Shown: positions 1 to 64,000 of the stretch, in pieces
Layout: every line of letters begins with the position of its first letter
How positions within the stretch are numbered: the stretch's first letter is position 1
DNA from: Gemmatimonadota bacterium
Lineage (GTDB): Bacteria; Gemmatimonadota; Gemmatimonadetes; Gemmatimonadales; GWC2-71-9
DNA length: 64,000 bases
NCBI GenBank assembly: GCA_036679605.1
Contig: JAZDCZ010000291.1
Coordinates: 1-64,000, forward strand
Direction: 5' to 3'
Notes under the pieces: generated by a model
Databases searched by the model: none
Seen by the model: the letters and a program-made list of their open reading frames with translations, nothing else
Told to the model about the DNA's origin: nothing
Program-made: the position numbers and the translations under genes

Positions 1-1059
1 GTGCACGAAGCCCATGTAGCCTATCTCCGCATTTGCGAGGAAAACCCTTGGGCTTACATGTGGGGTGGCGAATGGGAGCAGCCGCGTGAACGGGTCCGGC
101 AGAAATCCGCGGAGTTGTTGGGGTGCTCGCCGGGAGAAATCGCTCTGACACACAATACTACAGAGGGGTTCAGCGCACTTGCGGGCGGACTGGATCTGCG
201 CTCTGGTGACGAGGTCTTGTTCAGTTCACTCAACCATGACGGTGCGAGTGTCTGTTGGTATCACAATGCAAAGGTAAAGGGGTTTACGGTCAAGCGATTC
301 GATCACCCGATCGACAACATCCCTGGAGTGACGGTCGATGAGGTGCTGGATCTGTACGATCGGAACATTAGCGCGAGAACTCGAGTTCTAGTGCTACCGC
401 ATATCGATAACATGGTCGGGTTGTTTCATCCCATTAAGCAAATTGCCGCACTCGCGCGGAGCAAGGGAGTTGAGATTGTTGCGGTTGACGGCGCGCAGTC
501 CGTTGGGATGCGCGAGGTGAATGTACGTGATCTTGGTGTTGATGTTTATTGCGGCAGTCCGCACAAGTGGATTCAGGCCCCTAAGGGATTGGGGATGATG
601 TACATCCACGAGGCAGTGCAGGACAGAGTTCGGCCAATGTGGGTCACGTGGGGCCAGGAGCGTTGGAAGGATTCGGTTAGGGTGTTTGAAGACTACGGCA
701 CTCGTAATTTGCCCGCGCTGCTAGCCTTGGGCGACGCGATAGACTTTCAGTTCGCATTAGGGACAGCAGTGAAAGAAGATCGATACAGAGAATTATGGGG
801 AGCATTCCGGGCCGGGGCACAGAGGTCGGGAAATGTTGTTTGGCGATCTCCCAACTCGTGGGACCTCTCGTCTTCTCTCTTTGCGCTGGAGATCAAGGGC
901 AAAGAGAGCCCAGATGTCTTCAATAAGATGTACCGTGATCACGGATTCGTGTTTCGGGCGTTCAAGACGAGCGAACTCAACACCGTACGCATATCGCCCA
1001 ACGTCTCTACGACCGACGACCAGATTAACCAATTTTTTGAGGTGATTGCAGCGCTCTAG
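1..1059 (+). CDS. Aminotransferase class V (PLP-dependent, cysteine desulfurase/isopenicillin N epimerase-like), probably 5'-truncated by the window edge
   Basis: Motifs THNTTEG, VDGAQSVG and SPHKW (PLP lysine); the ORF is open at position 1. Confidence 0.85.
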   Translation: MHEAHVAYLRICEENPWAYMWGGEWEQPRERVRQKSAELLGCSPGEIALTHNTTEGFSALAGGLDLRSGDEVLFSSLNHDGASVCWYHNAKVKGFTVKRFDHPIDNIPGVTVDEVLDLYDRNISARTRVLVLPHIDNMVGLFHPIKQIAALARSKGVEIVAVDGAQSVGMREVNVRDLGVDVYCGSPHKWIQAPKGLGMMYIHEAVQDRVRPMWVTWGQERWKDSVRVFEDYGTRNLPALLALGDAIDFQFALGTAVKEDRYRELWGAFRAGAQRSGNVVWRSPNSWDLSSSLFALEIKGKESPDVFNKMYRDHGFVFRAFKTSELNTVRISPNVSTTDDQINQFFEVIAAL

Positions 1060-1295
1060 CGCCTCTTGCCCCTACGGCTAGCCTTGAGGATGCGCGGTTC
1101 TGGTCCTGTGGTGCACCAGGGTTCTGCTGGCCGGACTGGCGGCGGGTCTTTCGGGAGATCCGGAAAGCAAGGCGGCTTCGAGGGACGCTTACGGTTCCCA
1201 GCCTTAAGAATCTGCCCACCTATGATATCCTTGAGTCGTAGCATAGCGCTTAATACTACTTTTTTTCGCCTTTCTCCACAAGATCGCGACCTCTA

Positions 1296-2387
1296 TCACC
1301 CCCTGATGACTTGTTCCTCGAGTTTCGACCGTGCTTCGGCGTCCGCCATGATTACCAGGGTCATGCCTGGCTCCAAGGCCAAATCGGCAGGAGGTTTGAA
1401 CTCGTAGGCGCCGTTCTTCGGGTGCCTGACGGCCAGGAGCAGAGCCCCTGGAAGAGCATCTATCTTCAATGCCTCTAGCGGTTTACCGATCGACTCTGCT
1501 TCCCGGGGAACTGTGATCTCCTCTACTCGGAGGCTGCTCCGATCCCGTAGCATTTGGTCGAGAAAGGATACGACGCGCGGCCGGATGAGTTCGGACGCCA
1601 TTCGCATGCCGCCGGTGCGGTTCGGGCAAACGACAGCGTCTGCGCCGGCGGCGCGGAGCTTGACATCCGTATCAGCTCGGGCAGTTGCAGCGACGATACG
1701 GGTGGTAGGTGCAAGTCGGCGCGCGGTCAGAACGATGAGCAGGTTGTCCTTGTCGCTCTCCATACATGCGACGACGCCTGCTCCCCTGGAGAGCCCGGCA
1801 CTCAATAAGACCGAGTCATCACTGGGATCTCCGACTATCCGAGGAACTCCTTCCAATGCGTCGTCGTATGATGATAGAGAATCTTCCTCTGGAATCACCA
1901 ATACCACCCTACGGTTGGTGTTGGTCAGTTCTTCGGCTACGTAGGAGGTAGCTGCGGTATCTCCGCAAACGATGAAGTGACCCTCGAGTTGCGCTATCGT
2001 TTTTTGCATGCGACGTCTCGCGAAGGGGTGGAACAACTGTCCTTCGATGATAAAAGCGGCCGTCAGTGGAACAGAGTAGGCTACGATGCCCATACCCCCT
2101 ACCAACAACATGATAGTAAAGACTCGGCCCGCTGGATGATTTGTCATGTCGACAATCTCACCGAATCCAACGGTGGTGAGAGTGATGATGGTCATATAAA
2201 CAGCATCTATTATGGTCGTGTCCTGTCCGCCGATCACAGAAAAACCAACAATCCCCACTAGCGTCACGGCCACAAGAGATGTAAACGCAATAGCCAGGCG
2301 TCTGCGGAGCCTGTAATACTCGGCTAGGCCTTCAGAACTTGAGTTTGGCGAGATCTTTGGGATTAGTGGGTTTCTCATGACCCTCAA
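1296..2387 (-). CDS. Potassium channel protein (2TM pore + TrkA-N/RCK + TrkA-C)
   Basis: Pore signature TLTTVGFGE between two TM helices, then an RCK-like domain (FIVCG...GDPSDD...DKDN). The start may be ATG 2378. Confidence 0.9.
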   Translation of the reverse strand: MRVMRNPLIPKISPNSSSEGLAEYYRLRRRLAIAFTSLVAVTLVGIVGFSVIGGQDTTIIDAVYMTIITLTTVGFGEIVDMTNHPAGRVFTIMLLVGGMGIVAYSVPLTAAFIIEGQLFHPFARRRMQKTIAQLEGHFIVCGDTAATSYVAEELTNTNRRVVLVIPEEDSLSSYDDALEGVPRIVGDPSDDSVLLSAGLSRGAGVVACMESDKDNLLIVLTARRLAPTTRIVAATARADTDVKLRAAGADAVVCPNRTGGMRMASELIRPRVVSFLDQMLRDRSSLRVEEITVPREAESIGKPLEALKIDALPGALLLAVRHPKNGAYEFKPPADLALEPGMTLVIMADAEARSKLEEQVIRG

Positions 2388-2424
2388 ATTGACGTCTCAC
2401 GGAACGGAGGCGCAAGGCTGAGGT

Positions 2425-3291
2425 CTAAAGCGCCCCTTTTCGGAGCGCCGCCGTGATAAGTGAATCCAGGCTGCGGTATCTTCTGCCGGCCTCTCGGGAG
2501 ATGTTTGCGCTGTCTCCTTGGAACGTGACGTCTACGGAGGCCTCGAGGGTGCTGCAAGCCTGCTGATTGCTTAGGAGCGGAGCGCCTCCGAACTTTGTGT
2601 CACCCTCGCGTGAAACATCGGTCGCAGGTTTCTGAAGCGTGGGTGCCTGAACCGAGGCGAGGAAGGAGGCTACAGCGGCCGGCCAATCACCGCGCTTCCA
2701 CGCGACATAGCCCTTGAAGAATTGGGCCTCGAAGCTTGCGGAGTTTGCGTCGACCACAGTGCTGAAGAAATAAAGTGCGCTATCCAGATCGTTTCTCAGG
2801 AGAGCAACCTGGCCCAGTTTGATGAGAGGACCGGTTTCGGCCTTGTTGATTTCGTGGGCCCGCGAGAACTCAGCACCGGCACGGTCGATATCCAGCAAGC
2901 CATGGTCGAGACACAGGAACAGATCGCCGAGCCGAGAGTGCGCACGGACACTGTTTGGGTTTATCTCGACCAATCTGTGCCAAACGCTGTCTGCGCCGCC
3001 AAACCTTCCCAGGGCGAAATACATGTTGCCTATGTAGTACAGGCTGTTTGCGTGTTTAGGGTCAACCTCCAACGTCAGTTCGTATTCTCGTGCCGCCAAC
3101 TCGGGCTTCCCTTCAGTCCGGTATCCCGTTGCGCGTCGGTACAGATCCCAGAATCGCTCCACTTTCTGTCGCCGCTCGCTATCGTCTCCAATTGCACTGG
3201 TGGTACGGTCGGTGCCCCGGTTCTTGACGAGGCCGATACCAGCGAATAGCAGGGCGACGACGCTCACGAAGATGAGCAGCGAGCGCTTCAT
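2425..3291 (-). CDS. Exported or membrane-anchored TPR-repeat protein
   Basis: N-terminal hydrophobic segment and repeated TPR-like helix pairs. Confidence 0.75.
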   Translation of the reverse strand: MKRSLLIFVSVVALLFAGIGLVKNRGTDRTTSAIGDDSERRQKVERFWDLYRRATGYRTEGKPELAAREYELTLEVDPKHANSLYYIGNMYFALGRFGGADSVWHRLVEINPNSVRAHSRLGDLFLCLDHGLLDIDRAGAEFSRAHEINKAETGPLIKLGQVALLRNDLDSALYFFSTVVDANSASFEAQFFKGYVAWKRGDWPAAVASFLASVQAPTLQKPATDVSREGDTKFGGAPLLSNQQACSTLEASVDVTFQGDSANISREAGRRYRSLDSLITAALRKGAL

Positions 3292-3315
3292 GCGTGCGCG
3301 GGCCTCTTGCCAAAC

Positions 3316-5079
3316 TCAGTTTGAGCCGGCATCCTCAGTTATTTGAAGTATTTGATTGGCTTTGACTGCCGTCATTACCTGACGGGTTCCGCTGGGCCAG
3401 CGGATTTCCAGAGAGTCTGCCACGCTGTGCGTACCCATGCCAAAGTGGGCGGTGAGGCTGTTCTGTGAAAGATAGGAACTCTGGGCGCCGATCTCACGGA
3501 CCTTCACTTCGCTCCCTGCTACCAGGCGAATGTGTGCTCCTATGGCGCTGCGATTGCTCGTGCGGCCCACGAGTCTCACTTCGAGCCAGTGGTTGTTCAC
3601 GATGAAGGCGTCGATGTCGCCGTCGTTGTCGTAGTCTCCAAATGCAGCTCCCCGGCCTACCAATTTCGTTCCGAAGTACTCACCGCTGAGGAGGGATACA
3701 TCGAAGAACCCGTCTTCGTTGCTGCGATTCCAAAACAATTGGTCTTCCATGGGAACGAGTGAAGTCGGGTCGTCGGATTGCTGGAAGGTGCTTCCGTTTA
3801 CGACAAAGAGGTCGAGTCGGCCGTCGTTGTCGTAGTCGATGAACGACGTACCCCAGCCTACGTAGTCCAAGGCGATTTGCCCCAACCCGAAACGGTCGGC
3901 CTGATCGCTGAAGTGTATTGGATTGTCAGGTGGATTTTCGACTGCCATGAACTCGGTAAGCAGGTTGTTGTATAAGGCGTTTTCCTGTGCGATCCAATGC
4001 GTAACGAAGATGTCTTGATCGGTATCACCGTCCCAGTCTCCGACAGCCAATCCCATTGCACCACGGTAGTCGGCTACCCATGCCTCATTGCTTATCTCGT
4101 CAAAAGTGCCGTCACCGCGATTTCGAAAGAGTACGTTGTCCGAAACATCATTTGCTACGTAGAGATCGGGCCACCCGTCGCTATCGAAGTCGCTCCAGAC
4201 TGCTGCGAGGCTTCGTCCCGCCTTGCCCGACACGCCTGCCACTTCGGAGACCTCGCTGAAGGAACCGTCTCCGTTGTTGCGGTATAGAAGATTGCGAGCT
4301 GGTTCAAACGAAGACGGATTGATGCTCGTCGGGACATCAACATCGTACTGCAACGCAGTGGTGGCACGGTCATGCTTCTCGTATTGGACATAGGCGGAGA
4401 CATATAGGTCGATGAATCCATCTCGATTGAAATCTCCCCACGATGCGCCCGTCCAAAAACCATGCTGTACCTCCATGCCCGCAGCCACAGTACGGTCGGT
4501 GAATGTTCCATCACCGTTGTTGTGAAATAATACATTGTGCCCGAATGACGTCATGAACAGATCCAACCAGCCGTCATTGTCGTAGTCCGCCCAAGCAACT
4601 GCCATCCCGATGGTACGATGGTCGATCCCCGCTGCACCGGTCACGTCACTGAACGTCCCGTCCCCGTTGTTGTGGTATAGGACCGATCGTGCCGGAGACT
4701 CCGCCCTGGTTTCGTCTGACATTTCAAGCGATCCGATCTCGTTGACCACGAAGAGATCGATCCATCCGTCGTTGTCGTAGTCTCCCCATGCTGCACCTGA
4801 GCCCATATCCTCCGGTAGCTGAGTGGACCTCTTGCCCCAGAAATGTCGGAAAGTTATTCCTGCGCTTTGTGTCGCATCGCTGAAGGTCACGCGGGGGTAG
4901 TCGGAGGGAAGATCACGCGCCAAATCGGCCGTCAGGCCCTCTAGGTCTTCGCCTGGCTTGTATTCGTCTTCGGGGGCCAGAGCCAACGAGACCAGCGCGG
5001 CAGCCGCCACAAGAAATACGACGGCCACTGTGGTCGTGATCGCAATTCGCCGTTTCCTACTCGTGAGTGAATGGAACAT
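3316..5079 (-). CDS. CRTAC1-family protein (FG-GAP/VCBS repeats + ASPIC/UnbV domain)
   Basis: Repeated WGDYDNDGWxDL motifs; C-terminal AIGA...SYLSQ...HFG...IRWPSG. Confidence 0.9.
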   Translation of the reverse strand: MFHSLTSRKRRIAITTTVAVVFLVAAAALVSLALAPEDEYKPGEDLEGLTADLARDLPSDYPRVTFSDATQSAGITFRHFWGKRSTQLPEDMGSGAAWGDYDNDGWIDLFVVNEIGSLEMSDETRAESPARSVLYHNNGDGTFSDVTGAAGIDHRTIGMAVAWADYDNDGWLDLFMTSFGHNVLFHNNGDGTFTDRTVAAGMEVQHGFWTGASWGDFNRDGFIDLYVSAYVQYEKHDRATTALQYDVDVPTSINPSSFEPARNLLYRNNGDGSFSEVSEVAGVSGKAGRSLAAVWSDFDSDGWPDLYVANDVSDNVLFRNRGDGTFDEISNEAWVADYRGAMGLAVGDWDGDTDQDIFVTHWIAQENALYNNLLTEFMAVENPPDNPIHFSDQADRFGLGQIALDYVGWGTSFIDYDNDGRLDLFVVNGSTFQQSDDPTSLVPMEDQLFWNRSNEDGFFDVSLLSGEYFGTKLVGRGAAFGDYDNDGDIDAFIVNNHWLEVRLVGRTSNRSAIGAHIRLVAGSEVKVREIGAQSSYLSQNSLTAHFGMGTHSVADSLEIRWPSGTRQVMTAVKANQILQITEDAGSN

Positions 5080-5084
5080 CTAAG

Positions 5085-7103
5085 TCAGTTTGACCCAGCG
5101 AATGAAACATCGATTCGCGCAGACGCCTCTGATATCGTCGTGATTGGAGCAGTTATTCCAGCGTCTTTCCCAAAGAGAAAATTGAGAAAGAACTGATCGG
5201 CCTTGCGATAGTGCAGTTTGGCCGTTACGCGCAGTTCGGTAATACCTCGATCGGGCACTTCAAAGCTGTAAGCGGCCTTGTCGGAAAATCCCGGAAATAG
5301 AGCACGGCGATAACGCACACCTACCATCTCCCAGAGGTTGTGGCGGTCGATCAACTTTCCATATTGATCTACCGCTTCCACCTTGAACATGAATGCCCCC
5401 GGCGCGACAAAATGCTCATCGTCCCGGAGCCCGGAGCTGTATATCATGTTGCCGTCCTGATCTTCTACCGTGAGTTCTATCCAAGCTTGAATAATGTCCA
5501 ACGGCCCAGTGGGGAAATCGTGACCCGGCTTGTTGCTCGCAACTACTGCTTGTAGATCAACTGTTTGACCTGGAGCCACCTGCGAGGGCACAACCAGTTC
5601 CATGGGCACGGCCGGGCCGCTCCGCCATTTGTCTGCGATTTCGGGAATCTCAACCTCACCGCGCAGCCACTGTTCGGTGAGTTCTACGTGTTCCTTGGCG
5701 CCTGGAAGATCGAGTACCAGAGGCACAAATTGATTGGCACCTAGAAACCTATGATTACGATGCTTACCGTCGTCCGGTGATCTATTGTAGTCTGCCGCAT
5801 CGCCGCTGGCGGGATCGTTGGAGTCGGTCAGAGGCATATGGCACTCGCGGCACTCCACGGTCTTTGTGGGGTCGCCAGGATGGTTCCACCGGCTTTTCCG
5901 CCAATTGTCATACTGATTCTGTAGCTGCACCCACCCTACTTGATTCACCTCTTGGTCGATGAACTGCTTGTGGCAGGCGGCGCAAAATTCGGGGCTCTTG
6001 AACAACCGGTGTTCGAGACTCTCAATGTGATGCCTGGGATAAGACCTGATGAGAAAATCGGCAACAAATTGGGCGGCTTTCCCGTCGCGCAGTTCGAACA
6101 TATATCGCTCGGGCTGTGTGATCACGAATGCGGCGTTGCCTTTGACGTCGGTTTCCTTGATGGCATGGCAAACGATGCAGGATACTCCCTCCTGATAACC
6201 AATTTGATTGGTCAAATCATCTGTGAGGACGTTCTTGGCACCCGAGAATAGGGATATGGGATCATGGCAACCACCGCAGTACCGCGTCGATTCAGGTCCG
6301 TTCTGCTTAGCCATGACCTCTTGGACCGCTGCGAATGCAGGATCCATCGCGGACCAACGGTGGGCGCTGATTTCCCATTCACGTCCGATCTGCTCGTGGC
6401 AACCGGACTTGGCGCATGTTTCCGAGCCGCCAAGTGACCGTGCGTCGAAGGCCGTGCCGGTGCTCGTAGTGGCCAGGCTTGGAGCAAAGGGCCGGTCCGG
6501 TCCGAAAGATTGGACATAGTCGGGCGGAAATTCATTGGTGAGTTCGATGGGCTCGTAGGCGTACATGGCGAGCGCGAGTACTGCAAACAGAGGGACCACC
6601 AGCGCTGCTGTTCCGAAAGCGAAGCGTTTTTCTGCTAGCCGGACGTTGATGGCCTCAGGTTGCCGGCCCTTGAGGTTACGAAATACGAGGATCAGGACAT
6701 GTGGCGCCGCAGACGCTATTACGGCGAATGTGGCAACGATATGTACCAGGTCCGACCCGTAACTGATTCTCGATTGGAACAGGGCCTGAAAGGTCACTGC
6801 GATTCCGGATACAGTGGCGACGGACGTAGACACCATCGCAAACATTCCGGTGAGCTTGTAATGGTTCAGTTTCGTTCCCTTGTACACTGACCAGTGGCGA
6901 ATCTGGTACCACATGAAGGGCACGACGAAGACGAGTCCGGCGACTGTGTGCAACAGGACCAAGATTTGGTTGGGCACGCTGAAGGGCAGTAGGTATATGG
7001 AGAGTCCGGTAGCGGTCTCGAATACCAACAGTCCGGCCACGCAAGCGAGCAGCTTGCGTTGCCACTCATTGGCCTTGGAAACGGTTGACCCTGAAACTGT
7101 CAT
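5085..7103 (-). CDS. Membrane-anchored multiheme c-type cytochrome (c554/c552-like) with a His-containing multi-TM N-terminus
   Basis: CGGCH, CIVCH, CAACH and CRECH, plus the atypical CAKSGCH; about 5 N-terminal TM segments; GHDFPTG motif. Confidence 0.85.
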   Translation of the reverse strand: MTVSGSTVSKANEWQRKLLACVAGLLVFETATGLSIYLLPFSVPNQILVLLHTVAGLVFVVPFMWYQIRHWSVYKGTKLNHYKLTGMFAMVSTSVATVSGIAVTFQALFQSRISYGSDLVHIVATFAVIASAAPHVLILVFRNLKGRQPEAINVRLAEKRFAFGTAALVVPLFAVLALAMYAYEPIELTNEFPPDYVQSFGPDRPFAPSLATTSTGTAFDARSLGGSETCAKSGCHEQIGREWEISAHRWSAMDPAFAAVQEVMAKQNGPESTRYCGGCHDPISLFSGAKNVLTDDLTNQIGYQEGVSCIVCHAIKETDVKGNAAFVITQPERYMFELRDGKAAQFVADFLIRSYPRHHIESLEHRLFKSPEFCAACHKQFIDQEVNQVGWVQLQNQYDNWRKSRWNHPGDPTKTVECRECHMPLTDSNDPASGDAADYNRSPDDGKHRNHRFLGANQFVPLVLDLPGAKEHVELTEQWLRGEVEIPEIADKWRSGPAVPMELVVPSQVAPGQTVDLQAVVASNKPGHDFPTGPLDIIQAWIELTVEDQDGNMIYSSGLRDDEHFVAPGAFMFKVEAVDQYGKLIDRHNLWEMVGVRYRRALFPGFSDKAAYSFEVPDRGITELRVTAKLHYRKADQFFLNFLFGKDAGITAPITTISEASARIDVSFAGSN

Positions 7104-7413
7104 TGCGCTACTCCTCGTGATCTAGATGTGACGTACCCGGTGCGCCACAGAAACGACTGTTAGGATGACTGTATGGTCGGGGGGCGGTGCATCCGAAACC
7201 GCCATGGCAGCCAAAAACCGCAGTGACGGCCGATCACACCTCATGTAGCTTGATCAGGCGATCGTGAAGGCGGCATGAACTTTATATGAATTTCTTGGGG
7301 ATTCGGGCCGAAAGAGGCCCAGATAGGGTCGACCGCGCCATACCTATCGCGCCTTGCGCCCACGGCCGGTATCCAGTGATATTCTTCCCCGCCACCTCTT
7401 ATGCGGCGGCTGC

Positions 7414-7486
7414 GGCGGTATCGTCTAGGGGACCAGGACGTAGCCCTCTCAAGGCTAAAACACGGGTTCGAATCCCGTTACCGCTA
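7414..7486 (+). tRNA. tRNA-Glu(CTC)
   Basis: Acceptor GGCGGTA/TACCGCT; anticodon arm TAGCC-CTCTCAA-GGCTA; T arm ACGGG-TTCGAAT-CCCGT. Confidence 0.95.
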
Positions 7487-7522
7487 CTGCATCCTTCGCC
7501 GCATAGTGGATCTCGTGTATTG

Positions 7523-7594
7523 GCCCCCATCGTCTAGCGGTCAGGACACCACTCTTTCAAGGTGGTGACAGGGGTTCAACTCCCCTTGGGGGCA
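7523..7594 (+). tRNA. tRNA-Glu(TTC)
   Basis: Acceptor GCCCCCA/TGGGGGC; anticodon arm CCACT-CTTTCAA-GGTGG; T arm AGGGG-TTCAACT-CCCCT. Confidence 0.95.
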
Positions 7595-7598
7595 CTCT

Positions 7599-10088
7599 CT
7601 AGGCCGTCTCGGAAACTGATCTCCGGGCGGCCGCGGCAAGTTCGAGGGCTTCTCTCACGCCGCTGCTAGACTGGCAAAGGGCTTCTACGTCGGGTTTCGA
7701 TAGTTCAAACAGGTGGCAGTCGGTGGCGGCATTGACCGTGGCGCTCCTGGGTTCATCGCTTAACAGAGCCATCTCCCCGAAGAAGTCACCGGCGTGGAGC
7801 GCGGCTACTCGCTCGGCGGGCTGATTGTTCTGGCGGATCAATACAGCTACGACGCCACGCGCGATGAGAAACAGAGAAGTCCCCCGTTCACCCTGGCGGA
7901 TAACAGTATCGCCCGCCAACACCGTACGTGATACCAACTGGGCTGCCACCCTCTGCAGGTCTTCAGCCCCGAGTTCCTGGAACATGGGGACGCGTCTCAG
8001 CAGATCCTCGGGGGACGACTCCAGGGCGGCAAGTGGTTGCCGTGCCAGCTCACGCTGTGCTTGTTGGACTCCTGATCTGGCGGCATTCGCCACGCTTTCG
8101 GGTATGCCTCCCACGGCGGCCAAACCTTGGATCGCGTCGGCCTCGGCATCCAGCACGATGCGGCGAACTGTTTGCGTCTGCACTGCTTGGACATATTCAG
8201 GGAAGTGCTCTGCGATGGAGTCGAGTTGCTCCATGGTTGTTGTCGCCCGGTTCTCGAAGGCCGCTCGGCATTCGGCCTCCACTTGGGGCTCAGCTCCGCT
8301 CAATTCACTCAGATGCTCGATCTGGGAGAGGACTTGCTCGCTGGCGGCGAGAATGGCCGCGTGATGCTCATACTTTGCTGCCAGAGCACGTCGCCTGTGG
8401 CGTTCTACGAAGCGTGATTGGGGGACCGCCCATCCAACCGCCCCCACCATCCACCCTTCTAGCCTAACCTCAATGGGTGTGGCGGCGGGTACGCTGGTAG
8501 GCAAATGACCCCGCTTCAAATTGTCTCTCTGAAGGTCGACCGACAGTTCCAGCTCACGTAGCACCGGTTCGGAGATCACACCGCGGTCGAAGAGATCACG
8601 ATACGTCGTGCGTTCAACCGTGAGTGCCTCTGACCAGAGTACGTGTAGCATGGCACTCGGCGTTGCTTCGCATTCCTGATGGAGCCGGGCCAGTTCGCTT
8701 CTGGCGTCCTTGATCTGGGTGTCGTACTCCCCCCGTAACTGTCCCAAGATATGAGCCGAGTAATGTCCTGCAGAAGCGAGGTCCTCGACGCGACCACGAG
8801 CCTCTCGTTTTGCCGCCAGCCAGGCTTGGGCTCGAGCAACTCGCGCCACTAAGCTGGGTTGGTTGAGACCTAGAGCACGGATGAGCGGTCCCGTGGTGAG
8901 GCCGCCTGCCACCAACGTGAAGAGCACGACGCCGAGTGTGAGTGTCACAATGAGGTCGCGGCCTGCAAAATCGGCCGGCAAGCTCATCGCCAATGCCAGT
9001 GCCACGGCACCCTTCAGGCCGCCCCAGAAGAGGACCGTCTGGAATCTCCACCCAATGGGTTCGCTTCTGGGTAGTCGGCCGATAGCCGGCACCAAACCAT
9101 AAATGGTGATGGCTCGTGCAACGAGAACCACCAGAATGGTGGTGGCTATGGGAAGGAGATACTGCCGGATTAGATCGAGACTCACACTCATGCCCACGAG
9201 CAGGAAAATGAGACCATTGGCGACAAACGCAGCGTACTCCCAGAATCTGTGGAGGTATGCCTTGGTCTCTGGAGTGAACCGTGTAGACCCGTAGGTGCTG
9301 ACAATGAGGCCGGCGCCGAGGGTCGCCATCACTCCCGAGACGTGTAGGTAGTGATCTGCAACCAGAAACGCGGCGTACGCCACCACCGTCGAGAGGGTCA
9401 CCTCCACCAACGGGTCGTTGTCGGCGAATCTCAACGAGGCAATCATCAAGTATCCAATAACTCCTCCAACAACGATTCCGCCTGCAAACACCACCATGAA
9501 ATCGGCCGCGCCACGGCTAACCGTTGCTAACCCGAAGGTGCCGACGGCGACAACTGTCAGCAGGATGTGAAACAGCACGATCGCAGTCGCGTCATTGAGC
9601 AGACTCTCACCCTCCACAAGGATCGCGAGGCGCTTCGGCGCCCCAACCTCTTTGAAGAGCGCTACCACTGCGACGGGATCTGTGGCTGCGATCAGTGCTC
9701 CGAACAGGAGGGCCGATCCCAACTGGAGTGGCGTGAGGAAGAACACCAGAGTTCCTGTTATGGCTGTCGCTAGCAACAATCCCGGCACGGCTAGTGCGAG
9801 TACTGGAGCGATGTTTTGTGACAGCAAGCGCCCGTCGAGGTTGTAGGCGGATTCAAAGATCAAAGTTGGAAGGAATACGAAGAGAATCAGCTCGGGAGAA
9901 AGCGAAATACCACTCAGTGGCTCCAGTGCCTCTACTTTTCCTGTGAGGAACCCCAGCGTCATTCCAACTATTACGAGACCGACGGTGAACGGCAGGTTCA
10001 ATCGCCGAAACCCCATTGCGGCCATTGCAGTGACGAGCAACAGGCCAACAATGGCAACGACGAGTGCTATGACAGGTTCTTCAGGCAT
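7599..10088 (-). CDS. CPA1 (NhaP-type) Na+/H+ antiporter with a C-terminal cyclic-nucleotide-binding domain
   Basis: ATDPVAV and EGESLLND motifs, about 12 TMs; C-terminal GDFFGEMALL...PRSATV. Confidence 0.9.
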   Translation of the reverse strand: MPEEPVIALVVAIVGLLLVTAMAAMGFRRLNLPFTVGLVIVGMTLGFLTGKVEALEPLSGISLSPELILFVFLPTLIFESAYNLDGRLLSQNIAPVLALAVPGLLLATAITGTLVFFLTPLQLGSALLFGALIAATDPVAVVALFKEVGAPKRLAILVEGESLLNDATAIVLFHILLTVVAVGTFGLATVSRGAADFMVVFAGGIVVGGVIGYLMIASLRFADNDPLVEVTLSTVVAYAAFLVADHYLHVSGVMATLGAGLIVSTYGSTRFTPETKAYLHRFWEYAAFVANGLIFLLVGMSVSLDLIRQYLLPIATTILVVLVARAITIYGLVPAIGRLPRSEPIGWRFQTVLFWGGLKGAVALALAMSLPADFAGRDLIVTLTLGVVLFTLVAGGLTTGPLIRALGLNQPSLVARVARAQAWLAAKREARGRVEDLASAGHYSAHILGQLRGEYDTQIKDARSELARLHQECEATPSAMLHVLWSEALTVERTTYRDLFDRGVISEPVLRELELSVDLQRDNLKRGHLPTSVPAATPIEVRLEGWMVGAVGWAVPQSRFVERHRRRALAAKYEHHAAILAASEQVLSQIEHLSELSGAEPQVEAECRAAFENRATTTMEQLDSIAEHFPEYVQAVQTQTVRRIVLDAEADAIQGLAAVGGIPESVANAARSGVQQAQRELARQPLAALESSPEDLLRRVPMFQELGAEDLQRVAAQLVSRTVLAGDTVIRQGERGTSLFLIARGVVAVLIRQNNQPAERVAALHAGDFFGEMALLSDEPRSATVNAATDCHLFELSKPDVEALCQSSSGVREALELAAAARRSVSETA

Positions 10089-10263
10089 CGAAATAGATCG
10101 TTAGGGCTAGTGTGATCGGGCGAATATATGACAGATAGGCTAGACCGGATAGATCCACCAATGTTCTGACAAGAACGGATCGCCTATCTGGGCAAAATCT
10201 CGCGTTCGCGTGTAGTTTGACCGGGTAAAGCCGGGCGGACTTAGACGCAGGAGAAAATTAGAC

Positions 10264-11094
10264 ATGCCGGACATTGGTCCCTTTCACCCCATCATTGTTC
10301 ACTTCGTCATAGCGCTCCTCGTGATAGGAGTGATCTTTCGAATCATCTCACTTACCGGGAAGGCCGCCTTCACCGGTCCGGCTGCTGCAACATTGCTGTT
10401 GATTGGAGGCCTCAGCACCGTGTTTGCAGCAGAGTCAGGACACGACGCACATGGACTGGCTGAACGCATACCTGGCGTCCGCGATGCCGTAGTAGAGCAT
10501 GAAGAATGGGGCGAACGAACCCGGAACCTGTTCCTGGGAATCGTAGTGCTGGAGATTGCGGCCTTGGCCTTGGCGAAGAGTCGGTATCGTAAGCACGCGG
10601 TGATCGCGTCCGCGATTCTTGGAGTGGCTGGGGTGGGCGCAATCTACGAGACGGGAGAGCATGGGGGCGAACTGGTATACTCTTACGCAGGTGGTGTGGG
10701 GACTCGGACGGGTGAAGAGGCGGATGTAGGGCGGTTGCTCACGGCTGGTTTGTACCACCAATCCATGCTAGATCGCGCCGCCGGCCGTAGCGATGCGGCC
10801 GCTCGTCTGATCGAGGAGATGGCTCGTCGATCTCCGGATGATCAGGGAGTAGCACTCCTGGCCATCGAATCTTTGATTTTGGACCGGCAAGACGGAGAAG
10901 CCGCCCTCGCTGCATTGGCGGCGTTCGAAACTCCGCCAGACAGTAGGCGAACTCAACTCAGGGTAGGATTGCTTACCGCAGATGCCTTCGTGGCAGTGGG
11001 ACTCTCCGACTCAGCGCGCGCCACACTCCAGCGGCTGGCGACCGATTTTCCAGCTAACCAGCGACTTCAGGATCGACTGGCCGACCTGAACTGA
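10264..11094 (+). CDS. DUF2231-like membrane protein with a C-terminal helical extension
   Basis: HPIIVHF N-terminus, His-bearing TMs, GxHGGELVY motif; SD AGGAGA upstream. Confidence 0.75.
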   Translation: MPDIGPFHPIIVHFVIALLVIGVIFRIISLTGKAAFTGPAAATLLLIGGLSTVFAAESGHDAHGLAERIPGVRDAVVEHEEWGERTRNLFLGIVVLEIAALALAKSRYRKHAVIASAILGVAGVGAIYETGEHGGELVYSYAGGVGTRTGEEADVGRLLTAGLYHQSMLDRAAGRSDAAARLIEEMARRSPDDQGVALLAIESLILDRQDGEAALAALAAFETPPDSRRTQLRVGLLTADAFVAVGLSDSARATLQRLATDFPANQRLQDRLADLN

Positions 11095-11124
11095 GCCCTG
11101 GCGGCGGCCAGGGACGGGCTTTTG
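11094..11124 (+). terminator. Possible intrinsic terminator
   Basis: Hairpin CCCTGGC-GGCG-GCCAGGG followed by a short T run right after the stop codon. Confidence 0.4.
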
Positions 11125-11133
11125 TTGTGCCAC

Positions 11134-11185
11134 TTGACAAATATTGACCAGATATTCAAATTTTTAATTGTCATTCAAATTATTG
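11134..11185 (+). promoter_or_regulatory. AT-rich promoter/operator region of the TetR-benzoyl-CoA operon
   Basis: TTGACA at 11134, TTGA-N8-TCAA at 11144-11159 and repeated ATTCAAATT, all in a GC-rich background. Confidence 0.5.
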
Positions 11186-11189
11186 GCAG

Positions 11190-11828
11190 GTGGCTCGACT
11201 GATGCCGGATGCTATAGCCCAGGCTACTCTTTCTCCCCACGTTCGGGAAAAGCGACGTCGTCGCAAGGCCGAGATTCTGCATGCGGCATTGAAGGCGTTC
11301 CGCGACCAAGGTTATTTCGCCACCACCCTGGATGACATCGCCGAGCACCTCGGCGTCCGCAAGACCGCGCTATACCATTATTTCCCAGACAAAGAGTCGA
11401 TTCTCTACGAGTGTCATCGTGTGTCGCTTGACGAGGTCGGCCGGTTGATGAAAGAGGCGCGGCGCAGGTTCGATACGGCGGGTGAGCAACTCGCATATCT
11501 AATCCGAGAGCACGTACGGGTCATGATCGACACTCTGGAGGGCTCACCGCTCGCGTTCGAGGTATCGGCGCTCTCGCCCGACAGGCAAACCGAGATCATC
11601 GCAGCGCGCGACGCATACGAGCGGGGGCTCAGAAGGATCATCGACAGAGGAGTCGAGGCCGGCGAATTTCGGTCGGTGAATTCCAAGATCGCGGTGTTCG
11701 CGATCATGGGTTCGATCAACTGGATCGCGCGGTGGTTTCGCCCGGAAGGTTCTATGCATGCCGCCGAACTCGGAGATGAGTTCGCCGATTATCTGGTAGG
11801 AGGTCTTACATGTCGCAGGAAACGATGA
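11190..11828 (+). CDS. TetR/AcrR-family regulator (KstR2-like C-terminus)
   Basis: HTH TTLDDIAEHLGVRKTALYHYFPDKE; C-terminal NWIARWFRPEG. Confidence 0.92.
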   Translation: MARLMPDAIAQATLSPHVREKRRRRKAEILHAALKAFRDQGYFATTLDDIAEHLGVRKTALYHYFPDKESILYECHRVSLDEVGRLMKEARRRFDTAGEQLAYLIREHVRVMIDTLEGSPLAFEVSALSPDRQTEIIAARDAYERGLRRIIDRGVEAGEFRSVNSKIAVFAIMGSINWIARWFRPEGSMHAAELGDEFADYLVGGLTCRRKR

Positions 11829-12907
11829 AGAGATATTTCGACTCGCGCACGGCAGAGTCTTATTCGTTCGACGAAATAGAGTACTCCAAGGACAATCACG
11901 TTGCCCGGATTACGATCAACCGTCCTCACAACTACAACGCCTACTCGACCCACACACTCGAGGAATTGGCCACCGCGTTTCGCGACGCGAGTTTTGACGA
12001 CGGGGTCGGTGTAATCGTCTTCACCGGTGTTGGGGAGAAGGCGTTCTGCACGGGAGGAGACGTCAAGGAATACGCCGACAGCTACGTATCCACTCCTCGT
12101 GACTATTGGAAGTACATGGCTCTCTTCAGATCGTACATAGAGAGCATCCTCAATACGGGCAAGCCGGTGGTGGCGCGTCTCAATGGAATGGCGGTTGGCG
12201 GTGGAAACGAGAGCCAGCTTGCGTGTGATCTAACCGTCATGGCACAGCACACCATCATCAAGCAGGTGGGAACGCATGTCGGGTCCGTCGCATGCGGTGG
12301 ATCGACTCAGTGGTTGCCGTTGGTTGTGGGAGACAAGCGGGCCCGCGAGATCCTATTTCTGAACGAACCGATCCCAGCGCTGAAGGCGCGGGATTGGGGG
12401 CTAGTAAACTGGGTAGTGCCGTCCGTTCGTAAGGGCGAACAGTGGATCGAGGAAGCTTCCGGGGACCAGATAAAAAAGGCGCAGCGTGGTGAAGATGGCT
12501 ATGCGATAGATCTAACGCGACTAGACGAGTTCGTTGACGATCTTGCACGTCGTCTCCTCGCGTCGTTCCCTGAATGCACACGCTATACCAAGCAGCAAGT
12601 GAACTATTTCAAGGATCAAGTCTGGAACGCCACGGTGGGGCACGCGCAGGACTGGCTCTCGTTGCACTACGCTTGTTGGGAACCCGTGGAGGGGATGCAA
12701 GCTTTCGTAGAGAAGCGGCCGGCTCGTTACGAGATGCTGAGAGCCTTGGCGGAGGACGGTCGTTCCTCCGAGACACCGTGGGGTTCGGCAGTCAGTAGCT
12801 GTGGCGCATGCGGTGCGAAGAATCTGCCGGCACACCATGAATTTTGCGGAGCATGTGGACAGGTGCTCTCAGAGAAAAAGGGAATGGAGGAGGTGTCTGC
12901 CGAATGA
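11810..12907 (+). CDS. oah: 6-oxocyclohex-1-ene-1-carbonyl-CoA hydrolase-like crotonase with a C-terminal zinc ribbon
   Basis: Crotonase motifs YNAYST, AFCTGGDVKEY and GMAVGGGNE; sits in the BCR operon; terminal CxxC...CxxC. Confidence 0.75.
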   Translation: MSQETMKRYFDSRTAESYSFDEIEYSKDNHVARITINRPHNYNAYSTHTLEELATAFRDASFDDGVGVIVFTGVGEKAFCTGGDVKEYADSYVSTPRDYWKYMALFRSYIESILNTGKPVVARLNGMAVGGGNESQLACDLTVMAQHTIIKQVGTHVGSVACGGSTQWLPLVVGDKRAREILFLNEPIPALKARDWGLVNWVVPSVRKGEQWIEEASGDQIKKAQRGEDGYAIDLTRLDEFVDDLARRLLASFPECTRYTKQQVNYFKDQVWNATVGHAQDWLSLHYACWEPVEGMQAFVEKRPARYEMLRALAEDGRSSETPWGSAVSSCGACGAKNLPAHHEFCGACGQVLSEKKGMEEVSAE

Positions 12908-13662
12908 GCGTAAGCCGATCGATCGAGAACGGGGTGGGTCGGTTGGTGTTGAATCGTCCACCGCTCAACATCCTGACATCAGAAATGTTATGTCGCCTTC
13001 ACGGCGAACTCGAGTCCCTGAGATCGGTGCAGGACTTGCGAGTGCTGGTGTTGTCGGCGGAGGGGAAGCACTTTTCCGCTGGCGCCGATGTTGGCGAGCA
13101 CCTTCCTCCCCACTACGCAGAGATGATCCGGCAGTTCATGGAAACCGTGCGGGCGATTGACGCATTTCCGGTGCCCGTCATAGCCGCGGTGCGCGGCAGG
13201 TGCTTGGGTGGTGGTTTCGAACTCGTTCAGGCTGCCGATATAGTCGTGGCCGGTGAGAGCGCCATGTTCGGGCAGCCCGAGATCATGCTAGGAGTTTTCC
13301 CTCCCGCTGCGTGCGCAGTTTTGCCACGTGTTTGCGGACGTGCAATGGCTGCAGAGCTGATTCTCACGGGCGAGTCGATAGGTGCGGATGAGGCTCGCGA
13401 TGCTGGCTTGGTTAGATACGTAGTTGCCGACGACCAGGTGGAAAGCCGTGCACTGGCAATAGCCGGCAAGATCGCAAGGCACAGTGCTGCCACAGTACGT
13501 TTTGCGGTTAGCGCGATGAACGATTCCGACCTCGCGGATAGCGAGACATCATTCCGACGTGCATCGAAACTCTACACCGACGATCTCATGCAGACACACG
13601 ATGCAGTGGAGGGGTTAGAAGCTTTCTTGGCTAAAAGGCAACCCTCATGGAATCACGAGTGA
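12904..13662 (+). CDS. dch: Enoyl-CoA hydratase, likely cyclohexa-1,5-diene-1-carbonyl-CoA hydratase
   Basis: [27 protein letters not shown] and [16 protein letters not shown] overlap with oah. Confidence 0.75.
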
Positions 13663-14819
13663 CGGTATTTCCGGAGTGGCGGAACCTTCCGCTAGACGAT
13701 GTACTTTGGCATTGCCGAGAGTTGCTCGAAGATATGTCGTTTCCGACAGTCACTCGGTGGCGCGAGCAGGGCGGGAAAGTCGTCGGACATTTTCAAGTTT
13801 ATTTTCCCGAAGAGATCGTGCATGCTGCCGGTATGTTGCCGTTCAAGGTTCGGGGCGCGGCAGTAGAGGCGACGCATTCCGACTCGCGCTTCGGATCCTA
13901 TCTCTGCTCGATTCTGAAGACGTCGTTGGAGCTGGCGCTGAGTGGCAGAGTCGAATTCGATATGTTTGTCAGTCATCCGATATGCGATGCTGCGCGAAAC
14001 CTGGCAGCGGTATGGGGAAGAAACCGTTCATACCCCTGTCAGATTTTGTATCTGCCACAGAACGCCAATTCCGCCCACTCGTCGACCTACCTGTGTCACG
14101 AGTATGGCCGCCTAAGGCGGGCGGTCGAAGAGGTCGCCGGCCATGAGATAACCGACGATCAACTGCGCCATTCTATTGCTGTCTTCAACGAGAATCGTTC
14201 GCTTCTCAGGGATCTCTATGAGATCAAGCGGCTCAAACCTTGGCTGGTGTCTGCAGAGGACGCCTACGTGTTGGTGGCCCTCGGTGGGATCATGCCGCGT
14301 GAGGACCACAACGATCTGCTTCGGTCGGTGTTACCGATGATCGGCGAGCGATCGGTCAAGCGCCAGGACAAAATACGCGTAGTGTTTGAAGGCGGCTTCT
14401 GCGAGCAGCCACCCCTGGACCTGATTCGAGCCATAGGCCGGTCATGTTATGTGGTGGACGACGATTTGCTTATCGGCTTGCGGTGGATTGTGGACGATGT
14501 GTTGGTAGACGGCGACCCTCTTCTCAACTTGGCAGAATCGTACCTAGAGCACTCAGCGCATAGTCCGGTCCAACATGACTTGCGCAAACCCAAGGAAAAG
14601 ATGCTGCTTGAGAGGATCTCCAACGCGGGCGCCGATGCAGCCATTGTGACCGCTGCAAAAATGTGTGAACCCGGACTGGAAGAGCAAGTTGCATATACAC
14701 TGTCCCTGGATACCGCAGGTATCCCGTACTTCGTGTCCGAGTTCGAAGAGAACATGACGAGCTTCGATCATCTCGAGATCCAATTGGAGACATTCGTAGA
14801 GAACATTCTTTTCGAGTGA
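13647..14819 (+). CDS. bcrC: Class I benzoyl-CoA reductase subunit C (BcrC/BadD-like)
   Basis: [35 protein letters not shown] and AAKMCEPGL resemble BcrC as recalled; operon context. Confidence 0.8.
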
Positions 14820-14834
14820 GATAGGTGCAACACA

Positions 14835-16136
14835 ATGTCTAGTAACGTTATCAGCGAAGAGATCATCGGTCGAGGCAACCGTGACGGTGCTGCTCTGTTC
14901 CGGCAGTGGTATCAGGAACTCACAGTTGCTGCAGAGGAAGATAGGAGGGCTGCCTATGTCTTTGTAATGGGTAGCCTGTCAGAGCTTCTAAGAGTGTTCG
15001 ATGTTCCCATTGTCTTTCCTGAGATCAACTCCCTCCAGACCGCTGTGCGACGAGTCGCCCATGAGTACCTCGATGAAGCGGAGGACTACGGCTACTCACC
15101 GGACATATGTGGTTATGTAAAAGCGGATGTCGCCACTCAATTGCGAGGTGGGCAGCTACCTATGGGGCGTATTCCAAAACCAGCGCTCGCGGTGTACACC
15201 AACGCTTGCAATACCTACATAAAATGGGCGGAGATATGGGAGCGGATGTATGAAATTCCCATATTCACGCTAGATGTTCCGGGTACGAGGGCTGCCGGAA
15301 AGCAAACCTGGCCAGGTGATCCGGATTTCGAGAACGACAAACGGTATGTCGCAGCTCAACTGAAAGAGCTGATTGAACTATGCGAGCGGGTTACCGGGGT
15401 TGACTTCGACATCGACAGGCTGAGGGAGACCCTTGGCCATGCCAATGTCATGAGTAGATGTTGGAAACGTGTTCTGGAGTTGAACCAGAGTCGGCCCTCC
15501 CTCTTCAACGCCCTTTCGGATGGTACGATTTACCTAGGGGTCACAAACGGTTTTCGTGGTACGAAGGCCGGCGGCGACTACTTCCAAGAACTTGTGGAGG
15601 AGTTAGAACTCAAAGCGGACCAAGGTATTGGCACGTTAACAGACGAGATGTACCGATTGCTCTTTGTTGGCGTACCGTGCTATCCGATATTTCGCCGCTT
15701 CACTGAACTGTTTACAGATTGGGGCGGCACATTTGTCAATTCAACATATCTGTGGTTCGCGTCCGGTGGATCAAACGTCGGTTTCGAATACGATCTCGAC
15801 GATCCTCTCGACAGTCTGGCGGAGGGGGTCTTGGTCGGGGTGCGAGATGCAATGGACAGCATGTTCTTTCAGACGGACCTGCTAGTGCAAATGATAGATT
15901 CGTACGGAGCGGACGGAGTCGTCTACCACCCAATCAAGAGTTGTAGAACCGTTTCTACCGGCTTGGCGGACAATCGACGCGCTCTCATGGAGGCGCGTGA
16001 TATTCCCAGCCTTTTCATTGAATCGGACATGATGGACCGCCGGGTCATTTCAGAAGCTCAGCTCAAGAACCGCGTGGATGCGTTCTTCGAAGGGCTTGCA
16101 ACGCGTCGCCGTAGGGCAGCTGCAACGAAGGTGTAA
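14835..16136 (+). CDS. bcrB: Class I benzoyl-CoA reductase subunit B (BcrB/BadE-like)
   Basis: PEIN, DICGYVKAD, CNTYIKW, HPIKSC and AQLKNRVDAFFE; operon context. Confidence 0.8.
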   Translation: MSSNVISEEIIGRGNRDGAALFRQWYQELTVAAEEDRRAAYVFVMGSLSELLRVFDVPIVFPEINSLQTAVRRVAHEYLDEAEDYGYSPDICGYVKADVATQLRGGQLPMGRIPKPALAVYTNACNTYIKWAEIWERMYEIPIFTLDVPGTRAAGKQTWPGDPDFENDKRYVAAQLKELIELCERVTGVDFDIDRLRETLGHANVMSRCWKRVLELNQSRPSLFNALSDGTIYLGVTNGFRGTKAGGDYFQELVEELELKADQGIGTLTDEMYRLLFVGVPCYPIFRRFTELFTDWGGTFVNSTYLWFASGGSNVGFEYDLDDPLDSLAEGVLVGVRDAMDSMFFQTDLLVQMIDSYGADGVVYHPIKSCRTVSTGLADNRRALMEARDIPSLFIESDMMDRRVISEAQLKNRVDAFFEGLATRRRRAAATKV

Positions 16137-16154
16137 AGCAAGGGAAGGAAGATT

Positions 16155-16964
16155 ATGGCATATGCAGCGGGTGTGGACGTCGGATCCACGCAGACTAAGT
16201 CCGTGATAATCGATGAGGCCCAGGAAATCGTCTGCCGTGCTCTTACCGACACTGGTGCCAACGTCGTGCGTGCCGCGGAGAATGCCTTTGCCCAAGCGCT
16301 GACGAACGGTGACCTCAGAGAGGAAGAGGTCGAGTACGTGGTTGGAACGGGATACGGTCGCTACAAGGTGACGTTCGGAAACACACAGGTTACCGAGATT
16401 AGCTGTCACGGTCGCGGCTCCGTCCATATGTTTCCAAATACGCGTACGGTCGTCGACATGGGAGGCCAAGATACGAAGGCGATTAGGGTGTCTGCCGTAG
16501 GCGAGATCGTGGACTTTTGTATGAACGATAAGTGCGCTGCCGGAACAGGACGTTTCTTGGGTGCGGCATCGAGTGCGCTTGATATTCCACTAGAGCAACT
16601 CGGCCCCACGGCTTTGAGGGGCGAGAGACCGGTAAGAGTCAGCACCACTTGTACCGTGTTCGCAGAGTCGGAGGTGTTGTCATGGTTGGGAAAGGGGAAG
16701 AAAATCGAAGATATCCTGCTAGGTGTCCACCAGTCGATTGCTGCACGTTCCGCCGGATTGTTGCGACGCGTCGGTGTGGAGGAGGAGGTGACGTTCACGG
16801 GCGGGGTCGCGCGTAATCTCGCGATGATAGATGCTTTGGATAGCAAGCTGGGGGTCAAGGTCAACGTCAGCGAAGAATCTCACTTCATGGGTGCCTTGGG
16901 TGCAGCGCTGTTTGCTCTCGATCACATTGTGGCGGCCAGAACACCAGCGGGTGAAACAGCATGA
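16155..16964 (+). CDS. Benzoyl-CoA reductase ATP-dependent activase subunit (BcrA/BzdQ/HgdC ASKHA family)
   Basis: [34 protein letters not shown] and CTVFAESE. Confidence 0.85.
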
Positions 16965-17794
16965 TCTACACGGCCGGAATTGACGTTGGGTCTACGTATA
17001 CCAAGGCCGTCGTGTTGAGTGCTGATGGGGATGTCGTTGGGCGATCGATCGCGCCGACAGGCTTCAAACTCACCGAGATAGCCGAGCAAACTCATAGGAA
17101 TGCTGTCGCAGATGCGGGTCTCTCGCCAGACAGCGTGTCCTATATCGTGGCCACGGGGTTCGGCAGGCACCAGGCGTCGCTCAGCGATGTGCAGGTAACC
17201 GATCTCACTGCGAGCGCCCGGGGCTGCACCTTCCTCTTCCCCGAGACGAAGACAATCCTCGACGTAGGGGGACAGACGATGAAGGCGAGCAGACTCGGCG
17301 AGCGCGCGAAGGTAAAGTCCTTCCGATTGAACGACAAGTGCGCAGCAGGAACCGGAGCCTTTCTTGAGAAGACGGCGCGGTACATGGGTTTCGGCACCGA
17401 TGAAATCGGACCGCTGGTGGCGACGTCGAAGCAGTCTGTTCCTATCTCGGGCGTTTGCGCTGTCTTTGCCGAATCGGAAGTGATCAATCAACTGTCCGAA
17501 GGAGCGGCTCCGGCGGACATCATGCATGGAGCGATAGAATCCTTGGTGGGTCGCTCGCTTCAGTTGATGAAGCGTGTGAAGATGGAACCGGAGTTTACGC
17601 TGATTGGCGGCATCATGAGGTTCGAGATGATGGCCAAAGTGGTGCAAGAACAACTGGGCGCAGCAGTCAACGTTCCCGACAGCAACATGGTGCAATATAC
17701 CTCAGCGCTGGGTGCGGCCATTCTGGGCCACCGCCGGCTGGAAAAACTAGAGCGAGAGCGAGTGGGCGCAATAGCTGACGCGGATGCGGCCTAG
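16961..17794 (+). CDS. Benzoyl-CoA reductase ATP-dependent activase subunit (BcrD/BzdP-like)
   Basis: [25 protein letters not shown] and [12 protein letters not shown] overlap with the previous gene. Confidence 0.85.
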
Positions 17795-18095
17795 GGAGCA
17801 ACGGCAGGGAGAGATCAAGGCCCTGGAATCCATGGTGGCCCGGGAGGCTCGACGAGTTCTCTCCGAAGAGCAACTCGCTGCCGATCCCGCTCGCATCGCC
17901 GCCGGTTGGGAACGGAGATTTATCGCCGACTCGAAGAGGGTTGAAGAGGCGATACAACTCTACGAGGAGTTGGGTTACGAGGTTTGTGCCGATCCGGTTC
18001 TCGTCGATCAAATGGATCCGGACTGCGAAGGATGCCAATTGGTAATGTTGTTTCAGTTCAAGACGATATATACGCGCAAGAGGAGCGAGACATAA
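17784..18095 (+). CDS. Small hypothetical protein embedded in the BCR operon (three Cys)
   Basis: Fills the gap exactly: it overlaps the upstream stop and abuts the next ATG. Contains GWERRF and CADP...CEGC. Confidence 0.6.
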   Translation: MRPREQRQGEIKALESMVAREARRVLSEEQLAADPARIAAGWERRFIADSKRVEEAIQLYEELGYEVCADPVLVDQMDPDCEGCQLVMLFQFKTIYTRKRSET

Positions 18096-19118
18096 ATGAA
18101 AGCCGCCGTTTATCATGGACCAAACCAGCCACTGCAAGTAGCCGAAGTCCCTGCACCAACGCCGGCTCGAGGTGAAGCATTGGTGAGGGTGGCGGCGTGT
18201 GGATTATGTCACACGGATCTGCACTACGTCGATCACGGTGTCCGCACGTTCAAGGATCCACCGTTGATACTCGGTCATGAGCCGGCTGGCACGGTGGTGG
18301 AGTTGGGAGATGGGGTAGATGGGCATGAAGTCGGTGAACGCGTCGTGATACCTGCGGTGTTGTCGTGCGGTAGGTGTTCTTATTGCCGTCAGGGGCGCGA
18401 AAACCTGTGTGACAAACTAGTTATGCTGGGCAATCACGTTGATGGTGCATATGCAGAGTTCATTGCCGTACCGGCTCACGAGCTGGTGCCGGTACCTGAT
18501 AAGATATCACTCGAGAAGGCGTGTATTATCGCCGACGCAGTATCTACTCCTTACCACGCAGTAAAGCATCGTGGTAAGGTTACGCCGGGGGATACGGTGG
18601 CTGTTGTTGGATGTGGTGGCGTTGGTTTGAACGTGATCCAATGTGCCATCGTCGCCGGTGCCAGCGTAATCGCCATAGATGTAAATGATAGCCGTCTCCA
18701 AATAGCGAGCACATTGGGCGCAGAGACAGTCAATCCGAAGTCAGTCGATCGGATAGACAAGCACATACGTAAGATGACGAACGGTGGGGTAGATGTGGCG
18801 TTTGAAGTGATAGGCCGGCCGGACACGATTCAGATGGCGTTTGGTCTATTGCGTCGTGGCGCCCGACTGTGTGTGATCGGCTTTGCGCAGGAAAACGTTT
18901 CCCTGTCCGCTGCCAAGATAATGTTCTACGAACTCGAAGTGGTCGGCAGTTTGGGATGCGGTGGTGGCGAGTATCCGGAAATCATGTCTCTAGTAGAGAA
19001 CGGGCGCATAAAGCTCGACCCGATCGTTAGCGGGTCTATCCCGCTCGACGATATCAATGACGGTCTAGACCGGCTGCGCAAGGGCGAGGGAGTCCGGTGG
19101 GTGATAACGCCCAGCTAA
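18096..19118 (+). CDS. had: Zn-dependent alcohol dehydrogenase, likely 6-hydroxycyclohex-1-ene-1-carbonyl-CoA dehydrogenase
   Basis: CGLCHTDLH, GHE, CxxCxxC...C, ADAVSTPYHA and GCGGVG; operon context. Confidence 0.75.
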   Translation: MKAAVYHGPNQPLQVAEVPAPTPARGEALVRVAACGLCHTDLHYVDHGVRTFKDPPLILGHEPAGTVVELGDGVDGHEVGERVVIPAVLSCGRCSYCRQGRENLCDKLVMLGNHVDGAYAEFIAVPAHELVPVPDKISLEKACIIADAVSTPYHAVKHRGKVTPGDTVAVVGCGGVGLNVIQCAIVAGASVIAIDVNDSRLQIASTLGAETVNPKSVDRIDKHIRKMTNGGVDVAFEVIGRPDTIQMAFGLLRRGARLCVIGFAQENVSLSAAKIMFYELEVVGSLGCGGGEYPEIMSLVENGRIKLDPIVSGSIPLDDINDGLDRLRKGEGVRWVITPS

Positions 19119-19134
19119 TCGGAGTAGAGTGCAC

Positions 19135-20610
19135 CTAGCCAAAGGGATACATCTTGTGCTTCTCCCGATCGCACAGCCCAGCGTGATTGAACCCGCTGAT
19201 TGCTGAGGCGATCGTCCGTTCCAACTCCAGGACGTCGCCCGGTTCCACGGGCTTGCTCGCAACCATATTGCGAACGGTATCGTACCCGTCATCCACCGCT
19301 GCACGAAAGTCGTCGTCATGCGCCATTAGGAAGCCATCTTCCACACGATGCGTTCCATCACGCCGCCGATGCTCACTGGCGATAGCTCCGGCGAAGTAGT
19401 ACATGGAGAAAGTCGTCATCAAATCGAAGTCTGCGAATGCGCAGTAGCATCCGTGGATGATCCTGTCCATCATGTCTGCTTCCCGACGTAGTCCAGCCTC
19501 ATATTCTGCGAGTCTGCTGTAGCGTTCGGTCGACTCCATCGCTGCAATGACGCGCTCGATTCCGCTCAGTGTGAGCGCGATGCCGGAACTGTGCAACGGA
19601 TCCAAGAAGGCGGCACTGTGAGGAAGGAGCGCCCAATCTTCGTCGACGATCTGCGTGACTCCACGCTGTAGGCGCCCAGTCCGAACTAGGGGACGGAGAG
19701 CTTCAGCATCGCAAAACTGTTCGGCAATCGACGGAAACTGAGCGAGGAGTGTCGTCCACTCAAGTAAAGGATCTACGGACTCGTCGAGTGGGTGCCGATC
19801 CATGTCCAGAACGAAGCCGGCGCTCACAACGTCGTCGTCGAACCGAAGCACCCACATCCATCCGCCGTCAAAAACATGGTGCAGGGCTGCGGCATCACAG
19901 TCGAAAGGATGATCGTCGAGCCGGCCTCGGCGTTCGGCGACCATGTCGCGCCACCTGCGTACCCCAGTGAAATGTGAGTAAATCGTCCGGGAGTTTGTGC
20001 GAAACCCGGTCGGTCCGTTGTTGAGCCCCAGCGCCCCAGAAAGAAACTGACCGGCCCCCGATGCGTCTATCAGGAAGGGCGCCTCGATGGAGAGGTCGCC
20101 ATCTCCGCTCCGACCGTTCAATCTCCAGGGGCTCCTGCCTTCGATCTTCAAGTTGGCCCGGTCAAAGTACGGAATACCAGCCGCTACTGCTTCACGTACA
20201 TAGAAGTGATCGACATCGGCGCGGAACCATTGTGTATCGGAGTGCTCTTCGTCCGGGTTCGCCTCCACCAACATCTCGTTGTGGTGCTCAGAACTCGGCA
20301 CGAACGGCTCACCGGCACGGTGGTGGAAGTAGCTGAACCCCCGCTTCAGGCCGCGCATGATTTCGGGATGCTCCCGTCGCCACGATCCGTATTGGGTTAG
20401 TGACAGGAGTTGCGGCAAGCCGTAGCGTTCGCAGAGTTGTTTCAGGGCGAGGTCGGCGAGTGGGGTGGAGGATTCACCAATCGCAAACCGCGGGTGCGTG
20501 CCGCGTTCGACTAGCACCGGTTCAAGGCCGATCTGTCGCGCCAATAGCGCCGTGATACTGCCGCCGAAACCTGCCCCTACGATAGCGACATCAGCTCGAA
20601 TTTCCGTCAT
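19135..20610 (-). CDS. Flavin-dependent halogenase-family protein
   Basis: GAGFGG, HPRFAIGES, GWMWVL (WxWxI variant) and AAFLDPLHSSG. Start reassigned to ATG 20610 (ATGA overlap with the rSAM stop). Confidence 0.8.
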   Translation of the reverse strand: MTEIRADVAIVGAGFGGSITALLARQIGLEPVLVERGTHPRFAIGESSTPLADLALKQLCERYGLPQLLSLTQYGSWRREHPEIMRGLKRGFSYFHHRAGEPFVPSSEHHNEMLVEANPDEEHSDTQWFRADVDHFYVREAVAAGIPYFDRANLKIEGRSPWRLNGRSGDGDLSIEAPFLIDASGAGQFLSGALGLNNGPTGFRTNSRTIYSHFTGVRRWRDMVAERRGRLDDHPFDCDAAALHHVFDGGWMWVLRFDDDVVSAGFVLDMDRHPLDESVDPLLEWTTLLAQFPSIAEQFCDAEALRPLVRTGRLQRGVTQIVDEDWALLPHSAAFLDPLHSSGIALTLSGIERVIAAMESTERYSRLAEYEAGLRREADMMDRIIHGCYCAFADFDLMTTFSMYYFAGAIASEHRRRDGTHRVEDGFLMAHDDDFRAAVDDGYDTVRNMVASKPVEPGDVLELERTIASAISGFNHAGLCDREKHKMYPFG

Positions 20611-21581
20611 TCTAGTTCTCCGGCTCCCGACCACCCGCAGTCGCAATCGACCGGTGGGCTTGGCGCCTGAGTGAGGTTCATCTCCCGAAGCCTGTGTTTG
20701 CGGGCAACTGCGCACGCAGGGCACTGCAATAGACTGTCGATATTCCAGAGGTCTACAAATGTTCGACCGCGTCCCAGCCCGATGCCGTATTCCAGAACCT
20801 CCTCTAACGATGTTATTGCAGGGGGCGTGAATAGTCCCTGCGTTGCCAACTGCTCCATGGCACCGTTCCCTGACCGTGTCGGAATCACTACGCAACACTC
20901 GACACCAATGGAAAAGGCATAGTCGAGCGAGCGCTTGGCCCAATTCAACCCTTGCTGTTCGTCTTGGTACGGAGCTTTGAGAAGAATGAAAGCACGCACC
21001 GGGATGCCGGCAGCGACTAGGAGTTCGGTTGCCGCCTCGTAGTCCTGCAAGGTCATTCGTTTATTGAGTCGTGGGAGAACTTCGGGATCTACCGTCTCGA
21101 GGCCCATGGCGACCTGCAATTCGGCGCCGAGCATGCCGGCGAACTCTTTGGCTCGTCGATCTACCAGGCGTGGATGGCACTCGACGATGACCGACTCTAG
21201 ATTGCCAACTAGAGTGACGATCCGGGGCCAATTATCTCGATGTATCGCTCGACCATCGAAGAAATTCCCCGAGTTGTAGAGCTTTACATGTTTGACCGGT
21301 GGTAGTCTTTCGAGTGCCCACTCTATCTGGTCGGGAACTGCGCCAACGACACTCGATTCTGTAGTCGTGTTCTTCCACAGATCGCACATTAAGCAGCGGA
21401 ACGGGCACTCCCTATTTGTGATGAAGATGGACGCCACATCGACTACTTCACCCGTACGCGTGCGCTCCCGCTCCACCCAATAGGCGTATGGCCTAGTCGG
21501 ATCAACCTCGTTGCGATTGCCCCGGTGGGCGAGTACCCAGCGGTCGTCCACAGCAGCCGATCTAAGTTTGGTAGACCTCAT
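20607..21581 (-). CDS. Radical SAM protein (resembles the archaeosine-synthase-beta/RaSEA-like clade)
   Basis: CPFRCLMC (CxxxCxxC), KLYNSGNFFD and VAMGLET; extra C-terminal CxxC and CxC. The subfamily call is from recall. Confidence 0.8.
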   Translation of the reverse strand: MRSTKLRSAAVDDRWVLAHRGNRNEVDPTRPYAYWVERERTRTGEVVDVASIFITNRECPFRCLMCDLWKNTTTESSVVGAVPDQIEWALERLPPVKHVKLYNSGNFFDGRAIHRDNWPRIVTLVGNLESVIVECHPRLVDRRAKEFAGMLGAELQVAMGLETVDPEVLPRLNKRMTLQDYEAATELLVAAGIPVRAFILLKAPYQDEQQGLNWAKRSLDYAFSIGVECCVVIPTRSGNGAMEQLATQGLFTPPAITSLEEVLEYGIGLGRGRTFVDLWNIDSLLQCPACAVARKHRLREMNLTQAPSPPVDCDCGWSGAGELE

Positions 21582-22899
21582 TGAGCGTCTGCCGGTAGGC
21601 GGCTTCTGATTCGGGGAATATTGCCGCGAGTGCATCGGGATGCGCCGCACCGTGCTGGAACCGCCGTTTCTCGAAGACAGGCATCTTCATGCCGGTCACC
21701 GCTGCAATCCCGTGCGATACTATCGCCCCTTTTAGATCGTACAACCGGTCGTGTTGCCAATCCGTGAGTTTGATGAAGGGAATACCTTCAGCGACGTCGA
21801 TCACGTTCGGCATCGTATAGGGGCTCAAACCGGTGAAACCCAAGGACGATGTCGGCGCATAGGTTCTAGCACACCCGCGACTCAAGCCCCCTGTGTAGGT
21901 GAGAGAGTGCTTGATCGAGTCCACACCCCAGCCCTCGTGATAGAGCATGAGATTGTTCAACACACTCTTGATCGTGAGTTCCGGATTCTCCTCAATTGGG
22001 TAATCCTTTAGATTTTCGTCACCGCCGTCACCGTCGATGAGATACTTCCAGCCGGGATAGCGCTCGCGAATACCCTGACATAATGCCAACGTCATGGCAC
22101 CCGCCTCGATGTCCAGTGGTTTGTAATCCTCAATGATGCGCACGGCCTCGCGGTAATCAATGTCGGCGGAGCGAACTTCTATTGGCTCCAGAAACAGCTG
22201 CAAATCGAGTGTCTCTAGGAACTGCCGCGCCTGTGTGAGATCCTGTCCTTCCCCATCCAAGGAGAGCGTAAAGGCCTTGAGCCGCGCCGGATTCAGACCC
22301 AGTTGCAACATTGTATGATAGACAACGAGAAAAACCGCACCACTGTCGATGCCGCCGGAGAAGAGGACGCCGATAGGTTCTTCTCGTGGCAAGTACTCGA
22401 GCCACTGTGTCACTTCAGACTGGACCGCCTCTATGTAGCGGCGTCCGATCACATCGACATCGGGTGGAAGAACTTCCCGCTGCGGTTCGAAAAACCTGGT
22501 ATAGATGGGGTTGGGGTCCGGACATCCGATAAGGGCAATCTCGGTGATGTAATGGGCCGGAACCATCCTGGTGTAAGAAGGGTGGAACTGATCCACCATC
22601 CCGTGCTGCTCCAGCCATTGCTTTATTGTTCCGATCCGGTCGGCCACAACCAGGATGGGACCGTCCGATTGCTTCGCTATGAAATAACGCATTGGCAGAC
22701 TGAGCGAACGCGCCATGTGAACGATCTGTCCACGCTGTGTGACAAGTGCGAACGTGCCGTCGATTTCGCGAACACCGCGCACATCGCCCGCCGTGACCAG
22801 CTCACGCGCCTCATCCACGGACATGTTGAAGATCATGTTCTTCGTTTGGTCGGTGAGATCGACCACTTTCTTCACGGGAGCCTGCGAAACCATCGTCAC
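21562..22899 (-). CDS. Asparagine synthetase-like ATP-dependent amide synthetase with a degenerate glutaminase domain
   Basis: PP-loop LFSGGIDS and GDGGDE; no N-terminal Cys. Confidence 0.8.
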   Translation of the reverse strand: MTMVSQAPVKKVVDLTDQTKNMIFNMSVDEARELVTAGDVRGVREIDGTFALVTQRGQIVHMARSLSLPMRYFIAKQSDGPILVVADRIGTIKQWLEQHGMVDQFHPSYTRMVPAHYITEIALIGCPDPNPIYTRFFEPQREVLPPDVDVIGRRYIEAVQSEVTQWLEYLPREEPIGVLFSGGIDSGAVFLVVYHTMLQLGLNPARLKAFTLSLDGEGQDLTQARQFLETLDLQLFLEPIEVRSADIDYREAVRIIEDYKPLDIEAGAMTLALCQGIRERYPGWKYLIDGDGGDENLKDYPIEENPELTIKSVLNNLMLYHEGWGVDSIKHSLTYTGGLSRGCARTYAPTSSLGFTGLSPYTMPNVIDVAEGIPFIKLTDWQHDRLYDLKGAIVSHGIAAVTGMKMPVFEKRRFQHGAAHPDALAAIFPESEAAYRQTLNEVYQT

Positions 22900-23606
22900 T
22901 TTCCTTCGGCTATCTCCAGCGCAGACGGTTCGCGGCGGTCCAGGGTGCCCAGCACTGCGTCCCAGACGGGTGAACTCACGCCGAAATTGAGATCGGAGTT
23001 CTGATAATGGTGGCGGAAGTGGTGCTTTTTGAGATATCGGCCGAACGCTGTGCGCGGCCGAAAATGGTGCACAGTATAGTGAATGGTGTCGTACGACAGA
23101 TAACCGGCTACGAAACCGGCGAAGACTGCGAAGGAGTGTGCGTCCAACAGCCAGCGGAACAAGAAGTAGAATGCTGTGGCCAGCGGGATGCTAACGCCCG
23201 GCGGCATCACAAGTCGCCGAGAGTCATTGGGAAAATCGTGGTGCACTCCGTGAGCTATGAAGTACCAGACTTGTCGCCAGCCATCGAGTGCGGGGATTAC
23301 GGGTTGGTCATCTTTGAGCCCGCTAACGGCTTCGTGAGCTGCTTGCTCGGTCTCCGGAGCTACGTGAAAAGTGAATCGGTGTACGACGTATTCCGTCAGG
23401 CTCCAGATCACTGTGCCGGCGACGAACAACGCCACTATTATGCCGATAGACTCCTCTGCGCGGTATCCTCTGTACAGCAGGTAGCCAATTAGCGGAAGGT
23501 AGAGAATATGGGGTACCGCGGGGTGTACATAGGTAAATTTTTCGAGAAAGCCGTTTCCGAACATCCGGACCGACTTATCTTTATTCGTAACGTAGTGTTC
23601 TGTCAT
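22896..23606 (-). CDS. Fatty-acid hydroxylase/sterol desaturase family (FA2H/Scs7-like)
   Basis: His boxes HRFTFH, HGVHH, HYTVHH and HFRHH; RLVMPP; NFGVSS. Start at ATG 23606. Confidence 0.88.
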   Translation of the reverse strand: MTEHYVTNKDKSVRMFGNGFLEKFTYVHPAVPHILYLPLIGYLLYRGYRAEESIGIIVALFVAGTVIWSLTEYVVHRFTFHVAPETEQAAHEAVSGLKDDQPVIPALDGWRQVWYFIAHGVHHDFPNDSRRLVMPPGVSIPLATAFYFLFRWLLDAHSFAVFAGFVAGYLSYDTIHYTVHHFRPRTAFGRYLKKHHFRHHYQNSDLNFGVSSPVWDAVLGTLDRREPSALEIAEGK

Positions 23607-23754
23607 GGATCCCACATTTGGCAACAGTAACCGGTTATCTCCGGATGCGTGCCACATCGCGATCCGGTGGCTGGTCCCGCAACAAGTCTCGATAGATTGC
23701 TGTGGTAATGCAAGAAAAGTAACAGAACAGGCGAAAAGGCAAAGAGCCTATCAG

Positions 23755-24773
23755 GCGGCGTCTCTCACCGTTTTCTCGGGTGTTCGGCTGATCGACGGGA
23801 CCGGCGGGAGCCCGATCGAGGACGCCACGATCGTGGTACGCGATGGGCGAATCGAGTCGATCGGTCGCGCTGAGTCGGTTGCCGTGCCCCGTGGCGGCAA
23901 CCACTTAAATCTGATTGGGCGCACTGTCCTTCCGGGTTTTATCAATGCGCACGGCCACGTTGGTGCGACGAGTCAAGTGGATGGCGCCGCGCTGGGGCGA
24001 GCACTGGTGAATGAACTGCGCCTGTATGCGCGTTACGGTATCACGACTGTCAACAGCCTCGGAGGTGAGGGTGCCGAAGCTGTAGCCTTGCGTGAGGCCC
24101 AGAATTCTTCAGCGCTCAATAGGGCTCGCATCTACGTTGCCGGCACGGTCGTGACCGGAGACACGCCGGAAGAGGCTCTACGAGTAGTAGACCAGAACGC
24201 CCGACTCGAGGTCGACTTCATCAAGATCCGGGTAGACGACAACCTCGGCAGCACGAATAAAATGGCTCCCCGTGTTTATCGGGCGGTGATCGAAGGCGCG
24301 CACGAGCGTCACCTACGCGTGGCCTCGCATCTCTTTTACTTGGAGGATGCAAAAGGGTTACTGCGAGCCGGCGCGGATCTAGTGGCCCCGCCCGTCAACG
24401 AAGAGTTCGCGAGAGTGAGAGTGCGCAACGCTACAAGGAAGCGCTGCGAGTGGCATTACGGAACCTGAGGCGGGTAGTGGACGGTGGTGCGACCGTCGCG
24501 TTCGGAACAGACACCGGTCCCTTCGGGCGATTTCAGGGTTACTTCGAGCACATGGAGATGAAGTTGATGGCCGAGGCTGGACTCACACCGATGCAAATTA
24601 TTGTGTCCGCCACGGGTGATGCCGCAAGGTGTCTTGGATTGACCGACGTAGGCACGTTGGAGGTCGGTAAGTGGGCCGACTTGGTTGTGCTCGCTCGAGA
24701 TCCCCTCGCCGACATCACAAACTCCCGCAGCATCGAATCGGTATGGATCGCGGGGAACAGAGTGTCCTACTGA
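23755..24773 (+). pseudogene. Amidohydrolase, internally deleted and frameshifted near 24387; start unclear
   Basis: LIDGTGG and PGFINAHGH lie in one frame, FGTDTG and GTLEVGKWADLVVL in another; the middle segment appears to be missing. Confidence 0.7.
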
Positions 24774-27016
24774 ATCAGCGTACGCGTGAACTTCAGCATG
24801 AAGGTGCGATTCTGCGAAACGGGCAGCCGCGGTTCGCCGATGATGGAGTCTCGGTCGGTGTTGAAGCCCTCATCGTAGACCAACCACAGATCGTTGCCCT
24901 GGCTGAAGTGATAGCGCAGGCGTGCATTGACGCTCGCGAGGTCACCGGTGCTCGTGTACTGAATCAAAGTGTTGAGCGAGAGGTGAATATCCAGCGCCGT
25001 CTGAATTCTAAACATCAAGAGATGTGTGTCAAGCGACACATCGCGGTCGTTGAAGCGGATGATGTTGAGAGCATAGCTGCCCCCTAATTCTAAGTGCCTA
25101 GATATGCTCCACGAGGGTCCCGATTCCAGTGACACGCGGTAGCCGTCGAAAAAACTTCCTGCCGCGACCGACATGTTGGGACGGAAAATTCCCTGGCGCG
25201 AACTCATGACTGTAAGCCGTCCTTCGTGAAACCAGTAGTTGCCCGTCGGGATTTCGGCTCCGCCGGCAAGCTCGAAAGTGTCGAGTACGCTTTCGTAGCT
25301 GCTCTTCATCGAAAGATTTATCATCGCTGAAGACTTGAACTCGAAGTTCAGGCTCGGTTGAACGGCGCCCGACTCGACCATCTTATCTCCGTTCCTCAAG
25401 AAGCCTTGCACTTGGTTCCTAATCGCGATGGTTCGAAACGGAGAGTTCTCGCCTTGGAACCACTGATACTGGAGACCGTTCCGCAGAAATGTGAAATCAC
25501 GGCGGCGGATGAAGCCGAGTTCGGGGTCGTAGCTGTTGCCGGAGCGAATGTAGTCTCCGGAGTAACTGAAGCCGTCGTCATTACGGCGTTCCCAGCGGGC
25601 CAGGAAAAGGCCTCGATCGACTAATCCTACTCCCGACGGATCGGAGTCGTCGAACGTTTGGACCAACTTCACGGTCATGTATTCGTCTCCGAAAGGGCGT
25701 ATCACACCATCCAGCCCGACCGCAACGTTGTAACTTCCGTCTTCGCCCGCGCGCGTCGTAGTGATGGCACCGACGGTCGAAAACGAATTCAGAACCTGTT
25801 GGCGGATACGGAAGACCCCGAAATTTTCCGACGGCGCTCCGTTTGCGGCGTCCGTCTGCATGTTGAGCACGCCGATGTCGGTCCCACCCATTCGTCCTAC
25901 CAGCCGGACACCGCCGAAAATTCTAAGCGGCACACCGTCGCTCAACCCGATCCGGCGGCTATGGAACAGACGGTCCTGACCGCCGGTACTGAACTCGAAA
26001 GTGCTCGCGCGCTCTTGGAAAAACTGTCGTTTTTCCGGAAAGAAGAGAGAGAATCGCGTGAGGTTTACCTGCTGGTCGTCGACCTCGACCTGGGCAAAGT
26101 CGGTGTTGGCGGTCAGATCCAACGTGAGATTGGACGTGGGATTGTATTTAATGTCCAAGCCGGCCTCGTTAGTTCGATCGTTGTCGAACCCGTATGCGGT
26201 CCCGCCGGCATTGAGTTCAGCTGCCCGTGTCGTGCCTCCCAACACGTAGGGCGTGAAGTACGTCGGGTTCTTGCTGTGCACGCCCTCGAGCGACACTCGC
26301 TGCGCCTGAGACGGTTTAGCGAAGGCAAGTTCCCAGTTGGGTGGAATGGCCGGGAACATGTGCCGTTCGGCCTTACGTGCGATGAGCCGGTAAACGATGA
26401 TCCCCATCTCTACATGACCGTCCTCGTCCTGGAAACCCAGGCTCGAAAGTGGAATTCTCATCTCCGCGAACCAGCCATCCTCGTTCTGTTGCGTCTTCAC
26501 ATCCCAAAAGGTGTTCCAATTGGTATTTGCAAAATTGCGTCCTGTGAACTCCGCGTCGTTCGAGACCGAGCGGTCCGTCTGCACACCCGCGGGGGTGGTA
26601 GAAAACCAAAGGGCTGTCTCGTGATCGTTGAACGAGTCGATCACGATCGATAGGAGATCGTCACCGCTGTAACGGTCGCGATAGAGTGTGTTGGCACGCA
26701 CTCCATCCGGATCGGAGTCGTACAAACGTCCCGCGACCCAGAGGTAGTTGTCATCGTAGCCGATCAGGATCTCTGTCGTTTCTGTGGCGGTGCCGCCAAA
26801 TGTGGGCTGGAATACCGTCATCGGCAACGGCTCGACGGCCTGCCACGCCGCGTCGTCGATGATCCCGTCCAATTCGACCGGTCCGGAAAGTCTGGTCAGT
26901 GGCATCACGGTCTCACCGTTCGTTTGCGCCCGAGCAATCGCAGGGGCAAGCCACGTCAAGACGGTGGTCAGCAATACGAGGGAATAGGGCGGTGGGGAGT
27001 TTCTTATCACACTCAT
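24767..27016 (-). CDS. DUF5916 / CBM9-like domain outer-membrane protein
   Basis: Signal peptide, LDGIIDD, WFAEMRIP and NTDFAQVEVD...NLTRFSLFFPEKRQFF. Confidence 0.85.
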   Translation of the reverse strand: MSVIRNSPPPYSLVLLTTVLTWLAPAIARAQTNGETVMPLTRLSGPVELDGIIDDAAWQAVEPLPMTVFQPTFGGTATETTEILIGYDDNYLWVAGRLYDSDPDGVRANTLYRDRYSGDDLLSIVIDSFNDHETALWFSTTPAGVQTDRSVSNDAEFTGRNFANTNWNTFWDVKTQQNEDGWFAEMRIPLSSLGFQDEDGHVEMGIIVYRLIARKAERHMFPAIPPNWELAFAKPSQAQRVSLEGVHSKNPTYFTPYVLGGTTRAAELNAGGTAYGFDNDRTNEAGLDIKYNPTSNLTLDLTANTDFAQVEVDDQQVNLTRFSLFFPEKRQFFQERASTFEFSTGGQDRLFHSRRIGLSDGVPLRIFGGVRLVGRMGGTDIGVLNMQTDAANGAPSENFGVFRIRQQVLNSFSTVGAITTTRAGEDGSYNVAVGLDGVIRPFGDEYMTVKLVQTFDDSDPSGVGLVDRGLFLARWERRNDDGFSYSGDYIRSGNSYDPELGFIRRRDFTFLRNGLQYQWFQGENSPFRTIAIRNQVQGFLRNGDKMVESGAVQPSLNFEFKSSAMINLSMKSSYESVLDTFELAGGAEIPTGNYWFHEGRLTVMSSRQGIFRPNMSVAAGSFFDGYRVSLESGPSWSISRHLELGGSYALNIIRFNDRDVSLDTHLLMFRIQTALDIHLSLNTLIQYTSTGDLASVNARLRYHFSQGNDLWLVYDEGFNTDRDSIIGEPRLPVSQNRTFMLKFTRTLIQ

Positions 27017-27187
27017 TCCATGCTGATTGTCTTTGGGCTACAGGCAGCGTCAGGCGCTCTCGGTCAGGATAAGAATAACCCGTACGCATGTTCAAAGTAT
27101 TAAGCTGGGGCCTTGCATCCTTCCGAACACGGTTGCAAGCTCAAATGTTTCGTAATCTTGGCCAATCAATTTGGTGCGGAGGACAGA

Positions 27188-28549
27188 ATGAAGCGCTCGA
27201 TGATGCTGCTGGCAATACTGGTGGGTTCCCCGGTCGTGGCTCGAGCGCAGTCGGGTCCGCCGCCGGGTCGGATGCGGTTCGCGTTGGTCGGTGATGCGAT
27301 CTTGAGCCGGCGGCTCTCACCTTATGAGGAGCCCGGGTACCTGGCGATGATCGAGATCGTTCGCGGCGCCGATGCCGCGTTCGCTAATCTCGAGGTGCTG
27401 TTTCGCGATCGCGGGGATGGTTATCCAGCTACGCACAGCGGAGGGACATGGATGTCCGCCGAGCCTGCGCTGGCCGGTGAGCTGGTATGGGCCGGGTTCG
27501 ATCTGGTCAGCCGTGCAAACAATCACACGATGGACTACGGCGTAGGAGGCCTACGTGCGACGACTCGGGCGCTGGATGCGGTGGGTCTGGTGCACGCTGG
27601 TGCAGGCGACAATCTTGCCCGTGCCCGCGCTCCGGCGTACCTGGAGACCGCGTTAGGGCGTGTGGCGCTGATCTCGGTCGCGTCGACTTTCTCTGACGAA
27701 GATCGGGCGGGTCCCCAGCGTGCGGACCTAAGAGGAAGGCCGGGCTTGAGTCCGTTGCGCTACGACGCGACTTACGTATTGACTTCGGAATCTCTCTCCA
27801 AGCTTCGTGAGGTCGCAGCGGAGGTGGGAATCCGCACGGGCACCGGTGACCGCATGCGCTTCCTGGGGCGACAATTCGAGGTCGGCGATCGACCCGGAGT
27901 GCGCACTGCACCGAACGAGCACGATCTCGCACAGATAGTAGCTGCCGTGGGAGAGGCCAAACGCCAAGCCGACTGGGTGATCGTAACGAGTCACACTCAC
28001 GAGAGTGCGGGAAGTCGCGAAGTTCCAGCTGAGTTTCTTGTGACGTTCGCGCACGCCGTGGTGGACGCAGGTGCAGACATGTTCGTCGGGCACGGTCCCC
28101 ACGTGCTACGCGGCGTCGAGATCTACGAGGGTAAGCCGATCTTCTACAGCCTGGCGAACTTCATATTCGAGAACGAAACGATCCGGTTTCTCCCTGGAGA
28201 CATTTACGAGCAGTACGACTTGCCTGCGGACGCAAACCCGGCCGACCTGTTCGACCGCCGCACGGAGAGTAGCCGGACCGGCGGTTTCCCCGGTCAGCGG
28301 ATGTTCTGGGAAAGTGTGATTGCCGTGCCAACGTTCGAAGACGGTGAACTAGTTGAGTTGAAGTTCCATCCTATCACGTTGGGGTTCGGCAAGCCGAGGC
28401 CGCAGCGTGGTCGGCCCGTTCTGGCGGGTCCCGAAGACGGGAGACGGATTATCGAACAGCTAGCCGAGTTGTCTCGACCGTTCGGTGTATCGATCCGGTA
28501 TGTGAGCGAGGAGAACGTTGGGGTCATGGCAGGAAAGGCCTCGCGCTAG
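27188..28549 (+). CDS. CapA/PgsA-family metallophosphoesterase-fold protein
   Basis: VGD, ANLE, ANNHTMDYG, GHGPH and IFYSLANF; signal peptide from ATG 27188. Confidence 0.88.
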   Translation: MKRSMMLLAILVGSPVVARAQSGPPPGRMRFALVGDAILSRRLSPYEEPGYLAMIEIVRGADAAFANLEVLFRDRGDGYPATHSGGTWMSAEPALAGELVWAGFDLVSRANNHTMDYGVGGLRATTRALDAVGLVHAGAGDNLARARAPAYLETALGRVALISVASTFSDEDRAGPQRADLRGRPGLSPLRYDATYVLTSESLSKLREVAAEVGIRTGTGDRMRFLGRQFEVGDRPGVRTAPNEHDLAQIVAAVGEAKRQADWVIVTSHTHESAGSREVPAEFLVTFAHAVVDAGADMFVGHGPHVLRGVEIYEGKPIFYSLANFIFENETIRFLPGDIYEQYDLPADANPADLFDRRTESSRTGGFPGQRMFWESVIAVPTFEDGELVELKFHPITLGFGKPRPQRGRPVLAGPEDGRRIIEQLAELSRPFGVSIRYVSEENVGVMAGKASR

Positions 28550-28604
28550 TGAGCTACACGGGTTGCGTGCCGGCTTACCTGTAGCGATCTTTTTTCGCCT
28601 TCTA

Positions 28605-28678
28605 GCCCCGCTAGCTCAACTGGCTAGAGCAACTGACTCTTAATCAGTAGGTTCGGGGTTCGAGTCCCTGGCGGGGTA
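28605..28678 (+). tRNA. tRNA-Lys(CTT)
   Basis: Acceptor GCCCCGC/GCGGGGT; anticodon arm ACTGA-CTCTTAA-TCAGT; T loop TTCGAGT. Confidence 0.96.
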
Positions 28679-28969
28679 CTGTCATCCCAATGTGCTTGTG
28701 CTCCTTGCTTTGCCAGAGGGGGACGTATCGGGGTTCACGAACGGCCGCTTGTGGGCGGCCGTTTGTGCGCTCGCTTCGGCTCAATCGCTTTCGCGATTTT
28801 CCCTCAGCTCCGCGTCAAGTCCCTGGCGGGGTACTGTCATCGCAACATGTTTGAGCTCCTTGCCTTGTCGGAAGGAGACGTATCGGCGTTGATCTGCGCG
28901 AGGGCTTTGCCCGTACTCGATCCGCTCTTCCCACCCCAACACCTTACCCCTCGCGTCGAGTCTCTGGCG
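28662..28969 (+). repeat. Tandem tRNA-Lys 3'-end repeats with T-loop inserts
   Basis: About 70 bp at 28662-28731 is repeated at 28817-28886. T-arm halves TCGGGGTTC and AAGTCCCTGGCGGGGTA are separated by an 80-bp insert. A decayed third unit ends at 28969. Confidence 0.85.
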
Positions 28970-29010
28970 ACCGCCCTCGCCGACGGCTCCAGTTGCGGTA
29001 GCATCCCGTC

Positions 29011-29748
29011 CTATACGGGCGTTACGACGCCGTTCTCGCCTGGTGATTTGAGGCGGTTGATGGGTCGTTGTTGCGCCATCACGCGTTCGGCGAAGTCGAG
29101 CCGTTCGGCAAGTTCCGCCAGCTGACCGGCGTTCTCGGCAAACTGCTGCGCTTGCCGATCGCGCATCTCCGCAAATCGCATTTCAATCAACTCTTCGGCG
29201 TCCGCAAAGCGCGACGCCACGGCTGCGAGCCGGTTCACGTCTTCCGCCTGGAGGCGCGGAGCACGCGAACGCTGCGGCAGGAGACCGAACGCCACAAGGG
29301 CGCGTCGAGGGAGCTTGGCCACGAACTCGAGGGCCGTGATAGCGTAATGGAACGGATTGACCGTTCGAGCCAGGGCTGTGAAGCGGGTGGCCTCGTATAC
29401 GCCCAATGCCATGTCGATGATATCGAGGATTTCCTGGTCCGCGCCGTCGGCATACCGGGAGTGGAAGATGTTCCGGAGGACCGCGACATCCATCCGCACG
29501 GTCGGGCCGGGATCGGTGACGTTGGCAGTCGCTGCATCCAGTCCGGCGGCGTGCACGACCTGGATTACGCGCGGCAGCATCCGGTTGATCTCTGAACGGG
29601 CACTTTGCGCTCCATCCCAGTCCACCAGCAGGTCGTCCGCAACGTAGCCGGCACGCTCGAAATAGGTCTCCACCAGCTCGCGGAAGCGGCGGAGATCTCG
29701 CGATCGTTGGCGGTTTCTGAAGATCGTAAGCTTGTTGCAGGGTATCAT
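29011..29748 (-). CDS. Hypothetical protein with a C-terminal coiled coil
   Basis: 245-aa ORF with SD-like AGGA upstream; terminal LAELAERLDFAER. Confidence 0.65.
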   Translation of the reverse strand: MIPCNKLTIFRNRQRSRDLRRFRELVETYFERAGYVADDLLVDWDGAQSARSEINRMLPRVIQVVHAAGLDAATANVTDPGPTVRMDVAVLRNIFHSRYADGADQEILDIIDMALGVYEATRFTALARTVNPFHYAITALEFVAKLPRRALVAFGLLPQRSRAPRLQAEDVNRLAAVASRFADAEELIEMRFAEMRDRQAQQFAENAGQLAELAERLDFAERVMAQQRPINRLKSPGENGVVTPV

Positions 29749-29905
29749 GGTGTCCTGGACGAGAAAGAGTGTTCGTGGGTTTCAACAGCGGCTACTCGCC
29801 GCAGCCCCCACGGCTCGTATGTCCCTATGCCGGCCGGTGTTCGACCCTGCACTGGTGTACAGCTCTATGCGCTCAATTACCTCAAGCGTAATATACCGCA
29901 ACAAG

Positions 29906-30043
29906 TTTCTCTTCAACAACTTCTAGTTTTTGACGGGCGCCTTATGGCGTGGCCATTCGTGGGGCCCCAAATGGGACCCCAAATCCCTCGCACCTCGCAC
30001 TTTCTGGCCGGGCCTTGCATCTTCTAGCCCCATGACCGAAATC
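29906..30043 (+). repeat. About 140-bp leader repeat, with a second copy at about 35376-35518
   Basis: Both copies share TTTCTCTTCAACAACTTCT, TGGGACCCCAAA, CACCTCGCACTT and CTTCTAG..ATGAC. Confidence 0.8.
29995..30023 (+). promoter_or_regulatory. Putative leaderless promoter, copy 1
   Basis: TCGCAC-N17-CATCTT, with ATG 8 nt downstream (30032). Confidence 0.6.
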
Positions 30044-30676
30044 ACGTCCAAGCTTCCAGTGCCCTCGCCGACCGCTACCGTATCGAGCCACTTGGGCGAA
30101 GGTGGCATGGCGACGGTTGACCTGGTGCACGGTGTGAAGCACGACCGCTATTCACGATGGGACTCATGTCGCCGAGTTGCTGGAGTCACCGTGGCGCTGA
30201 CCGTTATGATGGCCTGTGCCACCTCGACACCTCCTTCCCTCACGCCGCTGGCCACACTTGAACACACAGAGGCATGGATTACCGAGTGGCTGCCGCGGCT
30301 GGCATCCGGTCGCATCCTCCGAGGAGAGATTGTCACGATACTGACCGTGACTGATGTAAGCGTTAAAGAGTGCGAGGTTCGCTTCCGCATGATCTGGGAT
30401 GCCGAGTTAGTAGTGGGGCCAGACGCCGGGCCCATCGGCCCGGGAACTATCCGAGAGGAGAGCTTCTCATGGGCCGAGGTCAGTACGATCAGCATCACAC
30501 AGTCGGAGGCGTCCGATGGCTTGGTCGGGATCAGTTTTGCCCTGCCGGGTGAAAAGACGGTCGACATCATTGCGTTCTCATTCGCCGACGCGCTCGCGAA
30601 CGCCTTTCGCCACTCACGGGACATGTGCCGAGCGCCGGTCTCTTCCGAGGATCTGAAGGCGAAGGTGGGGAATTGA
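30032..30676 (+). CDS. Chimeric ORF: kinase 5' stub + unknown putative lipoprotein + kinase 3' stub
   Basis: Begins MTEITSKL...HLGEGGMATV, contains VALTVMMAC (lipobox-like) and ends EDLKAKVGN. Confidence 0.7.
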   Translation: MTEITSKLPVPSPTATVSSHLGEGGMATVDLVHGVKHDRYSRWDSCRRVAGVTVALTVMMACATSTPPSLTPLATLEHTEAWITEWLPRLASGRILRGEIVTILTVTDVSVKECEVRFRMIWDAELVVGPDAGPIGPGTIREESFSWAEVSTISITQSEASDGLVGISFALPGEKTVDIIAFSFADALANAFRHSRDMCRAPVSSEDLKAKVGN

Positions 30677-33327
30677 CCGAGATCACGTCCAAGCTCTCGA
30701 ACGCCCTCGCGGACCGCTACAAAATCGAACGCCACTTGGGTGAAGGCGGCATGGCGACTGTCTACCTCGCGGAGGACTTGAAACACGAGCGTAAGGTTGC
30801 GCTCAAGGTATTGAAGCCCGAACTGGCTGCCGTTCTAGGTGCCGAGCGCTTCGTGCAGGAGATCAAGACCACCGCCAATCTCCAACACCCGCACATTTTG
30901 CCGCTGTTTGACAGTGGGACGGCGGGAAGGCGGGAAGGCGGGACGGAGTTCCTCTACTATGTGATGCCGTTTATCGACGGCGAGACGCTGCGCGACAAAC
31001 TCAACCGCGAAACACAACTCGGTATCGAGGAAGCGGTCCGCATCACCTGTGATGTCGCCGACGCGCTGGACTATGCGCACCAGCAAGGGGTGATCCACCG
31101 CGACATCAAGCCGGAGAACGTCCTGCTTCACAATGGCCGTCCGATGGTAACGGACTTTGGGATCGCCTTAGCGGTGAGCGCTGCGGCCGGCGGACGGATG
31201 ACCGAAACCGGACTCTCGCTCGGCACGCCGCACTACATGAGCCCCGAGCAAGCAACCGCCGAGAAAGACCTCACTGCGCGGTCGGACATTTACTCCCTCG
31301 GCAGTGTGCTCTATGAGATGCTGACTGGAAGCCCACCGCACGTCGGTTCGTCAGCGCAACAGATCATCATGAAGATCGTCGCGGAGGATGTGCAGCCCGT
31401 CACAGAGTTGCGGAAGTCGGTGCCGCCCCATGTAGCCGCCGCCACGACCAAATCGTTGGAGAACTTAGCGGCGGATCGGTTCGAGAGTGCGGCGAAGTTC
31501 GCGGAGGCGTTGACCAACTCCGCCTTTGTGTTCAACAGTGTCACCAGGATGCAGGCGACGCGTCCGTCCTCGGCGGGAACACAGAACCGCACCGCCGTCG
31601 CGTTTGCTGCATTATCAGGCGTACTTGCGCTCCTGCTTGGGCTGACGGTGCTGGGACAACCCAATGCGAACGTTTCCGACGTTGGCGTTGCCCGGTTCCC
31701 GCTGGTCGGCAATCCGAATTTCCGAATCAACACTGGCAGCACACAACCGTTCGCCATCTCGAGCGACGGTGGGACGATCATATTCGCGGCGGATACCGGC
31801 AACGGCATGCATCTGTGGGTCAGAACGCTCGCCGATCCAACGCCTCGGATGCTCGAAGGGACGGACCGGGCGACCCAGCCGGCAATTTCGCCCGACGGCG
31901 AGTGGATCGCGTTTGTCGTCGACAATCACATCATTCGCAAGGCACGGCTCGACGGCGGCGGTGTGGAAGAGGTCGCATCGATTGACAATATCTCGGCGTC
32001 GGTCAGTTGGGCGTCGTCTGATGAGATTCTTTTCGAGTTGATCGGCATCCCCGACGGTATTCATCGCGTAAGCGCGTTCGGCGGCCGCCCTGAACTGTTG
32101 ATCCCATTGGATACCACGATAAGTGAGGTTCGCCACCGACGCCCCTTTGTCCTTCACCACGAGCGTCGCGTGCTCTACGCAAGTATGTTGGCCGACGGCT
32201 CGTGGAGTCTCGCGATTTTTTCTCTCGACGACGGCCGACGCACACGTCTCGGGATCGACGGGATTCAAGCGCTCGGGGTGCTCGATGGCCATCTCGTGTA
32301 TTCGCGCGACGACGGGGCGCTGATGGCCGTTCCGTTCGACGTTCGGGGCATGCGAACGCGTGGAGATCCCCGACAATTGCGCGATCGCGTTTTGAGCAGC
32401 CCCACAGGTACGGCCGTGATTCTGTCCACCAATGGCAACCTCGTGTATCGCGCCCCGGTGGCCCAGCCCATGCGACTCTTCTTGGTCGATAGCGCAGGAT
32501 CCCTGACGCAACTCGGCACGTGGGTTCGCCCATTCGACACGCCCCGTTTCTCCCCAGATGACCGTTATGCCGCCGTGACGATTGCCGACGAAGGCGACAC
32601 GCAAGACCTCTGGATCGTGGATCGCGCAACTGGGGAGGCCACGCAGCTCACGCGGGGGGCACAGGCGCACCTACAAGATTGGACGCCGGACGGCTCGAGC
32701 CTCATATACTCCGAGGGCCGGGTACTCTGGACCATTCGCATCGATGGCAGCGGCGGACCGCGCCGAATAACAGCAGTAGAAGGCACCATCAGGGGGGCCT
32801 CGATCATGCCCGACGGCGCCTCGATCATCGTATCCCACTCGGACATCGGGACGCTCACCGAAGAACTCGTTCGGGCGTCGCTACTGGACAGCTCCGTTAC
32901 GCCCATCGGTTCGGCGGGTCGCCTGCGACCCTTCTTTCCACGAGTTTCACCCGACGGGCGCTGGGTCGCATACCATGGTCGCAACGACCGGGAAGTACAC
33001 ATCAGTTCGATCGATAGTGCTGGACGAGTACAAGTGTCCGATGCGGGCGGGTACGCACCGATCGTGTGGGGACCTAACAGTGACCGGGTGTACTACCACA
33101 CCTCTGCTGGGATCACGGTCGCCGAGATACGTACCAACCCTCGACTCGCAGTCGTCAGGCGTCGTGAGCTGCATGGATTTCCATTCTTCAGCACGGTGCA
33201 CGACGTGACTGACGATGGCAGGACGTTCTTGGTGGTGGCACCCGTGGGTGGGGGAAACGAGGACATCCTCGTCGCACTCAACTGGGGATCGGAGGTCCTG
33301 GCGATGCTGCGTAACCAGAACGATTGA
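30673..33327 (+). CDS. Ser/Thr protein kinase - TM - PD40/TolB-like beta-propeller
   Basis: GEGGMATV, VALK, HRDIKPEN, DFG and GTPHYMSPEQ; SPDG repeats. TTG start overlaps the upstream TGA. Confidence 0.92.
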   Translation: MTEITSKLSNALADRYKIERHLGEGGMATVYLAEDLKHERKVALKVLKPELAAVLGAERFVQEIKTTANLQHPHILPLFDSGTAGRREGGTEFLYYVMPFIDGETLRDKLNRETQLGIEEAVRITCDVADALDYAHQQGVIHRDIKPENVLLHNGRPMVTDFGIALAVSAAAGGRMTETGLSLGTPHYMSPEQATAEKDLTARSDIYSLGSVLYEMLTGSPPHVGSSAQQIIMKIVAEDVQPVTELRKSVPPHVAAATTKSLENLAADRFESAAKFAEALTNSAFVFNSVTRMQATRPSSAGTQNRTAVAFAALSGVLALLLGLTVLGQPNANVSDVGVARFPLVGNPNFRINTGSTQPFAISSDGGTIIFAADTGNGMHLWVRTLADPTPRMLEGTDRATQPAISPDGEWIAFVVDNHIIRKARLDGGGVEEVASIDNISASVSWASSDEILFELIGIPDGIHRVSAFGGRPELLIPLDTTISEVRHRRPFVLHHERRVLYASMLADGSWSLAIFSLDDGRRTRLGIDGIQALGVLDGHLVYSRDDGALMAVPFDVRGMRTRGDPRQLRDRVLSSPTGTAVILSTNGNLVYRAPVAQPMRLFLVDSAGSLTQLGTWVRPFDTPRFSPDDRYAAVTIADEGDTQDLWIVDRATGEATQLTRGAQAHLQDWTPDGSSLIYSEGRVLWTIRIDGSGGPRRITAVEGTIRGASIMPDGASIIVSHSDIGTLTEELVRASLLDSSVTPIGSAGRLRPFFPRVSPDGRWVAYHGRNDREVHISSIDSAGRVQVSDAGGYAPIVWGPNSDRVYYHTSAGITVAEIRTNPRLAVVRRRELHGFPFFSTVHDVTDDGRTFLVVAPVGGGNEDILVALNWGSEVLAMLRNQND

Positions 33328-33438
33328 CGCTGTCAAGATCCGTGATCTAACGGGAACTTGGGCACATTCTTGGGCACATCGACCCGGCAAACACACGCAA
33401 CTAGACGTAGGCCCCGCGCACAGGGCTTGCTCGAATCC

Positions 33439-33467
33439 TCGCCAAACCCCGCATCGCACCCCATCTT
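33439..33467 (+). promoter_or_regulatory. Putative leaderless promoter, copy 2
   Basis: TCGCCA-N17-CATCTT, with ATG 6 nt downstream (33474). Confidence 0.6.
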
Positions 33468-33473
33468 AGCCCC

Positions 33474-33608
33474 ATGACCGAGATCACCTCCCGGCTCTCG
33501 ACCGCCCTCTCCGACCGCTACCAGATCGAGCGCCGTCTCGGCGAAGGCGGAATGGTGACCGCCAATCCGATTTGGGCTGCGGGGCACCGGTGGGTCGACC
33601 GGGAGTAG
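33474..33608 (+). pseudogene. Kinase 5' stub (44-aa ORF)
   Basis: MTEITSRLSTALSDRYQIERRLGEGGMVT followed by unrelated sequence; it stops 8 nt before the next ATG. Confidence 0.85.
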
Positions 33609-33616
33609 CTGTGAAC

Positions 33617-35176
33617 ATGCCATTGACCATTGCTTCCGCGATTGTCTTGACCGCCGTTCTGGTCAGCGGGTGCGGACGAGGAAACAACAACGCCGGCGAC
33701 GGCGGGTCCACGATCACCGTTCTCTACGAAGGCGACGACTTCCTTCTTGGTCCCGCGGGAGATGACAGCCCAAAGTTCCTCGTGTTCCTTCCGCTGGTGC
33801 GAGGCTATGGGTCCGAGGCCCAGCCAAGCCTCGCCGAGCGCTGGGAGCACTCTCTCGACTACACGACCTGGACCTATCACCTGCGCCGTGACATCCGCTG
33901 GCACGACGGCGCGCCGGTTACTGCGCACGACATCGCGTTCTGCATCCGACTCTTCGCTCACCCCGATGTCCTCTTTGCTCAGGGCCAGATTGTCGGGGCT
34001 GACGCCACGGCCCTGGACGACTACACGCTCCAGATCACGTGGCAGAACCCCACGGGTCCGGCGGGTGCACTGTCCGGCTGGACGGTCTATTATCCAAAGC
34101 ACCTCTTGGAAGGACTTGACCCACAGGATTTCTACACCTTGGATTTCTGGACCAGCCCAATTGGCAACGGACCGTATCGGTACGTTCGGCACGTCCCGCA
34201 GACGATGATCGAGTTGGAGGCGAATCCCGATTACTACGCAGGACCGCCGGCGATCGAGCGCGTCGTGCTCAAGCTGAGCACGGCGAACAAGGTCATCGAA
34301 CTCACGAGCGGGAACGCAGACGTTGCGTACTATGTCCGTCCCGTTGACATCCTCAAGCTCCGCGCCGAGCCCGAGTTCCGAGTCTATCATCTGTTCGCGT
34401 TTAGTGAACCCCAGGCGATTCACTGGAACCAGCGACACCCGTTGCTTGCCGACTCGCGCGTTCGTCAGGCCCTCTCTCATGCGATCGATCGGCGGGAGCT
34501 CTCACGCGTGAACAATCTTCCGGACGAGATGCCTTTGGTGGGTGGCTTGTCACCAGAGGATCGCAGCGATCGACTCTACCGAGAGGGCAAGCTCGACGCG
34601 GGTCCTTCGTACGATCCAACCGCTGCGAGGCAACTCCTCGATGAGGCGGGCTGGGTCGATCGCAACGGCGACGGCGTACGCGAGCGAAACGGAGTCGCGG
34701 CCCGGTTCACGATGATCGTTCAGCAGGGCCGCCTCAGCGCTGTGGAATCGGCGGTGTTCATCCAAGACCAGCTCCGGAGGGTGGGTGTCCGGATGGAGAT
34801 CCGGCCGGTGGACCGGAGCGTATGGCACAACGTCTATCGCGCGGCCGATTTTGACGCCACGATCGGGGACGTCCCCAACGTGCCCCAATGGCTCCTTGAT
34901 CGCGACTTCTTCGGTGAAGGAACCAGGATCGGATACCGCAATCCCGAGATCGTGCGGTTACTGGAGACACTGACCACCGAGTTCGATCCTACCGTTCAGG
35001 ACACCCTCTACGCTCAGATCAACGAGATGCTCCGCCGCGACATGCCCGTCACGTTTCTGTTCCCGTATGTCGAGTCCATTGTGGCACACCGCAGGATCCA
35101 AGGAATTCGCACGCCAGAAAGGGCGAACCTCCTGTCGTACATTGCGGACTTGTGGATCGAAGAGGACCGCCGCTAG
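33617..35176 (+). CDS. ABC transporter substrate-binding lipoprotein, family 5 (peptide/nickel)
   Basis: Lipobox VSGC; LAERWEHS, WHDGAPVTAHD, PIGNGPY and VRQALSHAIDR. Confidence 0.9.
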   Translation: MPLTIASAIVLTAVLVSGCGRGNNNAGDGGSTITVLYEGDDFLLGPAGDDSPKFLVFLPLVRGYGSEAQPSLAERWEHSLDYTTWTYHLRRDIRWHDGAPVTAHDIAFCIRLFAHPDVLFAQGQIVGADATALDDYTLQITWQNPTGPAGALSGWTVYYPKHLLEGLDPQDFYTLDFWTSPIGNGPYRYVRHVPQTMIELEANPDYYAGPPAIERVVLKLSTANKVIELTSGNADVAYYVRPVDILKLRAEPEFRVYHLFAFSEPQAIHWNQRHPLLADSRVRQALSHAIDRRELSRVNNLPDEMPLVGGLSPEDRSDRLYREGKLDAGPSYDPTAARQLLDEAGWVDRNGDGVRERNGVAARFTMIVQQGRLSAVESAVFIQDQLRRVGVRMEIRPVDRSVWHNVYRAADFDATIGDVPNVPQWLLDRDFFGEGTRIGYRNPEIVRLLETLTTEFDPTVQDTLYAQINEMLRRDMPVTFLFPYVESIVAHRRIQGIRTPERANLLSYIADLWIEEDRR

Positions 35177-35242
35177 TGGACAGCCCCACCTCGAGCCGCC
35201 TTAGCACAACTCAAGGACTCTCACCGAAACCGGCGTCCATAA

Positions 35243-35362
35243 ACTCTTAATCAGTAGGTTCGGGGTTCACACGCTTCCGCGTCCGCGCAAGCGTGTGCGC
35301 TCGCTTCGGGTCGGCCGCATCCGCGGCCTCGCTCAGTTCCGCGTCGAGTCCCTGGCGGGGTA
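35243..35362 (+). repeat. tRNA-Lys 3'-half copy (att-like) split in the T-loop by a 77-bp insert
   Basis: ACTCTTAATCAGTAGGTTCGGGGTTC and GAGTCCCTGGCGGGGTA are identical to the tRNA at 28636-28678. Confidence 0.92.
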
Positions 35363-35469
35363 TTCCGGTAAACACTTTCTCTTCAACAACTTCTCGTTTT
35401 CGACTGTCGCACTTCGGAGCAGCCGTTTGCCGTTTGAGACCCCAAGTGGGACCCCAAACTCCGCACACC

Positions 35470-35518
35470 TCGCACTTCCTCGCCGAAACTCACACCTTCT
35501 AGAGCGATGACGGACATG
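35470..35518 (+). promoter_or_regulatory. Putative leaderless promoter, copy 3, with a highly decayed kinase stub
   Basis: TCGCAC-N17-CACCTT; ATGACGGACATG at 35507 aligns with ATGACCGAAATC. Confidence 0.45.
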
Positions 35519-35760
35519 GTGAGACATAGCTGATACTCCCGTGTTATCGTGGCCCTTTCAACGGCCGCCACTCTTGCGAGCATGTGTACCGCGCTTCATA
35601 GTCAATCCTAATATTGGAGACATCTACGCCGGTGGTCCTGGGACCCCGCCGCCGTACTGACGCCGTGTAGGACGCCCCGTAGGACGCCCCGCTAGACGCC
35701 CGCCCGACGACGCGACCCCTCCCAGCCACCGGTGATCATCACGCCTGGAGGGTGGGAACT

Positions 35761-38712
35761 ATGATCCGCTTGTGTCGCGTCGCGCTCGGCCTTGTCCTCG
35801 CAGTGTCTGCACCGTCCGTCGCCACGGCGCAGAGCGACACCGACGGCTGGCGCACGATCGAGTTCGAGACGAGCCAGGTCACCGCGCCCGACATCGCGAT
35901 CACGCCCGACGGCCAGTCGCTGATCTTCACACTGCTCGGGCACCTGTTCCGCTTGCCCGTCGAGGGTGGTGAAGCCGAACAGCTCACCTGTGTTCTCGCA
36001 AGACGGCAGCCGGGTGGCATTCATCTCCGATCGGGACGGGAGCGAAGGCAACGTCTTTGTTCTGGAGCTAGCCGATGGGCAGATTGCGCAGGTCACGCAC
36101 GAAGTCTGGGCGGGCCGGCCCATCTGGTCTCCTGATGGCGAGGAGATTGTGTATCTGCGGTTCCTGCGTGACGTATCGGGGCGGTTCTTTGTACTCTCTG
36201 AAGTGCGCCGGGTTACCCTGCGCACAGGAGTGCTGGAAACCGTCAGTGCTACCGCGCGGGAGTTCGGCTCGGTCTTCTATCTGCCGGATGGCCGCTTAGC
36301 GTGGACCATCATCGAGCGCCAGGCTCAGATTGGATCTCCCCGTGCAACCACACGGATCGAGGTGGTGAATCTGCAGGGCGCGGTCTCCCCGCTGCGCACC
36401 GTTGAGGGCGTCGTGCACCGTGTCGTACCGAGTCCCACCGACGGTGGTCTCTATTATCGGCGCTATTTACAGTTGAGCGACCTATTGCTTCAACCGGAAG
36501 GTTTGCTGTTCGTGCCGCTCCCCGAGGGTGACGAGCGACAAATCGTATCCGTGTCGAGCTGGCACTTTTGGTGGTGGAGGCCGCGATTTTCGGTGGCCAG
36601 CGACAACAGGACTCTATATGTGGGCGACTCGGGGCGGCTGTGGAAGATTGCGCTGCCCAATGGTGCCCGCGAACCCATTGCATTTCGCGCCCGTGTTCAA
36701 CAGGACCTTCAAGACCCGGTGCGGCCACCTAGATGGGAGGCGACGGCACTTGGAGGCTCGGCGGCGCCGCGCACCGTCTTGCACCCCAGGCTCTCGCCGG
36801 ACGGCCGCAGGCTGATCTTTGGAGCGGCTGGCTTTCTCTGGGAGCAATCCCTCGGCTCCGGTCAGGGTGCACCATCGGGTGGCGGACAGGCGACGCGACT
36901 GTTTCAGGGGAATACGTTCGAGCAAGCCCCTGCTTTTTCGCCCGACGGACGGCAGTTGGCATTCGTTCGCAGCGAGGATGGCGAACGAGAAGTCAGAGTC
37001 TTCAACTTCGAAAACCGACAGGAGCGCACGCTGGCTTCTGGGCTGCGGTATGGGCAGCCAAGCTGGACTCGCGACGGGGAGCGGCTCGTCTTCACCGAGT
37101 TTGCATCCGGGAACGCTAGCCTAGTTGCCGTGGTAGCTGGTCGCGCCCGCACCTCTCTGCTGACGGGGAATCGCTTTACTACTCGGCCAACCTAACCGGC
37201 ACCAGGACCCTCTACCGCCTCCCGCTGAAGGGAACCGCCAATCCGCAGCCGATCACGCAACTGGCGCGCCACCTGAACGACGGTCTCGTCTCCCCGGATG
37301 GGAAATGGCTAGCCTTCCGGCGCAACAGTGAAATCTGGGTAGCGTCCCTTGGTACCGAGCCCGTCGATGAGACCGACATCCATCAGCTCAGCCCGGACGG
37401 GGGCGACAGTTTCGACTTTACCGCCGACGGCTCGGCGGTGATCTATTCCGCCGGTAACCGCGTGTGGCACCACCCACTTGGGGTCGGCGAGTCGGAGGAG
37501 ATACCCATCCGGCTGGAACTTCAGCCCCCCATGCCGCCCTCTGTGCTGGTGCGGCGGGTGCGCGTGCTCGATTTCGACGCGGGCGGCTTTGGTCCGGAAA
37601 CTTCTCTCTTCATCGAGCAGGGGCGCATCCGCTGGATTGGCCCTCAACGTGGACGACGGGTTCCACGCGAGACCGTCGTTGTCGACGGAGGTGGCCGATT
37701 TGCCATACCCGGTTTGTTCGACGCGCACGTGCACAACATCGGAAGTGATCAGGCTGCCTTTCTGGCGTATGGCATCACCTCGGTGCGCGACCCAGGCGGC
37801 GGACTTGCCCACTTGAACACGATGGCGGATCGAGGTGAAACCACCGGCGATCCCGGGCTACGCTACTTCTTCTCGGGTGACGTTTTCCACGGCGCCCAGC
37901 CGTTTTTCAGTGGGTTGCTCCAGATTGTCAACGAAGGCGAAGCTCGAACCCATGTGCGCCGCTGGAAGGAACAGGGCGCCCAGTTCATGAAGGTCTATAC
38001 CGACCTGCCCTGGCCGTTGCAGCGGGCGGTGGCGGAGGAAGCCCGACTGCTGGATCTGCCCGTAGCTGGGCACGGGATGAGTGTGGAAGAAATTACCAAG
38101 AGCGTGACCCTGGGATACGCTGTCTTGGAACATGTCAGTATGAACCATCGCCTCTACGACGACGTGCTCCAGATGCTGGCCGCCGCGGGCACGCGGTGGG
38201 ACCCGACGCTGGGGGTGCTGGGAGGCAATGACTTGTTGCTGCGGGAGGAACCCGAACGCCTTGCGGACGCGAAGTTGCGGGCATTCGCCTCGGCGCAGGC
38301 CCTGCGCGCCGCCCGGATCGGCTGGAACATCATAGGGACCAAAGTCTTGCGGGGGTATGTGTTCGAACAGCTCGCGGGAATCCGCGCCGCCCATCGGCGG
38401 GGCGTCAAACTCTTAGCGGGAACCGACGCTCAGCCAGGGAGTCTAGTCGGGTCGTCCCTCCACTGGGAGCTGGAACTCTTTGCCCAAGCCGGGCTGCCGC
38501 CACTGGACGTGCTCCGCATCGCCACCCAAGAGGCGGCAGCGGCCGTTGGCGCGGAGGACGACCTCGGCACACTCGAGGTCGGCAAGCTCGCCGACATCGT
38601 GCTGCTCGATGCGAATCCCTTAGAGGACATCAAAAACACGCAGACGATCTGGCGCGTGATCAAGGGTGGGTTCGTGTTCGATCCGGAGGAGTTACGACCG
38701 GAGCGGAACTAA
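35761..38712 (+). pseudogene. PD40/TolB-like propeller + amidohydrolase fusion, frameshifted at about 35990 and 37130
   Basis: Signal peptide and PD40 repeats run across three frames; C-terminal PGLFDAHVH, AGTD and GTLEVGKLADIVLL. Confidence 0.8.
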
Positions 38713-38880
38713 CCCGCGAGAATAGAACAGGCCCGGCAGGACTCATCGTGTTAGCGGGAAACCGCGGAGCCGGGCTTTGGCAAAACTCTTTCAATGCACA
38801 TTCATGCACACGAGAGGGTTTTCGAGGGGTGACAGACCAGGGTCGGATAGCGAAAAGCCCTGTCTGACGGGGGTTCTGGA

Positions 38881-38973
38881 GTGGCCAGGGGTGGAATTGG
38901 TTGCGAAGCAGACGCGAGTGGGGTTGTGGCGGGGGGAGGACGTCAACCACCGACACGAGGATTTTCAGTCCTC
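38881..38973 (-). repeat. tRNA-Phe(GAA) 3'-half fragment split in the T-loop by a 45-bp insert
   Basis: The minus strand reads GAGGA-CTGAAAA-TCCTC GTGTC GGTGG TT [45 nt] CAATT CCACC CCTGGCCA. Confidence 0.8.
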
Positions 38974-39148
38974 CTACGGGGTGGTACTGACAGGTACCAG
39001 TGTACACCAGTGACGCAGAAACGGGCTTTGCTGCACCTTCCTCGGGGTGCTTCAGTGTCTTTCCGCGACACCAGTGTACAGGGGTTGGCGCACATTCGAG
39101 ACGCACGGAAGAGTCGTCAATGGGACCTAGGACGCTGGATTTGATCGC

Positions 39149-39177
39149 TGGCCACCTGAGCGTCGGCGCTGCATCTT
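39149..39177 (+). promoter_or_regulatory. Putative leaderless promoter, copy 4
   Basis: TGGCCA-N17-CATCTT, with ATG 6 nt downstream (39184). Confidence 0.6.
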
Positions 39178-39183
39178 AGCCCC

Positions 39184-40824
39184 ATGACCGAGATCACGTC
39201 CAAGCTCTCGACCGCCCTCGCCGACCGCTACAAGATCGAACACCGAGTCGACGTGTCACTTTCGATGAGGCGGCTCATGGGATTGGCGGCGATTCCCTTG
39301 ATCGCCAGCCTATGCCTCGGGTGCTCGTCGGCTGCTGAAGATCCGGACCGCAGCTCGACGATGACCATCCTCGCGGATCACAGCGACAAGACCATCAATC
39401 GCTACCAGACGAAGTTCCTGCTGTGGCTTCCACTGGCAAGCGGCCCGGAGTGGGCAGACGAATTCGAAGCAAGGCGTCGGCTCGCCGAATCGTGGGAACA
39501 CTCTCCGGACTATCGCACCTGGACGTATCACCTACGGGACGACGTGCGGTGGCACGACGGCGTTCCTGTCACCGCGCACGATGTGGCGTTCAGTCTCGAT
39601 CTGTTCGGCCACCCCGATGTGCTGTTCGCTGCGGGCGGCGGCTTGGCGTCCTTGATCGATTCGATGTCCGTGCCCGACGACCACACGCTCACGCTGGCTT
39701 TGACGATGCCGGCCTACCTGGGCGGCATGGGTTGGACGGTCTACTTTCCTAGACATCTGCTCCAGGACCTCGACCCCGCCGATTTCTACGAGTGGGACTT
39801 CTGGACGCGGCCGGTCGGCAACGGCCCCTACCGCTTCGTGCGGCATGTTCCAAAAACGGTGCTCGAACTCGAGTCGAACCCGGACTTTTACGCCGGGGAG
39901 CCAGCGATCAAGCGGGTGTTGGTGAAGTTCAGCAGCGCGAACCCGGTCATCGAGCTGACGAGCGGCACCGTGGATGTCGCTTCCAATATTGGGCCGACCG
40001 CTGTGTACCGGTTCAGAGCCGATCCCCGGTTCGTGGTCTACCACCGGTACGACTGGTCCGAGCTGCAGCTCATTTACTGGAACCAGCGCCACCCGCTGTT
40101 CGCCGAGGCCGCAGTTCGATTGGCGCTGAGCCACGCGATCGATCGGCGCGGAATCGCGCAAGCGATGGACTTGCCTGATGAGATGCCATTGATTGGCGGA
40201 CTGTCGAACCAGGTTCTGGGAGACCATCCGTATACACGCAGAGGGTGGGATCAGGGTCCGGCCTACGATCCTGCGACGGCGAAACGGCTCCTGGATCAGG
40301 CGGGCTGGATCGACAGCGACGGGGACGGGATTCGCGAGAGGGATGGCCGGGAGGCGCGTTTCGCCCTGTTGGCCAGGCGCGGACGGTACCCCGCTGCCGA
40401 GGCACTGGCGCTACTCATTCAGGATCAGTTGCAGCGCGTGGGAGTCTCGACCGAGATCCGCTCGATGGCAGGTGGCCTCGCCCGGGACGCGATCCGCTCG
40501 GGCGACTTCGATGCGGCGATTAGCTGGTTAGTAGACCAAGATCCGCTTGATGTCCTCGAGGAATGGTTCGGCGAGCCCTTGCCCTTCGGATACTATGACG
40601 CGGAAGCCGCGCACCTGCTCGAGGCAATCGGCGCGGAGCCCGATCCCAACGCCCAGGATACTCTCTACTCTCGGATCAACGAGATTTTCCGCCGCGACAT
40701 GCCGGTCACGTTCCTCTTCCCCGGGCTCGAGAACAACGCTTCCCACCGCCGGATCCAGGGATTCCACCCGAACCTGTTTCTGCACTTTGCGGAGGAGCTT
40801 TGGATCGAGGAGGGGAACCACTGA
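39184..40824 (+). CDS. ABC substrate-binding lipoprotein, family 5, fused in frame to a kinase 5' stub (native ATG 39265)
   Basis: MTEITSKLSTALADRYKIE, then MRRLMGL...CLGC lipobox; paralog of 33617-35176. Confidence 0.9.
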   Translation: MTEITSKLSTALADRYKIEHRVDVSLSMRRLMGLAAIPLIASLCLGCSSAAEDPDRSSTMTILADHSDKTINRYQTKFLLWLPLASGPEWADEFEARRRLAESWEHSPDYRTWTYHLRDDVRWHDGVPVTAHDVAFSLDLFGHPDVLFAAGGGLASLIDSMSVPDDHTLTLALTMPAYLGGMGWTVYFPRHLLQDLDPADFYEWDFWTRPVGNGPYRFVRHVPKTVLELESNPDFYAGEPAIKRVLVKFSSANPVIELTSGTVDVASNIGPTAVYRFRADPRFVVYHRYDWSELQLIYWNQRHPLFAEAAVRLALSHAIDRRGIAQAMDLPDEMPLIGGLSNQVLGDHPYTRRGWDQGPAYDPATAKRLLDQAGWIDSDGDGIRERDGREARFALLARRGRYPAAEALALLIQDQLQRVGVSTEIRSMAGGLARDAIRSGDFDAAISWLVDQDPLDVLEEWFGEPLPFGYYDAEAAHLLEAIGAEPDPNAQDTLYSRINEIFRRDMPVTFLFPGLENNASHRRIQGFHPNLFLHFAEELWIEEGNH

Positions 40825-40910
40825 GCTGTTCGCGCCCGAACCGCCATGTCCAGGGTCGCCTAACGGACTCGACCACAGCCCGGACCCAAACCATCAGCTG
40901 CACAGCGAAG

Positions 40911-40939
40911 TGGCCACCTGAGCCTCGGCACTGCATCTT
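40911..40939 (+). promoter_or_regulatory. Putative leaderless promoter, copy 5
   Basis: TGGCCA-N17-CATCTT, with ATG 6 nt downstream (40946). Confidence 0.6.
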
Positions 40940-40945
40940 AGCCCC

Positions 40946-41788
40946 ATGCCCGAGATCACCTCCCGGCTCTCGACCCCGTGGAGATACGCGATGAGATTTC
41001 ACACAAAGACCTTACCCTACCCGGCTTGCTTCTGCGTCCTACTCGCGGCCTGCGCTCCCAAGAGTGTCACGCAGGAGCCCAAAGAGGTGGTCGATCTTGG
41101 GGCTCTTGTAACCGAGGATCTAGCCGAGCGCGTGTGGGGCAAGGCGTTTCTAGCCGCAAACAACTTTGAGCGCCCCAATTCGTTTGAGGTGATCAATTTT
41201 GAGTTCCAGATGGAAGGCGGGAGCGTGTCAGTGTCGAATGCCTATTACACCCTTTTCAACCACGGCGGCCCCCACGTTGATGCGCCCAACCACGTTGGCG
41301 TTGGAAGCGGTCTAGATAGCTACCAGGTTGAGTCGTTTGCCGGACCAGTCAAGGTCTTCGATGTGCGTCAATTTCCCAAGGGCCGTACCATTCCCGCAGA
41401 GGCGTTCAATGAATCAGTGCAGCCAGGTGACGTCGTCCTCATCTTCACGGGCTATACACCGCCTAAGACTGACGACGCCTTTCCTGAGACGATCACGTTG
41501 ACCCGCGTAGCGGCGGAACATCTCGCAAGCATCCCGGTTCGCGCATTCGGCACGGATGCCTTTAGTGTGGCAAACTTGCAGGATACAAGCGCCGTCGACG
41601 CCGAAAGTGCAACGGCAAGAGCGGTCCCCATTCACCACTCATTCCTGTCGCGTGGGATCCCTGTGTATGAACAGCTCTTCAACGTGGACCAACTCCTGGG
41701 CAAGGAGAACATGTACTTTGTCGGCGTGCCGTTGAATATCCGAGGCGGCGATGGGATGATCGTGCGACCCGTCGTGTTCGTGTATTAG
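40946..41788 (+). CDS. Cyclase/kynurenine formamidase-family lipoprotein, fused in frame to a kinase 5' stub (native ATG 40991)
   Basis: MPEITSRLST stub; LAAC lipobox; HGGPHVDAPNH motif. Confidence 0.85.
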   Translation: MPEITSRLSTPWRYAMRFHTKTLPYPACFCVLLAACAPKSVTQEPKEVVDLGALVTEDLAERVWGKAFLAANNFERPNSFEVINFEFQMEGGSVSVSNAYYTLFNHGGPHVDAPNHVGVGSGLDSYQVESFAGPVKVFDVRQFPKGRTIPAEAFNESVQPGDVVLIFTGYTPPKTDDAFPETITLTRVAAEHLASIPVRAFGTDAFSVANLQDTSAVDAESATARAVPIHHSFLSRGIPVYEQLFNVDQLLGKENMYFVGVPLNIRGGDGMIVRPVVFVY

Positions 41789-41804
41789 GCGACTTAGACT
41801 ATTC

Positions 41805-44399
41805 ATGACCGAAATCACGTCCAAGCTCTCGACGGCCCTCGCCGGCCGTTACAAGATAGAACGCCACCTGGGCGAAGGTGGCATGGCCACCGTCTACCTA
41901 GCCGAGGACTTGAAGCACGAGCGTAAGGTTGCGCTCAAGGTGTTGAAGCCCGAACTGGCTGCCGTTCTAGGTGCCGACCGTTTCGTGCAGGAGATCAAGA
42001 CCACCGCGAATCTTCAACATCCGCACATTTTGCCCTTGTTCGATTCAGGCGAGGCTGAGTCTTTCCTTTATTATGTCATGCCGTTCATCGACGGTGAGAC
42101 GCTGCGTGACAAGCTGAACCGCGAAACGCAGCTTGGCATCGAGGAAGCGGTCAGCATCACGGCCGCTATCGCGGACGCGCTGGACTACGCGCATCGCCAG
42201 AACGTCATCCATCGGGACATAAAACCCGAGAACATCCTGCTCCACGAGGGCCGTCCGATGGTGGCGGACTTTGGAATTGCATTGGCGGTGAGCGCGGCAG
42301 CCGGCGGGCGCATGACTGAAACGGGTCTCTCGCTCGGCACGCCGCACTACATGAGTCCGGAGCAGGCGACCGCCGAGAAAGACCTCACTGCGCGGTCGGA
42401 CATTTACTCACTCGGAAGTGTGCTGTATGAGATGTTGACGGGGGATCCACCTCACACGGGATCCTCGGCGCAAAAGATCATCATGAAGATCGTGGCGGAA
42501 GATGTGCAACCGGTGACTGAGCTGCGGAAGTCGGTGCCGCCGAACGTGGCTGCCGCGACGGCCAAGTCCTTGGAAAAACTAGCGGCGGATCGGTTCGAGA
42601 GCGCGGCGAAATTCGCGGAGGCGTTGACGGACACGCGCGTGATGTCCGCGGGGTCGTTCACTGCACAGGCGGAGAGACCGACAGAGGCATCGTTGTCGCA
42701 AATTTTTCGCTCAGGTTGGAAGCAGATCGTTGCGTTGATGGTTCTAGGCGGGGCACTTGGTTGGCTTATGCGGCCCTCGCTCAGAGCTGAAGCACATTTG
42801 GTGACGCGCTTCACGATCCCCGTACCGCAGGGACACGTCCTGCTCGACTTTGCGCCCAACCTCGCGATCTCGCCCGACGGGCGCACGTTAGCCTATTTCG
42901 TTGACGGTGTACTCCACAAGCGAGAACTGGACCGTGACGATCCCGTGCGATTCGACGACGCGGGGGGATGGTGCTGTCCATCCTTCTCTAGCGACGGGAA
43001 CTGGATAATGTTTTTGGATGTGCGGACGGACGTACACCGGATAGCGGTCGATGGAGGACCGGTCGTCGACGCGCCGATGCGTTTCCTGAGCGCTGAGAGC
43101 TTCATTAGGGGGCGCTATAGAGGGGGTCTCGAGCGCGCTACCGATGACGGGTGGGTGCCGATAACGATCCCCGACAGTGTGGGTGGCGAGAGCGCCCATA
43201 TGTGGCCGCAGTTGTTGCCCGGCGGCGACCTCCTACTGTTCACCGTACTCGGGCCCAGCATGATGTGGCACAACGCCCAAGTGGTCGTCGAGGAACTCGC
43301 GAGCGGAAGCCGTACCACGATCGCTGACGGCGCGACGTTCGGGCGCTATGTACCGACTGGGCACATCGTCTATACTGACGCAAATGGAACGTTAGAGGCG
43401 GTGCCGTTCGATTTGAAAGCACGGCGCGTCACCGGCGACCCCGTGGTGGTGGAGTCGGGTGTGCGCACGGCGTATTGGGGTGGGGCGGCCTCATTTGCAA
43501 TCGCCGAGAGAGGGACCTTTGCATTCGTGCGCGGCTCTAGCTGGGAGGATCACCTCCTAACGTGGGTTGATCGAAGGGGTGAACTGATCGAGCAGATCGG
43601 TAAGCCGGTGACCGTTGAGGTCCTGGACCTCTCCCCTGACGATCGGCAAGTTGTAACGTACGTGGCGTCGAGCAATGCAGACATTTCTCGATTTGATGCG
43701 ATAACCGGGGATGCGGTTCGCCTGACCTTCGATCCAACCACCGAAGACAACCCCATCTGGTCTCCAGATGGTCGGCGTATTGCCTACCGCAAGATTTACT
43801 CTGGAAATGAACATCGGATCGATATCTTGAACGTGGCTGGTCAGACGGATCCGGAGTCCGTGTTTTCCGACAGGGAAGTCTTCGTTCCCAGATCGTGGTC
43901 GCCTAATGGAGACTGGCTGTTGTTAGAGGACGGGGAGAATGATTCGATGGTCGTTGTCGACCTCGACAACAAAGAAGTCGTAACAATCCCCCATGGCCAG
44001 CAGGGGCAGTTCTCCCCGGACGGCAGGTGGCTCGCGTATACGTCTTCCGAGACGGGGAACACGGAGGTGTACGTCATGTCCTTCCCCAGCCTTCAAGGGC
44101 GCCAACAAGTGTCGGTCAATGGTGGACGATGGCCGCGGTGGTCAGTGCAGAGTGCTGAACTGTTCTTCCGGCGAGGGGACACGATCATGGTGTCAAAGGT
44201 GTCGACGGGGGACGCGTTCGTACGGGAAGATCTACCGCGACCACTGTTGGCTGCCTCGGGGTCCCCAGAAGGAGGGTATGACGTGAGTGCCGACGGGCAG
44301 CGGTTTCTCGTGGCTGCGCGGAATCCCGACGCGCCGGCGCGGGAAATTCATGTCGTATTGAATTGGTTCGAGGAAGTGAAGGCGAAGGTGGGGAATTGA
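41805..44399 (+). CDS. Ser/Thr protein kinase - TM - PD40 propeller
   Basis: Intact Hanks motifs, one TM, SPDG repeats; ends EEVKAKVGN. Confidence 0.93.
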   Translation: MTEITSKLSTALAGRYKIERHLGEGGMATVYLAEDLKHERKVALKVLKPELAAVLGADRFVQEIKTTANLQHPHILPLFDSGEAESFLYYVMPFIDGETLRDKLNRETQLGIEEAVSITAAIADALDYAHRQNVIHRDIKPENILLHEGRPMVADFGIALAVSAAAGGRMTETGLSLGTPHYMSPEQATAEKDLTARSDIYSLGSVLYEMLTGDPPHTGSSAQKIIMKIVAEDVQPVTELRKSVPPNVAAATAKSLEKLAADRFESAAKFAEALTDTRVMSAGSFTAQAERPTEASLSQIFRSGWKQIVALMVLGGALGWLMRPSLRAEAHLVTRFTIPVPQGHVLLDFAPNLAISPDGRTLAYFVDGVLHKRELDRDDPVRFDDAGGWCCPSFSSDGNWIMFLDVRTDVHRIAVDGGPVVDAPMRFLSAESFIRGRYRGGLERATDDGWVPITIPDSVGGESAHMWPQLLPGGDLLLFTVLGPSMMWHNAQVVVEELASGSRTTIADGATFGRYVPTGHIVYTDANGTLEAVPFDLKARRVTGDPVVVESGVRTAYWGGAASFAIAERGTFAFVRGSSWEDHLLTWVDRRGELIEQIGKPVTVEVLDLSPDDRQVVTYVASSNADISRFDAITGDAVRLTFDPTTEDNPIWSPDGRRIAYRKIYSGNEHRIDILNVAGQTDPESVFSDREVFVPRSWSPNGDWLLLEDGENDSMVVVDLDNKEVVTIPHGQQGQFSPDGRWLAYTSSETGNTEVYVMSFPSLQGRQQVSVNGGRWPRWSVQSAELFFRRGDTIMVSKVSTGDAFVREDLPRPLLAASGSPEGGYDVSADGQRFLVAARNPDAPAREIHVVLNWFEEVKAKVGN

Positions 44400-44416
44400 C
44401 TGAAATCACCTCCAAG
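44396..44416 (+). pseudogene. Seven-codon kinase 5' stub overlapping the upstream stop
   Basis: TTG ACT GAA ATC ACC TCC AAG, the same TTGA junction as at 30673. Confidence 0.75.
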
Positions 44417-44550
44417 GAGTCCCCTTCCCGCAGGCAGGGGTTATCGCTATTCGACTTTGCGCGACGCCACGAGCTGTGTGAGTAGACCCGCGAGCGCAGC
44501 GAACGTGATGCGGCTTGCCGAGTTGTTGACCAGTGTCAACTCACCTTCCG

Positions 44551-46257
44551 TTACTGCCTACACGGCGCATTGATATCCGGGACCGGCTTGTCAACCACTA
44601 CACGATGGTCCAGGTTGGCAACTCGCACCACGAGAGCCTGCATAAACCCGGCGACGCGGGCCAGCTTATCATAGTCGATGTATTGCGGCTCATCTGTTAG
44701 CTGATGGTAATCGCGGTGACCACCAGTGCTCATGAAGACGATGGGAATGCCGTAACGGGCATACATGTAGTGGTCGCTGCGGCAGTAATAGTTCTGGGGA
44801 TGCCCATCCGCATCAAAGGTGTAGTCGAATGTGAGTCCGTGGTTTTCATCGGTGTTCACCGCCTCGACGATATCTCCCAGTTCCGTTGACAGGCGACGCG
44901 TTCCGATCAGTTGCACGTAGCCGGGGCCTCCGGCTTCAACGTCGTCCGGCCTCCCACGGCCGATCATGTCCGCGTTGATATCGGCTACCATGGCTTCACG
45001 CGGTACGGTGGGATGATCCGTGAAGTACCGGGCGCCAAACAGCCCCAACTCTTCGCCGGTGTGCCACACGAACAGAATCGAGCGACCTGGTTTCTCGGGT
45101 GCGGCGGCCATGGCTCTCGCCACCTCCAAGACAGCCATGCTTCCACTCCCGTCGTCGTCGGCTCCGTTCTGGATCGAGTCCATTCGCGCACCATGCTGCA
45201 GCCGCAGGGCGCTCAGTATCTCTTGGATGTGTTGCTGTTCCTCGACGGTCGCTTCGCGCCGCGGGTCGTCGGCACCGCCCGGTCGCACCACCTCGAGATA
45301 TGCTCTGAGCGAATCGTGGTCGACAGCGGAGGATGTCGTACCGACGTGGTCGTTGTGTGCGGAAACCACGACATACTCCGACGAGAGGGCGGGGTCGCTC
45401 CCGCGGAGAACTGCGACGACGTTCCGCGCTGGTGCATTGGGCTTCTCCTCGGTGAATCCGAAGCTGCCGTGCAGCGGCCGGCCTTCGGCTCCGGGCTGGA
45501 TGCTGTCCAACGACCCGCCCATCAATAGCTCACCGACCCGACCCGTAGCCGTCATCAAGAGTGGGCGGGTACCAGCGTCACTCTCGTCATCAGCGAGATA
45601 CGGCCTCGACGAGGTCAGAAAGCCCACCACTCCCGCTGGTGCGTAATCCAGATTGACGATTACTACGGCCGCTGCCTTAGCAAACTTTTGCAGGCTCGGC
45701 CGTGCCACTGAAAACGTCGGACCGTTTGGCCCAGCAGTGGCGGCAAGCACAACGACCTTCCCCGCTCCTTGGTCGCCCGCAATCTCATCAACACCGCCCG
45801 CTTGGCCACCATAGACGACGGGGATCCCATCGACCTCGCCGGCAATACCAACCGGAATGCCTTGGATCGGCGGGATGAGAAGGATATCCGTTCCGAGCTG
45901 CAGATCTTCCCCATCCAGAGAGACATTCGCGAATACCTTCCGTACCCTAAGCGGGATGGTTTGGAAGTATGTCCCGTTCTCTCCTGCCGGTTCCAGTCCG
46001 TAGAGCCGAGCCTGCGAGGCCAAGAAGGTCGTGCCCATGTAGTTGCCCTGTTCGCCTGCCTCCCGTCCCTGCATCGAGTCATCGGCAAAGGCGAACAAGA
46101 GTTGTCGGAGATGATCGGCGTTGACGACTACCGGCTTCTCCGGAGCAGGCGCGGGCGCCGGTGCCGGACTGGAAGTGCCACACCCGACGGCGACGAACGA
46201 GAAGAGGAGCAAGGAGCGGACGGACCACTCCGACCTGACTGGAAGGTTGATACTCAC
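44551..46257 (-). CDS. M28-family metallopeptidase (lipoprotein, PA-like domain)
   Basis: SAHNDHVG, NGADDDGSG, HTGEELGLFG and RSDH; AVGC lipobox; GTG 46257 with AGGAG upstream. Confidence 0.9.
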   Translation of the reverse strand: MSINLPVRSEWSVRSLLLFSFVAVGCGTSSPAPAPAPAPEKPVVVNADHLRQLLFAFADDSMQGREAGEQGNYMGTTFLASQARLYGLEPAGENGTYFQTIPLRVRKVFANVSLDGEDLQLGTDILLIPPIQGIPVGIAGEVDGIPVVYGGQAGGVDEIAGDQGAGKVVVLAATAGPNGPTFSVARPSLQKFAKAAAVVIVNLDYAPAGVVGFLTSSRPYLADDESDAGTRPLLMTATGRVGELLMGGSLDSIQPGAEGRPLHGSFGFTEEKPNAPARNVVAVLRGSDPALSSEYVVVSAHNDHVGTTSSAVDHDSLRAYLEVVRPGGADDPRREATVEEQQHIQEILSALRLQHGARMDSIQNGADDDGSGSMAVLEVARAMAAAPEKPGRSILFVWHTGEELGLFGARYFTDHPTVPREAMVADINADMIGRGRPDDVEAGGPGYVQLIGTRRLSTELGDIVEAVNTDENHGLTFDYTFDADGHPQNYYCRSDHYMYARYGIPIVFMSTGGHRDYHQLTDEPQYIDYDKLARVAGFMQALVVRVANLDHRVVVDKPVPDINAPCRQ

Positions 46258-46404
46258 TTGATATGCTCCTGGAATATTGAGAGTGATATGATAAATGACT
46301 GTGCTACCCATGGAAGGACCAAATGTAACATGGGGTGCGGATCGAATGTCCACGCGTCCTTGATGACGCAGTGTTAGGCCGAGCGCGCCCTCTCAGTGCG
46401 GGAC

Positions 46405-46433
46405 TCGCCAAAACCGCCGTTTTGTTGCATCTT
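46405..46433 (+). promoter_or_regulatory. Putative leaderless promoter, copy 6
   Basis: TCGCCA-N17-CATCTT, with ATG 8 nt downstream. The region 46388-46483 resembles 61618-61710. Confidence 0.6.
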
Positions 46434-46441
46434 AGTCCGCC

Positions 46442-46522
46442 ATGATCGACAACACCGTCCGGTTGTCGTCCGCCGTCGCCGATAGTTGGCGAAGACCCTC
46501 CGTCCCTCACGAGGCATATTAA
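46442..46522 (+). other. Kinase-stub-derived 26-aa leader ORF
   Basis: MIDNTVRLSSAVAD compares with MTNTVRLSTALAD of the 61672 kinase; its TAA overlaps the next ATG (TAATG). Confidence 0.7.
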
Positions 46523-48426
46523 TGAATAGCGTCAATGCACCGCTTGGCTTGTTGCTGGCTGCCGGAACCGTTCTTGTAGTTGCGCCCCAATGGTCACGGC
46601 CGGCTCCGCTCCCGCACATCACCCTCAACGACAACCGCGAGCCTGCGGGAACGATGCACGACGGGGTGCTGACCCTGAACATGGGAATCGTCGAAGGTGA
46701 TTGGCATCTCATAGGTGACGATCAGACCCCCGGTCAGGTTCTTGCCTTCGCCGAGCGCGGTAAGCCGCCGTCCATTCCCAGTCCTTTGCTGCGTGTGCCT
46801 GTGGGCACGCCGGTGCACGTGACGATTACCAATCCGCTCGATACTGCGATAGTGGTCCACGGCCTGGACGATCGCCTCGACGGAACGGTGGAGTCTTGGA
46901 AGGTACCTGCGGGCGAAACCCGTGATGTGGAGTTCACCGCGGATGTTGTCGGGACGTACTTCTATTGGGCGGCTCCCAAGGGTGTGTCGCTAGACGAGCG
47001 CTCGTTCGAATACAGCCAGTTGAGCGGTGCGTTCGTTATAGACGATCCCAACGAGCCCATCGACGATCGCATCATGATGATCGGGATTTGGATCGATGGT
47101 CGCTTGCCCGACGGTTCGGAGGACTTCGGGCGAGAGTTTCTCGTCATCAACGGTCGCCCGTGGCCGCACACTGAACGACTCAAGTACGATATGGCTGACT
47201 CGGTGCGCTGGCGCCTGATCAATACCTCGAGTTCCATACACGCGATGCACCTGCACGGCTTCTACTTCCGTGTCGATGCGCGCGGTGACGTCACGCGCGA
47301 TACCGTCTACTGGTCGGACGAGCGACGGATGGCGGTGACAGAGCGGATGGCGTCGGGCACTACGATGAACATGGTGTGGTCACCCGACAGGCCGGGAGGT
47401 TGGATCTTTCACTGTCACATGAGCGTGCACGTGGCCCCGAACCCCACGATGGATGAACGACTAACAGAGGATGAACGCTTTCTTCCATTGTTCGAGGAGA
47501 ACCACGCCGGACATAATGCGGATCATCATGTGGTGGAGGGTATGGGCGGTCTCTTGATGGCGATCTACATCCGGCCACCCGAAGGATGGGTGCCGAACGA
47601 GCCGAAGCGTCGAGAGATGCGGCTGTTCATTCAGACGGACACCGCGTCTGGTGGGTTGAGTGGCAGGAAGTTCGGTTACGTGTTGCAAGAGGGCGATCGG
47701 GAGCCGGCCCGCGATTCGGTTCTCATCCCAGGCTCGGCCCTTATTCTACGGAAGGGCGAACCCACCGCTATTCGCGTCTTCAACCGCACCGACGAACCGA
47801 GCCAGGTGCATTGGCACGGGCTCGAGATCGAGAGCTACTTCGATGGTGTGGCTGGTGTCGGGGGGTATCCCACGCGACTCACGCCGGCGATCTCTCCCGG
47901 TGATTCGTTCGAGATTCGGATCACGCCACCGCGCGCCGGCACGTTCATGTATCACACGCACGTCAACGATCTACGGCAACAGGGCTCAGGGCTGTACGGG
48001 GCGTTTATCGTGCTCGAGGAAAACGGGACGTGGGATCCAGAGACGGACCTGCAGTTCATCTTCGGCGAATCACCGTACCGCTCCGACGAAATTCCGCTCG
48101 TAAACGGCGCCAATCCACCGGAACCAATCAGCATGAAGGTGGGCACGACGTACCGTTTGCGGTTCATGGATATCGTGCTCAATCGACCCAACACCGTGTT
48201 GCGCTTGCTTCGCGATGGATTTCCGGTGCCGTGGACTCCGTTGGCCAAGGATGGCTTTGATCTCCCATCGAAACAGCGCCGTCGCCGATCGGCCGAGCAA
48301 CGGATCGCAGTGGGGGAGACCTACGACTTCGAGTTCACACCGAACCGCTCAGGCGAGATGCACCTGGAGCTGCGACAGGGAGACGGTCTGCTGTTAGTCG
48401 ACCAGATCATGAAGGTGGTTCAGTAG
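46522..48426 (+). CDS. Multicopper oxidase with permuted domain order
   Basis: HAMHLHG and WIFHCHMSVH precede HWHG and MYHTH; N-terminal signal. Confidence 0.88.
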   Translation: MNSVNAPLGLLLAAGTVLVVAPQWSRPAPLPHITLNDNREPAGTMHDGVLTLNMGIVEGDWHLIGDDQTPGQVLAFAERGKPPSIPSPLLRVPVGTPVHVTITNPLDTAIVVHGLDDRLDGTVESWKVPAGETRDVEFTADVVGTYFYWAAPKGVSLDERSFEYSQLSGAFVIDDPNEPIDDRIMMIGIWIDGRLPDGSEDFGREFLVINGRPWPHTERLKYDMADSVRWRLINTSSSIHAMHLHGFYFRVDARGDVTRDTVYWSDERRMAVTERMASGTTMNMVWSPDRPGGWIFHCHMSVHVAPNPTMDERLTEDERFLPLFEENHAGHNADHHVVEGMGGLLMAIYIRPPEGWVPNEPKRREMRLFIQTDTASGGLSGRKFGYVLQEGDREPARDSVLIPGSALILRKGEPTAIRVFNRTDEPSQVHWHGLEIESYFDGVAGVGGYPTRLTPAISPGDSFEIRITPPRAGTFMYHTHVNDLRQQGSGLYGAFIVLEENGTWDPETDLQFIFGESPYRSDEIPLVNGANPPEPISMKVGTTYRLRFMDIVLNRPNTVLRLLRDGFPVPWTPLAKDGFDLPSKQRRRRSAEQRIAVGETYDFEFTPNRSGEMHLELRQGDGLLLVDQIMKVVQ

Positions 48427-48599
48427 CTCTAGGCGGCTCGATCCACCCACACGCTCACGGTGTTGTACCGGTCGTGACCGTCGCTATCAGCGACATTAGC
48501 CGAGCCGCGGTTCTCAGACCGCGGCACAGACCTGGATTTCGACGGAGATGGGTCCGAGTTCATTGATTGGTTTAGGCGGACAGAAAAGAGGTGTAGCGC

Positions 48600-49007
48600 A
48601 TGTCTCTGGATGTAGGCGAGAAGGCGAGTCGATCACTCACGGTGACAGGCGAACACGTAGAGGCGTACGCTCAAATCACTGGAGATAGGAACCCGCTCCA
48701 TTTTGATGAGACATTTGCAGCGGGAACCAAGTTTGGGCGACTGGTTGTCCAAGGCGGGCTTACGACGGGACTGTTGCACGCCTTAGTTGCGATGGATCTC
48801 CCGGGCTCCGGGACAGTATTCCTCAGCCAGAGCTGGCGGTTCACGGCTCCGGTCTTCATCGGCGACACGATTACGGCGACTGCCGAAGTCGTGAGCGTTC
48901 ACGCTACGAAGCCTGTAACGCAGCTTGCGGTCACGGTCGTTCGTCAGGATGGTGGGACGGTCTTGGAGGGTGAAGCGTGGTGCTACACATTTTCTCCGGA
49001 GAGCTAG
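48600..49007 (+). CDS. MaoC/PhaJ-family (R)-enoyl-CoA hydratase
   Basis: TGDRNPLHFD and FTAPVFIGDT; SD GAGGTG. Confidence 0.9.
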   Translation: MSLDVGEKASRSLTVTGEHVEAYAQITGDRNPLHFDETFAAGTKFGRLVVQGGLTTGLLHALVAMDLPGSGTVFLSQSWRFTAPVFIGDTITATAEVVSVHATKPVTQLAVTVVRQDGGTVLEGEAWCYTFSPES

Positions 49008-49262
49008 GTCGGGAGGGAATGACCAATGTCCAATAATCAATGCACAATGAGCAAGGATCTGCGCTTGGCAGCGTTGGACATTCTTCATTGGACATTCTGC
49101 GATTGATATGACAGAAATAACTGAGCGCCTCTCCAGTGCCCTCGCCGATCGCTACCGTCTCGAGCGCGAGCTGGGTTCTGGCGGCATGGCTACCGTCTAC
49201 CTCGCCCACGATGTGAAGCACGACCGCAAGGTCGCGGTAAAGGTGCTCCGGCCTGAACTTGC
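49006..49262 (+). repeat. About 255-bp near-identical repeat (copy at 51821-52077): kinase 3' stub + heptamer palindrome + kinase 5' end
   Basis: Direct alignment at offset 2815 with few mismatches. Confidence 0.92.
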
Positions 49263-51837
49263 CGCAGTGTTGGGCGCCGAGCGCTTCCTGCAAGAGATCA
49301 CGACAACGGCGAACTTGCAGCACCCGCACATCTTGCCGCTTTTCGACAGTGGGACGGCAGGTGGACCGGACGACGGCATCACGGACGATTCCGAGCACGG
49401 GCGTGGCATGCCTCACCCTTTCCTCTACTACGTGATGCCGTTCATCGACGGCGAGACGCTGCGCGACAAGCTCAACCGCGAGACGCAGCTCGGCATCGAC
49501 GAAGCGGTCAAGATCACCACAGACGTTGCAGACGCACTTGACTACGCGCACCAGCAAGGGGTGATCCACCGCGACATCAAGCCGGAGAACATCCTGTTGC
49601 AGAATGGCCGTCCGATGGTGGCGGACTTCGGCATCGCGCTGGCGGTGAGTGCGGCAGCGGGTGGGCGGATGACAGAGACGGGCATCTCGCTAGGGACGCC
49701 GCACTACATGAGTCCCGAACAGGCGACGGCCGAGAAGGATCTCACGAACCGTTCCGACATCTACTCGTTGGCCTGTGTGTTGTATGAGATGCTAACTGGC
49801 GAGCCGCCACACACGGGGGCGTCGGTGCAAATGGTTATCGCCAAAGTGGTGACCGAGGAACCTCGGCCCGTCTCTGTCCAGCGGAAAACGGTCCCACCGC
49901 ATGTTGCATCGGCGATCCACTGTGCGCTCGAGAAACTTCCTGCCGATCGCTTCGGGTCGGCCGCTGCATTTGCTGAAGCCCTGACCAGTCCGACTATTGC
50001 CGCCGTCACTTTCGCGCGTACGATCACTAGCGGTACGCAAGCTCGCGCGCTCCGATGGCCGTTTGCGGTAGCCGCCGCTGTACTGCTAGCGGTTGGCGTG
50101 GTGGTAGGTCGTGCGTCGGCCCCGGCGGGAAGTGAAGTCACCCGAGTCGCTCGGCTCGGATTGAATACGCCAGCAACCGATCCCATTTCCTTTTCAAACG
50201 CACCAATCGCCGCCGTGTCGCCGGACGGACGATCTTTGGTGTATGTGAGTGGCAGCGGCGACGGCCAACAACTCGTATCGCGTCCGCTGGAGTCCCGGAC
50301 CGTGTCACGAGTTGCAGGGACCGCTGGTGCATCTAGTCCGTTCTTTTCCCCCGGTGGAGACTGGATCGGATACTTCCACAAGGACGGTATTAGCAGGGTG
50401 CCGTCGACCGGCGGCACACCGGTGTCAGTCGTGGACGATGCGAGCAACTTTCGGGGTGCGACCTGGTCGTCGAGTGGAGAGATCCTTTACGGCCGGGCCG
50501 GGCCGGTTTGGCAGGAGCGAGCTGGTCCACTATGGGCGGTTCGCGCCGATGGGAGCGGGGTGCCGCGTTTGGTTGCCGCCCCGGACACGAGCCGTGGCGT
50601 TTGGGGATTCTGGTTGCCGGATGCGCTGCCGGACGGCCACCACGCGGTGGTTACCTTGCTTGGCGCCACATTGGGTCGCTGGCAGGGGATCGCGGTCATC
50701 GATCTCGACTCGGGTGAGTGGCGCATCGTCGTTCCGCCGCCCGCTTTCGGCGCCCGATACGACCCATCAGGACACCTCATCTACTTACAGACCGGAGGCG
50801 CACTTCAGGCTGCACCGTTTGACGCCGAGCGTCTCGAGGTCACCGGACCGGCCGCGACACTTGCCGACGACGTGCACCTTTCGAGTTGGAGCACCCCGCA
50901 GCTCGCGATATCACATCAAGGAACGCTGGCTTACCTAGGGCAACAACCGCACGAACTGGCTGTGGTCGACCACGATGGCGTCTCGCAATCTGTTGCCGCG
51001 GTGAGCCGTATTTTCCATCATCCGCGATTTTCTCCGGATGGACGTCGAGTCGCGGTGGATATCGCCCACGAGGGCAGTCGTGACGTCTGGATTCAAAACC
51101 TCGACCAGGGCACATTGACGCGTGTTACTTTCGAAGGAGATGCCAACGATCCTATTTGGACGCCGGACGGGAAACGCATCACGTACTCGTCTGCGCAATC
51201 GGGGACGCGCGGTATCTATGAGACGAGCGCCGACGGATCCGGAACACCCGACTCGTTGTTGACGGTTGCAGGATCGAACACGACCGCTGGTTTTTGGACG
51301 CCAAGCGGCGATCGGTTGATCGCAATCACGGACGCTCCGTCCAGCGGGCTCGATCTGCTGATTCTGGACAGTGATGGCGCGAACGTGGAGCCGCTCGTCG
51401 CAACGCCGTTCGACGATGCGCATCCGGCACTTTCGCCCGACGGCCGGTGGCTCGCATACGTGTCAAATCAGTCTGGCCAAAGCGAAGTCGTCGTTCGATC
51501 GTTCCCGACATTGTCGACACAAGTACAGATCTCGACCGCAGGCGGCACCGAACCCGTTTGGGGGCCGAATGGAAGGGAACTCTACTACCGAGCAGCAGGG
51601 GAAACTGAGGGACCGGAGATGGTCGTCGCTCGGATCGAGACCCGATCCGGCTTCCGCGTTGTTTCGCGGGAGCGGCTCTTTCGCGCTGACGAGTTTGTGA
51701 CCGCACCGCCGCACGCGAACTATGACGTTGCGCCTAACGGTAGCGGGTTCGTAATGGTGCGGCTTGGGCGAGCGAGTCGATTCGAGATCCTGCTCAACTG
51801 GCCCGAGGAGTTGAAGGCGAAGGTCGGGAGGGAATGA
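49108..51837 (+). CDS. Ser/Thr protein kinase - TM - PD40 propeller
   Basis: Intact Hanks motifs; 18-aa insertion after FDSG; ends EELKAKVGRE. Confidence 0.93.
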   Translation: MTEITERLSSALADRYRLERELGSGGMATVYLAHDVKHDRKVAVKVLRPELAAVLGAERFLQEITTTANLQHPHILPLFDSGTAGGPDDGITDDSEHGRGMPHPFLYYVMPFIDGETLRDKLNRETQLGIDEAVKITTDVADALDYAHQQGVIHRDIKPENILLQNGRPMVADFGIALAVSAAAGGRMTETGISLGTPHYMSPEQATAEKDLTNRSDIYSLACVLYEMLTGEPPHTGASVQMVIAKVVTEEPRPVSVQRKTVPPHVASAIHCALEKLPADRFGSAAAFAEALTSPTIAAVTFARTITSGTQARALRWPFAVAAAVLLAVGVVVGRASAPAGSEVTRVARLGLNTPATDPISFSNAPIAAVSPDGRSLVYVSGSGDGQQLVSRPLESRTVSRVAGTAGASSPFFSPGGDWIGYFHKDGISRVPSTGGTPVSVVDDASNFRGATWSSSGEILYGRAGPVWQERAGPLWAVRADGSGVPRLVAAPDTSRGVWGFWLPDALPDGHHAVVTLLGATLGRWQGIAVIDLDSGEWRIVVPPPAFGARYDPSGHLIYLQTGGALQAAPFDAERLEVTGPAATLADDVHLSSWSTPQLAISHQGTLAYLGQQPHELAVVDHDGVSQSVAAVSRIFHHPRFSPDGRRVAVDIAHEGSRDVWIQNLDQGTLTRVTFEGDANDPIWTPDGKRITYSSAQSGTRGIYETSADGSGTPDSLLTVAGSNTTAGFWTPSGDRLIAITDAPSSGLDLLILDSDGANVEPLVATPFDDAHPALSPDGRWLAYVSNQSGQSEVVVRSFPTLSTQVQISTAGGTEPVWGPNGRELYYRAAGETEGPEMVVARIETRSGFRVVSRERLFRADEFVTAPPHANYDVAPNGSGFVMVRLGRASRFEILLNWPEELKAKVGRE

Positions 51838-51922
51838 CCAATGTCCAATAATCAATGTCCAATGAGCAAGGATCTGTGCTTGGCAGCGTTGGACATTCTG
51901 CATTGGACTTTCTGCGATTGAC

Positions 51923-54900
51923 ATGACAGAGATACCTGAACGCCTCTCCAGTGCCCTCGCCGATCGCTACCGTCTCGAGCGCGAGCTGGGTTCGGGCGGC
52001 ATGGCTACCGTCTTCCTCGCCCACGATGTGAAGCACGACCGCAAGGTCGCGGTAAAGGTGCTCCGGCCTGAACTCGCTGCGGTTCTCGGAGCGAAGCGCT
52101 TTGTGCAGGAAATCAAGACCACCGCCAATCTTCAGCATTCGCACATCCTGCCGCTATTCGATTCGGGTGAGGCAAGTTCTTTCCTTTATTATGTGATGCC
52201 GTTCATCGACGGAGAGAGCCTTCGCGACCGGCTCGACCGCGAGAAGCAGCTCTCGATTAACGAGGCGGTGCGGATCGCCAGCGATGTTGCGGACGCGCTT
52301 AACTATGCGCACCAGCGCAATGTCATTCATCGCGACATCAAGCCCGAAAACATCATGCTGCGTGACGAGCAAGTGCTGGTTATGGATTTTGGCATCGCGA
52401 TGGCGTTGGGCTCGATGGACGAGGCACGCCTTACCGCGACCGGCGCCTTGATTGGAACACCGCAGTACATGAGTCCGGAGCAGGCAGCCGGGGAATCTGT
52501 CGGTGCGGCAAGCGACGTGTATGCGTTGGGTTCTGTGTTGTACGAGATGCTCAGCGGCGCCGCGCCCCACCACGGTGCCAACATTCAGGCAATCATCGCC
52601 AGCGTGTTGTCGCGGGAGCCCGAACCCGTCCGCTCGGTACGGAGCGAGGTGCCGCCGCACATCGAGCAGGCAATTGCCCGAGCGCTCGCAATGGATCCGA
52701 CGGATCGGTTCGTCTCGATGTCGGAGTTTGCCCGTGCCCTTGCAACAACAGGGTCGACGCCTCGGCGCATCCGTGGACAGAAATCCTCGGAGCGCGGCTT
52801 GGCAGATAGCGAGCGACGCTACGCCACGGTGGTCCACTCCGCACTCACAGGGTATGCGACGCTGGTGGAGCAACTGCACCCGGACGACCTCGAGCAACTC
52901 CTGGAACGGATTCATGCGGCCGCACAGGAAATCGTGGAGAAGCATGGCGGTGTACTCAACAGTGCCTCCGACGAGGAATCGGTCGCGATGTTCGGTGCCC
53001 CGGTAGCGCACGAGGACGATGCGCTGCGGGCGGTGCGCGCGGCCCGTGAGCTTCAGCAGTTCCTCTGCAGTTCCGAAATCCAAGGCGAGTCTAGGCTCGG
53101 TGTCCGGACCGGCATCAGCACCGGCTTCGTAGTGGTGCGTGGGAGTCGGAGGGAAGGGGAGCTTTTTTCGATCGCCGGTGGCGTGGTGGGAGTAGCGGCG
53201 AGACTCGCGGCACACGCTGCGGACGGCGACGTGCTTGTGAGTGCCGAGTCCGAACGTTTACTCGTGCCGTTCTTCAGTACTGAGCCTCTCAAACCAGTGA
53301 CGCTCGGAGGCGAGTCTGAGATCACGCCACATCGGATTGTCGGGGAATCGGGGGCGCGAACACGGATCGAGGCCGCCGAGCGTGCGGGGCTCACGCTCTT
53401 CGCCGGACGCGACACCGAGATGCGCACACTCCAGGAGTGTCTCAAAAAGTCCGTCACCGGTGCCGGTCAGGTTATCTCGATCGTGGGCGAGGCCGGTGTG
53501 GGGAAGAGTCGCTTGCATTACGAATTTCTGCATCCGCTTGACCCTGCGGACGTGCGTGTGGTCGAGGGTCGATGCCAGTCCATTGCGGAGGCGACACCGT
53601 ATCTGCCCTTCATCGAGACCCTGCGGCAGGTCCTGAAGCCTGCAAGCGAGGTCGACCTGCAGGAGGCATCGGTAATCGACAGCGTTCGCGCACTGGATCC
53701 GGGGCTGGAAAACTATATTTCTCTCTATCTGCATGTGCTCTCGGTCCCGTCTAGCGAGCATACACCTCCCAAGCACCTCAAGGGCAAAGAGTTTCGGCGT
53801 GCGATGCTGGACGGACTCTCTGCCGTGTTCGCCTTGGCATCGAAACAGCGCCCGTTGGTGATGATGCTCGAAGATTGGCATCAAGCCGATGAAGCCTCGC
53901 AGGAAATGCTCAAGCATGTAGCTGGTATCGCCACGGCCTATCCGTTGATGATTGTCGTGACCGCACGTCCGCAGGTAATCCCCGACGTTGGAGAGGTGGA
54001 TCACCACACGATGATTCGCCTGGGGCCGCTCGAGGCAACTGCTTCGCTTGCCGTCATCTGTTCGGTGTTGGACGTGGATCAAGTCGCGGACGATCTCGGG
54101 CGACACTTGCATGAGCGAACGGCTGGGAACCCGTTCTTTCTCGAGGAAATCTGCCTTACGATGCAAGAGGAAAACCTGCTCAGAGTAGAGTCGGGACGGG
54201 CGGCCCTCATTGGGAATGTGGAATCGTTGCAGTTGCCCGATACGGTGCAGGCCGTGCTTCGCAGCCGGCTGGATCGCGTCGATCCCGATGCGCGTGAGGT
54301 CCTACGCCTTGCCTCTGTAGTCGGGCGAGAGTTCGCACGCGATATTCTCGAACGCGCGGTCCCCGACGCGTCTTCGCTTCCAGCCTCACTCGAAGCATTG
54401 ACCGCGCTCGGGATGATCCAGCAGATCAGCGTGGTTCCGGAGCCGGTATACCGCTTCAAACACGCTCTGACACAGGAAGCGGCATACGAGAGTCTCGTGC
54501 AGCATCAGCGAAAGACCCTGCACGGATTGGTCGGCAAAGTTCTCGAAGAGCACTACGCCGATCGTGCCGACGAGCAATCGGATATTTTCGCACACCATTT
54601 CAGTCTTGCGGAGCAGTGGCCCGCGGCCGTCCGATACGGACGTCGTGCCGCGGAAAAAGCTCACAACCTTGGCCAGTTCGCCAATGAGTCTCGGATGTTG
54701 GAGAATGTGCTCGGTTGGGTCAGGAAGCTCGACGACAGGACGACAGAGATCGAAGTCTTGCTTGCTTGGGAACGGACATGTGAGACCATTGGAAACCTCG
54801 ATCAACAGCAAACGATCATCGAGAACTTGCTGCTGCTGACCGAACCGGACGGCTACGATCGGCAGCGTGCCGAGACGTATATCAGACAGGGCGATCTGTG

Positions 54901-56317
54901 GACATTGCTCAGACACTTCGACAAGGCTCAGGATGTGCTGACGCAGTCGCTGGAAATCTGGCGCACGCTGTCGGATCGTGCCGGGGAACGCAACGCTCTA
55001 CGGAGTCTCGGGTTCCTCGGATGGCACCAGGGCGATCTCGAACAGGCAGTGACATCTGCGGAAGCGGCGCTCGCCATCGATCGTGAACTAGCCGACTTGG
55101 AGGCTGTCGCATTAGGTCTCAACAACCTTGGCATGGTGTTGAAGGCCGCCGGCCGGATCGACGAGGCGCTGCGCTATTTCGAAGAGGCTGTGCAACTGTT
55201 CGAAGACAAGCAGATCGAGGAGACCCACGCGCTTATCAATGCGGCGTCGATCTACCGCGACCGGGGTGAGATCGACAAGGCAATGCGTTACCTGCAGAAA
55301 GGATACGACGTCGAGCGTCGCCACCATCTGACCGGGCGCGAGTCGTTCATACTGACCGCGATGGCCACGATCGCTCAAATGCAAGGCCGGCCGGATGAGA
55401 GCATCCGCATCTACGAGGATTTGATTCGGCGGAGCCACTGGACTGGCGCAGGGGCTCCACGGACTCAGTGAATTGCTCGTCACACTGGGGCGGCTGAGAG
55501 ATGCGCTCCCGTACGTTCGTGAGAAGGTCGAGATCTTTGAGCGAACCGGTGAGCAAGCGCTGGAAATCGAAGGGCGACAGCGGTTGGCGGAGATCTACGA
55601 GGAGGAACTCCACGACTATGCTGCCGCGACCACGCAGTGGCACAAGGTCCGTGCCCTGCGGAGTGGCAGCGACGACGTGGCCGGTGAGTTGGAGGCGGCG
55701 GAAAGCCTCGCCAGACTCGCACGGCTGAGCAGCTCAGATGCGAACACGGTCATCACTTACCACCAGGATGCCTTGGAACTCGCCTGCAAGCTCGACGACG
55801 CGGGCAAGCAGGGGGACATGCTCAACACACTCGGCATACTTCATTGGCAACAGAAGGACTATGCCCAATCGCTATCGTGTTATGAGCGAGCACTCGAGAT
55901 CTTCCGCGAGCGTGCAGACCAGGTGCACGTCGGGCTGGTGCTCAACAGCATTGGAGCGGTCCTTCGGGACAGTGACCGGCTCGAGGATGCGCTGGATCAG
56001 CTCCGCGAGGCGTTGGACACCAACCGCCAGTCGGGGCAGCGGCGTCTCGAAAGCCATTCGCTTGCCACCTTGGGAGACGTAAGTGCCGCGCCGCGATTGG
56101 AGAGCCCGGACAGGCACTTGTGCAATACGAGGCGTCGCTCGAACTACGTAGAACACTTGGAGATCGGAATGGTGAGGGGTGGATGTTGTTTCGCGTGGCG
56201 CAGGTCGAGGCGGGCGAAGGTCGGGGAGATCGCGCTCTTGACTTGGTGGGCCAGGCTCGTAGGATTGCTGAAGAGTGTGGCGACGCCAAGCTCACGACGG
56301 CGTGCGAGGAATTATAG
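51923..56317 (+). pseudogene. Ser/Thr kinase + class III cyclase-like domain + STAND/AAA ATPase + TPR, frameshifted at about 55439 and 56090
   Basis: Kinase motifs; AMFGAPVAHEDDALRAV; Walker A GEAGVGKS and Walker B MMLED; GNPFFLEE; YRFKHAL. The TPRs continue in two further frames. Confidence 0.8.
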
Positions 56318-56370
56318 GATGGGACGATGGCACCCTCTGCCATCATGGCTTCCCTAATGGAGACCGGTTT

Positions 56371-56637
56371 ATGCCGAGATACATCATTGAGCGCAACGTT
56401 GGCACTCTTACCCAAGAAGAACTCGATGCCGCGGGTCGGAAGTCGAACGAGGTGCTCGCCGGGATGCCCGACGTCGTGTGGATTCGGAGCTACCTCTCGG
56501 CGGCCGATGGCAAGATCTATTGCGAGTACGACGCTCCCGATCCGGAGGCTATACGGGAGCACGCTCGGCAAGCCGGCTTACCTGCTGACAAGATCTCGGA
56601 AGTGTCACTCGAGTTGAGTCCGGAGATGTTTAGATAG
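56371..56637 (+). CDS. DUF4242 / SCO4226-like small protein
   Basis: MPRYIIER...WIRSY...KIYCEYDAP...IREHA...GLPADKI; SD GGAG. Confidence 0.85.
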   Translation: MPRYIIERNVGTLTQEELDAAGRKSNEVLAGMPDVVWIRSYLSAADGKIYCEYDAPDPEAIREHARQAGLPADKISEVSLELSPEMFR

Positions 56638-56648
56638 CCGCACGAGGT

Positions 56649-59312
56649 ATGACCGAGATCACGTCCAAGCTCTCCACGGCCCTCGCGGGCCGCTACCAGA
56701 TCGAACGCCACCTCGGCGAAGGCGGCATGGCCACCGTCTACCTCGCAGAGGACCTGAAGCACAAGCGCAAGGTAGCGGTCAAGGTACTGAGACCTGAGCT
56801 TGCAGCCGTGCTGGGTGCCGAGCGTTTCGTGCAGGAGATCACGACCACCGCGAATTTGCAGCACCCGCACATTCTCCCGCTGTTTGATTCGGGCGAGGCG
56901 GACTCCTTCCTTTATTATGTGATGCCGTTCATCGACGGCGAGACGCTGCGCGACAAACTCAACCGCGAGACCCAACTCGGCATCGAGGAAGCTGTCGACA
57001 TCACGACCGCCATCGCGGACGCCCTCGACTACGCCCATCGGCAGAACGTCATCCATCGAGATATCAAGCCAGAAAACATCCTGCTTCACGAGGGCCGTCC
57101 GATGGTGGCAGACTTCGGGATTGCGTTGGCGGTGAGTGCGGCGGCTGGTGGGCGCATGACGGAAACGGGGCTCTCGCTTGGCACACCGCACTACATGAGT
57201 CCCGAACAGGCGACTGCGGAGAAGGATCTCACGAATAGATCGGATATCTATTCGCTAGGAAGCGTGCTCTACGAGATGTTGACCGGTAGCCCGCCGCACG
57301 TCGGCTCGTCGGCGCAGCAGATCATCATGAAGATCGTGACGGACGAAGCACGGGCTGTGACGGAGCTACGCAAATCGGTGCCACCGCACGTTGCTGCGGC
57401 GACGGCGAAGTCGTTAGAGAAGTTGGCGGCGGATCGGTTCGAGACGGCAGCCAAATTCGCTGAGGCACTCAGCAACGCGGCGTTCACGCTGCCGACTGCA
57501 CAAGCAGAAGCGGCGGTGACGGCTGCGCCGGCGAGCAACCTTTGGAAACGAGTGAGCGTTGGAGTGACGGCAGTCGCGGCTCTGCTTGCCGTCGTTGCTC
57601 TGTGGGGGTGGTTGCGCCCACAACCCAAGACCGTCTTCCGACTCGGTGTGGGGTTTGCCGAAGGAGAACAAATCTTACGAGTCTCGACTAGGCGGTTTGC
57701 GATCTCCCCGGACGGAACCCGTATCGTCTATGTCGGAGCGGGTGTGGGAACCGGCGTGCGCCAGCTCTGGGTTAGGGAACTCGATGCGCTTCACGCCCAA
57801 CCACTGCCGGGGACCGACCTTCCACGGGCTGTGTTCTTTTCACCTGACGGGCAGTCGGTGGGGTTCGTTGACGGAGAGCCCGGCGATCTCAAGATCATTT
57901 CGATCGAAGGCGGTTCCGTTCGCACAGTTGCCGCCGACTCCGTCAATCCGTGGGGAGGTATGTGGGGACCAGACGGATGGCTGTACTTCACAGTGGCATC
58001 TGGTCGGCTCGCACGGGTGCGCGCAAGCGGTGGTCCTGTAGAGATCTTGGCTGCGCCGGATAGTTCTGAGACGGCTGGGGGGGGCGAGTACGATTGGCCG
58101 GAAGCACTTCCCAATGGCAGGGGTCTCGTCTTCCAGTTTTGGCAGAGTTCACTAGGCAACTCGGACATTGCTACGCTATCGTTGGAGACGGGTGAAGTAC
58201 GGGTGCTGACACACGCCGTGTCTGCGAAATACCTGCCCAACGGATACCTCCTGTATGTGACCATCGACGGATCGCTCTTCGTTCAGCGATTCGATCAGGA
58301 TGGCCTCGAGTTCACCGGTGAACCGATTGCGATTGAAACCGGTATTCGAATCGAGACGTTCGCCGGGACTGGACAGTTTGACGTATCCCGGAACGGCCAC
58401 TTCGTCTATCAGCCCGGTGGCAGCGGGGCCCAAGACCACATAGTCCGCGTGGATCGCTCGGGGTCCGCCACTGTCATCGATCCGGATTGGCGCGGCGGGT
58501 TCGAGACCGTCGCGCTTTCGCCGGACGGATCCCTCCTGGCTGTCGGAGTGGGGAGCGAAGGAGGGCAGATTTGGGTGAAGGAACTGGACAGGGGGCCTGC
58601 CAGACTGCTGACTTTTGAGGGGAATGGAAACAGCCGACCATCGTGGATGCCCGACGGTAGTGCCGTGACGTTCGTGCAGCCCGGAAATGGTTTGTGGAGC
58701 GCACGGTCAGATGGCGGTGCCCCGCCCCAGCAGGTTTACACGGGCCCGCAAGTCTGGGAAGCAACATGGTCGAGCGATGCGACGTGGCTTGTCGTTCGGA
58801 TCGGCGGTACGGGTACGGGTACGCGCGACATTCACGCCATTCGCCCCGGTATCGATTCGTCGGCCCGCGTGATCGTAGCCTCTCCCGCAGATGAATACGC
58901 CCCCGCCCTCTCTCCAAACAACCGTTGGCTAGCGTACGTTTCCAACGAGACGGGCCGGGAAGAAGTGTACGTTCGTCCGTTTCCTGATGCCGAGCGCGAG
59001 AAGCATCGGGTGACAGTCAGCGGCGGAACGGAACCGCACTGGTCACGGAGCGGCCGTGAGCTATTTGTCCGGAACGCTCGGGGCGAGATGGCCGTACATG
59101 CTGTCCGCTTCGATGACGAGACGTTCGCAGTGGAACCGGCCGAAGTACTTTTTGATGCAACGGAATACCTGAGCGACAACTACCATACAGCCTATGACGT
59201 CGCGCCCGACGATCAGCAGTTCTACATGATCGAGCAGTCCGAGATCATGGGCGGCGACCTCATCCTGGTGATCAACTGGTTCGAGGAGTTGAAGGCGAAG
59301 GTCGGGAACTAG
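56649..59312 (+). CDS. Ser/Thr protein kinase - TM - PD40 propeller
   Basis: Intact Hanks motifs, one TM, PD40 repeats; ends EELKAKVGN. Confidence 0.93.
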   Translation: MTEITSKLSTALAGRYQIERHLGEGGMATVYLAEDLKHKRKVAVKVLRPELAAVLGAERFVQEITTTANLQHPHILPLFDSGEADSFLYYVMPFIDGETLRDKLNRETQLGIEEAVDITTAIADALDYAHRQNVIHRDIKPENILLHEGRPMVADFGIALAVSAAAGGRMTETGLSLGTPHYMSPEQATAEKDLTNRSDIYSLGSVLYEMLTGSPPHVGSSAQQIIMKIVTDEARAVTELRKSVPPHVAAATAKSLEKLAADRFETAAKFAEALSNAAFTLPTAQAEAAVTAAPASNLWKRVSVGVTAVAALLAVVALWGWLRPQPKTVFRLGVGFAEGEQILRVSTRRFAISPDGTRIVYVGAGVGTGVRQLWVRELDALHAQPLPGTDLPRAVFFSPDGQSVGFVDGEPGDLKIISIEGGSVRTVAADSVNPWGGMWGPDGWLYFTVASGRLARVRASGGPVEILAAPDSSETAGGGEYDWPEALPNGRGLVFQFWQSSLGNSDIATLSLETGEVRVLTHAVSAKYLPNGYLLYVTIDGSLFVQRFDQDGLEFTGEPIAIETGIRIETFAGTGQFDVSRNGHFVYQPGGSGAQDHIVRVDRSGSATVIDPDWRGGFETVALSPDGSLLAVGVGSEGGQIWVKELDRGPARLLTFEGNGNSRPSWMPDGSAVTFVQPGNGLWSARSDGGAPPQQVYTGPQVWEATWSSDATWLVVRIGGTGTGTRDIHAIRPGIDSSARVIVASPADEYAPALSPNNRWLAYVSNETGREEVYVRPFPDAEREKHRVTVSGGTEPHWSRSGRELFVRNARGEMAVHAVRFDDETFAVEPAEVLFDATEYLSDNYHTAYDVAPDDQQFYMIEQSEIMGGDLILVINWFEELKAKVGN

Positions 59313-61287
59313 ACACGTTGTCCTTCCGCTTCCACCCGTTGTTTTCCCTGTTGGCGTCGGGCAACATCGTATCGGGATCCAACGTGACGGCAACAACTCC
59401 ACGCGGATCGTCTACCAACACGCTGAAGAGGTCACTCGTCTGCCAGATCTCTACGGGTAGTTTGCGATCGAGGGTACTGCCGTCGTCGAATTGGATGCGC
59501 ATGTGGACCGGCATCACCAGCCCCGCACGGTTGTTCAGGTGAATGCGCGTGCCGTCCTTCGACACAGTGACCGAATCGACCGATTGATCTAACAGATCAG
59601 TGGTATAGAACCAGCCGCGCCAGAACCAACTCAGATCCTCCCCCGACAAGTCATCGATGGTGCGGAAGAAATCGGCGGGCTTGGGATGCTTGAACGCCCA
59701 GCGCTTGATGTAAGTGTGAAACGCCTTGTCGAACCGCTCGTGTCCCAAAACCACTTCACGCAACAGGAGGAGGCCGAATCCGGGCTTGCGATAGCCCAGG
59801 AAGCCCAGTCCCTCACCCCGGATCTTGTCGGGTTGGGTCATGATCGGCTGATCGGATATCGGCTGCTGCATCATGTTGGCGATGTAGGGTGCGCTGGTGC
59901 GCTGCGCCCGAGAAGCGGTATCGCCATAGAAGTCCAAGTTAGAGTAGTGATTCAAGAACGTGTTGAAGCCTTCGTCCATCCACGCGTAGCGCCGCTCGTC
60001 GTTGCCCACGATCATCGGAAACCAACTGTGACCAAACTCGTGGTCGGTCACACCGAATAGTGCTTGCCCGCGGCTTTGCACCGAGCAGAACACGATCATC
60101 GGGTATTCCATACCACCGACTATGCCAGCCACGTTTATGGCAACAGGATAGGGATAGCGGAAGAAATGCTCAGAGTAATAGGAGATGGTATGACGAGCGT
60201 ACTGCGTGGCATCTTCCCATCCGGCCTGCCCACGCTCGTCCGGGCCCACGCCCTCCTTGGGATACATGGACATGATCAGCACATCCTCCCAGCTCGTGGC
60301 ATCCCAGATGAACGCCTTGGACGCAGCCCAGGAAACATCCCGCACGTTGTCGGCATGATAGCGCCACGTGAGGTTCTCTTTGCCGGTCGGACGACTTTCC
60401 GGCGTGCCCACCTCTTCCGCGCTCACAATGTGAATCGTCTCGGCGCTGTGCCGGGCCGTATTGAGGCGATTCTGTTGATTCTTGGTCAGAACATCTTCGG
60501 GGTTGAGCAAGTTGCCAGTTGCGACCACTATGAAGTCCGAAGGCGCCGTTATGGCGACATCGAAACTGCCATAGTCCAGATAGAATTCGCCCTGCCCTAA
60601 ATATGGCATCGGGTTCCAGCCGTTCACGTCGTCGTAGACGTACATTCGGGGATACCACTGCGCCACCTCGTACACCCAGCCGTCTGCACCCTGGAGCCGG
60701 CCCATGCGGTCAGCCCCATACTCTGGTATTACGAACGACCAGTCGATCTCTATCCCTATGGTGCTTCCTCCCGGAGCCAGCGGCTGTGCTAGATCTATCC
60801 GCATGCGCGTGTCGTTCACCATGTAATCAGCGGAGCGGCGGATTCCGTCACGAACCACATCGACCCGTGCGAGCCGGTCGCCACCATCCGCGAAGGCGCC
60901 CCTCCATCTATTGGACGAGTTGACCAACGCCCCTCGGCTCTCTGGTGTGAAGAGGTTTTGGTCCAGCTGCAACCACAATTCGGATAGCGAGTCGGGTGAG
61001 TTATTGGTGTAAGTGATCGTTTCCGACCCAATGACACTGTGGCTCGTGGAGTCGAGCGACACCTGAATGGAATAGTCAGATCTCTGCTGCCAGTAACCAC
61101 GGCCGGGCTTGCCGTTGCCGAGCCGATCCTCATTGGCGTTGGGCAGGTTTAGCGGTGCAAAGATCTCTTGGTTGGTGGGGGGAAGCGGTTGGGGCGTCTG
61201 TGCGCGCGCCGCTGTCGCAGAAACCACCGCAATAGCCACCAGAGATATCGTCTCTAACATAGATTGCTTCATCAATCGCTTCATCAT
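59272..61287 (-). CDS. M1-family metallo-aminopeptidase, exported
   Basis: GGMEYP, HEFGH and WMDEG; signal peptide. Confidence 0.92.
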   Translation of the reverse strand: MMKRLMKQSMLETISLVAIAVVSATAARAQTPQPLPPTNQEIFAPLNLPNANEDRLGNGKPGRGYWQQRSDYSIQVSLDSTSHSVIGSETITYTNNSPDSLSELWLQLDQNLFTPESRGALVNSSNRWRGAFADGGDRLARVDVVRDGIRRSADYMVNDTRMRIDLAQPLAPGGSTIGIEIDWSFVIPEYGADRMGRLQGADGWVYEVAQWYPRMYVYDDVNGWNPMPYLGQGEFYLDYGSFDVAITAPSDFIVVATGNLLNPEDVLTKNQQNRLNTARHSAETIHIVSAEEVGTPESRPTGKENLTWRYHADNVRDVSWAASKAFIWDATSWEDVLIMSMYPKEGVGPDERGQAGWEDATQYARHTISYYSEHFFRYPYPVAINVAGIVGGMEYPMIVFCSVQSRGQALFGVTDHEFGHSWFPMIVGNDERRYAWMDEGFNTFLNHYSNLDFYGDTASRAQRTSAPYIANMMQQPISDQPIMTQPDKIRGEGLGFLGYRKPGFGLLLLREVVLGHERFDKAFHTYIKRWAFKHPKPADFFRTIDDLSGEDLSWFWRGWFYTTDLLDQSVDSVTVSKDGTRIHLNNRAGLVMPVHMRIQFDDGSTLDRKLPVEIWQTSDLFSVLVDDPRGVVAVTLDPDTMLPDANRENNGWKRKDNVSSSRPSPSTPRTS

Positions 61288-61449
61288 CCAGCTCTTTCTA
61301 GATCGCTCCGTGATTTGACAGTGCAGTTGTACCGGCTTCGGGCGATTGAATCATACAGCGGTGTGGTACTGCGCGGCAGGCCATGTCAGTGCCGCAATAT
61401 TCAGAATCGCCCACCTCAGCGTCGGAAGTTGTGGCCGATGGCTGCGTCC

Positions 61450-61542
61450 GTCTTCGACGAGTTGACAATCGCGGCCGACCGTTTCTATCTCACCGTAACC
61501 GAGTACGAGAGCGATATTTGGGTGATGGACCTGCAGTACTAG
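61450..61542 (+). pseudogene. Orphan 3' remnant of a TolB/PD40-type propeller gene
   Basis: LTIAADRFYLTVTEYESDIWVMDLQY* resembles a propeller C-terminus; no gene body upstream. Confidence 0.5.
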
Positions 61543-61633
61543 GACTGGTGGGCGGGCTTGTGTCCCTTACCAGTTTTGGTCCATCAAATCGTCCCGTCGG
61601 AACGTGGCGGAACTACGCCCTTCAGGGCGGGAC

Positions 61634-61662
61634 TCCCCAAAACCCGCGTTGCGTTGCATCTT
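61634..61662 (+). promoter_or_regulatory. Putative leaderless promoter, copy 7 (on an intact kinase)
   Basis: TCCCCA-N17-CATCTT, with ATG 9 nt downstream (61672). Confidence 0.6.
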
Positions 61663-61671
61663 AGTACCGCC

Positions 61672-64000
61672 ATGACCAACACCGTCCGCCTCTCAACAGC
61701 ATTAGCCGACCGCTACCGCATCGAACGCCGCATTGGCGAAGGCGGCATGGCGACCGTGTACCTGGCCGAAGACTTGAAGCACAAGCGCAAGGTCGCGGTG
61801 AAGGTGCTGCGTCCTGAACTCGCTGCCGTCTTAGGCGCCGAGCGTTTCGTGCAAGAGATCACCACCACCGCGAATCTGCAACACCCGCACATCCTGCCCC
61901 TGTTCGATTCGGGTGAGGCTGACTCATTCCTCTATTATGTCATGCCGTTCATCGATGGCGAGACACTGCGCGGCAAACTCAACCGCGAAACGCAACTCGG
62001 TATCGAGGAAGCGGTCAACATCGCTACCGACGTTGCCGACGCGCTGGACTACGCTCACCAGCAGGGGGTGATCCACCGCGACATCAAGCCCGAGAACATC
62101 CTGATCCATAACGGTCGGCCGATGGTGGCGGACTTCGGGATTGCACTCGCCGTTAGTGCGGCGGCGGGTGGGCGCATGACCGAGACGGGCCTCAGTCTCG
62201 GCACGCCGCACTACATGAGCCCCGAGCAGGCGACCGCCGAGAAGGACCTCACTGCGCGTTCAGATGTGTATTCGCTCGGCAGCGTGTTGTATGAGATGCT
62301 CACCGGGAGCCCGCCGCACACCGGCGCATCGGCACAGCAGATCATCATGAAAATCGTGACGGATGAAGCCGCACCGGTCACCCAGCTCCGCAAGTCGGTG
62401 CCGCCCAACGTGGCGGCGGCGGTGGCAGAATCGCTGGCGAAGTTGCCGGCCGATCGATTTACCTCAGCTGCGGCATTCTCTGCGGCACTGGTAAACCCCG
62501 CGTTCACGTTGGCGGGCACAGCGACGGCACCTGCTGCTGCTGCGATTGCTAGGGCTGGGAACTGGAAGACGCGATTGGCGCTCTCAGCAGGACTCCTCGT
62601 AGCGGGCCTGAGCGGAGGGTTTCTGCTCCGGGGGGGAGACAGGTCCGAACCGCAGGTAGTACGCTTCGACCTGCGCATTCCTTCTGGACAACTTCTCGAC
62701 CTCCGGAATAACGAGGACGCCCCGTTTGCGATATCGCCGGACGGCACACGCATCGTCTATGCAGCAATCGACTCAGGTACGGCGGTGAACAAATTGTACA
62801 TCCGCCGGCTCGACCAGATGGAGGGCGTCGTACTTCCCGGTACCGAAGACGCCATTTCCCCGTTCTTCTCTCCGGATGGATTGTGGGTGGGATTCACCAC
62901 CGACGAGGACGAGAAGCTGAAGAAGGTGCCGGTGACCGGAGGCCCGCCGATCACCTTGGCGGACGATGTGCAGAACCAGTTCGCGGGCGCGTCGTGGGGT
63001 GACGACGGGTACATCGTGTACACGTCCAGGGGCTTCCATCTGTCACGAGTGAGTGGCGCGGGAGGAGTGCCGGAGCAACTCGCCGATCCTGACAGCGGCA
63101 ACGCAGCCATGTTTTGGCCATCGGTACTTCCTGGCGGCGAGGCGGTGTTATTCGAGCGCTGTCTCCAGACCTGTAACCAAACGGACCTTGCCGTGCTGGA
63201 CATCAAGTCAGGGTCGGTCGACGTGGTGGTGCCAGGGGCCACGCGAGGCTGGTACGCCAGCTCGGGGCACCTGTTGTACGCGACCGACGAAGGCGCCGTG
63301 TACGGAGTCTCGTTCGACCCAAGACGTCGCGAGGTCACCGGTGCCCCCGTGCCGCTGCTGGACGGGGTCCGGGTCGGGCTTGCCAACGGTTTGCGACTCA
63401 GCATCTCGGCATCGGGCGCCATGATGTACCTGACCGGTACCGCGGTGGCCGGTGTGCAGGTGGTGCAGGTCGATCGATCCGGACGGGAGACGGTCGTGAT
63501 TTCGCGGACAGGAGAGTACCAGCACCCGCGATGGTCACCCGACGGGGAGCGCATCGCGATGACGATATTCGGAGGATCTGGTGGTGCACAGATTTGGATC
63601 TACGACATTGCATCGGAGACGCTCTCGCAGCTCACCTTCGAGGGCGGCAATGTTCGCCCGACGTGGTCACCGGACGGTAGTCGGGTTGCCTTTTTCTCCA
63701 CGAGGTCTGATACGTCGGATCTATACTGGAAGCCGGCGGATGGATCGGGCCCTGCGGAACGAGTAGCCGAGGATGAGGATATTCTGAACGCGGGGACGAC
63801 GTTTTGGACCAGTGACGGATCTTGGATAGTCTTCGACGGTTTGGGAGAGGCGGGTGCTTCGGACGAGAACATCTATGCCGTGGGGACCGGCGAAGATCGC
63901 ACTCGTCAGACGGCGGTCGCCACCGGTGCTGGAGAAGAGACGGGCGCCGTGTCGCCCAACGGGGAGTGGATCGCGTACGGCTCCGATGAATCCGGCCCGT
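61672..64000 (+). CDS. Ser/Thr protein kinase - TM - PD40 propeller, running off the window (absent from the ORF track because there is no stop)
   Basis: MTNTVRLSTALADRYRIERRIGEGGMATV..., HRDIKPEN, DFG and SPDG repeats. Confidence 0.92.
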   Translation, partial: MTNTVRLSTALADRYRIERRIGEGGMATVYLAEDLKHKRKVAVKVLRPELAAVLGAERFVQEITTTANLQHPHILPLFDSGEADSFLYYVMPFIDGETLRGKLNRETQLGIEEAVNIATDVADALDYAHQQGVIHRDIKPENILIHNGRPMVADFGIALAVSAAAGGRMTETGLSLGTPHYMSPEQATAEKDLTARSDVYSLGSVLYEMLTGSPPHTGASAQQIIMKIVTDEAAPVTQLRKSVPPNVAAAVAESLAKLPADRFTSAAAFSAALVNPAFTLAGTATAPAAAAIARAGNWKTRLALSAGLLVAGLSGGFLLRGGDRSEPQVVRFDLRIPSGQLLDLRNNEDAPFAISPDGTRIVYAAIDSGTAVNKLYIRRLDQMEGVVLPGTEDAISPFFSPDGLWVGFTTDEDEKLKKVPVTGGPPITLADDVQNQFAGASWGDDGYIVYTSRGFHLSRVSGAGGVPEQLADPDSGNAAMFWPSVLPGGEAVLFERCLQTCNQTDLAVLDIKSGSVDVVVPGATRGWYASSGHLLYATDEGAVYGVSFDPRRREVTGAPVPLLDGVRVGLANGLRLSISASGAMMYLTGTAVAGVQVVQVDRSGRETVVISRTGEYQHPRWSPDGERIAMTIFGGSGGAQIWIYDIASETLSQLTFEGGNVRPTWSPDGSRVAFFSTRSDTSDLYWKPADGSGPAERVAEDEDILNAGTTFWTSDGSWIVFDGLGEAGASDENIYAVGTGEDRTRQTAVATGAGEETGAVSPNGEWIAYGSDESGP

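Follow-up and report, generated by a model that had tools for sequence, protein, structure and literature searches.

A gene-less double-hairpin element in the T-loops of tRNA sequences in Gemmatimonadota

Two tRNA-Lys pieces in the analysed stretch of Gemmatimonadota DNA (64 kb, hereafter the window) are interrupted inside the T-loop by short sequences that can fold. The question was what these inserts are and how they came to occupy the same position. The preliminary description of this DNA proposed a small non-autonomous element (ssDNA/HUH- or MITE-like) targeting the T-loop of tRNA-Lys copies, with a possible 2-bp TC duplication, or else a structured RNA that inactivates spare att sites.

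Structure of the inserts and their junctions

An intact tRNA-Lys(CTT) gene occupies positions 28605-28679 of the forward strand (ARAGORN; Rfam tRNA, 65.4 bits). It is followed by a spacer (28680-28727, +), which is repeated 3′ of 28834, the whole flank being identical at 62 of 77 positions. The adjoining tRNA-Lys piece (28728-28735, +), extending from the variable loop to T55, forms the left target flank; the same layout occurs at loci L009, L084/L085 and L065 and on contig C334. Element copy 1 (28736-28814, +; 79 bp) comprises hairpin H1 (28736-28767) and hairpin H2 (28768-28814), then one extra T, and is bordered on the right by TC and the tRNA-Lys 3′ end (28815-28834, +). Copy 2 (35268-35343, +; 76 bp) consists of H1 and a zipper-type H2, again with one extra T. 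It lies between a displaced, attR-like tRNA-Lys fragment running from the anticodon loop to T55 (35243-35267, +) and TC plus the tRNA-Lys 3′ end (35344-35362, +). The two copies, both training sequences of our model, score 81 and 90 bits, respectively. After the second fragment there is an island-arm-like repeat (35370-35481, +), identical at 87 of 112 positions to a repeat at 29894-30005 (+), which may be an integrase arm.

The sequence bears out the first description of both inserts: each has the four parts and lies between GGGGTT(C) and RAGTCCC. The segments then called linker and tail pair with each other and form the base of H2. In the unit, hairpin H1 abuts, with no spacer, on H2, a long hairpin with imperfect pairing. 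Short stems of 2-4 bp, which covary, alternate in H2 with fixed TC/TC pairs (GA/GA on the antisense strand) and so give a zipper; the stems vary in step (GCT/AGC, TGT/ACG, GC/GC, GCGT/ACGC). The tRNA sequence T54-T55-C56 becomes TT-H1H2-TC. Only one T is extra per insertion, because the C once read into a TC duplication belongs to H1, as its first base, and covaries with the last one (C-G in six, G-C in four of 10 copies). A script tally over 34 copies gave the left junctions TTGA (17), TTCA (8) and other (9, several of these rows being parsed 1-3 bases off), and the right junction GCGTC in 25. One T-loop carries a head-to-tail dimer with a single T between the units, which shows unit-length re-insertion: a second unit can enter the junction left by the first.

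Both window inserts fold better than shuffled sequences (z = -4.3 and -3.1). In 10 copies both partners change at 13 of the 26 pairs and 94.6% of the cells pair, in agreement with the earlier observation that the stems change while pairing is kept; the structure was set by the analyst from those same 10 sequences. None of 500 shuffles scored as high, and slid controls paired in 23-49% of the cells.

Two further inserts lie in the window. A third one had been placed at about 28892-28957 and called decayed. It is present (28891-28955, +; 65 bp) in a second unit of the tandem, with a GATC-type H1 and a C-rich H2; next to it come TC and a shortened piece of a tRNA 3′ end. Its H1 is intact (26 of 34 positions identical to the copy on contig C334), and copy 3 seems to represent a sister subtype, not a product of decay. 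The fourth, absent from the preliminary description, belongs to the wider family; it is C-rich, 44 bp long and located at about 38901-38944 (-), where it splits in the T-loop a tRNA-Phe(GAA) fragment extending from the anticodon arm to the 3′ end (38880-38973, -). Contig C419 carries near-identical inserts. Across the wider family lengths range from 15 to 80 nt, true copies being recognised by eye from their hairpins. A public contig, possibly from the source sample, contains 28649-29452 with 0 differences; among the matches listed none spans the copy at 35268. A 245-aa ORF (29011-29748) had no family match, and its Atlas match was an unnamed cluster.

Copies, targets and host tRNAs

Preference for the T-loop had been chosen beforehand as the point on which the proposal could fall. 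It was borne out: full copies found by searches without target bases lie in T-loops only. A target-free pattern scan of two public collections detected both hairpins in 7 of 55 distinct contexts, all seven of them inserted in T-loops of Lys or Ser tRNA sequence, and the target-free model added two full copies in relatives, both at T-loops. The five-TC zipper pattern, also target-free, matched 6 sites in the 6.7 Mb genome, all at T-loop-type junctions; TCGAG follows five of them, and the sixth is followed by T and a second element. With GA, CT, AG, AC or GT in place of TC the pattern gave 1, 1, 0, 0 and 0 matches, and shuffled genomes gave 2, 0 and 0. There are 2391 GGTTCRA sites in the genome, and full copies are found only in tRNA sequence.

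Relatives of this genome also have copies, as do other Gemmatimonadota. The model found three strong matches here and one at E 7e-5; at least 4 of 151 genomes had matches, a floor, because only 31 candidates per genome were scored. Two weak matches, one in G030 and a partial one in G076, were not T-loop inserts. The end pattern matched 40 of 401 phylum genomes, and the 30 loci read comprised four full T-loop inserts outside this genome, one partial insert, one of this genome's own copies and 24 background matches. A short right-junction pattern matched 10 of 121 genomes (including G248, whose matches were left unread); seven of the 11 matches read, out of 14, were in tRNA-fragment context (one doubtful) and four were background. 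The strict pattern had 0 matches in 40 relatives, and a 17-mer matched nine other genomes among the 401, none carrying the element. A loose target-free end scan yielded 237 candidates, mostly due to chance. Three scans of viral contigs gave 0, 0 and 9 matches, all nine background, and copy 2 had no blastn match in the collections of plasmids and phages. The matches listed for public contigs included neither an excised circle nor an allele in which exactly these sites are empty.

Specificity for tRNA-Lys did not hold. T-loop inserts number at least 21 in this genome, and the fragments that carry them belong to about ten tRNA types; near-identical units occupy different types, and the copy in Lys(CTT) matches that in Lys(TTT) at 58 of 77 positions despite differing T-arms. 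A split-tRNA listing had 32 'split' rows, of which 13 and one composite were kept and 18 dropped as chance matches. In a census of this genome every interrupted tRNA type had an intact gene elsewhere.

Could the inserts be spliced introns or processed RNA inserts? Group I introns occur in tmRNA T-loops, and if the element were inserted at T54/T55, the U before it and its last G would obey the group I boundary rule (PMC11915505). The sole Ser(TGA) gene found in G219 is interrupted; G219 comprises only 2.2 Mb. Those tmRNA introns average 293 nt (PMC11915505), far longer than the 15-80 nt of this family, which has neither a P3-P9 catalytic core nor a P1 guide and no guide pairing that follows the exon. 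Rfam, searched to E 10 over 28400-35800, gave the tRNA, two weak unrelated matches and no intron. Most hosts are dead fragments lacking the 5′ half, and splicing is a most improbable explanation.

Nine tandem units of the genome, eight of them aligned, repeat the tRNA sequence from position 57 to the 3′ end in an attP-like manner. This would suit scars of tyrosine-integrase islands with a T-loop crossover, whose genes were later lost; such crossover subsites are known (Islander, PMC4383910), and the genome has 35 tyrosine-recombinase matches. The gene class and the subsite are the same, and the units with a replacement 3′ end resemble minimal islands. Unlike the islands of that report (PMC4383910), the element has no integrase, is 15-80 bp long, crosses tRNA types and usually does not restore its target: direct inserts are unit-length, lack integrase and restoring fragment and are common to several tRNA types, whereas tandem units have the fragment only. 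The dimer joined by one T also argues against scars, an origin that we regard as quite improbable.

A folded single strand as the likely substrate

With DNA energies, 13 of 16 copies fold better as the antisense strand, by small margins, and with RNA energies 11 of 16 do; since RNA energies favour the antisense strand too, folding energy cannot tell DNA from RNA. Folded as antisense ssDNA, short variants would terminate in a GCGAAGC mini-hairpin. As to the structured RNA first envisaged as an alternative, the strand asymmetry favours the antisense strand. The TC/TC zipper (antisense GA/GA) points to folded single-stranded DNA as the substrate.

An RNA intermediate would be an interrupted-tRNA transcript, reverse-transcribed at a nick in the T-loop by R2/SIDE-like target priming, with variable stops creating different left ends. 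Consistent with this, the right junction is precise and the left layouts are variable, fragments start around positions 41-48, some tRNA genes are interrupted at full length (L018; contig C419:140304) and the genome has 12 RT matches. Nevertheless, this route is rather improbable: no tRNA or element end lies near any of the 10 RT loci examined, three of five carriers have no RT match, and the conserved non-canonical pairs lie on the antisense strand.

We favour, with a probability of about 0.6, a gene-less, non-autonomous single-stranded DNA element mobilised in trans. A T-loop-targeted non-autonomous element had already been suggested, and the conserved fold and likely ssDNA substrate agree with that part; the MITE-like layout does not stand, as the ends belong to two separate hairpins, there are no terminal inverted repeats, and one extra T replaces a fixed target duplication. 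In the proposed mechanism the antisense strand would fold as ssDNA, its TC/TC positions read as tandem G.A pairs. An enzyme would cut the antisense strand of the target at position 55/56 and join the foot of H2 to the cut. This step would proceed by target-primed copying or by exchange of one strand with an excised circle, a dumbbell in which H1 and H2 stack and one base is bulged. An insertion in a live gene would survive only with an accompanying replacement 3′ end, which would explain the accumulation of copies in displaced fragments of islands and in gene-restoring short tandem units. A more specific version is tentative: the element would be a new class of minimal mobile DNA, a dumbbell of covalently closed ssDNA, about 77 nt long, with a tandem G.A zipper. 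It would be exchanged into the universal TTC in the T-loop of any tRNA, and sister forms would bring a replacement 3′ end along; the system would resemble integrons, the T-arm being its landing pad.

The ORFs beside the examined copies (87: 17 in the window, 70 flanking other copies) include no transposase, recombinase or GIY-YIG gene; the Y1/RAYT, IS110 or tyrosine recombinase anticipated nearby was missing from both sets. Integron integrase is encoded in three of five carriers, with two genes in this genome and none beside a copy, and reverse transcriptase in two of five; the single-contig carrier G146 has neither. This genome has five Y1 matches, and the flanks of the four plain ones hold other repeats. 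A GxxExxY nuclease lies between two units in L009; it was rejected as mobiliser, the two in this genome lying elsewhere.

In homing-type spread, a small GIY-YIG (Ssn-like) or similar nuclease would cut tRNA loops and repair would copy the hairpin module in, as the empty arm of a cassette of nuclease and replacement tRNA. Ssn nucleases cleave ssDNA beside hairpin repeats strand-specifically (Chenal 2025, PMC11893778; the word tRNA does not occur in its main text), and units with a replacement 3′ end and a terminator-like hairpin exist in this genome. The element resembles their SRM/NTS repeats (PMC11893778) in having strand-specific hairpin DNA as the likely substrate and in forming a repeat family without a classical transposase; it differs from them in lacking the NTS consensus and a flanked ssn gene. 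Small GIY-YIG genes are absent from this genome, occur in two of five carriers and lie beside tRNAs in none of the five; no repeat-flanked one was found. Homologous repair alone would not carry the module between tRNA types whose flanks differ, and homing is an unlikely route.

Relation to known systems and implications

The literature searched (freely accessible articles, main text) held no description of the element. In topology it resembles a gene-less attC cassette, which combines an H1 (its start pairing with the inverse core) with a folded site and has purine-rich unpaired bases on one strand. Both attC sites detected in this genome possess RYYYAAC/GTTRRRY boxes; the element lacks them and, unlike attC, has a bulged T at the junction and a tRNA target. 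Mitochondrial double-hairpin elements are likewise short, with two adjacent GC-rich hairpins, and mobile without a gene of their own; they are organellar and not bound to one tRNA position. IS91-type elements have characteristic target rules, which do not fit TTG left junctions. By the rules of the IS200/IS605 family a subterminal hairpin with guide bases and a target of only 4-5 nt would be expected; here both hairpins begin at the junction, leaving none, and no Y1 gene is bordered by the element's hairpins, as IS200/IS605 or RAYT-REP would have it.

The element fits none of the REP families compared, nor MITEs, so that its not being a known REP or MITE was upheld. CGTC-tagged REPs are short GC-rich palindromic repeats of moderate to high copy number, often dimers, in which the tag opens a single short stem with a CCA tail (Di Nocera 2013, PMC3733652). 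The likeness lies in short GC-rich palindromes, CGTC at one end and, as far as the text of that report goes, no dedicated transposase known. In contrast to those REPs (PMC3733652), the CGTC of the element spans the 3′ junction, its C being tRNA C56, and the element has two unlike hairpins, low copy number and one target site; it has no tag at a stem start with a CCA-type tail and is not dispersed at diverse extragenic sites.

These inserts imply an uncharacterised enzyme that places folded DNA at one T-loop base common to all tRNA genes, an activity amounting to compact site-specific integration with a near-universal target. The single-T junction, the dimer and the GA zipper define oligonucleotide substrates for an enzyme hunt. 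Because interrupted tRNA fragments outnumber intact displaced ones in this genome, island finders needing contiguous tRNA fragments would misplace island ends. By splitting att repeats, the inserts may lock islands in place.

The inserted unit and its fold

Direct reading of the sequence confirmed the two T-loop inserts of the preliminary description, which adjoin an intact tRNA-Lys(CTT) gene (28605-28679). Both fold more stably than shuffled sequences (z = -4.3 and -3.1), and neither matched an Rfam family. In an alignment of ten copies the long imperfect hairpin H2 directly follows hairpin H1, without a spacer. H1 starts with the first inserted base. Because this base covaries with the last base of H1 (C-G in six copies, G-C in four), it is not a duplicated C56, and the 2-bp TC duplication proposed earlier had to be abandoned. 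The units thus extend over 28736-28814 and 35268-35343, and insertion converts the target TTC to TT[unit]TC.

H2 opens with CGC and closes with GCG; inside, stems of 2-4 bp alternate with TC opposite TC, like a zipper. This parse held in all 15 long copies of our own selection, with the register one step off in three, and the stems covary, their paired sides changing in step. On the antisense strand the zipper loops read GA/GA. Sheared pairing is familiar from tandem G.A pairs, and GCGAAGC is a very stable DNA mini-hairpin; the complement of the latter forms the end of several short variants. The antisense strand had the more favourable folding energy in 13 of 16 copies with DNA parameters and in 11 of 16 with RNA parameters; the margins were small.

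A conserved hairpin at about 1490-1545 in three sister-family genomes (loci L097, L098 and L099) has a 17-mer in common with the element's linker; no tRNA sequence flanks it, and it matches no Rfam family.

Target sites and layouts

The 19 T-loop inserts tabulated in this genome (two more were found later) lie in fragments of Lys(CTT), Lys(TTT), Phe, Leu, Met, Asn, Ile, Arg, Pro(GGG) and Pro(TGG). With ten tRNA types as hosts, the supposed specificity for tRNA-Lys does not hold. The script that found most inserts also listed nine displaced tRNA fragments without interruption. For each interrupted type, an intact gene is also present in the set of 95 tRNA genes called. That the element is an intron is scarcely credible; in its favour, no intact Ser(TGA) was found in 2.2 Mb of sequence of another carrier genome, G219.

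Target preference was assessed by three tests using no target bases. The linker-plus-tail pattern, applied to public genome and metagenome contigs, gave 59 loci in 55 distinct contexts; both hairpins were present in seven, all of them T-loop inserts, which bears out the proposed T-loop preference. A covariance model (two draws, 150 relatives) gave four matches beyond this genome. Two were full copies lying in T-loops, another was a partial copy, and the fourth fell in coding sequence. The zipper pattern had six sites in 6.7 Mb; five other dinucleotides in its place yielded 0-1, and shuffled sequence 0-2. There are 2391 GGTTCRA sites in the genome, and those found occupied are in tRNA-derived sequence only. 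A tRNA-Pro(GGG) fragment carries family members in the T-loop and, at GGGGTT/CAG, in the anticodon arm; the cut therefore appears to be guided by sequence, not by loop shape alone. In a relative, at L117, the subtype of the anticodon-arm insert occupies a T-loop.

The right junction is nearly constant (GCGTC in 25 of 34 copies); the left side varies. In layout A, H1 is joined directly to TT; the host is a displaced fragment or a spare gene of full length (the 35268 copy; locus L018; contig C419 at 140304). In layout B the unit supplies a replacement 3' end, which leaves the gene intact; a terminator-like hairpin and then a tail resembling H2 come next. Layout C opens with an intact gene, after which come a hairpin, a tRNA piece from the variable loop onward and an A-type unit (28659-28957; loci L009, L084/L085 and L065; contig C334). 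The tandem in the window is two layout-C units with flanks identical at 62 of 77 positions and different element subtypes.

Between 28958 and 35242 the sequence resembles the cargo of an island, with a kinase and a solute-binding protein; an arm-like repeat occurs both at 29894 and at 35370. The idea that the elements are scars left by islands is very unlikely. Repeated starts of a local Ser/Thr kinase gene family at island junctions (28958-28990, 30040-30130, 39180-39260) suggest many partial deletions. At 38727-38790 (minus strand) a tRNA-Trp 3' fragment whose first base is precisely position 57 follows a hairpin tail and adjoins a Phe fragment, both tRNA genes being distant. It is probably a further member of the wider family.

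Other tRNA oddities were seen in this genome. Intact tRNA-Pro(GGG) and tRNA-Met genes are preceded by 5' tRNA fragments in tandem (C401:29923-30288 and C173:161056-161226), which other structured inserts interrupt within the anticodon arm or the D-loop. ARAGORN assigns to Val or Ala seven tRNA-shaped genes that resemble Leu and have a long variable arm and an unusual anticodon loop (C88:41720, C91:339, C93:53116, C154:43677, C162:10477, C214:86437, C401:16998); most are followed by a similar GCCGCA..TTGACT stretch, and related sequence bears the element in a relative (L112). Contig C343 contains dense arrays of divergent tRNA genes unlike the host set (60648-61513, 115276-115819, 131701-132387, 149092-149584).

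Mobility and candidate enzymes

Copies in unlike T-arms, those of Lys(CTT) and Lys(TTT), are closely related (58 of 77 positions identical). On contig C113 one Leu T-loop carries two different units of 77 and 78 bp, head to tail, with a single T between them. This is the arrangement predicted by repeated unit-length insertion at one phosphodiester; an excised circle would have the same junction. We favour, with a probability of about 0.6, a non-autonomous element acting as single-stranded DNA, in which the antisense strand would fold and the foot of H2 would be joined at position 55/56 of the target. The unit, its junction, the dimer, the covariation and the target bias are direct results, whereas the strand, the intermediate and the enzyme are inferred.

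No transposase, recombinase, GIY-YIG or reverse transcriptase (RT) was found among the 17 ORFs of the window and the 70 nearest of 241 ORFs around 20 other element loci; the nearby Y1/RAYT, IS110 or tyrosine recombinase that the preliminary description suggested looking for did not appear among them. The genome has five Y1 matches, and the flanks of the four examined bear other repeats; its two integron integrases (IntI) have attC sites unlike the element. Five other carriers encode IntI in three cases, and RT and a small GIY-YIG in two each. Homing driven by a nuclease is unlikely; this genome has no small GIY-YIG. Target-primed reverse transcription is likewise improbable: this genome has 12 RT matches, and none of the ten examined is near a tRNA.

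Several neighbouring genes and repeats were recorded. In L009, the gene of a GxxExxY nuclease (1707-2117, minus strand), accompanied by short repeats of its own, lies between two element units at tRNA-Lys. A 245-aa ORF in the window (29011-29748, minus strand) has no family match and belongs to an unnamed, mostly Gemmatimonadota, Atlas cluster; its C-terminal ERLDF.ER motif also closes small ORFs adjoining elements in L050 and L085. In L067, at about 1500-1720, a partial H2 arm is fused to a GTCATCCTGAG-type repeat, possibly linked to repeat families flanking small GIY-YIG genes, with a tRNA-like 3' fragment nearby.

Relation to known elements and distribution

In its mode of action the folded single-stranded element proposed here would resemble REP or double-hairpin elements, and its architecture is like that of an empty integron cassette. 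The preliminary description had left room for a known REP or MITE family, but the defining tests place it outside MITEs and, as far as the available portions of the cited papers define them, outside CGTC-REPs (PMC3733652). By the same kind of comparison it differs from attC sites and, within the accessible text of the sources, from Ssn/SRM (PMC11893778), tDNA islands (PMC4383910; bioRxiv 2020.11.02.365908) and T-loop group I introns (PMC11915505). The available part of a paper on tRNA fragments (PMC9897764) does not include such inserts, and no description was found in the openly accessible literature. The four named public records with the element are all Gemmatimonadota, one having a near-identical tRNA-Lys gene, which makes this phylum the probable one of the host genome as well. 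Apparently new to the literature, the element is real and recurs across the phylum at low frequency.

Follow-up and report, generated by a model that had tools for sequence, protein, structure and literature searches.

Short ends of a Ser/Thr kinase family adjoin unrelated genes in a marine Gemmatimonadota bacterium

We identified in the genome of a marine Gemmatimonadota bacterium (G000) approximately 35 5′ stubs and 13 3′ pieces of one Ser/Thr kinase family that adjoin unrelated genes. The reading that we favor, if by no wide measure of confidence, is a birth-and-death process of the kinase family with promoter reuse, the stubs being relics of gutted kinases. The same genome carries approximately 104 kinase starts, tandem arrays in which the stop of one kinase overlaps the start of the next (TTGA), and about 14 internal kinase fragments at 7 loci. 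Co-binned strains may have raised these counts, because the genome bin (434 contigs) reaches 6.7 Mb with 6.3% contamination compared to 2.4-4.4 Mb in the 30 relatives searched. The stub pattern is present too in a congener (G001) and in a closed genome from another genus (G048).

The window, which is the whole 64,000-nt stretch of DNA that was analyzed, contains six kinase genes on the plus strand. An earlier note, made from the sequence alone, had placed kinases at 30673, 41805, 49108, 51923, 56649, and 61672, and all six carry the Pfam Pkinase domain (E values of 1e-45 to 6e-50). Kinases 1 (30673..33327; E 1e-45) and 2 (41805..44399; E 7.7e-49) combine the kinase domain with a PD40 module, which forms a propeller in kinase 1. 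Downstream are kinase 3 (49108..51837; E 8e-46), kinase 4 (51923..55471), which joins the kinase to Guanylate_cyc (PF00211), AAA_16 and TPR domains, kinase 5 (56649..59312; E 1.6e-48) and kinase 6 (61672..64000, continuing beyond the window; E 1.6e-49), the last with a class-2 upstream region. A plus-strand tRNA gene (28605..28678; Rfam RF00005, 65.4 bits) lies just ahead of the kinase-rich stretch, and an Rfam scan of the window returned three tRNAs and nothing else. Near this tRNA is a 76-nt direct repeat (28660-28735 and 28815-28890, 84% identical), and the GC content climbs from about 0.56 to about 0.61 at the tRNA/kinase-rich boundary.

Every stub in the window is on the plus strand, in agreement with the co-orientation described in the earlier note. 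Six of the seven stubs that it listed (30032, 33474, 39184, 40946, 44396, and 46442) are true kinase starts; they copy the first kinase codons (MTEITSKLSTALADRY...) and sequence upstream of the ATG, with homology ending at about +120, +88, +61, +30, +21, and +42, respectively. The stubs reach into the kinase domain (YKIERHLGEGG...) and have their upstream region in common with full kinases, the stub modules comprising a promoter-like box of about 37 nt and 8-147 nt of coding sequence. The 48-mer taken from the earlier note had 2 matches at up to three mismatches (0 in 100 shuffles) and the 36-nt box also had 2 (0 in shuffles). The seventh stub, at 35507 (35376..35517, plus strand), is weak because the kinase start behind its promoter-like region (ATG 35507) amounts to no more than some 8 nt and its 142 upstream nt are 73% identical to the region before 30032 (29906-30042).

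The individual modules differ in how they meet the next gene. At 33438..33561, a promoter-like region and an 88-nt stub (ATG 33474) open an ORF that stops at 33606-33608. Class-1 boxes precede the 61-nt stub at 39184 (box 39148-39183; module 39148..39244) and the 30-nt stub at 40946 (box 40910-40945; module 40910..40975); both stubs, like 30032, read in frame into the next gene, and the earlier note had likewise counted three in-frame fusions. A class-2 upstream region and a 42-nt stub (46377..46483; ATG 46442) begin an ORF whose TAA at 46520-46522 overlaps the ATG of the following gene (TAATG). The 21-nt stub at 44396..44416 starts with a TTG that overlaps the stop of kinase 2, is spanned by a Logan contig (42380-44787) and is followed by a hairpin and then by a convergent M28 peptidase gene (44551..46353, minus strand; Peptidase_M28 E 1.1e-36), with no cargo. 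Ahead of the 39184 module, a plus-strand inter-kinase spacer (38785..39147) matches DNA elsewhere in the genome, recurring upstream of the full kinase C419_148984 (85.7% over 398 nt, into the stub) and of the stub C419_139081.

The cargo genes belong to mutually unrelated Pfam families, and each has its own Shine-Dalgarno sequence, start and signal peptide 15-160 nt past the stub. All on the plus strand, they encode a family-5 solute-binding protein (33572..35176; SBP_bac_5 E 2.6e-70) whose likely start is the ATG at 33617, with its own signal peptide; a second family-5 solute-binding protein, a lipoprotein that has its own ATG and a lipobox signal peptide (39265..40824; SBP_bac_5 E 2.3e-73); a lipoprotein of the PF04199 “putative cyclase” family, also with its own ATG (40991..41788; E 7.3e-15); a multicopper oxidase (46522..48426; Cu-oxidase_3 E 6.4e-29); and a MaoC-like dehydratase (48600..49007; MaoC_dehydratas E 4.3e-24) whose stop abuts a 3′ stub. 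The list of cargo in the earlier note (a lipoprotein, two solute-binding proteins, a cyclase, and a multicopper oxidase) holds for the solute-binding proteins, the PF04199 lipoprotein and the oxidase but not for the supposed lipoprotein at 30032, and stub 44396 leads into no cargo. Its description of most cargo as exported or sensory fails in the sensory part for the “cyclase,” because nothing marks as sensory a protein of PF04199 (“Putative cyclase”) rather than of the nucleotide cyclase family PF00211. A paralog of this gene on contig C326 has no stub. When the DNA of 29300-49200 was searched in five relatives, nearly all matches were kinases, and the solute-binding protein, PF04199 and oxidase genes had no match in G001 at E ≤1e-10; the slots in the window therefore lack an orthologous comparison. 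We rejected the PD40 gene at 35966-37195 as a kinase sensor remnant, since its similarity is only at the level of the repeats (25-45%) and it has no kinase 3′ motif. Selection acting on the reading frame of the stubs was likewise rejected: of 25 stubs, about 5 run in frame into their cargo, which is near chance, and one has lost its ATG.

Both 3′ stubs proposed in the earlier note, at the end of the 30032 ORF and after maoC (49006), proved to be real kinase gene ends. The 3′ motif is matched with one mismatch each at 30653-30672 and 44376-44395. Positions 49006-49052 copy the last 15 nt of a kinase and the 51821-51922 intergenic region, as part of a plus-strand segment (49006..49107) in which the 3′ stub and a copy of the kinase-kinase intergenic sequence run into kinase 3. 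The 30032 ORF is a decayed kinase relic (29906..30676, plus strand). Its upstream region is promoter-like, and its kinase 5′ end, which begins at 30032, retains DNA homology to about +120 and protein similarity to about +300. Approximately 290 nt of unassigned sequence follow, and then the 3′ end of a kinase, with a TGA that overlaps the start (TTG) of kinase 1 (TTGA). We rejected this ORF as a cargo lipoprotein because it matches kinases at about 31% identity over residues 1-100, frameshifts interrupt it and it ends in the 3′ motif. At least six orphan 3′ stubs of 10-20 codons are not explained by the keeping of a neighbor's ribosome site, because no kinase follows them.

The comparison of gene order between contigs and species, along the lines of a check proposed in the earlier note, showed different neighbors for one cassette, in support of its reading, and kinase loss at an orthologous slot, against it. 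After the FAA-hydrolase gene of G001 (contig C54), a box and a kinase domain are joined to a kinase 3′ end; the aligned position in G000 (contig C265) has the same box and 36 nt, and then a RidA gene. On contig C118, G001 also has a kinase that has lost an internal segment in frame, as well as a 75-nt 5′ stub fused directly to a 3′ stub, the joint of these stubs falling at a repeat (GGCGAAGG) found at both gene ends. As a general cause of whole-gene deletion we rejected the direct repeat GGCGAAGGTGG, of which 11 nt are present in only 4 of 25 kinases and which explains one joint (that on C118). A kinase with a premature stop (locus L049) is found in G048. Homology to full-length paralogs that is cut short, intermediates of decay, and an orthologous copy that is intact or has decayed otherwise mark the remnants of a paralog family, and all three were observed. 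Three copies of the FAA-hydrolase cassette were compared: they differ by 8-14% in the box, 13-22% in the stub, 12-15% in the leader and 12-19% at third codon positions, and the ATG of the C88 copy has become ACG. Box and stub thus drift at the silent-site rate, with no detectable constraint on the module.

Under birth and death with promoter reuse, kinase copies of a fast duplicating and dying family would be gutted by deletion or replacement to leave the stubs, and the retained promoter-like box would drive the gene now downstream. The box is probably a promoter, although a search for the sigma-70 consensus in 29800-49300 gave 0 matches against a mean of 4.7 in shuffles, which is uninformative for an organism whose promoter types may differ. 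A sigma-54 reading of the box was rejected by eye, the GG-to-GC spacing being two bases short of the consensus. Short stubs would be the ones kept if only joints near the promoter and the cargo's own start express well, the rest having eroded. Dozens of near-identical modules could also serve as sites of ordinary homologous recombination, within and between strains, and a dedicated recombinase would not be required. Such recombination probably does reshuffle neighbors, because homology blocks among contigs C265, C301, C87, C88, and G001:C54 start and stop inside box and stub modules and the same cassette has different neighbors across these contigs. The conserved kinase ends accordingly behave as recombination joints, which upholds this part of the earlier note's homology anchors but not their dedicated role in capture.

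The integron-like capture platform of the earlier note was not supported: the kinase at the orthologous slot, the decay intermediates, the silent-rate drift, the lost ATG, and cargo that keeps its translation signals all speak against it. Two of its components were nonetheless borne out. There is no site-specific cut, since the junctions fall at 28 positions from +8 to +147, and the array is integrase-free in that no integrase, recombinase or transposase Pfam family was found in 17 ORFs of 29930-64000 and 22 ORFs of 19138-29748 and 64-90 kb of the contig. Six modules folded no better than shuffled controls (z from -0.63 to +0.53), and a search of three for inverted repeats at least 8 nt long found none. 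Neither the adjacent tyrosine recombinase IntI nor the attC-type hairpin with a fixed recombination point that mark an integron was found, and the modules, with no inverted repeats in the three searched and a variable 3′ end, differ from MITE- or REP-like mobile repeats.

The distribution of the breakpoints is another matter, as their crowding at the gene ends is not accounted for by simple random decay. By the criteria used, 35 5′ remnants stop no more than 150 nt past the ATG, against a single one (C212, 857 nt) in the interval from 150 to about 1900 nt; with an identity among paralogs of 67-88% throughout kinase nt 28-825, remnants of this stretch would be detectable. Five independent cargos have their junction at +36 to +38, a possible mild hot spot. 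Our literature searches returned no description of a tight breakpoint bias to both gene ends, and it is here that a real mechanism could be concealed.

Three other explanations were weighed. That repeat-driven metagenome misjoins created false stub-cargo joints is very improbable, even in a contaminated, 434-contig bin in which copies C265 and C88 are as distant from each other as G000 is from G001. A misjoin through a shared repeat would lead into another kinase and not into unrelated DNA; the misassembly that the earlier note named as its refutation is contradicted by Logan contigs (run X1) that cross four joints in the window exactly (approximately 39245, 40975, 44416, and 46483) at an even depth of 13-18 and by one stub-cargo junction that the two species, G000 and G001, share. 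Further, of 8 loci examined on the single contig of G048, 5 were readable, and 4 of these carry stubs of 46-64 codons, one in front of a sulfatase gene. For the joints themselves an artifact is already largely refuted. The order of the cassettes rests on the assembly and is not confirmed by the Logan contigs, because these stop within the repeated box; listed Logan joints such as 39227 to 40911 were rejected as structural variants, being cross-matches between module copies. Also improbable, if less so, is that the box and a variable number of first codons were copied as a mobile promoter module before genes where no kinase ever stood, for example by short-tract gene conversion or templated repair from a kinase gene. 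The homology has a constant 5′ edge at the box and a variable 3′ edge, putative mobile promoters are a published class into which the modules fit (PMC3575422), and of 19 strict class-1 boxes, which were assigned to kinase or stub by eye from the sequences, 15 front non-kinase genes and 4 front a kinase. The box is largely invariant across these 19 copies, part of which follows from the design of the search. Each of three consecutive small genes on C265 has its own box and stub, and the relic reading would need three separate kinase losses there. Yet the single orthologous slot compared had the kinase first, beyond the box, stub 39184 still shares 333 nt of upstream flank with the full kinase C419_148984, stubs right behind an intact kinase (44396, C426_46721) have no box, no terminal inverted repeats were found in the three modules searched and the 3′ stubs are left unaccounted for.

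Somewhat less doubtful, although still unlikely, is a recombinase-free exchange of cassettes in which the kinase ends are portable homology arms with expression signals, the genes between them are swapped and new ones are captured by homology-facilitated illegitimate recombination. It draws on sets of 5′ stub, cargo and 3′ stub at 46442-49052 (oxidase and MaoC), C419 136010-134408 (MFS transporter), C169, C26, and 30032-30676, on the orphan 3′ stubs, on the mosaic cassettes and on breakpoints that cluster at the two most conserved ends of the gene. At one slot flanked by orthologous kinases, G000 has a kinase and G001 two small ORFs, and in 10 of 11 other genera the FAA-hydrolase orthologs lack a kinase in the surrounding 1.5 kb. 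But the upstream neighbors of these orthologs differ among genera, gene order being scrambled anyway; about 30 of 35 stubs have no matching 3′ stub; and the modules drift at the silent rate, one copy having lost its ATG. Homology moves existing joints and makes no new ones, no donor-recipient pair shows a capture, and kinase decay at the same slot is a direct observation. Were it true, an outcome to which we assign a low probability, conserved kinase ends would be natural homology arms with a built-in promoter, whichever gene came to lie between them could find expression and be handed on among dozens of slots, both in one genome and from strain to strain, and the arrangement would recur in Gemmatimonadota.

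If birth and death with promoter reuse is correct, one expanding and collapsing kinase family would have seeded the genome with dozens of near-identical modules of a promoter-like box and first codons. Unrelated exported enzymes and binding proteins would have come under kinase-type control, and the modules would provide many homologous recombination sites in gene-rich islands, with consequences for genome stability. Gene callers would also predict false N-terminal extensions, for instance of 27 and 15 extra residues at 39184 and 40946.

Several known systems resemble parts of this arrangement. Pseudogene erosion in birth-and-death paralog families likewise features tandem duplication, frameshifts, internal deletions and remnants of gene ends, but here the remnants are strongly biased to the two ends of the gene (at most 150 nt from its start and at most 80 nt from its stop), and most lie tight against intact foreign genes. 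Integron gene-cassette arrays also consist of co-oriented single-gene units of unrelated function split by a recurring short element; here, in contrast, no integrase was found, there is no hairpin site, the junctions are not fixed and each unit has its own promoter-like box. In the upstream homology box family of Borrelia (ospE/ospF/erp), a conserved upstream region and first codons recur across otherwise different genes, with recombination. The shared piece in Borrelia is a working lipoprotein leader on prophage-plasmids, whereas here it is a kinase start that mostly stops before the cargo's own start. The orphan toxin ends of Rhs/CDI systems, which are alternative 3′ tips of one expressed gene, are also displaced ends with short homology to the adjoining main gene and can recombine with it; here whole unrelated genes lie between the ends. 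Putative mobile promoters are highly similar sequences upstream of unrelated genes in one genome with no known mobile element, identified by an identity of 80% or more across 50 nt or more ahead of genes without homology to one another; the survey that defined them filtered out promoters that extend into coding sequence (Nijveen, Matus-Garcia and van Passel, 2012; PMC3575422). Our modules reach this level, being 83-97% identical over 60-120 nt, at 15-200 nt before the cargo starts, which differs from the -150 to -50 region of that study (PMC3575422). As to independent movement, one slot shows the kinase lost in place, and for the remaining stubs no sister site, whether empty or full, turned up. 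Unlike putative mobile promoters, the piece described here comes from one gene family, extends into the coding region, is accompanied by 3′ stubs and occurs dozens of times per genome, with one slot traced to the loss of its parent gene.

The pattern of kinase gene ends adjoining unrelated genes was confirmed, and it reaches across the whole genome. The window makes up the opening 64 kb of the 90-kb contig C214 in a bin of 6.72 Mb and 434 contigs; from about 29.9 kb onwards, Ser/Thr kinase genes follow one another on the plus strand with single unrelated genes between them. All six genes reported as kinases carry the Pfam Pkinase domain (E 1e-45 to 6e-50), followed in five of the six by PD40 propeller repeats. 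The fourth (51923-55471, 1182 aa) has an unusual build, combining kinase, adenylate/guanylate cyclase, AAA_16 ATPase and TPR repeats (Pfam), and a separate TPR protein gene lies downstream. By Pfam family, the interleaved genes encode two family-5 solute-binding proteins, a secreted PD40 protein, an amidohydrolase, a PF04199 protein, a multicopper oxidase, a MaoC dehydratase, a TPR protein and, on the minus strand, two peptidases of families M28 and M1. The supposed cyclase is the PF04199 protein ("Putative cyclase") and lacks the nucleotide cyclase domain PF00211, which is present in the kinase at 51923. The rest of the contig is alike, with six further kinase starts and more hydrolases.

Several other features of the window were recorded. 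The secreted PD40 gene at 35752-37195 seems to be divided between overlapping frames (35752-36135 and 35966-37195), pointing to a frameshift or an error in sequencing, and an amidohydrolase at 23605-24770 is read as N-terminal (23605-24465) and C-terminal (24450-24770) ORFs of Amidohydro_1, likely from a frameshift. A short repeat at 35573-35715, unrelated to the kinase modules (the promoter-like box plus the stub), matches contigs C170 (33458-33601, 81%) and C334 (53227-53313, 93%). Behind a tRNA gene (28605-28678) lies a 76-nt direct repeat (28660-28735 and 28815-28890, 84%), and GC climbs from about 0.56 to about 0.61 near 26-28 kb. A tRNA-linked island boundary may mark where the kinase-rich stretch starts. 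A kinase stub also adjoins a tRNA gene on contig C4 of the congener G001.

Six of the seven proposed 5' stubs share the first kinase codons and the sequence before the ATG, with kinase homology extending to about +120 (30032), +88 (33474), +61 (39184), +30 (40946), +21 (44396) and +42 (46442), counted in nt from the ATG. The seventh, at 35507, is weak: it has about 8 coding bases in common with the kinases, and its upstream 142 nt are 73% identical to the stretch before 30032. Upstream sequences fall into three types. In class 1, a box (CTGGCCACCTGAGCTTCGGCACTGCATCTTAGCCCC) stands immediately 5' of the ATG; those at 39148 and 40910 each differ from the majority form by 2 mismatches, and 100 shuffles gave 0 matches. 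Class 2, in which a GC hairpin leads to ...GTTGCATCTTAGTCCCGCC, precedes 46442, as it does the kinase at 61672, and the related CATCTTAGCCCC end upstream of 33474 makes it kin to this class. In the third type, at 30673 and 44396, a kinase stop overlaps the next TTG start (TTGA). Both reported 3' stubs are genuine: the 30032 ORF terminates in ...EDLKAKVGN and a stop codon, and 49006-49107 combines the final 15 nt of a kinase with a copy of the 51821-51922 spacer. The 30032 ORF, which had been taken for a cargo gene, is itself a decayed kinase. At the stub-cargo joint at 39242-39254, ACCGAGTCGACGT resembles kinase-start bases +4 to +16 (10/13) and could be either another very small stub or a chance match.

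Cargo genes carry their own start signals. After stub 39184 and an 18-nt gap comes an ATG (39265) with a lipoprotein signal peptide; the cargo of 40946 has its ATG at 40991; the TAA of the 46442 stub ORF overlaps the oxidase ATG at 46522; and the 33474 stub ORF stops 8 nt ahead of the likely cargo ATG at 33617. Because these cargo genes are self-contained, the three in-frame fusions described previously are probably incidental N-terminal extensions, prone to mis-annotation by gene callers. At contig C88, about 28102 (locus L024), a 37-nt stub is in frame with a lipoprotein seemingly without its own start codon (MPENTVQLSTALVGKLLPIAVAIALAGC...); here start codon and signal-peptide N-terminus would come from the stub.

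With five of the window's kinases as tblastn queries, the genome yielded 109 places with a kinase domain and 104 kinase starts, 28 of the latter of the MTEIT type. Twenty-five MTEIT-type genes, with 60 nt upstream and 30 nt downstream, were then compared with the genome by blastn, yielding 77 places outside full genes. Eight were full genes or arrays spilling over the margins; 35 were 5' stubs (homology starting at +35 or earlier and ending at +200 or earlier); and 13 were 3' pieces, ten of them short ends of at most 80 nt and three not orphan stubs (longer remnants on C19 and C26, an internal match on C306). About 14 internal kinase fragments were spread over 7 loci, the rest being promoter pieces alone or kinases truncated at contig ends. 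Sorted by eye, 4 of the 19 strict class-1 boxes precede a kinase and 15 something else. Of the 35 stubs, 32 have an ORF of 80 aa or longer starting within 500 nt on the same strand. Outside the main genes of the window, 13 of 25 such ORFs have a Pfam family and the other 12 none; the families include FAA hydrolase (twice), RidA, DUF2306 (twice), MFS, MscS, TPR, histidine kinase, FAD oxidoreductase and Phd antitoxin. The bin measures 6.7 Mb with 6.3% contamination, the 30 relatives searched 2.4-4.4 Mb, and cassette copies on C265 and C88 are as divergent as the bin and its congener (silent sites 15% vs 12%). The bin may therefore hold accessory contigs from more than one population, in which case copy counts would be inflated.

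The joints do not appear to be assembly artifacts. Logan contigs from one run matched the window exactly at an even depth of 13-18, and the stub-cargo joints near 39245, 40975, 44416 and 46483 were each spanned by exact contigs, which argues against the misassembly that the earlier note had named as a refutation. Since the Logan contigs stop in the repeated box, cassette order rests on the original assembly. With a 104-nt query, box-including matches among 31 genomes occurred in the bin and its congener only. In a closed, single-contig genome of another genus (G048), the first 55 kinase residues had 93 matches; of eight short-frame matches fetched, the five readable ones comprised four stubs of 46-64 codons, one with a sulfatase gene behind it, and one kinase with a premature stop.

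Where the kinase homology breaks is far from uniform. Across 20 aligned kinase paralogs, pairwise DNA identity averages 0.67-0.88 between nt 28 and about 825 and 0.26-0.61 in the sensor part, recovering only over the final ~60 nt. Identity is high throughout the kinase domain, so a remnant from any part of it should show up. End points of the 5' remnants are +8, 20, 21, 22, 30, 36, 37, 37, 38, 38, 42, 44, 46, 47, 47, 50, 57, 57, 59, 63, 65, 78, 81, 88, 112, 120, 146 and 147; between 150 and about 1900 nt, this subfamily has a single 5' remnant end (C212, 857 nt). Five independent cargos have a +36 to +38 joint in common, and at least six short 3' stubs have no kinase after them. Four of 25 kinases have an exact 11-nt direct repeat (GGCGAAGGTGG), with one copy at +67 (encoding LGEGG) and the other 19 nt from the end (encoding KAKVG), as at 41871-41881 and 44381-44391 of the window; another 4 have 7-8 nt of it.

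Several findings favor the reading of stubs as what is left of kinases formerly in those places. The 30032 relic is a decay intermediate within the window, and stub 39184 has 333 nt of upstream flank in common with the full kinase C419_148984. On contig C118 of the congener, one kinase has an internal deletion that keeps the frame, a promoter-only piece stands ahead of two small ORFs, and a 75-nt 5' stub is joined directly to a 3' stub at the GGCGAAGG repeat, found at +67 and -19 as an exact 11-mer in 4 of 25 kinases. An FAA-hydrolase cassette occurs three times (C265 and C88 of the bin, C54 of the congener) with the stub joint at +38 in all, indicating that the joint is older than the split of the two species. 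What comes straight after the hydrolase differs: in the congener, a class-1 box with a kinase domain fused to a kinase 3' end, the sensor part being deleted; on C265, the same box plus 36 nt and then a RidA gene; on C88, a different stub in frame with a lipoprotein that uses the stub start codon. Divergence among the three copies (box 8-14%, stub 13-22%, leader 12-15%) is similar to that of hydrolase third codon positions (12-19%), and the C88 stub has ACG in place of ATG; hence this one cassette, with small counts (3-8 differences each), gives no sign of selection on the module.

Blocks of 87-97% identity on C265, C301, C87, C88 and the congener's C54 run from the box of one module to inside the next. 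Besides the FAA-hydrolase unit with its three different successors, the RidA unit has different flanks on both sides on C265 and C301, C265 and C87 have the DUF2306 unit in common, and C265 continues into C169 and then a further module. Such a pattern is what would result from homologous recombination among dispersed repeats of 80-130 nt. These module-bounded blocks support the swapping part of the shuffling that had been proposed, but not the capture of cargo. In 10 of 11 other genera, no kinase lies within 1.5 kb of the FAA-hydrolase ortholog, which says little, since their other neighbors vary among those genera too.

With moderate confidence, we regard birth-and-death of a large kinase family, together with reuse of the box and of modules as ordinary recombination joints, as the most likely account. 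Gutted kinase copies would leave their ends in place, the retained promoter-like box would probably drive the gene now 3' of the stub, and the many near-identical modules could serve as ordinary recombination joints. Promoter reuse predicts a transcript start 5-10 nt past CATCTTAG, ahead of kinases and cargos alike. By eye, about 35-40 of the 104 kinase starts, from several subfamilies with otherwise dissimilar upstream regions, are preceded at 5-8 nt by a motif resembling (C)ATCTTAGG or ACCTTAGG; it may be a -10-like promoter element of leaderless or short-leader transcripts. The two-ended bias of the breakpoints is the main point that birth-and-death does not fully cover. Active exchange of cassettes without a recombinase seems unlikely to us, and it keeps some weight because the crowding of breakpoints at both kinase gene ends and the orphan 3' stubs are unexplained. 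As previously claimed, the system looks integrase-free, no integrase or transposase family appearing in the 39 ORFs scanned on the contig (from 19 kb of the window onwards), and the joints fall at no fixed base, in keeping with the absence of a site-specific cut. Three modules showed no inverted repeats of 8 nt or more, and six folded no better than shuffled controls.

Word searches of open-access text turned up no account of hollowed-out kinase genes for these phyla. The "upstream homology box" genes of Borrelia are a functional analog. The nearest published class is promoter reuse by "putative mobile promoters", in a survey that, according to its authors, left out promoters running into coding sequence (PMC3575422).
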